Below, one piece after another: positions 1-64,000 of a stretch of DNA of 64,000 bases (position 1 is the stretch's first letter; every line of letters starts with the position of its first letter). The translations under genes were made by a program, and so were the position numbers. This DNA comes from Monocercomonoides exilis PA203 (lineage: Eukaryota > Protista > Preaxostyla). The DNA lies in NCBI GenBank assembly GCA_001643675.2, contig LSRY02000008.1, positions 558,001 through 622,000 of the forward strand, read 5' to 3'. The notes below the pieces were generated by a model, which saw only the letters and a list, made by a program, of their open reading frames with translations, ran no database searches and was not told the DNA's origin.

Positions 1-541
1 ATTATCCATAACATGCTAGGCAGTTAGCAGAACGAGATGTTCGAATGGATTTTGGTTCAACCTGCGTCTTCAGAGCGAATCAAGTGCGACATTCACTGAT
101 GATGCAACTGATTGAGTTTTCAATAGGACACTTTGTGGTGTGTGCTTCGTAGATTGGATCTGGTCCGTATGGAGAGGAAGAGGAAGAGAAGGAAAAGAAG
201 GAGATAGAGAGGAGGGAAACAAAAAGAAAACAGAAAAAGGACAGACAAATCAAACTCCAAAGGGAGCATAATGGATGAGAATGAAGAAAGAGCAGAGAGA
301 CCCTTTTATTCACAAAATTGACCACAAAAGAGGAACGTCTATATCATCATCGTCACCTTCTTCACCTTCTTCACCTTCTTCTTCTTCTTCTTCTTCTCCT
401 TCATCTCCTTCATCTCCTCCTCCTCCTCCTTCTTCTTCTTTCCATGTGTTTTGCTCAGATGTTTATGTTAAAGAAATTAATGCTGTTTTTGGGATTGAAG
501 AAATAAAAATTTCATTCAGAAAATTTTTTGAATGAAAATGG

Positions 542-1980
542 ATGGTTTTCGAAACAGGAGCTGGAGAGAGAAGAAGAAGAAGAAGAAAGAAGAAGAAGAA
601 GAAGAGAAAGAAGAGGAGGAGGAGGAAGAAGAAGAAGAAGAGTGAAAAGAAGAAGAAGGTGAAGAGAAGGAAAAGAGCTACTGGAGAGGAGTGTGAGGAG
701 GTGTGTTGTGCTGGAGGAGAAAGTGAAAGAGAAGCTGAAGTCGCAAGCGAGAGACAAGAAAGAAGAGAAGAAGCTGTCTGAGACAGGACATCAATCGGAA
801 TTGGATGTTAAGGGGTTGATTGAGGAAGAAGAAAAAGGAGAGGAGAAGGAAGAGGAAGGGGAAAGCAGTATTAGAGCAAGCATTCATCGAAGGAGGGGAT
901 TTGTCACAAGATGAAAGTTTGAATCAGAACGATGGAAGTGAAGGTAAAATGAGTTTGCATCACGAAGGAGATTAAAACGGTTAAGCTGAAGGAGCTTGTT
1001 CAAAAAAAAAAATAGAAGGGATTCTGTTTGTTATGCAGAAGATTGTCTTCAACGTCGTTCCGCTGAGTGACACGTGCACAATGAGCATATGCCAAGTCAA
1101 GAACAACGATGAGCTGAAGCTGATGCTGAGTCTGCAAATGGGGGTGCAATGTTATTGAAATGGCAGATGGGGCAGATAAGTGAGGCTGAGAGCGAGAATG
1201 GCAATGTCGATGGATGGGATGGCAGGAGCAGCAGTAGGACAAAGAGGAAGATCGAGAACGCTGATGCAGTCGAATGCAGTGCAGATAATGAACTGTGCCG
1301 GGGCTATGCCTCGAAGAGCATTTCAGATTGACAACTCTTTTTCAGTGGATGTTCAGATCAGTTCAAAGAAGTTGTTGAATATGGAAGCAGAGAATGAGCA
1401 TTATGACTTTACTTCTTCTTCTTGTGGCTCTTTTGCAGATGGTTGTGAATGTGGTGTTGAGGAAGAAGAAGAGACAGCACCAATTGCGAAGTTCCTGCAG
1501 GTGGAACATTCGAAGGAGGAGAAGAGGAAATTATATCTTCACGTTGCTTCTTTTCTAACTGATCAAATTGAGTGGAGCCATTTCTGTCTGGATTTTGAGC
1601 TGTATCTGTTTGTGTACGTTGTGGAGGGAGAAGGCAGCAATGCGAGAGCATTGCATTTTCTGCAGACGAGAAGGAGGGCATTAGATTCTTGTGGTAGAGC
1701 GCGCAACTGAACAGCCAGAGCGAAGAGATTGGGCGTATGTGTAGCAGGAGGTAGAGAAAATAGTGTTGCTGGAGTTTCTGGAGAAGAAGAATCTGCATCG
1801 AGCAGAGTGAATTTTTCAATGAAATTGTTCTGGATGAAGGAGAAGAAATTGTTAGACAGAGTGATTGTGTGCCGTCGACAGTAAGCTTGAAGATGGCCGT
1901 GACAAAAGCAGAGGTGTGCGCGCTGCAGTGAAGCCCGTTTATCAATGTGCGGACTTTTGTGTTTGGAAAAGAGTGCTGAA
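542..1980 (+). pseudogene. Degenerate paralog of the AbpF-like/ubiquitin-domain gene segment carried in element A (matches about 26880-28070)
   Basis: Colinear peptide matches: RRCVVLEEKVKEKLK vs RRCVAPVEKVENQLR; LKELVQKK..EGILFVMQKIVFN..LSD..TMS..VKNNDELKLM vs the UBL at 27117; DFTSSSCGSF..PIAKFLQVE vs DFTSASCVSC..PVAKFQQVE. Several stops and frameshifts. Confidence 0.7.
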
Positions 1981-3025
1981 AATGTGAATATAAAAAATCC
2001 ACAATAAATATAAATATAAAAGAAAAAACAAGTTGCAAACCATTGGTTTTGATTATTATTTTATTCATTTGAACTTGTGTGAGCCATATTTGATTTCGCA
2101 AATTGTTGATTTTCATTTTGAGCATTTTCATATTCTATCTAAATTTAAGCTTTAGCAACTATCAGAATACTTTTAAATTCTCAGTAAAGAATCGAGATAT
2201 TCCATGAAAATTTCATGAACCAGTAATTACAAGATAAACCGAAAAATGCCATCACATGTTCATCATTAATTCTCAATTTTTATTTTGATCAAAAAACAGA
2301 AATATAATTTTAAGTTTCAAATTGATTTTTTCTTTGAATGAAGTTTGTGATGAAAAAACAAACTTCGTCGTGAACGTTGAAATTTTTCATGAGAATAATG
2401 GCAACGGAATGTTATTTAATTAACTGCGATGGTACAAAATTTCAATCAATTACGACTTTTCAAAAAGAATTACATAGTTTTTTTATAAAAATTGAAAAAA
2501 AAATACAGAATATCAGGTGAATGGAAATGCTTTTGAAATGAAGAAAAAGAAGTTGTCAAAATTCTCAAACACAAAGAGAAATTATTCTCTTTATGAAATA
2601 AAAATTTGTCGTAGATTGACAAAACTGTTGAACAGGATGAATAAAAGCGCATGTCATTCAAAGCAACAAAGTGAATGGAGATGCTCTCAAATAGAAAAAT
2701 AAAAGTCGGAAAGAATCGTTTTCTCAAATAATTATTGCTCGATTTCTAAAAGTTATAAAAATTGACAAAAGTCAACAATTTGGGGAGTAATACAAACAAG
2801 TGAAGAATAAAAAGAAAATGGATTGAAATGAATATTCTTTGAAGAATATCAAAAATACAAAAAAGAAAGATAGAAAGATCAAGCAAAAAGGATAAAGTTA
2901 AGCAAATATCATTAAAATCGTTGAAATGATGCAAAGCTGCTGCCCAGATATTTGTGTACCGGTTGGCATAAATGAAAATACAATGAATCTTCTGCTTCAT
3001 AAAATGTTTATCTCAAATAACAAAG

Positions 3026-4972
3026 TTAAAACTTCAGCCAAAGAGGTGGCTCAGTCTCAATGAAATATTTCCAGTAATCTTTCATTGTCATTCCACTCTT
3101 GTCTTCAAGTGAATTGTAATGTCTCATCCACTCCGGTGGCTCTGTCTTGACTTCCCTTATCCACCACATCGCCATTGTCCTTCCATCCCTGTCAGCAAGC
3201 GCAATTCTATTTCTCATCCACTCTGGTGGCTCTGCCTTCACATATTTAATCCATCCCATGGCCATCGTTTCTCCATCCTTATCAGAAAGTGTGCTTCTGT
3301 GCCTCATCCATTCTGGTGGGTCTGTTTTAACCCAGAAAATCCAATTCATCGCCATTGTCCTTCCACTCTTATCAGAAAGTGAAATATCGTGTCTCATCCA
3401 TTGAGGGGGTTCTTTTCTGATGTGAATGATCCACGTCATGGCCATTGTCCATCCGTCCATGTCTGCAAGCACCTTGTCATGTCTCATCCACTCTGGTGGC
3501 TCTGATTTTACAGATTGAATCCAGTGCATTGCCATCGTTTTCCCAAACTTATCGGCAAGCATCTTGTCATGTCTCATCCACTCTGGTGGTTCTGTCTTGT
3601 TCTCAATGATCCACCTCATTCCCGCTGTTTGTCCTTTGCTATCTTTCAGTGTTTCATCAAATGCCATCCATTTCGGTAATTCAGTTTTAACAAATAACTT
3701 CCAATGATCTGCCATTGCCTGTCCGATCTTATCTTTCAATGAATTGCGATGCCTCATCCATTCTGGCGGTTCTGTTTTTGCATGTTTTATCCAGTACATT
3801 GCCATCGTCATTCCGTTATCATCTACAAGCGTTATGCTATGCCTCATCCATTCGAGAGGTTCTGTCTTTTTCTCAACAATCCACTTCATTGCTTCTGTTC
3901 TTCCATTTTCGTCAGCAAGTGTATTGTCATATCTCATCCATTTTGGTGGATCTGTTTTGACATTTGCAATCCATATCATGGCCATTGTTAAACCATAATT
4001 GTTACTAAGTGTAATGTCATGTCTCAGCCATTCTAGAGGCTCTGTTTTGACTTCTTGAATCCATATCATAGCCATTGTTGCTCCATCATTGTTACGAAGT
4101 GTGATGTCATGTCTCATCCACTCTGGCGGTTCTGTTTTAACAAAAAGAATCCACAACATGGCCATTGTTCTTCCATTTTCATCGGCTAGTGTAATGTCAT
4201 TCCTCATCCATTCTGGCGGTTCTGTTTTTGCATGTTTTATCCATATCATGGCCATTGTTGCTCCGTTATTGTTGCGAAGTGTGATGTTATGCCTCATCCA
4301 TTCTGGCGGCTCTGTTCGAACAAATTGAATCCACAACATGGCCATTGTCCAGCCATTCTTATTGGCTAGTGTGTTGTCGTGTCTCATCCATTCAGGTGGC
4401 TCTTTTCTGATGTGAATGATCCACAGCATTGCCATTGTTCGTCCAATCTTATCAGCAAGTGTGTTGTCGTGTCTCATCCATCCCGGTGGTTCTGTCTTTT
4501 TCTCAATGATCCACCTCATTCCCGCTGTTTGTCCTTTGCTATCTTTCAGTGTTTCATTAAATGTCATCCATTCTGGAAATTCAGTTTTCACGTATATTTT
4601 CCAATAAACTGTCATTGTCCATCCTCTCTTATCTTTCAATGAATTACTATGCCTCATCCACTCTGGTGGCTCTGTCTGGACATATATAATCCAATGCATA
4701 GCCATTGTTTGTTTTTCCCAACCGCCCAAAAGTGCTATATCATGTCTCATCCATTCCGGCGGTTCTGTCTTCACATATCCAATCCACAGAATTGCCATTG
4801 TGCAGCCATCATCATCACGTAGCGTTATATCATGTCTCATTTCCGATGGAGGATCTGTCTTCTTCTCAATAATCCATCGCATTGCTTCTGTTCTTCCATT
4901 CACGTCCCTTTTCAATGGATCATTTTCCAATTTTTGCATATGTGTTGTATATCTTATTTTACCGCTCATCAC
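3026..4972 (-). CDS. Trp/Met-rich tandem-repeat protein, about 21 x 30-aa repeats (TEPPEWMRHDxxLxDxxGxTMAMxWIxxVK), with an ankyrin-like DxxGxT motif
   Basis: Uninterrupted 648-aa ORF with obvious 90-nt periodicity. Function unknown. Confidence 0.85.
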   Translation of the reverse strand: MMSGKIRYTTHMQKLENDPLKRDVNGRTEAMRWIIEKKTDPPSEMRHDITLRDDDGCTMAILWIGYVKTEPPEWMRHDIALLGGWEKQTMAMHWIIYVQTEPPEWMRHSNSLKDKRGWTMTVYWKIYVKTEFPEWMTFNETLKDSKGQTAGMRWIIEKKTEPPGWMRHDNTLADKIGRTMAMLWIIHIRKEPPEWMRHDNTLANKNGWTMAMLWIQFVRTEPPEWMRHNITLRNNNGATMAMIWIKHAKTEPPEWMRNDITLADENGRTMAMLWILFVKTEPPEWMRHDITLRNNDGATMAMIWIQEVKTEPLEWLRHDITLSNNYGLTMAMIWIANVKTDPPKWMRYDNTLADENGRTEAMKWIVEKKTEPLEWMRHSITLVDDNGMTMAMYWIKHAKTEPPEWMRHRNSLKDKIGQAMADHWKLFVKTELPKWMAFDETLKDSKGQTAGMRWIIENKTEPPEWMRHDKMLADKFGKTMAMHWIQSVKSEPPEWMRHDKVLADMDGWTMAMTWIIHIRKEPPQWMRHDISLSDKSGRTMAMNWIFWVKTDPPEWMRHRSTLSDKDGETMAMGWIKYVKAEPPEWMRNRIALADRDGRTMAMWWIREVKTEPPEWMRHYNSLEDKSGMTMKDYWKYFIETEPPLWLKF

Positions 4973-6305
4973 TTCGATCTCCCTGCTCGTCCTGCAATAT
5001 AGGCAGCAAAAATGTCAATCGTTAAAAAGTATTATTTGAAATAAATATTATATACTTGATCATATATGAAAAATTTTTTTAATACTGTTTATCATCTTTA
5101 AATAAATAAGAAAATGAGCATAAAGTGATTGCATGATTTTTGGCAGTGTTGTATTTTGTTATTCAAACATTTTTTTAAAACAATTTTAATTTTTTAATAT
5201 TAATTATTCATATTTTTATTTTTTTTGACGTTCATTTAACAAATTATAAGTGAATGAAAATGAAAAGCCAAGTAGTGAAAAGTAATAAACCTGTGAAATT
5301 ATGTTGAGTCTTATATTTTCTGCTCTTTTGCTTTTGAAACAAAACTCTCAGAAACATTCGAAAAATTGAAATCAGACATTTCTTTTAACCAACTCATTTC
5401 TTTTATATTTTTTCATTCACATTTCAAATCTCTCAGGGATGCATTCATTTGGATCAGCCACATAGAGAGTTGAGCGAGCGAGTGAGTGTGTGTGTTTGGG
5501 AGTATCTGAGGGTGTGGCAGAAGAGAAGGGAAAGATAAATGCCATTCACTCTGATGGAGAGCATGCACATTCTGAAGAGAGGATGAAACGCTGCCTTTGG
5601 AAAAGAAATGGCTGAATGAAAAGACAAAAACGAAAGGGCAAAAAAGAGAAAGGGGAGAAAGGGGAGAAAAGGGAGAAAAGAGAGAAAAGAGAAAAGAGAG
5701 AGAAAAGAGAGAAAAGGGATGTTTGAATGGAAAATGTGAATGTTCAGAGCAGATGGACAGGAAAAGAATGTGATTCTCAGCATCATTCAGAATGAGAAGT
5801 GAGAGTTGAAAAATTAATTGTGAAAATGAGAGGACAATTAAAAAGTCGGAAAGAAAGATAAAGACAAAAACAAAGAGAAAAATAAACAAATGAAATAAAA
5901 TATGAGCAAATTACAAAAATAAAGAGGAAGAAGAGAAAGAAACAAGATAACAATTACAAATGAAGAGAAAGAGCAATATGAAGAGATGGTGATTGTGATT
6001 AGAAGGATGATAGAGAGGAGGAGGAGGAGGAAGAAGAAAGAAGAATTCAAACGAAGCAAGCTTGAAAAACAGTATTAAATTTGCACTTTGAATAAATACT
6101 TGCATTTGAAATTGCCTTTGTATCAGAATTAGTATTACTATTAATACTAATAATAATATTATTATTATTCCCAATCACATTTCACTCCTTCCTGAACTTC
6201 CTCTCGCTCAGCATGTTCTGCTTCTTCTGCTGCTGCATCTCAAACCTCATCTCTTCTCTCTTCTTCTGTCTCTTCTTCCTCCTCCTCTTCCTCCTCCTCC
6301 TCTCC

Positions 6306-6337
<32 letters not shown>

Positions 6338-6710
6338 CTCCTCCTCCTCCTCCTCCTCCTCCTCATCATCATCATCATTGTTAATTGCTCAAATCCATTT
6401 TCTCCATCTGATCAATGCTTTGGAATCTTTTAAAGGGAAAAAGGTTTTTCAATTTGAACGAAAGAACAACTTTCTTCGTTTTTGCTATGTTCAGCACAAA
6501 CATTGAGAGAAAAAGCAGAAGCAGAAGAGGAATGGCATTGAGAAACAGATCAAAAGAAGCCATTGAAGATGATGAATCATTTGCTCTCTTTATCATTGCG
6601 ATTATCATCGGCATTGTTATCATTGAATTGGGAAGGAGCTCATTCAAGTGGAGACATAAGAGATGATACTGCTCACAATTGGTATATTGCAGACGAGGCA
6701 GATGAAGGCG

Positions 6711-6832
6711 AAGAAGAAGAAAAGGAAGAAGAAGAAAAAGAAGAAAAAGAAGAAGAAGAAGAAGAAGAAGAAGAAGAAGAAGAAGAAGAAGAAGAAGAAA
6801 AAGAAGAAGAAAAAGAAGAAGAAGAAAATGAA

Positions 6833-6879
<47 letters not shown>

Positions 6880-6898
6880 AGAAGAAGAAAAAGAAGAG

Positions 6899-6945
<47 letters not shown>

Positions 6946-6967
6946 AGAAAAAGAAGAGGAAGAAGAG

Positions 6968-6999
<32 letters not shown>

Positions 7000-7189
7000 A
7001 GAAGAAGAAGAAGAAGAAGAAAATGAAGAAGAAGAAGAGGAAGAAGAAGAAAAAGAAGAGGAAGAAGAGGAAGAAGAGGAAGAAGAAGAGGAAGAGGAAG
7101 AAGAGAAAAAAGAAAATGAAGAAAAAGAAAGGAAAATAAAAATAGATGAGAAATAAGAGAAAGAAGAATAGGAAGAAGAAGAGGAAGAG

Positions 7190-7245
<56 letters not shown>

Positions 7246-7300
7246 AGAAGAAGAGGAAGAAGAAGAAAAAGAAGAGGAAGAAGAGGAAGATGATGATGAT
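6711..7300. repeat. (GAA/GAG)n trinucleotide low-complexity tract
   Basis: About 590 bp of near-pure GAA/GAG repeats, producing poly-E/K/S/F/L ORFs in all frames. Confidence 0.95.
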
Positions 7301-9505
7301 GATAGAGGAATTTGTTTGCATTCTTCTTGTTGCACATTAACAGAAGCGCTTCTGCTCAGATGCTCAAAATGAGGCTGATTCCTAACATTCAATGCATTTG
7401 AAGCAGATGATGGTGAAGATGGTGAAGAAGAAAAAGAAGGAGAAGAAGAAGCAGATGAATGGAGGGAATCTGAAGAAAAATGTGATTGTGGTTGAGACGG
7501 AGAAGGATGAGGCTGATGCTCTTTCATCGCACACTCTCTTTTTATGCAATTCTGAATTCCATTGTGCAGACCAAGAAGACGATGCTTTGTTACTCCTCTC
7601 TTTCCTTTCCCCACCTTCTTCCCTCTGTTCTTTAAACGGAGACAGAAGAGGCAACGTTTCTTCACCTCAAAATGACCCAGGCAACTTTTCGGGCTCGCCA
7701 AATGTATCACATAATTCATCCCCAGTCATATTTTTTAACTGCTTTTGTATGTTCCTTTGGCTTTTGAGTATACGGGAATGCTTTGTTGTATGTGTCTTTC
7801 CCCAAGCCCTTATTATTTGTTTCTTCTTCTTTTTCTCCTTTTTCTTCTTTCTCGTTATCATCATCGTCGTCTTTGCCTTTGTAGTCGTCAATTTTCATTT
7901 CATCTGGGATTTCCTCCAATTTTTTGTTGATGTGAGAGAATTGAATGAGAACTCACTGAAAAATTGGAACGTGAAGAAAAAACTCGCTCTTTCGATTTCT
8001 GTGTTTGTTTAGATGTCTCCTGCTGCTCGTCTTTTCTGCGCATCCTGAAGCATTCAAAGAAGGCCACCATGGATATGACATTGAAGGAGTGATCAGCTAA
8101 ATGCAGATGAAGTTGCTGAAGTCGAAAATGAAAAAAATATAAGGAAGAGTTTGCTCAGTCGGAGACATTCACAAGAAATTCACTCACATCTAAGGAGAAT
8201 ACACGTTGCGATGGAGAAATCTCTCGAAGGTCATCTCTGTTGTCATTCACCCCCAAACAAGAATTGTTTCAATATTATTATCTTTTCGTCTGTGTCTCCT
8301 TCATTCACTGAAAATGGAGGGAAAGGCATCCTCCTTTTCTTTTTGCATGTCTGTTTCCCTTCTTTTTTTGGCTCATCATAATATCTCTTCCATTTCCAAA
8401 AAATTTCGGAGATATTCCACTCGAATAAACATTTCTTTTATCTTTCTGAATAGAAATGAAAGGCGATGCTTGGTGCTGAGTCTGGAGGTTGCTGGATGAA
8501 ATGAAAAAAATATTATAATTTTTGTTGCACGTTGAAGAAGAAGAAGATGGGAAAAAAGAGAATAATGAATGAAGATAGGAGATTAACTCCAAACAAATAG
8601 TTATCCTCATTCTTGTTAAAAATCTATTTGAAGAATTTTTGAATTCAGTAAATCTCCACATTTTCGTATCTTCATCTTATTATCCATTTGAATGTCCAAT
8701 TTTTCTTTGTTTAAATTCAATCATTATGTACAAATATTATCAGTTAATTGATAATCAATACCAGCAACATTGACAATTCTGTGAAACATCTTTCCTTATT
8801 CATCGTATTTTGAAATGAAAGCAACATTCCAAACCAAACCATTCACGCATTTTCTTTGGTTATTTCCACAAATATAACGCTTGTTTCCAAAAACATAAAC
8901 AAATTTATATTATGGGTATTAAAAAATAATTTTGTGTTTTTATTGTGATATGTGTATAGAATAAGTTATTAACAAAATATTGTTTATTTCAAAATTGAAT
9001 AAATTTAGCTTTAAATGACGCAATAGATTAAACAAAAGTGTTTTGCATTTTGAATGATGCAAGGAAATTATTCTTTAAAAAAAATTTCACAACAAGAACG
9101 ACTTCTCTCCAGTCCTTAATGTTGTTGAACAAATAAAAAAATCTCTGTATCATTAACACTGTTTATTTAAGTTTGCAAGTTTTGTTCAAAAAAATAATAT
9201 TTTTCTGAAAGAATTTATTGTTATTGAAAAATTTTTAAAGACAATTACAATTTCCATAAATTAAATTTAGTAATAAGGATTTGAAATTTCTCAAATGCCA
9301 TTTTCAGAAAAAAAAGGAAAAGGAAAATAGGTTAGAAAAATAATGTGTGGAAAATTTGATTGTAATCATTAATATTTCTCTTTTGATATAGATCAAGTTA
9401 TTAACGCCCAAAACAAATAATAAGCTTTTTGAGATCCATCCCATTAATTGAAATAAGGAAAACGCAAGCTACACACAATTATCTGCGATCAAAAAGGCAA
9501 TCAAA

Positions 9506-11074
9506 ATGGGAAATGAAGAAGGTTCTTTTAATCCAAGGAGAGATAAATGGGGATATACAAGGGCAATGAATTGGATAGAAGATAAAAGAACAGAACCACC
9601 GGAAGAGATGAGACACAACAATGAAGTTGCAGACGAAGAAGGACAGACAATGGCTATGTTGTGGATAGATCATGTCAAAACAAAACCGCCAAAATGGATG
9701 AGACATGATGTTGCACTTACGGATAAGGATGGATACACAATGGCCATGCACTGGATAACAAACTTGAAAAAAGAGCCGCCAGAATGGATGAGACACGACA
9801 TTACACTAGCGGACAACTATGGTTGGACGATGGCTATGATATGGATTTATCATGTTAAGACAGAGCCACCAGAGTGGATGAGACACGATATCACACTAAC
9901 ACGCGATGGGAAAGAACAAAAAATGGCTTGGAGCTTTATCTACTACGAGAGTTTCAATCCATCAAAGTGGATGAGCAATGACATAGAGCTTGTTGAAAGC
10001 AGAGGATGGACAATGGCAATGCTGTGGATTAGATTTACCCATAAGGAACCTCCAGAATGGATGAGACACAACAACACACTTGCTGATAAGTTTGGACGAA
10101 CAATGGCCATGATATGGATTCGTCATGTTAAGATAGAACCGCCAATGTGGATGAGACACGACATCACGCTTCGCGATAAAGAAGGATTCACTTTGGCAAT
10201 GCATTGGATAAAGAATATCAAAGCAGAGCCGCCAGAATGGATGAGGCATGAAGTTGAACTTCCTGATAAGGAAGGAAAAACAATGTCTATGATATGGATT
10301 CAAGATTTCAAGACAGATCCACCAGAATGGATGAAACATGATGCTTCACTTAAAGATTCTGAAGGAAAAACAATAGCAGATCTTTGGGTTGAATATGTCA
10401 AAAAAGTCCCTCCAATGTGGATGATGCACAATTCTACTCAAAGCGATCATGATCATTGCCAAGAGACAATTAATAGCAAATTTGAGGAAAAAGTGGAGCC
10501 ATCTGATGATTTTAAAAATGATAACACTTTTAATAATAAACAAGGAAGAACAGATGCCATGAGTTGGATTGCTGAGAAAAAGACAGAACCACCAGTGGAA
10601 ATGAGACATAACATAACTCTCAGTGATCAGGATGGAAGAACATTAGCCATGTATTGGATCTATTTCGTGAAGACAGAACCGCCACAGTGGATGAGGCACA
10701 ATGTCACACTTGCTGACAGGAATGGGTGGACAATGGACATCCACTGGATTGTGTATGTGAAAACAGAACCCCCATTATCACTGAGACATAGCATTTCTTT
10801 TTGTGACAAGAATGGATTAACAATGGCTATGCATTGGATAATCTGGGTGAAAAAGGTCCCACAGGAATGGATGAGACACGACATCACACAAGTTGACAAG
10901 GATGGAAGGACAATGGCTATGTACTGGATAAGATATGTCAAAACAGAACCACCTCAATGGATGAGACATGACAAATGCATGAGCAACAAAAATGGGTGGA
11001 CAATGAAAACATTCTGGGATAACTATGTCAAGACTGATGCTCCAGAATGGATGAAGACTGACCACTCAATATAA
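9506..11074 (+). CDS. Trp/Met-rich tandem-repeat protein, about 16 x 30-aa repeats; paralog of 3026-4972
   Basis: Uninterrupted 522-aa ORF with the same PPEWMRH...GxTMAMxWI repeat, oriented divergently from its paralog. Confidence 0.85.
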   Translation: MGNEEGSFNPRRDKWGYTRAMNWIEDKRTEPPEEMRHNNEVADEEGQTMAMLWIDHVKTKPPKWMRHDVALTDKDGYTMAMHWITNLKKEPPEWMRHDITLADNYGWTMAMIWIYHVKTEPPEWMRHDITLTRDGKEQKMAWSFIYYESFNPSKWMSNDIELVESRGWTMAMLWIRFTHKEPPEWMRHNNTLADKFGRTMAMIWIRHVKIEPPMWMRHDITLRDKEGFTLAMHWIKNIKAEPPEWMRHEVELPDKEGKTMSMIWIQDFKTDPPEWMKHDASLKDSEGKTIADLWVEYVKKVPPMWMMHNSTQSDHDHCQETINSKFEEKVEPSDDFKNDNTFNNKQGRTDAMSWIAEKKTEPPVEMRHNITLSDQDGRTLAMYWIYFVKTEPPQWMRHNVTLADRNGWTMDIHWIVYVKTEPPLSLRHSISFCDKNGLTMAMHWIIWVKKVPQEWMRHDITQVDKDGRTMAMYWIRYVKTEPPQWMRHDKCMSNKNGWTMKTFWDNYVKTDAPEWMKTDHSI

Positions 11075-12157
11075 CAAAGTTATGTCCAAAATGGAATAAA
11101 TAATTCATCGCTTATTATCACAGCAAAAGATGTCAGTATTTGAATTTTGAAACAGTCACAAACACATTATTCACAAACTTTTCAATTTGGATAATATTTA
11201 TTTTTTTGTATACATTTTCATCTCGATATATATAGACATATGTGTATCAGAGTTATTTTTTTTAATATTCCTTTTATTTCCTTATTTTTTATTGTTGTTC
11301 ACAGTTTTGATGATAATACATTTCTTTTATTTCTTCAATGTCTTTTGAAACATGTCATTTCTTTTGTATGCTTAATAAGAATAACAAAACACAATTGTGA
11401 AACCGAATGAGAGATGAATTCATTCAATCGAACAAGTGTGAATATTCACAATTTGTGATAAATTGCAATTTTAGTCAAATATTTGTGTTCTGCAAGTATT
11501 AAAGGAATTAAAGATTTCTCTATCGCACATGAATCTTTGCATCAAAGAAACAGTTTCCATTTTTATTATTTGAGATTTCTGGAATGGGAGAACTGAGAAT
11601 TGGCAAGATGTTTTCATCCGCTTGAAATATGAAATCAAAAAAAACCAACATGATCAGAAAAGCAGATAACCTTACAGAAAAAATTGTAACAAATATAAAA
11701 TGTGATGTGAGCAAATAAAATTTCCTCAATTACGTTATTATCGCATTTTTCAACAAATGAAATTCTGAAAAATTAATCGCTTCTTCAAGAAGCATACAGA
11801 TGCTCGTTTTTTTTCCGGGATTTTCAATAAGTGTATTTTTTCACAAATTATTTTACAACCTGTAAAAGATGAATTTTAAGTTTTTATGATTCTTATTTTT
11901 TCAATACACACAATGAGAATTGCTTGTCAAAACTGAATAGAAAATATTAATTCTTATTATCAATGTCGAATCCGGTTAATCCCTCAACAACTTTTTTCGA
12001 GAACAATTTTGAATATTTTGTTCTTCAAGTTACAATGTCTTTTTCAGGTTTATGAACATTATTAATTCAGGCGAAATCAATTTTGAAAGATTTTGTCTTT
12101 CAATTAATGTGCAAATAATATAAAGAAAATCTGGAATTTTGAACCAAAGGATTGGAG

Positions 12158-12218
12158 ATTCGCAATAGAGCGAATCAACAAACGCAAGGAGCATGTTTGC
12201 TCCTCAATAATGAGTATT
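12158..12218 (+). repeat. DIRS left inverted terminal repeat
   Basis: attcgcaatagagcgaatcaacaaacgcaaggagcatgtttgctcctcaataatgagt is the near reverse complement of 54747-54804 and partly of 55457-55496. Confidence 0.75.
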
Positions 12219-12564
12219 TGTATTTTAATTATGTGTGGTTTTTGATCAAACTTCACCAAAACTCACTTTTTCTGGAACATCATTGTCCGCAATAGGAATG
12301 GAACAAGAACCTGTTTGACTATCAAACATAGACTGAGAAGGAAAATATTTTGATGTGAAACAGAGACAAAGGAGAGTGGAAAATATGATGGAGGAATTCA
12401 CTAGGAGCCAAACATGGCTTATGCAGTCTGGAGCTGCGAAGATTGCACCAAAGAAGAAGTCAAAGAGAAAACGACTTTGATGAAGAAGCAGATCGAGATC
12501 AAACGAGTCCGAGTCAGATATAAATTTTATTGATGCTATCGCAAAGAAGAGACATAGACAGCGA

Positions 12565-13644
12565 TTGAGGGGCAGTCGCGTACGTAGTCAGATGAAGAGA
12601 TGGGACGAAGAAGAAAGCATCGAGAGCGATTCCGGAAGAACAGAAAAGCGGGAAGAAGAGCAGGGAAGATCGGAAGACTTTTTGGGAATTTTCTCAGAAG
12701 AATGGCTGACGCCCAGGAGACAGGTAGGTGAACTTAAAAGATTTATGGAGTTTTGCAAGGCAGGATCGATCAGAATAAACGATGATATCTTAAACACGTT
12801 TATTCCAGAGACGGAAAAGAGTTTCTTCACTCGACACACTGATGCGAGTTGGAACGCTTTAGCGGCGACTGGGGTCACTGCTGAAGGAAGGAAGGACTCT
12901 CCAGAAGCTGTCCGGTTCATTGAGCTGCTCCAACATACACTTGAATCGGGGTTTGAAGCTGCCAAGGCGATTGCAGCCATCACAGCATGTGAATTGAGGA
13001 AGACCCACCTAGAGGAAGAAGAGAAAGAGCGGCTGAGGGGACTTTTCTGCTCATACGCCCTGATAGCAGACTGAATCAGCCGGATAAATCTATAAAAAGT
13101 CATACCCCAGTCAAACTGGGAAAGCGCGAAAGGCTTTTTAGAAGGAGGAATGTCTAAGGAAGTGCCGGAGAACCTGAGAAAACTTGTGGAGAGCACTAGC
13201 TTTTTTGCACAGAAGGAGATGCAACAGGATACGGTGCATCTCCCGACTCAACAACAGGTTTCGGGCCCACAACAGCCAGAGGGGGACTTCCGAGAAGATA
13301 CAGTTCGGGAAGGAGCACCCAAGGATTTGTATACAGACAGCTCCAGAGAAGAGGATATGGCAGGAGCTTCACAGATTTCAGGGGAAAGAAGAGAACACCC
13401 CAGTTCCAGGCCCAGTTTGTTCCAACCATCGTGGGGAGGCCAGCCCATATCATTGGACCATTGCCCCCAGCCCCCTCAAGGACCCAAGGAGGGACAGCTA
13501 TGTGAACAACAATTGGAGCCAACAAATGGTCGCAAGAGTAAGGAGGAAAGGAGGAGAGAGAGTAGAGAGAGAAGAGAGAGCAGCGCTTTACCGCGAGGCC
13601 GAGAGAGGAGAGAGAGCAGAGAGAGGAGAGAGAGTATCAGATTT
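12565..13644 (+). pseudogene. DIRS ORF1 (gag-like) region, disrupted; continues at 29757
   Basis: Purine-rich ORFs inside the left ITR. Frame 13184 (...ERGERVSD) joins in frame to FSEVTTQRE... at 29757 once element A and one ATTT are removed. Confidence 0.6.
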
Positions 13645-13673
13645 GGGTAATTATTTTTGGGATCATACTTTTT
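13645..13673 (+). repeat. Left TIR of element A
   Basis: Reverse complement of 29728-29756 with one mismatch; preceded by TSD ATTT. Confidence 0.92.
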
Positions 13674-16600
13674 TTCGGGGTAAGTTTAAGATTATGAAAA
13701 AACAGTTTTCAAACATCAAAAATGCTTTCAGGCATCATGAATAATATCAGTCATCAACTTTCAAGTCAACAATTATAAAAAAAATAGTATTTTTAATGAT
13801 TATTGTTGGATGACCATTATTAAAAACGTAACTTGTTTGATATTTGTCTTTTTTGATGAAAAACAACTTTTACAGTTCGCACATATTGCATGAATGTTTA
13901 TGATCTATTATGATAATTTTGCGCTATCCAATAGAAATGCAATGATTTCGATTTAGAAAAATTTTATCAAATGTTACTGTTTCGCACAATCGTGAACAAA
14001 AATGAAAAACTTAATCACTTTATTGTTTGTTTCAAATATGCAACAACACTATCCAATATTGTATCAAACTTTGCAATAAATTGAGTGCAAGTTGTTAAAA
14101 ATCTAATCATTTTCTTATTTAACCGAATATTATTGTTGTTTAAAAAGTTTCATTGAATTCCATATATTTCTCGTTTTCATTTTTTTCTTTTCTTCAAAAC
14201 TGGCATTTTATTCTTCACAGTAATTATCGATTCGCAGTTTAAAAATGTTAATAATGTTTTATAAAAATATTATCTGTCTGTGTTTCTAAGTCCAAAAAAA
14301 AAAAAAAAAATGAAACAATATTGAATTTGAGACTCATTTTATCTAATAAATTAATTGCAAACTGTTCTTTTCAAAGCGAGGCATTTTGAGATAATTTTTC
14401 TCCATAAACAGAAAAAAAGTCCTCCTTCGGATTGCATTTCTTTTTCTTTTCTTTTATCTCTCACTCCCTCTTTTTTTCTTCTCCTTCTTTTCTTCAGTGC
14501 CTTCTTTGGCCTTCTCTTCTTTTCAGTCTTTCGCTTCTTTCTCATGTTCCTCTTTTGGCTTTCCTTGCTTATCTTTTTCTTTTCCATCATTTGGGCTAAT
14601 TCCTAAAATTCCTTATCTTTTTGCTCTTCTCTCTTCTCTCTTCCTCATCTCTTCCTTTTATTTTTCTGTTTTCTCTTTCTCTCTCTCTTTTCCAGCCGCT
14701 CCACAAAATTTCCTTGATGCACCTCCAGAAGCATCAATAACGATGATATTGAGTGCAGATCCTGCCAAATCGGTTGTTCAAGCCTCCTTTCTTCTTCCTC
14801 GCTTTCTCTCCCTGCCTCTCTTTCATCCCTTCTTCAATGGTTTCCATGAATCATCACAGAAGGAAGTGATGCATGTGGTGTGCTCATCTGCACCTGGAAA
14901 ATGAATAGTTTTGGTGGCAGAAGGCCAAGAAGTGTTTGTTGAAAATTTTATTGTTTTCTATTTTTGGAGAAAAGAAGGAAGTGAAATTGTATCTTCGCTG
15001 GTAGGGCAGAGGAAGCGAATTTGCGCGATGAGAGCGGCTTGAATAGCTGAAATGTCACTCAGAAGATGAGATAGTGAAATTGTGAATTCTGAAATGAGTC
15101 AAAAAAATTCATGGATGAGAAAGAAGAAGAGGGAGAAGAAAAGTGAAAACAACAAATATTTAAGTTGTTTCATGAAAGCACAAAATTACTAATTAGAAAA
15201 AAAATATATTCTGACCCTTCAGTACAAATATATAAAAAAAAATTACGAAAATCATACAAAACAACTCCAAAAAAATGCTCATATAACCAGCCATACATAT
15301 TTCACATTTCTGTTCATCTGTCTTTGCCACTTCTCCTCTTAAATCCAGTCATAATGAGAAATACGTAACAACTGTAAAGTCAATCAAATTAACAGAAAAC
15401 TTTTGAAGATGTTTGTTTTTGATGACCTCAAATTTGAAGCATCAACAGAAGAAAAAGGAGAAGAAGAAGATATTGGAAATGCCTGAGAAGTTTTACTGTT
15501 CGGGGAGCTCACAAACTGTGGCAGCTTATCGTTCTGAACAAACCCTTTGCTCTACTCGTTCTCCTTCTTCAAAATCCTCTTTTTCTCTTCTATGCGTCTC
15601 CTTAACTCCGATTTCTAATTCAACTTCGCAGTCATCTTTTCGCCTGTCTTTTCTCCTTCATTCACCTTCCTCAGCTCCGCATGAAGTTTTTCCTTTTCCT
15701 GTTCTGTCTGCTCTTTCCTGAACCTCTTCAACTTCCTTGTCACTTTTAATAACTCTCCAGTCCACTTTGCCATCTCCTGTTCCACAAATTTTATAGAATA
15801 GAATCAGGTACTGCTTCATAACGGACACAAGCTCGTCCACGTGGGAGATTATCTCTTGAAAGTTGACAAGTTGAATTTTGTTGACCAAACTGGTTTTTTT
15901 CACTTGGAAGGAAAGAGGTTGCCTTGGCTGCTCATGGATGACATTGCAAATTGAAAAAGTGGATGGAAGCGAGGTTGGATAAGAAACAGGGTTCATTTAT
16001 ATGTCTTGTGGACTGCTTTCACCGTTTGTGACTTCTGAGACACATCTGCAAAAGGATGAGCTGTGATAATAATTTTTGAAGTGTTTGGCTTTTCTGCGTT
16101 CTTTGCTTACTCCTTCTCCTCTCTCTGCATAATCTCTCGTTTGTGCTCCTCAATCATCATTCTTCTCTTTTCTTTGTTGTTCCATGCCAGCTTTTTCATA
16201 TGCTTCTCACAACGCTATTCCTTCCAGAATATCATCGTTAGCGACAACATTGACAACAAGTGAGTCAAATGCAACGTAAGTTTCGCCTTGGTCAGCGTAA
16301 AAATATTGTGCATTAACATAGGTTTATACATATTATGCTTCAGGTTCGTATCAATCTCCTTCTTCTCATGCATCTGATGCTTTTCGGTCTTCAGCTTCTC
16401 CTCTCCATCATCCCCCTACAGCCACAGTTAGAAAACAAGTTTCTTTTTTTCCACTTCTTGTTATGTTTGCTTCCACGAAGCCACTTCGATTGCCTTGTCG
16501 TCTTCTCCTCTTCCGCCATCTTTCCATTCGCTTTGTACCGATTGCAGTGCCATCATCTCATTCGCTGCCTCGTGGTGTTGTAGCGATTTCTGAGTTCTTC

Positions 16601-18050
16601 TTCTTTTCTCTTTCTCTTCCTTTCTCATTCATTATTTCTCCTGAGCAATTTCTCAACGCGTATTGCACTCATCTCACGTTGTTTTTCTCTGTGAATGTCT
16701 TTCCAAACAATCTGACAGAGAAAATTTGAAAATCTTGACGAAAAAGGATTGACGCCTGCACCGTTATCGTATCGCTGATGCTGTAACATAAGATTATTTT
16801 CTTCTTTGGAATAAATAAAAGGAGGAAAATAAAAGGAGGAGGAGAAGAGGGGGAGGAGAGGAGGAAGGAGAAGGAGGAGGAGAAGAAGAAACCAGATTAT
16901 TTGAGAATACAACTAAAGTTAGATCAGATGGAGAAGTAGAAGACATAAAATTTCATTATTGAAGTTGTTATTGGTGATCTTCACAAAGAAGTTGAACACT
17001 ATCACTCGCTAAATTGGAACAAAGTAACTTTCCTTGAAAATATTAATATATAAATAACATTTCTTCTTATCATCAAAAAAAAAATTCAGATCACATATAT
17101 ACAAAGAAAGAAAAATCTTTTTATAATTATTTGTGTAAATGCGCTCAAATAAAAAAACGAAAGAAGGATGAATAAAGCTTAATCAGCTTCGCAATAAATC
17201 AAAGCAATATGATGCAAACAACAAACTCCGTTATAAGATTCCCGCAAATTTTTCTGTGATTTGAACATAACATTCAAAAGCCATGTTTTCAATTGGATGC
17301 TCATCTTTGGACTTTTCTTTGATCTCTGAATATTGTTCTTTTTTTCGGATTCTTTTTTCTCCGTTCCTTTCTTCGTTCATTTTCACTTAATTCCTTATTA
17401 ATAAACTATTTATCTCTGCATTCAAAATCTTCATTGCAACAAAAAGTGAATTCCAAAAAATATTTTGGTCTATATTGAAGTGTAATTCATCATTCAGGCA
17501 ATATTTATGAATCTTTGTTAGTGTTTTTCCGTGCTTCAAAAACGCTTCGCAGGCATTTCAATTTTCTGAAAAGAAAGCGTTACAGCAAATTGTTGAAAAG
17601 CAACAGTTGCATTTATAAATCATTCACTATTGATTTTTTAAACAGAATATTTCATTGTTGCAATGAAAACAAACTTTATGAATTAGCTTTTTGATCAATG
17701 TCAATAGATAAATCATTCTATGATTTGCTTCTCAATTTCAGTTTATACAAATATTATCGTTAATTCAAAGCTAAATCAACGAGAGTTCTGGTTTTTTTTT
17801 CTACGCACTTTAAATTACTAATCCAATCTGCCCTGAAAATGTGTAGAAAACTTGTGAATTATAATTCAATATTAACATAATACATTTCTTGATCTTTTCA
17901 CTGAATAAAAGTTAATTGAAAAATGAATAATTTTAATAGAAAGCAATGTGATACATTAAAATAAAACATCAAATGCCGACATTTGAAAAACAGAAAAAAA
18001 TAAAACTAATGAAAAAAAAGAATTTCAATATTGAAACGAATTTATTAAAT

Positions 18051-18235
18051 GATTGTCTACCCTGGGAGGCTGATTCTGGACCCAAAGCCTTCAAGGGACT
18101 GTGCTGGACCGGTCACAGCACAGTCCCAGGACGGAATCAGCCTAGCCTCATTTATTTCGCTCAAGAGCGAAAATTGAGGTACCAGAAAGCATTTGTTTGA
18201 AGCAAATACTTAATGGCTTGAGCAGCAGACAAATC
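18051..18235 (-). ncRNA. Putative structured RNA or 3' element downstream of the element-A transposase
   Basis: GC-rich island with nested stems: gggactgtgctg 18095-18106 / cagcacagtccc 18116-18127; aggctgattc / gaatcagcct; tttcgctc / gagcgaaa; closing stem ttgtctgc / gtagacaa. Internal mismatches read as G-U on the minus (sense) strand. Shares CAGCCTCCCAGG with 44903-44914. Confidence 0.55.
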
Positions 18236-18303
18236 AAAAAACGTCGTTCGTTTCAATATAAAATTCTAAAAAAACAAAATAACTCATCAATAAGACCAGA
18301 ACT

Positions 18304-21300
18304 TTAAAAACAAATTGTATCCAATTTTTTCCTATCATTTAATAGTTTTCTTGTAGCATTCCCTATTTCAAACATTTCTGTTTTGCGAGAATATTTTTTA
18401 GAGGATTTTATCATCCTTTCATCTCTTATGCTTTTTTCAAGGAAGTTCATTAACTCTTTTCCTCGGGAATCTTGTGGTGAACACACAGATCTGAATATTT
18501 GATTACCTCGTTTCTCATAGAACAAATACGTCTTTATGGACTTCGCTTCAATTTTCCTCCATCGTATTTTATTTCCAGAAGAGTGTCTGAGTTAATAAAG
18601 AAATGAAGAAAATGAAAAAAAAATTTTCATAAATGATTCACACTTGACAAAATATCGTGTTGTCTTTTGATAATTATCCAAGTTGTTTTGGTGGGAATCA
18701 TATAAGTCATCTGTATGGTCTTTTAGAAATTTAATAAGTTCATCAATATTATTAAGAGAAGGTCCATTGGACAAGTTATTTTTTACACAGTTTGTCAGAT
18801 TCCCGAATTCTCCGTCACATTCACTTTTTCCATGTTTTTCACAAAAAAAGGAAAGAGTTGTTCGTTTGCCTTTGACGGGAGAAGAGTTGTCAGAAAGGAG
18901 AAAATGCATAAGCTGGGAATTCCGAAAGTGTGGCCCTGTATCACATACAAAATGAAGAGTTTGCTTGTCTTTAACGATTTCATCTTCCAAAACTTGCTTC
19001 AGACATTCAATGGTGAAACGGTAGTCGTGAGATAGAGCGTTTGAGAAGAAGTTAAAAATGTGCTTTTCTTTGTCTCCTTTCTTGTTAACAATGAAAACAA
19101 TTACACAAAAATGTGTGATTTCCTCTTTTTCGTAATAATCTCGGCTTATTTGATTTTTGCAAATAGGAAGCGTCCAATTTTCTTTAAAGTCGAACAAAAC
19201 CAACGCTTCCGAAAACGAAATGTTCTTTTTGATTTGATGGAAGTGCTGACGTTGATTTGACGCCAGAAAACGGTGTTTTTCAATAAGTCTTATTGTTTGT
19301 TGCTCTTGATCATTCAATGTTTGTGATTTTGTTTTTAGATATTCTTCTTTTTTCTTCAGATGATTGAACATTTCACATAAGTTGCACAAGTCAGTTCGCC
19401 TGGAAGCCCTTTTAAGGTGTTTCGTCTTTTTGTAGAAAGAACTTTTTGACATTTTAATATTCGTGGTTTCCATTAACTTTCTGAATAGCTGCGCTTTTGT
19501 TGAATTGATGATACGAACTTTTTGTTTTTTGATATGTGAATAAGAATTGTTTGGAGAACCATGAAAGAACGGATTATTGACGTTTGCATTTTGTGAATCT
19601 TTATGTCGATAATTGTGAAGGGTTGAAAAGGATCGATTAGGATTTGTTGATCTGTTTTTTGTTTCACTCAATTGGCTGGATGAAATCATTTCTGGAAAGA
19701 GAGATTGTTTTCCATTTGGTTTAGTAGATGCGGTTGAATTATGAGTGAGATGATTATTAATTGTTGTATTATTAGTTTCACAGTCTTTTGAGTTCGTTTG
19801 ATAATTGCAATTAGAAGAAAATTCGTTAGAAAAAGGAAGAAATGAAGTGTCTATTTCAGATGTGATGGAACATTCGGAATGTCGATTTGATAAACCAAAT
19901 AAGGACGATTTTTTGTGGTGATTTTCTGACGAAGAATGGACATAAGTAATTTCATCATCATATATTATTGAAGGTGAAGTGGAATGATGTGGATTTGTCG
20001 TATTAGGATGAAGTGAATAAGAAGGATCTTGTAATAAACCATTACAATTAATGCAAACCGAACGAACATTTGTTTTACTCTGATTCATTGATGAAATATT
20101 ATTCGAAAAAGAACTTCCTTGATGTGATAGTCCCAATTGAAACAAATTTGGTGAAGCAATATCGGAAACAGGAATGCATCCACTATTCTCCTGAGAGTAA
20201 ACAATCAGAAACGGAATTGAACCTTTGTTTATGTGAGAGTTTGTTTCTGTTGTAATTTCATTATTAATGAAGGATATTTCTCCGTCGTAACAAATATACC
20301 AACAATCTTTGCATGATGTACATTTTGGCGATGGGCATCTGCTTCTACACATTGCATAAAAATGTCCACAATCTTTCGATCCTCGATGAAACAGGACTGC
20401 TATCAACCGATAATTGTACATATTTTCTGAATGGAAAGGAAAAGCCTTAATTGTTTCTTCATTCTTTAAAAATGAAATTTGTAATGGAATGTTGTATATT
20501 TTCTTTTGATCAAATTTATCAGATTCAAGAGTGATTGTTAAAATATGAGGGAATTGAAGGATATTCATTATTGAATATTGATCTGTATTTTTCTGACATC
20601 TGAGACAAAAGGCCTCTCTCTTCTTTGTATTTGTTTGACCTGATGAGAATGATTTATTAAATTCCGAAATGACATCTGAACCGTGAAGTCGAACTAATGG
20701 AGTAGATTCACAAATTCCATACTCATATGATCCACATTCACAACATTTTCTTGGAAATGATTGGTTCGTTCTCATTTGGTTTGCTAATGCTGGTGTTATT
20801 GAAATTAGATCCTGGTACATATTAAAAAATGTTTCATAACATTCTTGTTGTTCACACTTTTTCAGTCCATGCCTTTTTTCCCAACATCTCACAAAAGGCA
20901 AGGACCAAGATTGTGGGACATTATTATTGTTAATGTTAACTGAACAATCCAAAAATTGGACAATGTCCAGCAAACGATGCAAATAGTGTGAAATCTTCCC
21001 TTTTCGTGTACAAAATCGTTCTGAGTGCAAATAAATAGAACGGAACACTTGTAGCATTGCAGCGAGATAACAAGTGTTTCCCATGTTTGGTAACGGATAA
21101 TAATTCTTGTTTTCTCTCTGTGTTCCAGTTTGTGCAGAGTGCTGATTATTCTTTGAACAGCATTCGATGATTGAGCTGCAAGAAGAAATCGAGTCTTGAC
21201 TATTCTTTATTGAATTTTCATTGGTTTCGTTGGAATAATGCAGTTCTTCATTTTTTTCAATCTCCATATTTTCTCCATTATTGCTTTGCGATGTTAATTC

Positions 21301-22276
21301 TGATAAATCCAAATTTATTTCCGGTTCGAAACAGCTTTCTTCATCCATTTCACATTGAACGTCCAAAAGTGAAATTTCATCATCTATCTTCATGTGAATG
21401 AATTCATTGTTTTTTGAATTGTTTGATTCTTCTGCTGTCTGCAAATATTCGCTTCTTGTGTTGTTCTCAGTGAAATAATGATAAAGAGGATCTTCATCTT
21501 CTTCCATTTCTTCGCTGCAGTTTATGATTTTGAAATCATCATCTATTTCCATTGAAGATTCTGAAAGTGATAATTCTTCAACACTTTTAATTAAAGAACC
21601 CAATAAGAAGACAAACTGTTATTCTGTTGTGACAACTTACAAATGCATTTCGATGATTCGGTTGAATTTTCATTTATGAAATCAGTGAAAACTTTTTCAT
21701 CTTCTGGGCTCATCTCTATTAAAATGTTAATATATGATAAAGAACAAATTATAGATGAACAGTTTCACATTTTTTTCAATAAAGAATTAGATCAAACTTC
21801 GTTTTGATGGGGGAAGAGCAGCTTTTTTTGGAGTTCGAAAATCAAACGATGTGTACGAGCTATTATCCTTTGCGTGATAATAGCTTCCATGAGAACATTC
21901 AAAACCCAAATCGATCAATTGCGAGAGGGCATATTCCTGGCAAACACATTTTAAAAGCGTCACTTTTGTATGTGGATTTTCTTCTCGATTATATGCAGAC
22001 GCTAATCGCAATATTACATATTGATTTCGATCTTCAGTAGTCAAAAGTTTCAAAGAGTTTGATAAATATAAATACAAAGACGAAAAACAAAAACAAACCG
22101 TTAAATATTTTTTGAATCTGGGGAAATATTTTTTTACCCGTATTTGTATGGAAGAACATGTACTTCAGCATTTCCACACAATCATTTGCAGATTTGTTTG
22201 ATAGATACTCCCAAACATCTCTGCATTTTTCGCTTTTCCTCGAGTTTGATAAAAGAGAAAACTTGATTCGTTCCAT
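18304..22276 (-). CDS. Sola-like DDD transposase with internal USP (peptidase C19) deubiquitinase domain, about 1236 aa. Predicted exons 22276-22099, 22031-21798, 21715-21617, 21560-18644, 18586-18304
   Basis: USP Cys box LPNMGNTCYLAAMLQ, EQQECYE, CxxC pairs, His box GHFYAMC..CYD. Transposase motifs RRTDLCNLCE, FDFKEN, CDTGPHFRN, FFCEKHGKSECDG. The GT-AG introns give one continuous frame; the 21561-21616 intron is the least certain. Confidence 0.85.
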
Positions 22277-25139
22277 GACTCAATAAAAAATAGTTTATTC
22301 TTTGTGATGACAAAGTTCCACAAATGGGATGATCTGCGAAATCATTTATTGTTGATAATTTTAACTTTTAAAAACTAACATCAATGCGTGGAAAATGAAT
22401 AAAGAGCACATGTATTTTTTGAATTGATTGATATTAAACACTTTTCAGATTTCAAGTATTAGATTTTATTTAACGTTTTCACAGAGAATTTTCTTAATTA
22501 TTAGTTTATCCTGACAAATATTCTTTGAACGAAAGGGAAAAAAATATGTTTCTGCAGAACGGAGCTTGCACAAACACAACTTTTGAATGAAACCAGGTTT
22601 GGTTGCTTTAAACGATTTTTATTTAAGGCAATTCAAATTTTGACAATTTCTCCTTTTTATTCACTTTTGTGTCATTTCAATTCGGTAAAAGTGAATTGCA
22701 GAGATTCCAATTAAAAAAGCAACAATTAAAGAAAAAAAAATTAGCGCTTTAAAAAGATGTGTTTTTATTAAACGATGTTCGACAAATAAATCACATGAAT
22801 ATATTTGCTCAATCAATTGCAGAAAATACATCCAATGTTTTCTCATCAATCCACAGTTTTCCGGTGCATTCAAATTCATTTGTCTGCTCCTTTATAATTT
22901 TCGCTCCTTTGAATAAGTGCTTCTTTATACGGCATCTGCAACCAGACATCCTCCAAGTTAAAAATTTCCTTAGGCTTTAGAGAGAATATTCGAAAAACCA
23001 CACAGCACAAATTAATTCATATTTCAAGTTGTCCGCTCTGTGAGATCAATGCTGAATGAGAGATCACTAAACAGATAAGAATGAATATTTGAGGAAGCAA
23101 CGTGCCTGGAAGCAGTTATGCAGATGATAAAAAGCAAGAGATATCAGAACTTGATGAACGACATTATATGACTCCAACGAGTGCAGCTGAAGCAGCAGGG
23201 GAAGAACAATGAGGAAGGAAGAGAAAGAGATTATAGCAGAGAGGGATAAGAGGAAGAAGAGAAAAAAAGGAAATAAAAGAATTGAAGTTATATGCCGAGA
23301 TGAAAAGTCGACCAAAGTTGCTGAACATATTTCAGAATATGTAAGAATTGAAAGTTTTGTCGAGTATTCACAAGAGTAATATGAAAAAGTTTTGATACTG
23401 TCTATTTATCTGTTTTAGAAATGCTTTTAAAGGAAAGTTGAAGAAGATGTGATAATAGAAGAAAATAAAGAAAAAATAGAGAAAAAGAGGAAGAAAAAGA
23501 AGCGATTAAACCGATAAATGAAACAGCAACGCATAAAAAAGTTCGTTCAAATGAAAGTGGTGAACAGCAAAGCCAAAGAGAATGATCGAGAAGATCTGGA
23601 TACATCACAATCCATCAATTTCTCGATATGATAAAAGCATCGACTTTTTCCATTTTAAAACATATGCTTTTATTAATGAAACTTTGGATTCAATACTGTC
23701 GAATTTTTGGTAGTTTTCGCATGAAACAAGCGAAAATACAAGTTATTCTCATTCATCATCATCGTCAACAATTGGCTCATTGCCTTATCATTACTCTTCG
23801 CCAAGCAACATGAATGCACGAAATTCTTCATTCACTTCTTTTTCTCCTTCTCCTTCTCCTCCTTCATCATCATCATCATCTTCTTCTTCTTATCAGCATT
23901 CTTCATCAACCATTTCATTCAACTCACATTTTCCTTCATCAAAATTCATTTTTCTTTCACAATTATCGAAAAAATACTTTTATCTCCTATCATATTGCAA
24001 CCTCATCTTCAAACAAACTTGTTTCTTCCTAAGCCAATAATGCTCAATTGCAGAGCTTCAGCAGATAATTATTTCACAACTCTTCCACAATCACGCTACT
24101 CTTTCATCTTCCATTCGACTATCTTTCATTTCTGAGCTTCAGCTACCTTTCAACTTTCAATCAACAGTCGATCTGTATCAAAATAATCATTCTAGAATGG
24201 TTGCACCAACTTCAAAATATTTATTCAACCTCAAAGGGTTCTGTAAAGCATTGTGTTTACAGTTGGAATTGCTCTCAATTTGTGATTAGAGTTTTGGAGC
24301 AAGAATTTGGTTTATTCTTGTTTACTGATTTTTTTTAATTGTTCTTTTCAAACTTATTGAATTTTTGGACATGTTAAAAATATTAAAATAGTCACAAAAA
24401 AATAAGCTTCAATGTTGATTTATGATCTTTTGGTTGCATTTTAAAAAAAAACTAAAATAACAAATAAACAATTGAAAAGAGATATTCACAAAAGTCACTA
24501 ATTACAAATATGAACGACTAATAAAACAAATGAAATGGCATATGCATGAGTAGTCAATTTGATTGTTTATACTGTACACTTCTCGATAGAACTGAAGAAA
24601 TCTGATATACACTTGCAAACTTAATTGATGTTTACTTAGTCAAATACAAACATTCTGTTATGTCTCCTTTTATTTTGCAATCAATAAAATCGGAATTTTA
24701 TGAATATTTACTATTCAAAGTTCGATATCATACAATCTGCAATGATATTTCAAAAAAAAAGAAAGAAAAAGTAATAGGAAAACACAACGAAGTTTCATCA
24801 TTTTGAAGTGAATGACTTCATCAACTGTTTAAACTTTCTGATGCGAAAATTGAAGAAATCAAAGTGAAGCTTCTTGGTCAACTTTTATAAAATTATCTCA
24901 CATCTCTTACACATTTTTATTTCAGGAAAACAGCACAGCATTATTCTTGTCATTCTATTTTTTTTTTTTTGACTTAGTCTTATTCAACTGAAGCAGAACG
25001 TTGATCTTCTTCTCCATTCAGGAGGCAGAGCAGCGAAGAGAAGAAAGCGGAAGGAGATGACAAGTAATTATCGTCTTCATCTTCGCCTGCAATTAACTCT
25101 TCGTATGTGTCGGCGGTTTCGTCGTCATTCACGTCTGTA

Positions 25140-28100
25140 GCAGCGATGGACGATATCAATAGACGGATGCTAATTGCTGTGTCAGAAGAAGTTGGGGCGC
25201 ATGCAAATTAAAAGAATTGGTAACTGAAGGAGCAACAGACGCTTCAAGGGACATGTTGTGGCTCGGCGGGGATTGCTGAATGGAGGTGTTACGTGTGCTG
25301 ACGATGTTGTGCTTTATGTGGTGCTATCTGTTCCGTTTGTTGGTCAGGCTCCATCGCTTGCAGCATCTGTGAGCACGAAGTCGGGGAGTAAGCGGATCGT
25401 TGCAGCGGCAGATGTGAATGTGCTCACATCGATCTGCGATCTATTTGACCCGTCGCTGCTGCCGTCGGTGATAGATCGGATGGTGTCGCAATTACTGCAG
25501 TCGAGGCGTGTGGTGGAAAAGCTGGTAGGCAAAGGGATGGGATGAAGGAGAAGAGGAAAGGAGTGAAGAGGAAAAGATTGAAGAGGAAGAAAAGGAGAGA
25601 GCGAAGAATGAGAAGAAGAGGATTGAGAAGAGACTGGTTTCGCTGACGCAAATGATCGGGATAGAGCGGATTGTCCAACTGCGTGACGTGAGCGAGAAGA
25701 TGGTGATGAAGGAAGGGAAGGCGATTCTGTCGGCTGATTGACCTTGTGGGGAATATGAGCTGTTTGAGTGGGCGACGGGGCTGCGGACGTCTATTTCGCT
25801 GAATGAGCCACGGAAGATTGTTGAAAACAACGAGAAAGATGGAATGAAGGGGGAAAACATGATCGAAAAATCGAAAGAAGAAATTGATTGCGGTGTGAGA
25901 CATGACAACACATCGCTTCTATATGGTTTGCGGAAGATTTTGTGACGAGGAGGTGATGCTGCAGTTGTGATTGTGGGAGTTAGGCAGATGAGAGAAGGAG
26001 CGGAAGCAGGGAAAGTGGAGGTGATTCTGAGCAATTGCATAACGATTACGCGTGTGTATGTGTTTGGGAGTGTGTTTGCGGGGGAATTTTATGCAGAGAC
26101 GCAGCTTACGGGGTTGGAGGAAGGAAGTCAGGTGGAGGTGGAAACAGCAAAGGTTGCGGTGTCGTTCGACATGTCGGACAAGAGGCTGAACACAGAGCAA
26201 GAATACATTCAGCGAAGACAGATGGCAGCAGAGCGCCTGGGGAACACACTGGATGCGCACTCTGTGCTGATGCACGGGGTTGTGACGCAGGAGACTTGGA
26301 GGAAGGAGGCGAGAGCATTTGCAGGGGACGCGATCTGCGGAGGAGCAGCAAGCGGAGAGATGATGGCAGACATGATGGCGAGGAAGAAGAAGATAATGAT
26401 GATGAACGGGGCGATGGAAGGGGGAATGGGAGGAGTGTGGAACTGGAGGAGGAGCCTGGCAGACTGGAAGAACATTGACTTTTTGGGGGAAACGACGACA
26501 CTTGTGTTGAAGCACAAGGGGAAGGAAAGAGGAGGCGTGTGGTTGTCCCGATGGAGGTGATTGCAGGGAAGGGGCAGAGCACTGTGACAGTGGTGGCGAC
26601 AGACGATGAGCATGTGGTGGCGAAAGTGGTGGGGGTGGATCTGAGTCTGTGCGGAGGGAGAAGGAAAACGGAGGGAAGAGAAGGAGGAGAAGGAGAAGGA
26701 CGATTGAGGTAAATGCGGCTGATGAATGTGTTTGACCCGAAGAAGCATGTTTTGCAGAAGATGCACTAGGAGCTGATTCTGAAAGAATTGTTAAAAAGAA
26801 GATATTGTGAAGCAATTGATGAAAACGAAGAGCAAGAGAAAAAGTAAGAAGAAAAGGAGAAAGAAGAGAAGGAGAAGAATTGCTGGAGAGGAGTTTGAGG
26901 AGGTGTGTGGCGCCGGTGGAGAAAGTGGAAAATCAGCTGAGGTTGCAGCTGATAGACAAGAAAGAAGAGGAGAAGGTTTTTGAGACAGTGCTTCGATCTG
27001 GACTGGATGTTGGGGGTTTCTTTGAGGCAGAAGAAGAAGAAGAAGAAAGAGGAAGAAAGAGCAGTGTGAAAGGAGCGTCGGGACGAGCATTCAAAGAAGG
27101 AGGAGATTTGGGGAAGATGGTAGTGCAGGTGAGGACGATGCAAGGGAAGATAATTCGAGTTTTCGTGACGAAGGAGACTACGGTGGAGGAGCTGAAGGAG
27201 CTTGTGCAGAAGAAAGAAGGGATTCTTCCTGACATGCAGAAGATTATCTTCAACGATGTGCAGCTGAGTGACATGCGCACGATGAGCGAGTGCTTCGTCC
27301 GGAACAACGAAGAGCTGAAGCTGATGCCGCGTATGCTGGGGGGGTTCAACGGATGTTCAAGAGCAGATGGGGCAGATGGAGAAAAGATAGAGGCCTGGAG
27401 CGAGAATGGCAATGCAGATGGTCGGGATGGCTAGGGCAGTGGCGGAGGCAGGGTTAGGGTAGAGGCCGAGAATTTAGATGTAGTCGAATGCATGGCAGAG
27501 GATAAGCAACGCTTGCGCGATGCCTCGTAAAGCAAATTGTTTTTGTAGCTCTTTCTCAAAGGAAATTCCTTCAAGTCCTCAGATGGCGATGCCTATGGGA
27601 ATGCAGATGGAATCAGAGTATTTGCGAAATGATTTCACTTCTGCTTCTTGTGTTTCTTGCGACTCTTTTGGAGATGATGAGCTTTGTTCCTGGAAAGAAG
27701 AAGAGAAAAAGCCAGTTGCGAAGTTCCAGCAGGTGGAGAACATGAAGGAATACAGAGAGAATTAATATCATCGTGTGCCGTCATCTCATTCTGTACTGGT
27801 TGAGTGGAACCATATCTTCCTAGACTATGCGCGATATCTGTTTGTGTGTGCCGGGTAGTGGGTGGGCAGAGATATGCGTGAGTGTGGGAAGTCTGTTCCT
27901 TTTGTGTCAGCGAATGTGATTGAATGCACCGATTCGTTTGCATCAGCGGCGTTTGCAGCTGCGCTGAAAGATGTTTGTGTGCATCCTGTTTGCGTGGAGA
28001 AGGCGACTGAGATGAGGGGAGGAAGGGCGAGAGAGTCTATTAGGAGTATGACACAGCCGCAGTGCTGTTTGTGAAGGAGATGGAGGAATTTGAGGGGGGA

Positions 28101-28870
28101 AAAGAAGGAATTGAAGAAGGAGAAGGAGAAGGAGAAGGATAAAACGAAAGGGAAAGAGAATAAGAGAGACAAGTGAGGAAACAAGGGATGTAGTTGAGTG
28201 ACTTGGGGAAACGAGTGGAGATGAAGCAGGTGGTTGTGCAGGAGTTTGTGTATGACGTGAGCGAAAAATTGGAGGTGAATCAGGAACAGAGAAAGGAGGC
28301 AAAATTATGAGAAGCGGATTAAGATTCAAGCCATGCAAGTGTATGTGCGCGATGAAGTGCTGACGAACACGAAGGCAATGCAGATGTCTGTGGAGGTGCT
28401 GATTCAAGTTCCGGGAAGATCGATTGATTTGAAAAGGGGCAGTTCGACAATAACACAGAGCATTGTCCTGGAGGTGTATGGAACGCATACTATTTAGTCT
28501 GCGTTCTATTTCCCGGAGAGTGGGGGGTTTGTGCACTATCCGGCGTTGGTGGCGATGCGGGGGCGGCATGTGTGCTGCAGCCGAGAGGGACTGCACCGGG
28601 TGAGGGTGGAAGCAGAAGGTGTGGCTGGTGATAAAGAGGAAGCAAGCTTGCCATTGGAAAAAAGATGTTGCCATAGGTGTGGAATACAACATCACCAGCC
28701 GAGTGCAAAATGTTCGAGAAGAAGAAAAAGTCGAGACACCCGATCCGTTCGTTCGAACAGATTTCAAAGATGGTAGGGTAGCGCTGATGAACGAGTCTAG
28801 ATGGTTCAATGCAGAAGACGGAGACTCAAGCGGGTTAATGCTCACGCTGGTTGCGCTTCACATTTTTTGA
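25140..28870 (+). pseudogene. Cargo: fragmented gene resembling the Dictyostelium actin-binding protein F (AbpF)-like family, with an embedded ubiquitin-like domain
   Basis: Motifs EQEYIQRRQMAAERLGNTL, NIDFLGE and VLIQVPG..AFYFPGEWGFVHYPALV recall that family (from memory, not searched). Many stops and frameshifts. Confidence 0.5.
27117..27344 (+). CDS. Ubiquitin-like domain (76 aa, ends RMLGG) within the cargo gene
   Basis: MVVQVRTMQGKIIRVFVTKETTVEELKELVQKKEGILPDMQKIIFNDVQLSDMRTMSECFVRNNEELKLMPRMLGG aligns residue for residue with ubiquitin (TxxGK, TVxxLK, KEGI, QxxIFxxxQLxD, terminal GG). Confidence 0.85.
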
Positions 28871-29727
28871 TGTTTTCTGGGTGACTTCTTCAAATACACT
28901 CCACTCAATAACAATATCTTCTTCAATTTTATTTTTAACTATTCTGGAACTCTTTCAAATGCTCAATTCACTCACTCCATCCGGCTAAATATTCTTCATC
29001 GTATAATTAAAAATTTTCAAAATTGTTATTGACAACATGAAATATTTCCCTCTGAAAATTCACCGATCGTTGTAATACTTATATGCAGAAGTTATATTTT
29101 TTGAGAATATTGCAACAAAAAAACGAATTCAAAAAATCTAAAAATAAATTAAACTTTTAAGAAAAAACAAATTACAAACAACCAATTATAAAAATGCTTT
29201 TTTTGCTCAAATTTCAGTGAGATGAATAAGCTTATACAAAACGTTGATATCAATTCTGAGATTTGAAAATTTCTGATTGAATAAAATTTTATATACGTAT
29301 CTTAATATTTAATTTTCTCGAAAAAGAATCAAAACATTCATTGTAAATTTTATAAACATCTATTTTCAAGATGGATCAAAAAGAAAAAACTCTAATTCAC
29401 CTATAATCAGCAATTGAAATCCTTACGAGATCAAAAAACATAACTTTTTAAATCTGAAAAATTGTCTACCAAATGAATTTTGTGACATGTTGTAAAATAT
29501 TATCATGATAACATTTGTTATTCAAGAATAATAGAAACTGAATGAAAAAAAACGATGTCAATGTTTCAAAATTATGATAAAATGCGACCATTCAAGTTAA
29601 AAATAAAGGATTTCGAAGAGTTTCACGAGAGATTTAAGCATTATTGATTTTTAGATGTTTTCCGTTCATATTCTTCACATGTTGATAACTTTCGAACCGA
29701 AAAAAATCAGACCGAAAATTTTGACAG

Positions 29728-29756
29728 AAAAAGTATGATCCCAAAAAAAATTACCC
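29728..29756 (-). repeat. Right TIR of element A
   Basis: Ends ...TTACCC and is followed by TSD ATTT. Confidence 0.92.
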
Positions 29757-30618
29757 ATTTCAGCGAAGTGACTACACAACGAGAAACCGTTGCTCCTGAC
29801 GATATGCGATCAGAGACGGAAGTGCAAAAATCACATGTGAATATCGGAGAGATTGTGAACTCGTTAGACCAATGGAAGGAGAGAGAAGTGGATCGAACGT
29901 TAGAGATATCGATAGAAGATGTGCGACACGATACAACGAGAACAGGAGGAGACTCCGTATATTTCCGCAGGATAGATCAGAAGAACGATCGGAAACCCGG
30001 GAAGGAGGAAGAGAAGAGAGTCTTAAGAACTTTTGGGACTGCTATTGAGTCCCTAATTGGGAGCGCCCTGGAGGAGAGCTCGAAGACAGTTAATGAAGAC
30101 ATTTTCGAAGGAGAAGGGAATACACAGATGCAGCATGACCAAAAGACGCCAGGAGTGAGGAAGAACATAGTGATTGGACAACCGAAGGAGCCACTTCCTG
30201 GGAGACTAGCGAACAGACTGAGCGAGTGGAAGAAGATTGGGGGAGATAAACTAGTGAGCCATGGAAAAAGAGCTCGATGGAGAAGTCCCCAGTCTCCAAT
30301 CTCACTCGAGGAGAGAAAACACAGACAAGAGTTTCGTGGGACAACGGAGATGACAAACAATTATTTATCCCTTTTGGAGGAGTAATTGAAGGACGGAGTG
30401 GTGAAGCCCATACAGGAGTTGGAGGTGAAGTGGTTCAACCCGACATTCACGGTGCGAAAGAAGAACGGAAAGTGAAGAAAGACCTTGAACTGCAGGACCT
30501 AAAATGAGGAAGTGCAGGGAAAACATTTCAAGATGGATTCCAAGGAGACAGTCGTGGAACTCCTGGAGAAGAACGACTGGATGACAACTCTGGACATATC
30601 GAGTGCTTATCAACATGT
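29757..30618 (+). pseudogene. Middle DIRS segment: end of ORF1 and N-terminal reverse transcriptase
   Basis: GRLANRLSEW...WFNPTFTVRKKNGK*RKTLNCR..HFKMD..WMTTLDISSAYQHV are DIRS RT motifs, with in-frame stops. Confidence 0.85.
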
Positions 30619-30646
30619 GGGTGATTTTTTTTGATATCATAAAAAA
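30619..30646 (+). repeat. Left TIR of element B
   Basis: Exact reverse complement of 51744-51771. Confidence 0.93.
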
Positions 30647-32329
30647 AGATCAAAAATCGAAAAAATAAAATATATTGTGGTATTTTTTGATCAAGAAGTT
30701 AAAAATGATTTTTTGCAAGTATTTAACTTTAATTTCTGTAATATATATTTGTTTTATTTATAAGACCAAAAAAACATACCTATTTAACATTTTTTACGAA
30801 AAACGATTTTTTGATCAAGTTTAATAAAAATGAACCTAAAAATTAATAAAGTTTAATCAACAAAACAAATTTAAAAGTGAAAAAAGATACTTAACCTGTT
30901 AAACAAAGCTGATAAAATGGAAAAAATATTTAAAGAACTTAAAAAAATGCAACAAATTTGTGAATTTTTATTTTTCTGTGGAAAAAGAAATGTGCTTTTC
31001 ATCAATCAAGCTGAAATCTCTTCAAAAAATTTCTATATCTGCTGATCTGCTCAACAGATTCAGCAAACGGAGATTGTTTTGCACAGGAAACTACAGTTAA
31101 CAATAATAATTGACTCTGTCCTTCACTTCTCTTTTTATTCTTTATTTAAAAATGCAGGTTTTATTTTTTTCTCGATTCACTACATGGTTTCCTATCATTT
31201 CAACTCGACATTTTAAAATTCTCCCTTCGTTAACTTCGTGCTTTTCCTAAGTTCCTGCTCTTGTTGCTTTGTGAAGAAATCAACATTGAATTCGCCTGAG
31301 CCATCATTCGTTTTTTGTTTATGCCATTTCTTTCCCTTTTTCATCATCATCTTCCTCTTTCTCTTGATCATCCTTTTCTTTCGTTTTTGCTTCCCCTTCA
31401 TTTGACTCTCTCTCCACCATAGCTCTCATCTCTCCGGTGGCAACAATTTCTTTTGCTTCACAAGCAACTCACTTTGATGATCAAAATTGATATCCTTTCA
31501 CTCTTCTTCCAAACCTTCTATCTTCTCTTTCTCTTCCTTCGGCTCTCGGCATCAGCAGCAATTAAACAATGGCATTCCCTGTTCTTCCCTTCCTTGTGGA
31601 GTTTGACACGCACTGAACACTTTTCCCTTTCTCTTCACCTTCACTTGCTCTTTCCTATGTTCTCTTACAGAATCGATTGGGTTGAGCTTCATGGAAGCTT
31701 TCTGAGTCGTCGAAGCTCTAATTAATTGGCCGTTCTGTGAGTGTTATCAATCAGCAAGAATTCAGATTGTGGAATAAGTTGCAGCTTGGGAGAAGAAGAA
31801 GAGGAAGGGAATGAAGGAGAAGGAGCAAATGGTTGAGGAATTGATTATTCCCTCTTTCAAATACGATTCTGAAAGAAGAAAGTTACACTGAAGATTGAGG
31901 AGAGCGTTTGGTAGCACAGAAATAACTGCTCTGCTGTGCTCGCTGGAATATGTTGTGACGTGGCTGTTTTGCGCTGCATTCAACTGAGGTGGAGAAGCTG
32001 TGTGCGTTCTTCAGGCAGTGGGTGGAGCATGTAATGGTGGGACCGGTATGGCAATTGAATTGGTACTGAGGCAATCGATGGAATATGCAGCAAAGGTGAG
32101 CACAGGAAAGAACGCAGTCGATACAAAGTGGGCGAATGACCTTGTGTGCGAGGAGAAGACGGACATGAACACCAATCTTCTTCTTCTTTTTTTCATCTCT
32201 TTCGTTACACTCTCCTTTTCTTCATCCTCATCATCATCATCCTCCTCCGTATTTTCTCCTGTTCTTCTTTTTCCCAACAGGTGCATACAGATTAAGCAAA
32301 GCACAAGCAGTCATTATTTTCGCTATGTC

Positions 32330-32832
32330 AGTCGTTGTTGGTGAAGCCGGTAATCCTGCAAGATTCGACCCAACACCTCAGCTCAGCAAACAACGCAGCA
32401 GCTCTTCCTTCGTAACTGTTGGTTCATTGTTCGCTTCATTATCCTTCTCGTTTCTCTTCTCCTTCTTCTTCTTCATCCAGCCCTCTTCCTTCAGCAAGCG
32501 CCTCTATGATTTCCGACGCTGTTGTTCCGCACAATTGCCTGTGGCGAGAACATCAGCTCGACAAGCTCGTTAAACAGCGCCTTGTCGAGTGAATTGGCAA
32601 ACAGCTTGAACGACTTGGTGGTCAGCGAGAGAAGAATAGAAGAGGCCTTGTCGATGTATTCAGTGCATGGTGAGTACAGCAAGCGGAGGATGAGCTGGAG
32701 AATGCCTTTGCGCAGGAACACAGAGTGGAACACAGCACCGTTGGTGATGAACTTGTTGATCACACGAAGAGAAGAAGAGACAAGAGGATACCATCGAAAA
32801 CTGATAGTGAATATATTTGCGTATTTTTGCAT
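32330..32832 (-). pseudogene. Cargo: alpha-solenoid (ARM/HEAT-like) gene fragment
   Basis: Amphipathic helical repeats (FLRKGILQLILRLLYSP..ASSILLSLT..LFNELVELMFSP); fragmented. Confidence 0.35.
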
Positions 32833-35800
32833 AATGAAACGAACTAGCGAAAAAGTAGGCGTAAAAAGGAAGAAAGAAAATATTGTGAAAAATAATTCTA
32901 TAATAAGTTTCTGGCAAACCCCATGAATCTGATTAGTTGCTTTGCAACAGCACCATTCAGCAAATAACCTTTATTTACTAATCAGGATAATTGCATAATC
33001 ATAGCCATTGGTCCACCATCATTACAATTCATCGTATGAGTATGAACAAAAAAATATCAAAATAAGATTAATATTTGAAAAGCAAAATACAGATTAAAAA
33101 AATGAAACAATTAATGAAAAATATTTTATTTTGCAGAAAAATAACAATTTTCCAAACAATTCTGGTTCGCCATGTGGGTCATTGCGTTTAGTCCCCTCTG
33201 CTTGCGGATGTCGTCGAAGCCGCAGATCATTAACTGTACAACAGGAAACGGACATCTCATCGAAGGTGGAACGTCAATCGACAGAAAAGCTCTGCAAACA
33301 ACACTGGCACATAGATCAATCACATTCTGCCACTTCACTTTGAACGAACCCCCAAAGCTGTGCTTGATGGATGGGGGGTTGGTTGAGGAGGGAGAGGAAG
33401 AAGAAGGAGAAGTTGAAGAAGAAGAAGAAGATGATGATGATGATTTGTTAGTGGATGCAATCGGAGAGAAAGTGATTGCGTTTCGATAAGTTGCTGCTGG
33501 ATATTTCTTGGATTTTTGATTTCTGGCTGATAAGCTGAGCAAAGCGTGATTTCAATTGACACGGGCTTATTCTTCCTTTTATCCCATTCGATTTATTCCG
33601 AGCCTTTCTAATATCTCTGCCAAATCCGTCTTTTTCTTCCTCTTTTTCATTTTTCTCATTATCGATGCATTTATCTGTCAGATACAACAATCCCTTTTCA
33701 TCTTTATCACTCACAAACTCATTTGCACTCCTCTTCTCATCCTTCTTCTACTCCTTCTCCTTCTCCTTCTCACCACCCAGCAGAATCTCCTGGCTAGCCA
33801 CATACGCAGCATAGTTCAGAAAGATGCTCTGTGGCTCAAACACATCCCTCGTCGCTGACACGCTGCTGCTTGCAAACACACCTGCATTACCCAATCTGCT
33901 CTTCCCGAGAATCGCACGAGGGATCGGCACAGTCACAAGCGGAGGCAGCGAGAAGGATGAAATAGAAGAAGAAAGAGAGGAAGAAGACATGTTTGATAAA
34001 GAGGCAGAGCTTGGGCTAGTCATGTCGAAGGACTTCTGCGTGAGTGAAAAGTAGTCTGTGGCAGGAGATGATGAAGTGGATGGCTTTGGTGGAGCTCCAA
34101 CAAGAACAGAAGGGGCAGACAATTGCGTGCGTGGCAAGGGAGAAAAAGGAGGAGTGGCAAATATTTATGAGGCTGTGATGTGTTGAGGGTGCAGCTGAGC
34201 AGATGAGAGCGTGATGCCGAACGAGAAAAATGTCTGCTGCTGATCACTTCATCATCGCCTCCTCCTTCTCTTCCCCTTCTCCTTTCTGTTTCTTCATGTG
34301 GAAGCCTTGTGTCGAAAGCGTTAATTTGCATTGTGCAAAACTCGTCTTTCTCCTTCGTCTTCGTCTTCGCCTTTGGCTTTTCCCATTGATTCCCATTCCT
34401 CTGCTCTGTGCTCAATTAGCTTTTGAAATCCACCTTCTTTGCCTCTTCAATTTGAACTTGAACTTCTCTCTCTTCGCTTCTTGGTGGTGTCATAAAGCGA
34501 GAGGATAAACGCAATGTGCCTTGAAGCTCCTTCCCTCTTCCACCGCCATTTCTCATGCGATGCCCATTCAGTCCATTCAGCGCAGCTTGCGCACCAAATC
34601 TATTCGAAGCTCCAAAATATTGCAGGATGTGTGCTGCAGAAGAGAAGAGAAGTTCAAGTGCACGTCCAGCAATCCTAAAGAAGGCATCTACAGCGATGAT
34701 GTTGTTGAAGATAGCCTAACCAAATGAGATAATTTTTTGTATGGATTATTCAGTTATTGATTGAAAATCTTGCTCACATTCGAATGTTGCGGATCTGATC
34801 CAATGTTAAGAGAGAGGACACGTCAAAGAAGAAGAAGAATGTGATGAAGAAGTGGGAAAAGAAGAAGAAGAGGAAGAGGACAAAGAGGAAGAGAATAAAG
34901 CATTCTCAAGAGACAGTTCAGGAAATGCATCAGAAACAAAGGATGGTTGTGCTTCTCTTTTCAAATCGCGTTGCGTTCTTGCATGCCTTCTCTCTCTGCC
35001 TGCACAGCTGTCTGAATGCATTCCATTCCTCTTGCAAAAACTGCCTTTGCTGGTGTCTGCACAACTGTCTGTCTCTTTGAAAATATATTTTGGCTGTCCT
35101 GCTCCTTTCTGATCTTTCTCCTAATCGCAACAACGGTTGGCCAGATGACAACAGGATGCAAATGTTTTCAATTGCTCCATTAACTTTTTCTTCCACTGCT
35201 CAATGACGTGAAAACTGCTGTATCATCAGAAGAATGAGAAGAATAACAAGTCAACGAAGAAGAAGATGAAATATCCGATTAATTGTGATGTGCACAATAA
35301 AAATGTGTTGTATCAGAGGAAATGGAAGATAACATTAATAATTCCTCTTCGCTTTCACCTTCTCTCTCCTTCCTCTTTCTCTCCCCCTTCTTCATCTTAT
35401 CTCCATCTTGATTTCCATCACTTCCCTTCTCTCTGTACGCACGCCTACTCCAAAACCCCTCTTCCATCAGCGCTTCTGTCTCTTCGCTCTGTACAACCCA
35501 CTCCTCACACAGCTACCTGCTTTCCACATGATACTTCGGTGAGGCCTCTGCTTCCACTTCGTTCAAAAATGTCACCCAAACAGACAATACAATACGATTA
35601 CATTTGTACTCCGCTCCTCCTCTTCTGCAATTGCTCCATTTCCAGTGCTCTTCCGTTCTTTGATGTTACAACATCTCTTCTTCTCGTTCTTCTTTGGAAT
35701 CTTCATTTCAATCAGTCATTCTATTGCCTCATTTTCATCTCTCTTCCATCTTCTTTATCATCATCTCCACAATATGCTCTTTTCAGTAGTGGAAGCGCAA

Positions 35801-37695
35801 TCGACAGAATTCCCCTGAACTTCATCAGCATCTCATAGAGCGAGTTGACACACGTCACCGCCACGAAATACGCTGCCAGCGCTAACAAAACACATGTCAG
35901 CACAACATTCGGTAACTACATCACATTCACAAAAAAATAGAGCAGACAATATTATGTACTTCACAGCCTCCAGATGCTCTGCTGCCACATGCGCTCAAAA
36001 GATCGTGGTGCAATGTAATTGACCAGATGCTGCAGGGTGCAGCGCCTCTCCACACACGCGCCCCATCAGCACCACTGCAACAAACGAAGATATCATTATT
36101 CCTGCTGGCGCATTCAGTTGCATCGACAGCGGCTGGAACACATGCTTCACAACCAGACACGAGTACACACTCCGCGGCTCAGTCCCGCATGCCTGCAGCC
36201 CAACATCAGTCGGTATATCTTCCTGTGGTAGTGCCTTTAGCTGTGCTGTGTCATCTGTCCCAATGACTATCCCTGTAGAAAACACAAACGAAGAAGTCGA
36301 AGAAGAGGCAGAAGTGTGCGCAAATGTTTCTATTCGTCGGGCTTCGATAATGACTAAAAAAAAAAGAAGATGCATAATTTCACAATAAAATCAAAAGAAA
36401 ATACTAAAAAAAATTATTGAAAATATATTAATTCATGCCTTTGAATTCTTCAGATCCGACGTTTTGAATTGAAACAAATTAATCATCATCGATTCAATTT
36501 TCTTTCTATGCTTCCTCTTCTTCTACTGTAGCATCCCAATAATCAAATCCAAAGACCATCTGCCTGATCAACTTCCTTCCTTCTTTCTTTTCCCTCCCTC
36601 CCTCCCTCCCTCTCATTCAAACTTCTGTCTCTTCCCAATGAGCTGCAACAAAACTCTGCTTGTGAACACTTTCACAAAATGAAGAGGAAATAGCTGCATC
36701 GAGGCAAGCTGGAAGAACACAAAGTGGAAGAACATGCAATCAATGAGGGGAAAAATGTGAGAAGGAAGAGAGAAGGAAGGATGAATGAGGAGTGATGACA
36801 GAAGAGAAACATGCTGAACGTGCTCTGATTCCATGCAGCAGCCTCAAATGAAAAGAATGGAGGCATCTCATTCGCCAGGCAGTGCAGCTCGAAACTGCAA
36901 TTGAAGAGATGGGCAAACAACAGAGAAGATGCAGATATCCGGAAAGAAGAAGAGGAGGAGGAATTGCAGCAGAAGATGTGCTTGATAGCCATATGTGTGC
37001 TACACAAACAGAAACACCAAATTGTCAATGCAAAGTTTGCTGTTTGCAACAATTACAAGATCTTTCAGCAGTAAAATCCAGTTGCAGTTGGGCAGAATGT
37101 TGTTCGACTGCCAACAAATATTTGATAATTGGATGTCTCGTCGTTGGCTGTTCTACACTCTTTTGAAGCAAAAGCGGAATCAGAAATAGAATTTCGCAGC
37201 CTTCCACGTCTGCCTGGCACAGTCCGAGAAACAGGAAAACCTTATTAATATAATTGACATCTTGAAATTCTCCTTTTTTCCAATGAATTGTTGCCTTTTT
37301 TGTGATAAATATCCTTCCCTTGATATTGCAAGCCACTTTTTTTTTGCCAAAAAACTGCTCCCACTGCCTTATATTCCAAATTCTATAAAACTTTGTGCAG
37401 ATTTTGTCCTTCACAGAATTCTATCCTTATATCGACATTCAATAAAACATCATTTGAATTTGTTTTTATCTTTTGTTCCAATCAAAAATTATAAAAATCA
37501 TGAATCTTACGTAACTTCATTTGTTTCCCAATGGCTATATAATAATATGTTCTATTCTCATCGCAATGCTCTCCAACGTGAAGATTTGCTATTTGACAGA
37601 CAAGAAAAGTTCGTTTTCTTTGAAAAGGAAGCAAACAGAGCAGTTTTCCAATATAATGAAAAAATTGTAATATTACAATAAAAATTAAATTATAA

Positions 37696-38145
37696 AAAGT
37701 ATTAGCAAACTGGTAAAAAGTTGGAAAAGTTAGTGGTTTTAAAAAAATGAAAGAAACAAAACTCCAGCTTTAATCAGAACCATATCTTTTTGAATTTTTG
37801 AATATTTATTAAAAAAAAAACAAATATCAGAAAAATTTTGATTTTTTGTTTAATAGTTATGTATGTGATAAGAGTTAGAAAAATGTTTTTTCTGAATTTT
37901 TAAAACTTGTATTCATGGAAAAAACTTCTGTTTTCCGCTTCAAACAATGAAGATGACAGAAGGATCAGAATCTCGATGCCACTTTTTTTTGTTCAAAATG
38001 GTTTATTTCATCGATTTAACTTCATATATTACTAAAAAACTGCTTTTTGAAATCTGCAATTTTCGCCCTTTAGCGCGTAATTTTTTGATCTTTTTGCCCT
38101 CGAAAAAAATAAAATATAGGGTCGGATCCTTTTTTTCATTCAAAA
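37696..38145 (+). repeat. Left arm of a 450-bp inner inverted repeat enclosing the two USP genes
   Basis: Reverse complement of 45658-46107. The coordinate sums at both ends are identical (no net indel), with about 2 mismatches seen by eye. Confidence 0.93.
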
Positions 38146-38539
38146 TTGACAATGTTGAGTATAGTCGAATTTTTAAAATTTGTGATTTAAAAATCGTATA
38201 CGGACAGGTATCATATAAATTTTCTGAAAATAAATTTTATTTGTTTTTTTAATAGCAATGTTAATGTTATTGATGTTTTCATATTTTTCATTTTTTATTT
38301 TTATTTTAAATTATGATACGTTTTTTTGTAATTTTGAAGGATTTGTCATTTCAGAAGAAATTCATAATTCAAATAAAAAATATTTCATTCATTATAAATG
38401 TTTTCTTGAGAAAACTGTAAAAAATCAAACTGAAAACATCAAGAGAGGAAGTGAGAAAATTGAAAAAAGAAAAATTCGAAAATAAAAATCGCAAGGAAAA
38501 AAAAGTAAAAATTAAAGCAAAAAAAGACAAAGAACAAAA

Positions 38540-40435
38540 TCATTCAATCATTTGGTTTATTCTATAAAAACAAATTGCACCATTCCATCCTTCATTTGCC
38601 ATTGCTTTCCAATATGCTTCATTGAAATGGGAATTCACCTGAGATATAACTCCATCATTGCACTCCAGTAGACTAAGCTCCCCAGTCGATTCATCTCTTC
38701 CATCAACAACAACTGCTATAAAATGACCAATAGGCATAGGTTTCATCGAATGAAGGACATATCCAATGAAATTGTAATCAATCCTCGGAAAGAAAGAAAA
38801 CTCATGTTTCAGTTGATTTGTTGCATGTGACGTCACCACCATCGATTTCGGAGTGGATCCACTTCCATGAAATGTGATAGTTTTGGGCGGTTGCATAACA
38901 GGGGAGTTTTCCTTTGAGCTATGATAAATTGCAAGGATTTTTGGGAACCTGTCAATTTGTGTCCAATACAAAAATGAAGTCTTGCACCCACAATAAGCAT
39001 CAATACACGGTTCCTCAGTTGATAACTGATCGGTTGCAGACAATGACAAATTCAACCCCTTCACAATCGATGGATGCATGATGGTGAAATAAAACGAAGG
39101 ATTTTGGTTATGAACACGAACATGAGAACACTTCGCACACAGTTTGAATGAAGATTGCTTCACTGTGAAGTCTTTCTTGATATTGCACCCCTCCAAAAAT
39201 GCATCGTTCAGAATTGCTTCATATGCTGTTGTGATCCCTAATGGATCAGATTTGCTCCCACCATGTTTTTGCACAAAATTCATAAATGCTGGAGTTCCCC
39301 ACACTTTGCTTGTCACAGTTCTCCCTCTGATTGCACTGAAAAGTCTTCGGAAAATATACACTCCTCCACGTCTTTTTTTGATATCACATTGCACTCCAAA
39401 CGATGCCAGACATTGACAAATAGAAGCTAAAGCACATGATGATCCAAAATTTATCAACTCCCTCCCACAATTCACCAACACCTGAACATATGAACGTGAT
39501 TCTTTTGGTAAAGGATGAGCTGGAAATAGAAACGAAGGAGGAAATTGAAAAAAGCTACTCATTTGTGGAACTGTTGAAAGAACAGAATAAGGATTTCCTA
39601 ATGCTTCCATTGAAGACTGTTGCTTCAAAGCAACAAACAAAAAAATAAACAAATAATTATTGATTTGCCTGTCAAATTGAATCAGGCAATTTTTGAAAAA
39701 ATAATAAAAAACCAAACCTCTATTTCCATTTTCATTCCTCCTCCTTTAATATCTGAACATTTTTTATCTTTGCTCATTTTTAAACATTCATCGCTCTCCG
39801 TTTCTTCATCGTCGCTTTCTTCTTCTTCAGACATTTGATCAACCGCTTCATCTTCGTCTGAAGATATTACACTGTAACTTGATGAAGAAGATTGCTTCCG
39901 AAAAATTGATTGAATTGAATTCTCTTTCTTTTTATCCTTCAAACATTCACCCAAACAGTTGATCTTGTAATTGAAATCTTGTATCAGTTCTTGCTGAGAA
40001 AACCACTCAGTCAGACACAGCAGCATTTTTTCTTGGATATACGGGTTCGATTCATTGAACGGGAGCTTCAATTTTTGGACAATCTTATGTAATGGTGCTT
40101 TTTTATAAACAAATAATAAAAAAATAAAAACATAATAAATATCAAAATAAAAAATCATTAATTACAAAAAACAAAGAAAATAAAGGAAAAACAAAAAGCA
40201 AACATCCATAATTTTTCATCAGATTATTCATTAGCGAGTTTCCGGGGATCGATTTGATAAAAAATTCGAAGAGGACTTTATTTGCATGATCAACTGACAT
40301 ATTTCTGAAAAAGTTCGACAGCATATCCACATCGTTCATTATGCTTTGCTTTCTCATGCTTGTGTGCGCACGGGAAAATCGAGAACCAGACAACCTCCCA
40401 CTTGACATTATGAATTTCCTTTTATTGGGTTTCAT
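38540..40435 (-). CDS. Accessory USP (C19)-family deubiquitinase without a transposase domain, about 564 aa. Predicted exons 40435-40204, 40097-39718, 39622-38540
   Basis: Cys box LINFGSSCALASICQCL, CAKC and CIDAYC, His box GHFIAVV..ECNDG. The N-terminal exons resemble those of the transposase genes and share a phase-1 first intron. Confidence 0.75.
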
Positions 40436-40674
40436 CAGATTTTCACTAAAAATTTCAATTTGAAATATTTAATTCACATTTATATTAAAAAAAAATTATA
40501 AACTCTCTGGCTTTGGAAAAAAATCCAAAATCCTTTCATTCATCGAGAAAAAAATAAATTAAATTTTTTCTGTTTGAAAATTAAAAACAATGACGATCAC
40601 AAAATGACAATATTATCACGTGTCTGATTTATGCCGGAAATGATAAATAACGACATATGTACTTTATTTATTGG

Positions 40675-40785
40675 AAAAAAACTGTTTTCGGCTCCTTGCA
40701 CTTTCCCCCCTTTAGCACTTTTTTTTTTGATCTTTTTGACTCCTTCGAATTTTGAATTATGGATCTGATTCTTTTTTCATTGAAG
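40675..40785 (+). repeat. Degenerate third copy of the inner part of the 450-bp IR
   Basis: aaaaaactgttttc..tgcactttcccccctttagcac..ttttgatctttttgac..ggatctgattcttttttcattgaa aligns with 38034-38145. Confidence 0.65.
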
Positions 40786-41090
40786 AACAATATTATATAT
40801 ATTTTTAAGAACTTTTTATATGAGAATGATATTTTTCATAAGATAAGAATATTTATGTGATGAATTTTTCAATAAACCTTCAATTTAAGAATTCTTTAAT
40901 TTTTCCAATTTTTTTCTGATAAGAAATATTTAAAATTTTTTTCTATAATTCAAATCACGTTAAAAAAATTTTTTAACAATTTTGGAAATAGTCAAATAAT
41001 GAAAAAATAACAATACATATTTTTTTAAATAAAAAAAAATTTTTTTAGAATAATTGTGATTTTCCATAAGAAAATATTTATTAGAGAAAA

Positions 41091-44000
41091 ATGTCGATTT
41101 CAAAACGCGAATCGACATTAAATTCTCGTTGCAATGTTCTATGGCAAGAAATAAAGAGAATCGGCGGAAATGACGTGGATTCGTTGCTTGCCTATTTGTT
41201 TTACACTTACAGGCAATCATCTTCAGTAATTGATGATTTACTGAAGTCTTTGAATGGTTTAGTTTTTTATTTTTTTGTATTGTGTTGAAAATATTATTTT
41301 CACTCTCTGTTATTTTTTTCTTTTTGATTTGTTAATTATTTATTTTTTTTTGAAACAGAATATCACATAAAGCTGCTGGAAGACCTGTCTGTGGTGTACA
41401 ACAACGCTCCGTTGCACACTCAGACAACAATGCTACAAGCACTGTCCCGCAACACATCATTATCCGATTTACAGGACTATGGATATGATGTCACAGAAGG
41501 AAAATTTATTTATGCGAAGCAAACGCTCAAAAAGAACCAAGGATTTATCATTCCTCCACAAATACCTCATCTTCCGTCTTGCAAAAGTGGTTTGTTTTTA
41601 TTTGAATTTTTTTTTGAATAATTTTCTCTGTTTATTTTAGGCTTAAATGAACAGGATTGGGAAAAGGGCAACAACTGGATGTTAGCCCATTCAACTGAAG
41701 CCTCCACTTCGCTTCAGTCAGCAAAGAAAAAGCAGCGAACTGAGCCAGATTACGCAAGATTTATTGATGAAGCAGCTTGGGAAGAAGAAATAATTACGGA
41801 AAATTCTTCTTCAAATAAAAAACAATCTTCTTCTTCTTCAACATCATCTCAACAAAATAAAAATTCAAAAACCATTTCAGAAAAAAATTCTCCTTCTTCA
41901 AATTCTTCTTCTTCTCAAGCTGTTGATGCTCCAATCAACACTCCAATAAGGAGAGAAAGGGGGTCAACAAAAAACCAAAATAAAAATTCATATCACAAGC
42001 GTCATTCTTCTCCATCTCCAATACCAATTCACAAAATATTCAAATCAAAAACTTCTTCTTCACAAATTTCAATTTCAAAAAAATTGAAAGAAAAAATAAA
42101 TTCTTCATCATTTCAAAATGATAATGTGTTTGTAAGTGAGCAATTAGTAGATTATGCCACTTCACCCACATTAATTCCACCTCAAGCATTTCAAAATCTC
42201 TTTTCTTCATTTTCAAAAGAGAATGACACTTCAATACTTCAACAACAAAGCATTCAATCTTCAAATAATGAAATATCTATTCAAAATAATTCTTCAAAAA
42301 ATATTTCAAAAAAGAATGCAAAAGAAAATTCAATAAAAAATTATTCTCATTCTCAATCTTTCTCAAATTCATTAAATTCATCAAATAAATCATCACAAAT
42401 AGCAAAAGGATTGCCTAACTTAGGCAACACATGCTATTTGGCTTCTCTTCTTCAATGTTTCTCTTCAATAACTATTCAAAAACCATCTTTATTCAAAAAA
42501 CAAACATCTTTGAAGAACACATCTTCGCGTGTTATAAGTGTTTGTCAACAACTGGCTAAAGATGGAACGGCAGTACGTTCATGGGTCCCATCTCTTATTG
42601 ACAAATGGGAAAATTTCTGCAACTATGGAAGCAGACAGCAGCAAAACGTGGCTGAGGCATTTGACAATCTTCACCAACTTCTTCAAAAAGATGAGTTGAT
42701 AAATAAGGACACCTTCAATCCTGTTTTAATCACTCATTTCAAATGCCAAAAATGCCAAAAAATTTCATCACGTTTCAACGAAGTTTGTAACAATGTTGTT
42801 ATTAATTCTTCCTCGACTCATAATGGATTATCTTCTCTCTTTGCAACTGAAGTTTTGGAAGGAAAGAATAGTGTCTATTGTGATGCATGCAAGGAAAAAT
42901 GCTGTGCTGCGAGATGGGAGGAAATGGCTGTATTTCCAGAGGTGCTAGCCCTCTGTCATGAATGTACTGATTCTGCTAGTTCAGCACCTTCGAGAACATT
43001 ACTAATGGAAACAGATAGAGTCAATCAACGCACGTTTTGCAAAGGGTTTTCTTCTAAAGATATTCAACATCTTCAAAAAGATAATCAAGAAACCATCATA
43101 TATCATTTTTCTGGACAAATACTATTCAAACGTCTGGATCAACAAAACGGACATTACATTGCAATTGTGAAAAGAAAAAGTGGAATCAATAGTTTTTGGA
43201 GTATTTGCAATGATGAAAGTGTTTCTGAATTCGATAGTGACAAATGGAGTTCTTCATGGAATAATCTTCACTCACAAGGTTTCACTCCTTCCCTTTCATT
43301 TTACACAAAAGAAAAAACAAAACCAACACTATCTACTATTCAATTTGGTGGTTCTTCTTCTTCTTCAGATACATCAAATTTAAACACTTTAAATAACATA
43401 TCATCATCATCATCATCATCATTCATCACTCCACTTCATCCAACAACTTCCATTCCACAACTATCATCATCAATCACATCTTCTTATGGATTAGAAGCTT
43501 TGAAAGAAAAAAGAACGAAAATGGGCATCTTTTCTCCCAATGAGAAAAGATTAATCTTCAAACCCAAGACAAAATTATGGAGTGAGTTCACAGAAGAAAC
43601 AAACATCAAAGTTTCTCTGTCACATTTCTACAAACTCACTACCAACTTTTCCAAAGCGAAAAGACGTACAGATCTTTGTGGAATGTGCGAGAAACTCAAC
43701 TATCTCGAAAACAAACTGAAGTCTTCACAAAATAAAAATGGACTTTCTTCTGCCGAATTTCATACACTCAAACTTCTTCGACAACACCGACTTGTTGCTG
43801 AAATGCAACGAAAACACTATCAATCAACTGTCGACAATCTGAAAGAGGGAGAAGCAGTCTTCGTCTTCGACTTTAAAGAAAAATGGAAACTCCCGATCAG
43901 AAAGAACCAACTTCAACAAGAATTCTTTAATTATCAACAAGTCTCTCAATTCACAATCATCTCTCTTCAAAAAATTAATAATCAACAAATAAAACGAACT

Positions 44001-44786
44001 TTCAACTTCTTCTCCGACTGCCTCTCAAATGATCACAGATTTGTTATTGAGTGTCTGGAATCTGTGATCAAAAGACATTTCTTCTCAGACACTCACACTT
44101 TTAAGTTCTTCTGCGATTCTGGTCCACACAACAGAAATCGCTTCCTTCTTCATTTCATCCTCTCAAAACAATCAAAACTTCTCAAAAAGAAAAATACTCA
44201 ACTCAACTTCTTCGCTGAGCATCATGGAAAAAATATCTGTGATAGTGAATTTGGTGCGTTAGTGAATGCAATCGACAACAATCTTTCGACTGAACACATC
44301 ACCACACTTCATGATTTGATCAACTTCTTCGAAAACAATATGAACACTTCGACATCAGCTTCTTCAACTTCACAATCAAACATTTTCTCAACATCATCAT
44401 CGAACTCTTCACCATCTTCAACATCTGTCAATAACTTTGAGCATGAGAGGTACTTTGAAGAATATGTACCATCTCAGCAAATTTCATGGCCATCTCTGTC
44501 AGTCCCTCACATGAAGGACTACTTGTATTTTGAGCGCAAAGGCTCATTTGTCTCTGCTTCAGCTGTTGGATATCTTCCTCAACGCTCTCTGGTTGCCCTC
44601 GAATCTTCAACAATGAAAGAAAAAGTTCAAAGATCAAGAAAGTCATTTCACTCTGATATCACATCATCTAACTCTTCTCTTCTTTCTCAATCTTCTCAAG
44701 ATCTTCTTTCAAGGAGATTTGAGCTTCTTCTTGACTCTTCTTCTTTTAATGAATCTCAAAATTGTTCTTTTGGTGTCCCCTATTAA
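41091..44786 (+). CDS. Sola-like DDD transposase with internal USP (peptidase C19) deubiquitinase domain, about 1180 aa. Predicted exons 41091-41256, 41359-41589, 41641-44786
   Basis: USP motifs GLPNLGNTCYLASLLQC, QQQNVAEAF, CQKC/CDAC, GHYIAIVK..CNDESV. Transposase motifs RRTDLCGMCE, FDFKEK, CDSGPHNRN, FFAEHHGKNICDS. Two GT-AG introns at the same positions as in the element-A gene; frame intact. Confidence 0.88.
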
Positions 44787-44790
44787 GAAA

Positions 44791-44928
44791 CTAGTTGTTG
44801 TGCATGCTTAGCTGGCACTCTATCGGAAGGGTGCTGGACGTGACTGTTCGTATTAGATATTGCAGCCTTCGGGCTGCAATATCCGGACCTGGATACGACG
44901 AACAGCCTCCCAGGTGCACAACAGTTAG
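44791..44928 (+). ncRNA. Putative structured RNA or 3' element immediately after the element-B transposase stop codon
   Basis: Closing stem ctagttgttgtgca / tgcacaacagttag; hairpin ggcactc / gggtgct; stem ctgttcgt / acgaacag; perfect 12-bp hairpin gatattgcagcc-TTCG-ggctgcaatatc (44856-44883). G-U pairs fall on the sense strand. Confidence 0.6.
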
Positions 44929-45657
44929 AATCCGATTGTTTTCTTTTGGTTATTGTCCCTGATATGTCCCTATTTATTTCTTGGTTATTGTCCCGCTTAT
45001 ACATGTATATATCGAGATTCATTAATATATAGAGTTGTGAAGGAATTCATTGATCTTTGAGTGAGGTTTTTGGAAGGGAGAGTTGTTGAGAGTGTGAAAT
45101 GTTGTTTTATCATTGTGTCTGTCTTTTTTCTTTGTTGGATTTGATCTTTTTGAGTCAAAGAGAGAGAAATATCAGAAAGGGGTGAGTGGATGGAAAACAG
45201 AGGGAAAATGGACAAGTTTGTTTTTGAACTTTTAATATTAGTATTCTTTTTTGTTTGGAATTGTCTTTGATACCACGAATTTGTTGTTATAGTACAGTTT
45301 TTTCTTATATCTTTTATTGTTCAAAATTGTTGACATTTTGTCGATATTTGGTGAATGTTTTATGATTATGTAATAAAACTTTGTTTAATTGAAAGTTGAT
45401 GAATTTGATTAGAAAATTTCTAACTGTTTTCAATTTTTTAAATGATTAATATCATGAAGTACTTTTTGTTTTTTTATGCCATTTTGATTGGTGGATGATT
45501 GTTATTTTTTAACGTATTTTTTTTCATTTCACTCATTTTTCTATGATTTTCAGTAAAACTCAATTACAAAAATGAAACACATTTTTGAAACGACCACTCA
45601 TCTAATCATTCAGTAATGCATGAAAAATGAAAAAATATGACTCATACACAACAACAT

Positions 45658-46107
45658 TTTTGAATGAAAAAAAGGATCCGACCCTATATTTTATTTTTTT
45701 CGAGGGCAAAAAGATCAAAAAATTACGCGCTAAAGGGCGAAAATTGCAGATTTCAAAAAGCAGTTTTTTAGTAATATATGAAGTTAAATCGATGAAATAA
45801 ACCATTTTGAACAAAAAAAAGTGGCATCGAGATTCTGATCCTTCTGTCATCTTCATTGTTTGAAGCGGAAAACAGAAGTTTTTTCCATGAATACAAGTTT
45901 TAAAAATTCAGAAAAAACATTTTTCTAACTCTTATCACATACATAACTATTAAACAAAAAATCAAAATTTTTCTGATATTTGTTTTTTTTTTAATAAATA
46001 ATTAAAAATTCAAAAAGATATGGTTCTGATTAAAGCTGGAGTTTTGTTTCTTTCATTTTTTTAAAACCACTAACTTTTCCAACTTTTTACCAGTTTGCTA
46101 ATACTTT
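45658..46107 (-). repeat. Right arm of the 450-bp inner inverted repeat
   Basis: Reverse complement of 37696-38145; gives the duplicated spurious ORF MKMTEGSESRCH... on both strands. Confidence 0.93.
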
Positions 46108-49100
46108 CTTTTTTTTAATGTTTGTAGTAATGCTATTATTTCTCAAATATATTTTTTATTTACCACTTTTTTTAAAAAATATGTCATAATATATTCAAAA
46201 TCTTTATATTTTATGTTTGTTTGTCAGTAATATCTGATTCTTAAACTGTTGGCCTGTATTTATCTTGCGTTGCGGCTTTTATGAGAAATGGTTTTTTATA
46301 AAAAAAATGGAGAATTTCATCAGATTCTGCTTTCAACCGAACATATTTTCTGGCGCTGATTGAGTTCACTCTGCTGCTCGTGCGCCAACAAGAAGAATGA
46401 AATATCATGCATTCATTCATCTTCTTGGCGAGTTGCAATAATTATTGAAGCAGTGGCATTTTTTTATTTATGAAATGCTTTTACAGCGCATTGTTGCTAA
46501 TTCAATGAGACGGGGAATTCAATTGTTTGTCGACTGGAGACAGCAGCGGAAGAGCAAGAAATGTAAAAGAATGCTCATGTTTTATGCAGGACAAGGGAGA
46601 TTTGTTTTGCAGAAACAGAACTGCAGAGAAAGGAAACGAACGAGAACAAAAGATGGAGGTAAGAAAAAGGAATGAGAAGCAAGAGAGGTAGAATGGAAAA
46701 TTAGAAAGGTTATTTTGTTCAATCTATTTAATTCAATCTTCTTTTTTTTTTTCAATTTTGAACTTAATAATTATAATTTCAAGATCCTTGCATGATTTTT
46801 TATTATTTTTTCTCTGATTCAGATACAGATAACATTCTCACATGGCTTTTTTTGACGAAGCAGACGCGTCTGTTGAATATGCTAGTCTCAGAATTGCGAG
46901 CAGAAAACAGATGGTGCGGCGTTGGTGTGCGTCCATTTGGTTGGTGATGGGCTGAAACATGGCGTGCCGAGAGTTGACAGTCGAAGAACAAAATGCAGGA
47001 GTTGATTTGGCCGTTTGAGTGGAAGATGCAGGAGCATCGGTAGAACCTGGCGCGAATGCGGGAGTTTGATAAGCCACGAAAGACATAGCGGACAGCTGGA
47101 GCAGAAGAAGTGGTGTCGCCGACGCTGCTGCTGTTGAAGCAGCGGGGGGAGTTCTATAAGGAATCGGAGCTTTCGTGCGTGACTGCGGTGCATAAGAAGA
47201 AAATTGTCTGGGAAGATAACAAAGTGTTAGTGAAGCTGCTTGAGTGCAAGAAGTGTGAGCCTTGTGAAGTTGTGTTAAAGATACGGGAGACATGACGGGA
47301 GCTGAACTGAAAGATGGGAGATAAGAATGTGAAGAGGATGGAGGTGGAGATGAGCAAGAAGATGCTTGCGAGTCAGCAGATGGAAGAGAGAAAGTGGAAG
47401 AGAGAGAAGAAAAAGAAGGAGATGAAGACAATGAGAACTGCAAAAAGATGGAGGATGAGAGAGAAGAACGAAATTTTGTTCAGCGGAGATAACATAGAAG
47501 GGAAATTGACGTCGCCAATTGAGAGAGAAAGAGAAAGAGGAAATAGAGTTGAGCACGAGGGTTCTTTATAGACAGAGAAAGATGGCATTTCCAAAAGCAA
47601 AGTCGATAGAATGATGCATTTGGAGTTATTTGATCAAGGCAGAACATCTCTTGTTATTCCTTCCTGCGAAGAATGACTGCTGTCAGGAAAATTAGTGGAA
47701 CACAAAGACTACTTGGGTTTTATTTCGCAATGAAGATAAGCAGAGGTGGGCAATACGAACTCAATGAGAAGGTGCTAAAGAGGAGATGGACTATTTTCTG
47801 TGGAGGACGAAGAGAACGAAGAGAGAAGGAAAAGCGAGCTGAGAGTGCTATATGGCAGCTCGTCAGAAGCATCGAAGTCTGCTTCGAAGAAAAGCAGACG
47901 TGCTTGTGATACGTCTTCAGTGATTTTATCATTATCATCATCTTCTTCTTCTTCTTCTTCTTCAAAGCCTCACTCACACTCTCATTCCTTAAATTCGTCC
48001 CATTCAAAATCCAGCTCGTCAACAACAACCTTATCTCCTTCCTCAACAGCTGTTCCAACTGCATCATTATCATCACCTTCTTCTTCAACTTCTTCTATTT
48101 CATCTTCTTCATCAGCCTCTCAAAATACATCTGTTATCAAACAATTTTGTCATCCTCTCCAGCCACTTGCACAGACACACAAGAAGCACAGCTATCGCAC
48201 ACTCAAACCGATCTCTATTGCGCATCCACGCTCAACACTCTCGCAAAATGCAGCTGAAATCAAAAGGCAGAAGAGGAAGCCAGCATCAAGTCAGAAGCGG
48301 AACTCGTCTCTATCACCTTTTTCTTTGATGTTATCTTCTTCCATTGCTACTTCCTCTTCCTCTGCATCTTCATTGATTTCTTCTCCATCTTCAAATCTGC
48401 TCTCTTATTCTATTTCTTCCAAAAAGAAAACTGAGAATGGAAATGAAAAAGAAAAGAAAAGAAAAGCGAAAATGATGCCAAAATTGCAACAACTCACAGC
48501 TCTCCTGAAACGACACATGAGGAAAACGAAGATGATGCAGAAAATCAGCCAAATGGTATTATCACTTCTCATCTAAATGCCTCTTCGAAACCAGATAGAA
48601 AAGTATTTCCATCTTCTTCAATATAAATTCGACTGACTATTTCGACGTCGTCTCCACATTCAGACTTAGTTATATATTCTTCTTCTTCTTCGTTTTCTTC
48701 ATCATCCTCTTCTTCTTCTGTTCTTCAAGAAATACAGTGCTCGCTCCATTTCACACTTCCTTCTCTTCTCCACCACTGGGTCTGCTGTGTTGAGACTTTC
48801 GTACGGAGAAGCACTATGGAAGACAGTGTGTTGCTGCTGCCTGTTGATGGATGGGACATAGAGAAGCTTGTGTGCGACGGAGAAGAGGGGATTTTGGCTC
48901 GCATACTGAAATATCCGCAGGAGCTGAGGTTTGCTGAGAAAGGAATGAAGGCACTGGAAGACAGAGAGGATGAGATCTGGGCAAGGAGGATGAGAGAAAA
49001 GGAGAAAAGGAAGAAGGAAAGAAAGAGAAAAGATGGAGAAGGAAAAGAGAGGAAGGATAGAGAAAGAAAAGAAGAAGAGGATGATAAATCCATAAATAAG

Positions 49101-51743
49101 CTCAATACAAACATAGAAGCAAATGATGTTGAAATTAACTCACAATCGTTGCCTTCATCTTCTCTTTCGTCGTCATCATCTTCTTCTTCATATTCTTCAA
49201 CAGAAAGTATTAAAGAACAGAATGTGAATGCACACACAACAAATGCAGCTGATGATGCTTTTCTTCAACCTCCTCTGAATATTCCTCCTCCTCCTCCTCT
49301 TTCCGCTCAAGCTCAATTCAATGCCTCTGCTCTCTTCTCAACTACTTCTTCCATACTCCCCTATGCACCTCCTCCAACCTTTCCTTCCTTTCCTTCCTTT
49401 CCTTTTTTTCCCCCTCCTCCTCCTCCTCCTTCTTCTTCTTCTTATCCTTCCTCTTCCTCTTCTTCGTATTCCCTTTTTCCATTTTCTCTTCCCCATCATC
49501 TTATTATATCTTCGCAACTCGATTCATCTTCATCTTCTCCTTTTCCTTCTTCCCCTTCTTCAATTCCCCCATATCCCCTTCTTATCTTTCTTTCTCTCAG
49601 AGCAAGGAATGACAGATTTCGAGGAGTGTTATTTCATCTGTTTCTTCCTTAACACGAAAGCCTGAAAGCATTGATACGAAAGGCAGAGGAGAGAGATGAT
49701 TGTTAATTCAGCGCCGAGTGAATCAACAGTTGAGGAGCCACTAAGATGTGCCAGGAAAAATGACTCCGCCTCCTCATTTGAACGAGGCGATCTTGAGTGC
49801 TCTAACAGATCAAGCAGATGAGGTTGCAGCTGGCAGTGAGGGAAAATAAACAAATGGAAAGGCTTTAACTGGTGAGCTGGAAGCTGTCGGTATACACACT
49901 CCAACAGAGCTTGTCGAGCGAGATGATAGTGAAGATGGAACGCATCATGCTGAAGAAGCATATTGACTGATTTCACAGCAAGATGAAAATAACAACACTG
50001 AAACCTCCAATGGCGAGATACGTGGTGATGAGATACTCAACAAAGTTGCTGATGTCATCGTCGAGCAGGAGCAGAGGCTGGCAGCACTGAGGACGGAGAG
50101 GTTGGTGTCGGAGGGGAAGAGGGAGGAAGCGGGGAGAGCACGAAGAGCAGGGCATGTGAAGTGGAAGGAATAAACAGATATGTTGGAGGGGCGAAGGGTT
50201 CTTCAACAAGAACAAATGAGGGTGGGGTTGAGGCGGACGAGCTGGTCAGCCGCGGAAAAGAGGAAGGAGTACACAGCTAGTTATCCGTCGAGGAGGGAGA
50301 AGAGGGAAGAGTGGGCTGATCCAGAGGGAGTTTTCTATTGAGCGGCAGATGCAGAGAACAACAGTGGAAAGGGAGATGCAGGTCTCAAGCAGGTAGCTGA
50401 CCTGGCGGGCAGAGGAGCCGGTGTCTTGGTCGACGAATATCTGGTGGACGCGGAAGAATGTGATGAAGGGGAGGAGGTCGACATCGAGGTTGGGGTCGGT
50501 GGGAGGAGTGGGAGGCGATGGAGGGGGTGAAGGAAAGGATGCGAAGTGGAGGTTGAGAATGGAGAGGGGGAGGTCGGCGCCGGCTGTGTCCAGCACGAAT
50601 TCGCTGAGCTCATCGATGGCAAACACCACGCGCTCGAGGGAAAACTGTCAAATAGCGTCTGCCTCCCCCAAGAACACCCAGCTGCTCAATCCATGGGTCT
50701 GTGCCTGGCCTCGCTAGCCTCCTCATGCATCGCTGCGATCTTTATGCATCCCCCGTCTCAGCTCCCCCTTCTCCCCTCCACCAATCATACACTCGCTGCA
50801 CTCCACCACGCTGCTGCTCCCAGTGCACTTGATCTGTGAAAACGCTGTGCTCGCAATTTTGCACAGTGTTTCGAACTCTCATGGCACCAGCCTCCAAGAG
50901 CTGATTGTTATCAGCCTGAAAACCATCATCTCCACTTTCAAAAGTTACTCTAACATCCTCATTCAAGGTCGAAACTGAATTAAGCAAGACTGCAGAAGAA
51001 TTCAAGCAAACTTATTCACATATCTGTCCAGCTTTCAAAGTGATTTTCGAAGAGGAAGAAATAGCGCAAAGAAGAATATTCAAAAAATGGTTGAATGGAA
51101 TGTTCATCAAACAACTTAGGCAATGCTTAAAAGAAAAACAGATGATGAAAAAGATGTATTCATAATAGTTGTGAGCTTTTTTAGTGAAAAAAGTGAAATT
51201 TTTCTTATTTCTTTTTAATTTTTTTTGATTCTAACTTTGCAATTTTTAAAAATAACTTTGATCAATCTATTAAAATAACTTCTTTGAAGTATTATTTATT
51301 TCCAAGCAAATATCAACGACAAATTGTTGTATATTTGATAAATGTCTTGAGTTTCTATTCTCTTTTTCAATGTTTATTATTGAATATCGATTGTTTTTAA
51401 CGAAAGTTTTAAGATCTTCAATATTTATATATAAATTTCTTTCCAATAACATCATAAAACTTATTATAATATAAAAAATTATTGATTTCATATAGTTATT
51501 ATTGTTATCATGTTATATTAATGATTAAAAAAATGTTTTGTTGCGTTTATTGAATTTTCGATATTTTTTTTTGAAATTATTTTTATTTCAAGATATTTGA
51601 AATAAAATCAATTGTAAACAATTTTAAACGAACAAATAAATTATATTAACAATATATGAATGCAGATTTTTGCATGATCATCATTTTTATTTTTCTTTTT
51701 TAAGCAACCCTTAATGAAAATTTTTTCTGATCAAACGTCGGAA

Positions 51744-51771
51744 TTTTTTATGATATCAAAAAAAATCACCC
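51744..51771 (-). repeat. Right TIR of element B
   Basis: Ends ...TCACCC and is followed by TSD ATGT. Confidence 0.93.
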
Positions 51772-53317
51772 ATGTCAAAGTGGACGAGCAATTCAGTCAC
51801 TATCTGTGCTTCAGCTTTCAAAGTCAATGTTACGCTAACGTAGGGACGCCATTTGGAGCAAGGGATGCGCCCAGAGTATTCACAAAGATAAAGAGACCGG
51901 CGGAGTCATATATCAGAGAACAGTGGAAAGTGAAGCTGGCAATATATCTAGAAAACATTCTCCTTATGCACCCAGACAGGGAAGTTTTGAGATCGATCTC
52001 ACAGGAGATAGCTCAGTTCCTGAGAAATCTGAGCTGGATACTGTTGGAAGAGAAATTGAACTTGTAATCAACAAGGAGTGTGGAGTTTTTGGGATGGAGT
52101 TGGAATTCAGAGAAAATGGAAGTGACGCTCCAAGAGAGGAAGAGAGTGCTGCTCCTGGAGGATGTGCGAATCTGGATAGCACATGCAAAGAAAAGGAGGA
52201 GACAAAGGACGAGGGATTTAGCAGCACTCCTCGGGAGGTTGAATTTTGTGAGGTTACAACACCCACCAGCGAGCTTGTGGATGGTGCGAATGCAATATGT
52301 TCTGGGGCAGGCAATAGCCCGCGGGGGCTGAAAGGGAACGGGAATAGCCAACACAATGTTGTTGGGAGAATTAACACACTGGAGAAAGATACTTCAAGAA
52401 AACAGACCAAGGAGTCTGAAGAGAAGGAACAGACCTGCGGTACTAACGACGGACGCTTCAGAGCTGGGATTGTGTGCAGTGCCAACAATACTGAAAGAGA
52501 GCAGGGAAGAGAAGATATATGTCCATGGAAGTTGGACGCGCAAGGAGAGTGCATTAGCGATCAACGAGAAAGAGTCCAGGGCAGTGTTGAGGACACTAGA
52601 GAGAAAGTGAGTGTGACTGCAACAACAGAGGATAGACCATATTCGTCTGAGGACAGACAATATGTCCACGAGATGGACAATACAGAAGAAGAGGGTTGCG
52701 CCATCGCTCATTCCAATACTGAGAGCATTGGAGAAGAAGCTGAACAGCCTGGACATTACAATACAGATGGAACATCTCCCGGGAGAGCAGAACACGGAAG
52801 CAGATGCACTCAGTCGGATGGCGAAAAAGCCGGACTATGCACTGAAGGGGGAGAAGGTTGCAGAGATATTGCAAACAGTCGCACCGAGAACACTGGAAAC
52901 AATTTCAGAACCGATTGCGCAGGTGCCTTGCGGAAGTTCTTGGAGACTTTCCTCCATGAGAAAGAAGTGTGAGAGAGAGAGAGAGAAACGCAAGGAAATG
53001 AGATAGTACTAGTCCACCCGTTCCTGAGAAACATCGGAAGGACTCTGAAAGAGAAGATGAACGAAGCCCAGAGGGATCTAACGATTCTGATTCTGCCAGC
53101 CTGGCGGGGGCGGACCTGGACCACGTTACTGCAGCCTGGGCATTTGATAAGGAACCTGGGGAACTTTCAGGAGTGCATGATACCAAGAGCAAAGATGAGA
53201 AGGGAAGGCTGGAAATTATTCCCAGGAGATGTAATAAGCATTATACTGGAGAGGAAAATATCCCAGGAAGGGACCTCTTCTAAACATGGGGTGAATACGT
53301 CGGAGCAAGAGATATAG
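51772..53317 (+). pseudogene. DIRS reverse transcriptase C-terminal part, RNase H and MT-like remnant
   Basis: PFGARDAPRVFTK; YLEN (degenerate YLDD); EFLGW; LTTDASELG; INEKE; TDN; HLPGEQNTEADALSR; ILILPAWRGRTW. In-frame stops present. Confidence 0.88.
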
Positions 53318-53367
53318 CAGCAGCAATACTGAAAAACCAGAAGAGTGAAAGATATACGTGGAGAGCG

Positions 53368-54636
53368 TTGCGAAGATTTAAGCAGTTTCTTGATAGAGAG
53401 AGCATGGATGACACGGACCCCCTCACAAACAAAGACGCCAAATGGATTATGGCGGAGTTCATTGAAACACTCTCGAATACAAACCTCTCAAGCGGAGTGA
53501 TAAATCAGACAGTACGGAAAGTGCTGGATTCTATTAACCTCTTCAGAGAGACTAAGGTTGACGTGAAAGACATAGAGATATTTCCAAAGACCTATGTGGG
53601 GGAGAAACCAAGAAGAGGCAAACGATACAAATCGATGTGGGACTTGACAATCATCACGAAATGGGCTGAAGCCACTCACGATATGAAAGACCCACAGACC
53701 CTCCAAAGGAGGGCTCTCATTTTAACTATGATATTTGGTGCGTTAAGACCAGCAGAGCTGGAGAGGATGAGAAGAGGGACAACGATACTTAAAGAGGATT
53801 TAGTCCAGACACAAGTACAAACAAAGACATCAGGGGGAGAGACTGTTAAGGTTATTATAAATAAGCATCCAAACCAACGTATCGATGCGGTAGCAGCGCT
53901 CCAACGTTGGATAGATTATACAAAGACATCCTTTAGAGACGAACATGTGTGGTTCGATATCAGGGAGAGGCAACCTGCAAACTTGCAGAGGATTAAAGTA
54001 GAATTCGTGGCTGTCCTGAGAGAGAACGGAATACCCGACACATTTACCGCGTACTCGATAAGACACGCTGTGATAATGCACTTAGCAAGACAACAAGAAG
54101 AAGATTGGAAAGCAATCAATGCTTGTGCGAGATGGGCGCCAGGCTCTAGAGTAGCCCAGGAGTATTACACCGTGCTACCAGTTCAATGCACGAGATGGAT
54201 CCTGGAGACGATCGGAGGCCCAGTACCCCTTGCTGAAAAGGGAGACAAGTTGGAGAAGGATAGCGAAATAAAGGATATTTCAAATGAGAATACAGAAGCT
54301 GAAACAAAGGAGTATCCTGAAGAGACATCACAATCGAGGGGAGAAGCGGAGACGAGCAAGAGAAAGAGGTCGAAGAGAAGAGGGTCGATTCGAGAGATGA
54401 GTTCGCAGCATGAGAACGATATAGCACAACTCCCCAAGGGTGATGAGACACTTTCTATAATTCCCCGCAGCATTTTGGAGCTGACGGAGGGCAGACAAAC
54501 TGCCTTGCAGAAGAAGCCGGAAACTGTTCGGAGGAAACGCGGAGAGAGATGCATAGGACAAATTGTCATTACCGTTCAAGCGCAGAAGACCCGATCGAGA
54601 ACACCCCGAAAGCATTCCAAGTATAGGAGGGAGTAG
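53368..54636 (+). CDS. DIRS tyrosine recombinase (possibly inactive)
   Basis: GALRPAEL (catalytic Arg), KTKT-like QTKT, AYSIRHA (His of HxxR replaced by Tyr), ARWAPGS..EYY (catalytic Tyr region). Confidence 0.85.
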   Translation: MRRFKQFLDRESMDDTDPLTNKDAKWIMAEFIETLSNTNLSSGVINQTVRKVLDSINLFRETKVDVKDIEIFPKTYVGEKPRRGKRYKSMWDLTIITKWAEATHDMKDPQTLQRRALILTMIFGALRPAELERMRRGTTILKEDLVQTQVQTKTSGGETVKVIINKHPNQRIDAVAALQRWIDYTKTSFRDEHVWFDIRERQPANLQRIKVEFVAVLRENGIPDTFTAYSIRHAVIMHLARQQEEDWKAINACARWAPGSRVAQEYYTVLPVQCTRWILETIGGPVPLAEKGDKLEKDSEIKDISNENTEAETKEYPEETSQSRGEAETSKRKRSKRRGSIREMSSQHENDIAQLPKGDETLSIIPRSILELTEGRQTALQKKPETVRRKRGERCIGQIVITVQAQKTRSRTPRKHSKYRRE

Positions 54637-54746
54637 AGACAGGGGCCGCACCTTCATCTACAGTCCCTCTATTCATCCACCGCACGAGATTGTGCAAGGC
54701 AGGAAAGTTTTAGATCAGTGGAGAAAAGAGAGTACGGGATTTCAGA

Positions 54747-54843
54747 ACTCATTATTGAGGAGCAAACCTGCTCCTTGCGTTCATAGATTCGCTTTATTGA
54801 GAATTGATAGAAATAAGTGAGATAGGATTTGCTCCAAAATAAT
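54747..54843 (+). repeat. DIRS internal complementary region (ICR)
   Basis: 54747-54804 is complementary to the left end (12158-12215); 54816-54843 is complementary to the right end (55464-55490). Confidence 0.75.
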
Positions 54844-55456
54844 ACGAACGCAGATGGAGAGACTCAAAGCGGCTGGGTGCGAGGAAAGGCTACATGCAAG
54901 TGAGAAGATGACGGGAAAAAGGGCGAGAAAGCAGAGGAGATGGAAAAAGATCAACCGCCCGAAATCACAAGAGTGCACCTAGAATCTGTTCAGAGAAACG
55001 TATAACGAATGTTGAGTTTTAATCATGATCCTACTCCTTTGTAATATTATTATTGTTTTCACAGAAAAGAATTTTATTTAAAATATGCAGTGTGTGATGT
55101 TTTTGGGTTGCTCTGCTGATGCAGCAGAAGAACGGGAGGCGGAGCACATCACATGCAGTTTTCTTTTCCACGCCTTGCATAAGCGAGAGTGGTTTTTCTT
55201 TCTGCTCCGAACAGAACACTCGCCTCACCTGATCCCTGCACTGACTGCAGGAGAAAGCTCCGAGGGGCTATGTCCCCTGCCCTCTGGTCTTCGTAACCAA
55301 GGCGAAAAGGCGAAGAAGGTGGTGAAGAGAAGCGGACAATTCATAATACACTTTATTATAGTTTGAATGTTTTTGTCAATGTTTTCATCTAGCCATTTTT
55401 CCACGTCATGTTTGGGAGGGCGAAGTTCTCACTTAAACCGCCCATAAATCGTGATC

Positions 55457-55496
55457 AATACTCATTATCTCGGAGCAAACCTGTCTCACTGCGTTC
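55457..55496 (-). repeat. DIRS right inverted terminal repeat
   Basis: aatactcattatctcggagcaaacctgtctcactgcgttc is the inverted counterpart of 12181-12218. Confidence 0.65.
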
Positions 55497-56289
55497 CATC
55501 AAAAGAATCGGAAATGGAATCAAACATGAAGAATAAAGGGAGAAGTGATAAGTTTGAGTTATTGGATATTGCATCTCATAAGAGTAATTAATCAGAAAGT
55601 GATTGGACAGGTGAAATCAAAACACTTAAAAATCATTTTCTTATCTGATCTCTAAAAGATAATAGGAATCTGTCAGTTTTCTGATGAAATATATTTCTCA
55701 TATGGGTATTTTTTTTTGAAAAGTCACTACAGATCAGAAATCTGACCCATGGAAGTTAATTAAAAAACATTCCGTTTCCATTATTTCAATGAAAAATTCA
55801 AACTTTCACAGTGATGTTTGTCGATTCACAACTTTCTTTTTTTCGATAATAAACATTTTGGATCAAAATATTATGCATCCAATATTATGATCAAAATTAA
55901 AATTTCAGTATTTCAATGTGAAAAGGTTTTTTCAAGATTGGACTATTTTATAATTGTTGACTCATGAAATCTTCAAAGTTTGTTTTGATTGCTTTTCATA
56001 TACAAATTGAGATTCGTTGATAAATCAATATTTTATTTGATTATATTTTTTCATTGCGCAGAATGCGCCTGGAATTTTAATAAATGCAAAGAATCCTCCC
56101 ACAAGTTTAATAAAGATATTAAACAAGTCAAACGGTTTTCGTTTTGGTTTTATATGAATGCATTATTTATTCATTAAAATATAAACTTTCTTTTTTTAAG
56201 CTTAGAAAGTTTGCTGCATATTTCAGAGCACATTTTGTGAAATATCCTACAATATGGGAATGCGAAACAGACTCTTTAGAAGAAGAAAT

Positions 56290-57050
56290 GGATATTCAGC
56301 TGAATGATGTGAAATACCAGAGTGAGACGCTATTTGTATCTTCTGCTGATAAAAACTAGGAAGACAGCAAGCAATGCAGAGAGTTTCGTTTTCCTTGTGA
56401 GTCATTAGATGTTGGAGTGCAACACATCATCCCTTCGCGCAATTCGTAGCTGTTGATATTAGGGGAAATGATCATCAATGGAGAAAGCAGTGCGCTGAAT
56501 GTTATTGTGCGCTCCCTTGAATCTATTTCATCTGCTCTGGTCCATCTGAACTCGACAATTGTTAGTGACGAGGGAAGCATCATCACAACAACAGGGATTG
56601 TTCGGATTGAAAGATTGAAATTCAACTTTGATCAGTCATTATCCTATTCAGGCAGTTCTCTTATCCATGAAGCAAAAGGCCAGCTCTCTCTTTCATTTGT
56701 TGATTTTTCTTCGACATTTGCATCAGAAAACATTGAATCTGTTGTCTCAATTCAACATTGCTGAGCATCGAAAATGGAATTCTTCATATTGACAACTGCT
56801 CAATAACAATGCAATCATTCAAGAAATCATTGTTTCTGTTTTGTGGAGATGAAATATCATTGATAAATGTGAAGCTGGAACAGGTTGAATCAACAAGAAA
56901 TGTTGTTGAGATTGGGCAATGTGGAAATGCTGTGCTGAATGGAATTGATGCCGATGGAGTGAAATTGTCTGAAGGTTGAATCATTTCGATTGACAGTTCG
57001 ACTTCAGGAAGTGTTTTTGTTGGAATTTCTTCATTCAAGAACTGCTCGAG
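56290..57050 (+). pseudogene. Fragment of a beta-helix-like (surface protein-like) gene
   Basis: TLFVSSADKN*EDSKQCREFRFPCESLDVGVQH followed by beta-strand-rich repeats (LHIDNCSI, ISLINVKLE); stops and frameshifts. Confidence 0.4.
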
Positions 57051-57081
57051 AAATTCGTAAGGAGCTTCTGTTCTTAAAGTG

Positions 57082-57268
57082 TTTCTTCTTCTTCTTCTTC
57101 TTCTTCTTCTTCTTCTTCTTCTTCTTCTTCTTCTTCTTCTTCTTCTTCTTCTTCTTCTTCTTCTTCTTCTTCTTCTTCTTCTTCATTTTCATCTTCCTCT
57201 TCCTCCTTTTCCTCCTCTTCTTTTTCATCATCATCTTCTTCTCCTTCTTCTCCTCCTCTTTCTTCTCC
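57082..57268. repeat. (TTC)n microsatellite
   Basis: More than 30 perfect TTC units followed by degenerate TCC/TCA units. Confidence 0.95.
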
Positions 57269-60200
57269 TGATTCATTAAACACTCCAGTTTCACAACATT
57301 TCATTCCAATTTGTTCAAAACAATATTTGTCTTCTTCTTCTTCACCTTCTTCACCTTCTTATTTTCTGTTATTTACTCAGAAATAAGCAAAAAGAAGACA
57401 AAACATTCTCTATGTTAACTATATATTTGTAACTTTCAAAAAATTCTTTGAAAGAAAATGAATGTGAAAAGAAACAAGTGATGGAAGGATCATGAGGTTA
57501 ATAGATGAAACAAAATCAAGTTAAGAAGAAAAATTGAGAATGTAAAAATAGATAAGAAAAGAATGGAAGAGAAAAAAGAGAAAGAGGAGTCGGAGGAAGA
57601 GGAAGAATATTTAGAAAAAGAATACGAAAAGGAGGATGTCAATGCCAATGAAGAACATGGCAAGGCTTTGCTATTAACTCCCTCCTCATGCCACCGTCGG
57701 CAGAAACCGCACCACTCGCTGCCCATCCTCCAAAGGAAAATCAAAGCAGATCGCCTTTTTTTGAGTTGTTCCTCCACAGCTTCAGCCGCAACAGCCCTCG
57801 CAGCAGCCGCACCATCTGGAACAACGCCTACCGCCATTCTTTCTTCTCCACCACCGATTGTATAATCTCCACTGGTAGCTTCAGCCCAATCCATTCCCCA
57901 GCCACCTTCGATACTGCATAAAGCTCCTGCTTTAAGTTGTCCAGTGCATCTTTCTGTCTTCATAATCTCATTATTCAAAGACTGCAGATGAGGATTTCGC
58001 AGATCAGCTTCGTCACAAACATCCAGAAGCTGCTTCTATCCTGAAGTTCAGTAAAAATGATGGTAACACAGATATTTCAGTAAATCTCTTTTCCGACTCT
58101 ATTTTCTCAAGCAACCAAAAGACACTTCAATTTTTTTAACGATACAACTTCAAGCACCGTCAAGTTGTTAGGAAAACTGCATTTCACCTCCAATTTACTC
58201 CTTCCGCACAAATTCCCCAAATAGCCACATCCCTGCAAAGTCCTTCCGGAACAGCTCTTCCCCAAACATCCTCGCCAACCACACCACCTATTTCTTCAAT
58301 TTCAACAAGAATTTCTCCCCCAATCATATATAAATAAAGTCCACATGGACCTGCCTTGGAAGCACCACACCTTCCCACCCAGCGCTGCCATTGCCCAGGT
58401 CTGTCGCTATCTTGTCTCTAAATATTCCCTGGATCATCGACAGCGTCCGCGCCAGCTTCTGTCGCAGCCCTGTCTTTAGCGGCATCAGCAGCATCTGCAT
58501 CGGAACTGACGACCTCCGCGTTTGTGGCAACCGAAACGCATGCATCGCTTCGTATTCCACATGCACCATCGGAACAGAGATCGTTTTTATCGGATGCTCC
58601 ATCATCATCTGTACTTCCAATAAAGATTCACTACCTGTATCAGATTTCTCAACCCCGTTACACTCAACAACTTCACAATCCACTCCGACTCTTCATAGTC
58701 TCTGCGGTTAGTCTTCTGCTTAAGAAGCGTATGCAGCCGCTGCACAACACTCGTCTTCCCTTCCTTTTTATTTACTTCTATTGGTACTTCTGTTGACATC
58801 CAATCTTCGTCCTTTCTCTTCGGTTCTTTTCACGGCAACACCAGAATCTCACACAGCGCACATGCATCTCTTTCTTCTTCATTTTCACCCTCCTCCGCTT
58901 CCTAATGTTCTCCGCCTCCGTTTCTGTTCCTCCTCCTTTTTATCCTCGACCCATCCTTCGCACTGACCCATTTCTCCTCTGTCACACATTCCCTTCCACT
59001 AACAAATTTTCCACTCCCCGTCTTCTCTTCCAGCACCTTCACCTGCCCAGCCAGATATTCCATTGTCTCTTCATACAACGCCTTCATTTTGATTATCTCA
59101 TGCTTCTTTTGCGCAATCTCTGACTTCTGCTTCTCAATTGACTCCTTGAACAGCATCTTCTGCTTGCTTGTCGTCAGCACATGCACTTTTCACACAGCCC
59201 CAACGGCAGAATCAAGGAAATCAAGGATAGAACCGCCAGCCATACGAATAAATTAATGAAGAAGATATGTAAATTGTAACCCCCCAACCCACAAGTTTCC
59301 GCTTGCCATACACGCTCACCACTCCTCTTTGCTGAGCCCAGTACTTCTTCTCCTTCACCTGCTTCACTTCTTTCACCTCTGTGTTGTGCTTCTCGCTCAG
59401 CTCCGGAATCTTCCTCTGATTCATCCCAGATGATCTTATCCTTCTCCTACAGCTGCTCTGCCAGCCCACTCATCCACTTCGCCTCCTTTTCCTTTCCAAC
59501 TTGTTCTTCTTCTTATCTTTCTTCCGGCAAATTCAGCGCAATCGCTGAAGGCGACAGAACCAGCAGTTCCATCATTGCGCAGAAGAAGAAAAATAGAAAA
59601 GAAAACCTCAAAATCTACCCGAAGAAGACTTAACATCTTACGGAACGCAGATGATGCAACTATTTGATACCCAGAACGATTCCTTGGACAGATCCGATTT
59701 TTAATTCTCTTCTTGGCAATCATCGAATATGCCAGAGTTAACAACCAAATCGTCCATTCCTTGTTATCGACTCGGCAGATTACACACTTCATTTTCATTT
59801 CAATATCAACGGAAAACTTTAATGAATCACAGCATCTTCAATTGCAGCAAACTCGTTTATCATCTCTCTCTTTCTGTCCGAATTTTAAAGAAACAATTCC
59901 CCATCAATGTCAAACGCCAATTCTTCACCAGAATTTTCACTTTTCACTCCTCTCTCTTCAACAAACGATCTTCATCTCTCTTCTTCTCCTCCTTCTCTTC
60001 TCTTCTCTCTCCTCCCAAACAGCTTCTTCCCAATAAACGTGACAGTCATCTCCCCGTCCGGCTGTGTCATACACTCCACAATTGTCTTCCCCACAAACCC
60101 CTCCCACTCTACACGCATCTCCTTCTTCTCTCCAATCACTTTTATCATAATATGATTGTCCCGCTTGCTTCCAAACGAATAACAAAAACAAGCGTCACAC

Positions 60201-62696
60201 TCCTTGGATAAGCATGTACACTATTAAAAATTCATCATCCAAAATCTGTCCTTCCTCTTCCTCTTCTCTGACATCTTCTCTCTCATCTACCAGCTTCTTC
60301 CTTTTTTCTCATTCGTAACCTCCTTTGAACTCCATGCCTCAGCCTGTCAACAATCCCCTCTTCTTCAAAGTGCTCTTCACTCAAAAAGGAGAGAATAAAA
60401 ATTGAGTAATAACAGAAACTGATTAACAAGCAAACAAAAAAGAAGAAGAAAAAGCAAAAGCTTACGCAGAAGATGGTTACGAATCAGAACTAAAGACAAA
60501 GACTGATGCAAAATCAAAATCAACAGTTGTTACAAGCTGTGGAGAAGATGGTGAAGGGTAAGAAAGCCTTTACTCGCTCAGCAGCCAGCACGAATGCAGA
60601 TGTCCATTCAGAAGCATTCATCTGTTTATTTGACAAGCAAAAGAACAAGGTCACATCAATCCGGTTTCACGCATAGCAACATGATGATTGAGCTCGAGCC
60701 TGTCGATCAGCACACTTTCATTTACCATAAGATCTACACAGCAACCTTAAATAATTCACTCACTGGAATTTTATCTTGTTGAACTCTTTCTCTCGATTCG
60801 CAACTGGCTGCTCCGCTTCACTAGCATCACTAAAGGAGGCACACATGCAAGAAGAAGAAAAGGAGTGAGAGATGGATGGAGAGTATGCTTGTATGGATCG
60901 AGCAGCAGATGATGAAAGAGGAAATAATTTTGAATGTGTTCGTTGATCGAAAGAATTCACACAAACTGGAAATTGTCTAATTGCAAGCTGCAAGACACAT
61001 CGCATCAGAAGGATTCAATTTTGCCCAGAATGAAATATCTTTCAATCTCAATAAACGTGATCTTTTGGTCAAACTGCTCTGAAGGTGCTTCAAATGCTCT
61101 TTTTGAATATCTTCTACAAAAAAATGCCTGACAAAAAGAAGAAATCGAAGAAGAAAGCCAAAAGAGAAGACGAATACTGTGTATTATTTTTCCAAATGAA
61201 TAGTTCCCAGAGGGAACAAGCTGTTTGAAGAAATTCAGTCGATTGTCAGACGCTCGTCTTGCATGTTGAACACAGGAAATGTTGCTTCATCGCTAAGAGC
61301 TTCTTCTTCTTCTTCTTCTTCTTCTTCTTCTTCTTCTTCTCTTTTTCCTTCATTTGAAATGAAATATGTTAAAAGAAGATTATGCGTTCTCAAGATTATT
61401 GAAATGCTTGCTTAGAGCGAAAAGTACTATGAAAGAAAATGAAGGTGATAATAAACAGGAAATGGAAGATGAAAAAAGGATAATTGACGGAACGGAAGGA
61501 AATGAAGAAAAAAATACAATTGATTTCTCAAAGAAAAAGCAAAAATCAGAATCGATAAGATTGGAAGAAGAGGAAGAATAAGAAAAAGAAGATTTATGTG
61601 ATGAAAATGGTAAAGCCGATGAAAATGTGGATAGATAAATTGAATGATCCATCTCTTCAAATGCACACTCAAAGGCTTTCTCACTCGGAACCTTTTTGTG
61701 TTGTGCTGAAGAAGCAGAAGCAGAAGATGTTGATGAAGCATGACAAGACGTATGCTTTTTCAACATCTTCATCTGTCAATTTATAGCTTTGCGAATTGCA
61801 TCACGCTCTGCTGTCCTCAAGTGGCATCCAAAATCATATCGCATCTTCCACTTAATTTCAATTCATCTGCAGCCCTAACAGCTCCACCAGATATGCCAGC
61901 ATACACTTCATCCGAAACAATGCCTACAACACATCTTTTCTTCTCCACCTCCTATTTCTCAAAACCTTCACCCTCAGCTTCAGTCCAACCTCAATTTTAC
62001 CTGTACGACTTCACCTACGATTCCTTCGAAAATTTCTTTCAGACCGTTTCATCGAGCTCCAACTCTTTGCCTAATCAAATCGCTCTGAAATCAAACTGCA
62101 TCTGAAGCACTTTCCAGTCAGCCACATTGTATTCATCCGGTTGGTTCAAGCGCATCGTGTGAAAGTAGTGACGATGACTCACATCCCCAGCACCGAATCA
62201 AATGATGGAAGACGGAACACAGACAACAAGAATACATCTAAAAAGATCCGCAGCTACAGCTATGGCTGCATTGGCAGCTAAAAGTTCAGAAAGAAAAAAG
62301 GTTCCATTTCATCATTCGCATAGCTTCAACAAGCCCCACAAAATGATGATGAGAATGTTTCTGTGATGAAATCGATGGATCTCCCCAGCATATCACATCA
62401 GATTCCATCTTCATCGTCTTTTTCCGATAAGCTGCTCCTCCGCTTCAATTATTCAGTTGAAACACTGGAAACATAATTGCATCTGCGTTTCCATCATCGG
62501 ATTCGAAATAGTCTCGTGTCTCGGATCTTATACAGAAGCATGAAGAACTCTGCATGCCTCTTCTCCATCTACATCTTGGTCTCTTTTTGCTTATTTTATT
62601 CTTCAACACCTCTCTCCCTCCATCTTCTTCTCCCTTTTCTTTTCCCTCTTTATCCCCCTTTCTCCTTCCTCGCCTCTTCGTGCTCCTCCAGCACCG

Positions 62697-63130
62697 CTAG
62701 CTCAATCGCTGCAGGTGACAGAACACATCTTCCATTCTCATCCTCCCTCTTCCTCCAATTCCTTCTCCGCAACTTCTCCAACTTTGCACATTTATTACTT
62801 TGTTTTCAAACTTCATCTCCACACGCCTCAACTGCGGCGATCGCGACACCAGACGCGCTATCGCCGACGGAAGCAGCGACGGGTCAAACAGATCGTAGAT
62901 CGACGGGAACGCAATCACATCTGCTGCCGCAAAGATCCGCTTGCTCATCAACTTCGTGCCTGCTGGTGCAGCAAGCTACGGAAGTTGCGGCACCAGTGGA
63001 ACTGAAAGCATCTCCAAAAGCGCGACATCGTACGCACACACAACACCTTCACGCAACACCGCCTGACACATAACAGCATATCCCTCAAGGAGTCTGATGC
63101 TCTCTCAGCAACGACTTCTTGTGATTTTCA
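62697..63130 (-). pseudogene. Paralog fragment of element-A cargo (about 25200-25545)
   Basis: SKRIFAAADVIAFPSIYDLFDPSLLPSAIARLVS vs SKRIVAAADVNVLTSICDLFDPSLLPSVIDRMVS. Confidence 0.75.
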
Positions 63131-64000
63131 CACACCCCAGCTGCCGACGTGTATGATGCCGCCACCTCCGATGCATCCGAAGGGTCAATCAAATGTGCTG
63201 ATGACGAAGATGATGGCTGATCATCTCCTGCCGCTTTTTTCTCTGTGCTTCTCCTCCTCCGGAATTGCGAAGTTGATCGGAGTACTGATCCAATTTATGA
63301 AATTGAAGAAGACGAAGGCGCTGAGCGAAGAGACAACTGCTTAACTGGCTGCGCAACAAGAAGTTTGATGAGACATTTCCAATAATGTCAGCCAGAAGTT
63401 CCACCCGAAGAGCTGATAGCATTCACATTTGCATCAGAATTGTCGACCAGCAGAAATAACCTACTTATTTTATGCTATTTGAAAAGATAGTGGCAAGATA
63501 TTTTTATAAAATGTGTCAATATAAAATGGAAGGGAGAAGGAAAAGGCACATTCTGAGGTGAAAGAAATTTGATGATACAAACTGTATGAATCAAAATAAA
63601 AGAAAAGATTGTTTTTTATAGTTTGTTATAAATGGTGATTTATTTTGAAAATTAACATATCTAACTTCAATTTTTTACAATAACATTAATAACTGCTCTG
63701 TATTAACATCTTTTTGAATTTCTTTCAATTCAATGAGGACAGTATCGATGAAATTTTCTTTTTTAATAATTTCTGATAAAATATTCAAATTAAAGCAAGT
63801 TGAAATCTATTTATCTTTCAATATAGGAAAATACTGAAAAAGAAGTCTCCATTCGCAAAATCAAAACGTAGACTTGAACAGTTGAAATGAAAACAAAGAA
63901 ATATAAACAAATTTTTCTGTAACTTCAAAAAACAAGAATAAAAAAAATTTAAATCATAAAAGTGATTCAATAGTTAAATGTGTATTTGAAATCTGTTTTA

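Follow-up and report, generated by a model that had tools for sequence, protein, structure and literature searches.

Giant Sola2-type transposons with a predicted deubiquitinase domain inside their transposase in Monocercomonoides exilis

Two large elements inserted in a DIRS retrotransposon

The window, by which we mean the whole 64,000-nucleotide stretch analysed, holds a DIRS retrotransposon that is interrupted by two large elements, A and B:

12700-13644, + strand: target DIRS retrotransposon, portion 5′ of A; present many times in the genome, with the A site empty
13645-29756: element A, autonomous-type Sola2 transposon, 16,112 bp; TIRs 13645-13672 and 29729-29756; TSD ATTT
29757-30618, + strand: target DIRS, portion between A and B
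30619-51771: element B, autonomous-type Sola2 transposon, 21,153 bp; TIRs 30619-30646 and 51744-51771; TSD ATGT
51772-54636, + strand: target DIRS, portion 3′ of B, with reverse transcriptase and tyrosine recombinase (RVT_1 and Phage_integrase matches)

Both elements have 28-bp TIRs, identical at 27 of 28 positions in A and at all 28 in B, and both are flanked by TSD copies (ATTT at 13641-13644 and 29757-29760 for A; ATGT at 30615-30618 and 51772-51775 for B). The coordinates, TIRs and TSDs proposed by the first-pass annotation were exact, and likeness to other element copies ends precisely at the TIR ends of A and of B. The TIRs begin with GGG, which fits the GRG termini that are a trait of Sola2, as an AT-rich 4-bp TSD also is.

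Full element copies were compared through their coordinates, and the two flanks of empty sites were searched separately. In six DIRS copies the two flanks of A lie only 3-8 bp apart, which is an empty A site. The distance from the left flank of A to the right flank of B is 1.74-1.78 kb in six DIRS copies and 39 kb here, where a doubly empty site would be expected to measure ~1.80 kb. Other DIRS copies thus show both sites empty, as had been predicted. It had also been claimed that removing the elements restores the DIRS frames. The frames do pick up again after the elements, as FSEV and (V)KVDEQ, but this DIRS copy itself is full of stops, so that restoration holds for the local frames only.

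The genome search that had been asked for, with TIR ends and 4-bp TSDs, found further TIR-bounded copies, with 614 + 609 TIR-like ends genome-wide and 0 in controls. There are ~11 more full-length copies of A, and the architecture of B recurs nearly identically at four other loci (C23, C50, C93 and C28), with sizes of 21.1-22.6 kb; transposase-less or short derivatives of the family measure 4.5-7 kb. Matching ANNT TSDs flank 10/10 A-type end pairs genome-wide (chance ~4e-8) and 18 of 19 B-type pairs. Among the B-type ends listed, ANNT flanks the first 100 of 100, under a search pattern that set only A/T at the first flank position. We conclude that short TIRs starting with GGGT delimit 15-22-kb units that have transposed in one piece into ANNT sites, duplicating 4 bp on insertion.

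Collapsed or chimeric repeats could in principle have produced such structures in the assembly. Logan contigs break within the repeats, and no contig or read formally spans a junction, although a 188-nt contig that crosses the right junction of A, with 12 bases inside the element, matches without a difference. Each copy, however, has substitutions peculiar to it and a matching TSD of its own, and the assembly was built from long reads (PMC8767320), and we regard the chance of an artefact as negligible. A and B belong, with good probability, to two diverged families of giant cut-and-paste Sola2 elements, part of a radiation specific to their host, the gut protist M. exilis.

A Sola2 transposase with an internal USP domain

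Near its center each element encodes a transposase fused to a USP domain, and B carries an additional USP gene:

18307-22279, − strand: USP-transposase gene of A; main ORF 18592-21618, small predicted N-terminal exons, probable last exon 18307-18591
20251-21090, − strand: USP (Peptidase C19) domain of the A transposase; Pfam UCH E 1.8e-14; Cys, His and Asp boxes
38540-39715, − strand: main exon of a second, stand-alone USP gene of B, divergent from the transposase; Pfam UCH E 4e-6; catalytic boxes; annotated MONOS paralogs
41090-44786, + strand: USP-transposase gene of B; main ORF 41622-44786 and two small predicted exons
42408-43244, + strand: USP domain of the B transposase; Pfam UCH
43869, 44115 and 44241, + strand: catalytic D codons of B

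The main ORFs of A and B encode 1,003 and 1,035 aa, and the exons of the A transposase were searched and read separately, unjoined. The first-pass annotation had described one fusion of ~1200 aa per element. The fusion stands, while that length needs the predicted extra exons and B holds a second USP. Pfam UCH scored above cut-off in three ORFs, with PDB matches that are USPs. In both long ORFs the UCH domain is followed by three aspartates (DFKE, CD(S/T)GPH and HGK..CD), which bears out the proposal that the USP lies inside the transposase. Upstream of the catalytic core there is a D-x-C-x-x-C ... H motif, as expected of Sola2, that is nearly invariant in 96 sequences. The predicted core structure (pLDDT 88) resembles integrases and mariner transposases (Z 10.0-10.7, rmsd 2.9-4.1); in the full-length model the USP part is of low confidence and is inserted in long disordered linkers. 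We conclude that this is a DDD transposase of the RNase H fold, with a USP placed after the N-terminal domain and ahead of the core.

A profile of the A and B cores matches P0090 (E 1e-26), which is PPL_04538 of Heterostelium and agrees with the published Sola2_PPa-1 sequence over the core motifs. Pairwise, the core is 27% identical to the Sola2_PPa-1 transposase over 280 aa (E 4e-34). By homology to this named member the transposase is assigned to Sola2, in line with the earlier placement of the DDD family closest to Sola2. Among named Sola members the quick-mode tree included a single Sola2 and neither a Sola1 nor a Sola3, and an AWWT target preference is also a hallmark of Sola1 (PMC3845634). 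The nearest relatives are without the USP.

The Cys, His and Asp boxes and the finger cysteines of the USPs are complete. All 30 of 30 B copies retain the USP Cys/His/Asp residues, and the catalytic DDD is kept in 29 of the 30. Pairwise, non-independent comparisons among the 30 best-scoring copies gave dN/dS values of 0.21 for the USP, 0.07 for the core and ~0.42 for the linkers, and, as judged from these substitution patterns, the USP is under purifying selection. The domain evolves three times faster than the core, and the USPs of A, of B and of the stand-alone gene are only 22-25% identical. A search for the origin of the USP matched M. exilis element proteins alone. An unrelated Sola2 carries an OTU deubiquitinase, which is likewise a new observation. 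In the searchable literature we found no account of a USP in Sola2 or of the A/B family itself.

We consider it reasonably probable that the USP strips ubiquitin from the transposase, or from chromatin or repair proteins at the transposition site, and so would spare the enzyme from the proteasome or ease integration. Alternatively, the domain might not act on ubiquitin but cleave its own protein, or serve as a structural adaptor, and in this way release or license the core of the transposase. Its insertion amid long disordered linkers, with the DNA-binding N-terminal part on one side and the core on the other, and its strong divergence from host-type USPs would suit such a role. We think this unlikely given the complete catalytic boxes and finger cysteines, the retention of a stand-alone USP as well, and the recruitment of different ubiquitin-family proteases by other transposons.

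Arms, cargo and the invertible core of B

The remainder of the elements is made up of arms, which in B surround a core cassette:

25190-25513, + strand: fragment of A with weak IQCH-like ATP-grasp similarity, below the Pfam cut-off; 73% paralog at window positions 62819-63142
25528-28619, + strand: cargo of A, captured and decayed piece from the interior of a giant host-type gene; ubiquitin-like domain 27123-27332
30647-37649: left arm of B; decayed pieces that look coding and form a mosaic between subfamilies; present too in 6-kb transposase-less derivatives
37650-46153: core cassette of B, 8.5 kb, bounded by ~500-bp inverted repeats (37650-38174 and 45631-46153)
40661-40787, + strand: remnant of a third copy of the inverted repeat's inner end, 71% identity
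46154-51743: right arm of B; decayed coding-like pieces; 96% over its full length in C23, C50 and C93

At the DNA level the cargo of A is 85-88% identical to two C1 loci, which are without the flanks of A and have stop-free frames of 2,829 and 1,942 aa; it corresponds to a 3.1-3.7-kb internal piece of an 8.5-kb frame. Its ubiquitin-like domain (Pfam ubiquitin E 6.5e-16) lies within a 203-codon open stretch. Amino-acid identity among cargo copies (74-89%) is below DNA identity (87-94%), stops occur in a 204-aa piece in 6 of 11 other copies, and there is no sign of selection on it. Rather than being copy-specific, cargo is common to whole subfamilies and has been reshuffled from one to another. 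We found no long ORFs in the arms of A or B. When 20 arm and exon fragments were scanned with Pfam, ubiquitin alone was above cut-off, and neither arm of B gave a significant Pfam family. A MACPF reading of a cargo piece was not accepted, as all leads from the Atlas search were under 0.9. At least one arm segment, then, is by sequence a piece of a host gene that was captured, is copied along with the element, and is decaying. Its donor could itself reside in another large element. The earlier statement that the remaining sequence is mostly host-like gene fragments is demonstrated for ~3.1 kb of A and not beyond.

Starships, which are giant elements of fungi, begin with a tyrosine recombinase and carry intact accessory genes. 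The first-pass annotation had likened A and B to such cargo-mobilizing elements. On an adaptive reading of that kind the arms would hold working genes of use to the element or its host, and carrying them would be what the element is for. Arms of A and B are retained at full length in many copies, and the ubiquitin domain sits in an open stretch. Against this, the enzyme is a centrally placed DDD transposase, the sole tyrosine recombinase in the window is that of the DIRS target and not a captain at the 5′ end, and what could be traced of the cargo is a broken internal piece rather than an intact gene set. We give an adaptive vehicle very little credence, and the cargo is probably passive baggage. 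The comparison to Pack-type elements held in part: the cargo of A has an intact, identifiable parent, but A and B keep open transposase frames and are of autonomous type, and only the 4.5-7-kb derivatives are non-autonomous as Pack-type elements are.

The near-perfect 500-bp inverted repeat of B encloses both of its USP genes, and the core occurs in both orientations among copies, being inverted at C50 and C44. This two-USP core, bounded by inverted repeats and present in both orientations, is new here. In two other copies (L008 and L009) the inverted repeat sits immediately upstream of the transposase, giving shorter repeat-transposase-repeat units. These observations could mean that the true mobile unit is the 8.5-kb core, nested in an older non-autonomous Sola2. 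We hold this to be highly improbable, since nine copies share the same flanks and a core span of 8.47-8.57 kb, no TSD was seen at the core ends, the repeat varies between subfamilies in length and sequence and can include arm sequence, and A lacks the 500-bp repeat yet is bounded by related TIRs. On the shared flanks and the lack of a TSD, a nested long-TIR element was ruled out as the unit of B.

We propose that the transposase of the TIR-bounded elements would bind the TIRs, excise the element and integrate it, and that the same enzyme may move the 4.5-7-kb derivatives in trans. The arms could enlarge and reshuffle when the excision gap is repaired from other templates, and the core could flip via recombination between the 500-bp inner repeats.

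Relation to known transposons and to the host genome

Sola2 members had been taken to be typically a few kb in length. This does not hold, as Sola2 elements of 10.3-15.3 kb with swapped Fanzor cargo (DFa-1/2/3 and PPa-1/4/5 of slime moulds) have been published (Bao and Jurka 2013, PMC3627910). They share with A and B a homologous transposase with RTDxCxxC, DFKEN, DxxxH and HGKSxxD motifs, short TIRs (28 bp in A and B, 12-22 bp in the slime-mould elements), an A..T 4-bp TSD, and a constant transposase with an exchanged passenger region. A and B differ in their size of 15-22 kb, which lifts the Sola2 range to ~22 kb, in a central transposase with an inserted USP, in having broken pieces of host genes as passengers where the slime-mould elements have an intact Fanzor gene, in having hundreds of ends rather than 2-12 copies, and in the invertible core of B. 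Pack-MULEs and gene-capturing CACTA elements and Helitrons also amplify host fragments by transposition, between TIRs, and En/Spm families reach 16-20 kb in Chondrus crispus (PMC6431247). Pack-MULEs are non-autonomous, mostly 1-2 kb and below 7 kb, whereas A and B are autonomous-type Sola2 elements with arms of 10-13 kb. With Starships, the likeness is one of large size with passenger DNA.

Ubiquitin-family cysteine proteases are joined to DDE/D transposases elsewhere, as OTU or Ulp1 in Ginger1 and Mutator and as a transposase_11-Peptidase C19 fusion in Trichomonas (XP_001314237; PMC2836005), which like M. exilis is a metamonad. Those transposases belong to other superfamilies, in elements of 2.6-7.1 kb, and the Ginger1 OTU/Ulp1 is C-terminal, whereas the protease of A and B is internal, multi-copy and under selection. 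Helitron-borne VTD domains have demonstrated deubiquitinase activity and were proposed to shield transposition proteins from the proteasome (PMC9741609); like the VTD/OTU of Helitrons, the USP is a transposon-borne deubiquitinase, but Helitrons are rolling-circle elements with another protease class, and activity was shown there while here it is predicted. The prior publication of OTU/Ulp1- and C19-transposases and of cargo-bearing 10-15-kb Sola2 lowers the novelty of A and B: their mix of traits is unusual, but every one of these is known from other elements. A multi-copy, selected USP-transposase fusion does allow the idea that ubiquitin removal aids transposition (PMC2836005, PMC9741609) to be tested by one point mutation.

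The M. exilis genome has a 35% unclassified repeat fraction (PMC8767320). A and B put a name to part of it and serve as a caution that MONOS genes annotated as "hypothetical" or USP are in many cases transposon parts or dead cargo. Speculatively, and with the balance against it, these elements might be a main engine of the genome, with several hundred Sola2 copies (a few Mb) making up much of the unclassified repeats and spreading pieces of giant genes, and with an active USP as counter-defence for loads of 15-22 kb. If so, deubiquitinases would have been taken up by Sola2 on at least two occasions (USP here, OTU in another lineage), and the two-USP core, with its two orientations, would act as a regulated switch.

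Both transposase genes are followed by a stem-loop:

18050-18199, − strand: stable stem-loop downstream of the A transposase; fold z -4.6; no Rfam match at gathering score
44790-44935, + strand: conserved stem-loop directly after the B stop codon; z -4.8; no Rfam match

Visual inspection suggested a resemblance to HDV-type ribozymes, which was unsupported. The stem-loop of B is ~95% conserved in 29 other copies.

Insertion sites and copies of A and B

We conclude that the two Sola2-like transposons of the window, A and B, are real elements. Both lie in a DIRS retrotransposon that carries reverse transcriptase and tyrosine recombinase domains and is itself degenerate. Proteins encoded in the window have matches among MONOS entries.

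13645-29756: element A, flanked by ATTT target-site duplications (TSDs), 28-bp terminal inverted repeats (TIRs), 27/28 identical
30619-51771: element B, flanked by ATGT TSDs, perfect 28-bp TIRs

Genome searches were performed with queries joining an element arm to its adjoining flank, and for both elements the TIR was the point at which similarity to element copies ended and similarity to DIRS copies began. Together with the TIRs and TSDs, this bears out the bounds proposed in the first-pass annotation. The left flank of A and the right flank of B are 39 kb apart in the window, with ~1.80 kb predicted once both elements are removed, and in six DIRS copies (contigs C52, C53, C26, C91, C37 and C33) they are separated by 1.74-1.78 kb. 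Matches to both A flanks lie 3-8 bp apart in another six (C20, C8, C30, C7, C10 and C17), where the left-flank matches stop 24-30 bp before the TIR, within a variable GA tract. Therefore empty sites for both A and B, which had been predicted to occur in other DIRS copies, are present in the genome. Read support, sought in Logan contigs only, is weak: one 188-nt contig crosses the right junction of A, with just 12 of its bases inside the element.

A search for further ends with 4-bp TSDs also recovered additional copies. The combined TIR pattern found 614 forward and 609 reverse TIR-like ends genome-wide, with 0 control matches. Ten pairs could be formed from A-type ends; they span 15.1-21.1 kb, and the two TSDs agree in every one (~4 × 10−8 by chance, from observed 4-mer frequencies). 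Pairing by eye of the first 100 exact B-type ends gave 19 pairs, 18 with a matching TSD; ten of the 19 measured 4.5-6.9 kb and nine 12-22 kb, and five of these nine enclosed a listed transposase. ANNT flanked all 100 ends, and there is good support for transposition by a cut-and-paste route into ANNT sites. The B transposase is present at at least 45 loci and that of A at at least about 12 close loci, plus many diverged families at 40-55%. As a rough estimate, ~600 end pairs with a mean near 11 kb would amount to several Mb of genome. A third Sola2-type element, extending beyond the window, probably has its left end at 55700-55720, where ATAT precedes GGGTA and a run of T; one piece of the A cargo has a 73% paralog 7 kb inside this putative element, at 62819-63142.

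Transposase core and deubiquitinase domain

The transposase core carries the motifs RTDLCxxC, H, DFKE, CD(S/T)GPH and HGKxxCD. A profile built from two sequences, the A and B cores, matched 1,578 representatives, among them Heterostelium PPL_04538 (P0090), which agrees across the core with the published slime-mould Sola2_PPa-1 transposase and aligns pairwise with A at 27% over 280 aa. The proposed affinity to Sola2 thus holds, in a comparison whose named Sola elements comprise Sola2 and no Sola1 or Sola3. The core structure was predicted with confidence (pLDDT 88) and resembles integrases and mariner enzymes (Z about 10). A Sola2 relative in Blattamonas nauphoetae (L035:9749-18925; 1,578-aa model, no Pfam match) lies between imperfect 48-nt inverted repeats ~9.2 kb apart, one beginning GGGTGAT, with no clean TSD at these repeats. 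A separate 3.1-kb unit in Blattamonas (L035:4727-7877) holds a 568-aa gene within perfect 45-nt inverted repeats.

Pfam UCH scored above cut-off in both transposases and in a third, stand-alone gene in B. All of the 30 best-scoring B copies retain the USP catalytic residues Cys, His and Asp, and 29 retain the DDD; dN/dS over non-independent pairs was 0.21 in the USP, 0.07 in the core and ~0.42 in the linkers. Synonymous divergence across B transposase copies L001-L030 was 0.68 in the USP, 0.43 in the core and 0.18 at the C-terminus, which suggests that gene segments were exchanged between copies.

Relatives outside M. exilis (Streblomastix P0036 and sister-clade P0161) lack the USP, their N-terminal domain being joined straight to the core. 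A more distant Sola2-type transposase on a metagenome contig (P0162; L032:79-2712) has an OTU domain at its C-terminus, in which Cys and His motifs are present, together with a HeH/LEM-like domain, and is placed elsewhere in a quick tree. Because protease class and position both differ from those of the USP, this OTU appears to be an independent gain. Among other relatives, P0164 has zf-CW and P0165 a weak MBD match. The USP would most likely take ubiquitin off the transposase, or off chromatin and repair factors; such a role has already been proposed for OTU and Ulp1 (PMC2836005) and VTD domains (PMC9741609).

Cargo arms and the invertible core of B

Whole copies of the elements were compared through their coordinates. 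The arms of A are common end to end to about 11 close copies (89-99%) and those of B to four to seven (87-96%). Arm overlap in more distant B-type elements is restricted to the outer or the inner part, and part of the B left arm is present in derivatives of 6 kb at C6 and C32. Thus cargo is fixed within subfamilies and mosaic between them. Capture and arm exchange may take place during gap repair, by inference from other TIR families.

Segment 25528-28619 of A is 85-88% identical to two C1 loci without the rest of A, where a 204-aa test piece falls within stop-free frames of 2,829 and 1,942 aa. The 11 other A copies have frames of 117-818 aa, stops inside the piece in six, and protein identity (74-89%) below DNA identity (87-94%). 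We interpret the segment as having been captured from a gene family of host type, after which it decayed neutrally. The earlier description of the cargo as host-like gene fragments stands for this single traced segment; the B arms gave no protein-family match in a Pfam scan. With a GC content of 41% versus 32% in the B core, they resemble coding sequence that has decayed. The host gene segment traced in A also occurs in a second set of copies interrupted by stops (46-62% aa; C1, C6, C8, C15, C17, C33, C39, C51, C69 and C91), possibly as cargo of another element family. Window 625-1615, outside every TIR pair found in the window, holds a decayed 69% paralog of ubiquitin-containing A cargo.

The two divergent USP genes of B are enclosed by 500-bp inverted repeats, which in nine copies bound a span of 8.47-8.57 kb. 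The transposase points toward the right arm in C80 (the copy in the window), C59, C36 and C58. In C50 and C44 it points the opposite way, toward the left arm, which continues through the repeat into a reversed core. Other copies mirror as much as 1.9 kb of their arm sequence on both sides. Recombination between the repeats would be the simplest cause of the inversion. At loci L008 and L009 the repeat lies immediately upstream of the transposase and B retains a repeat remnant at 40661-40787, suggesting that the second USP was a later addition.

Precedents and further features

Every single trait of A and B has precedent. Sola2 elements of 10-15 kb with exchanged cargo are known (PMC3627910), as are protease-transposase fusions, including one in Trichomonas that, like A and B, joins a C19 protease and a transposase on one protein (PMC2836005), and 16-20-kb CACTA elements and Pack-MULEs (PMC6431247). 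The searchable literature, which leaves most subscription journals and Repbase outside, yielded no description of the combination of traits, of the size or of a USP under selection in Sola2.

Multi-stem elements lie 3′ of both transposase genes.

44790-44935, + strand: multi-stem element 3′ of the B transposase gene, fold z about -4.7
18050-18199, - strand: multi-stem element 3′ of the A transposase gene, fold z about -4.7

Neither matched Rfam. Both contain AGCCTCCCAGG, to which an upstream CCTGG is complementary and with which it could form a pseudoknot. In some B copies, one of the hairpin loops is inverted. Two ORFs of 30-aa (90-nt) repeats, ~70% alike and in inverted orientation, are also present in the window.

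3026-4972, - strand: ORF of 30-aa repeats
9506-11074, + strand: ORF of 30-aa repeats
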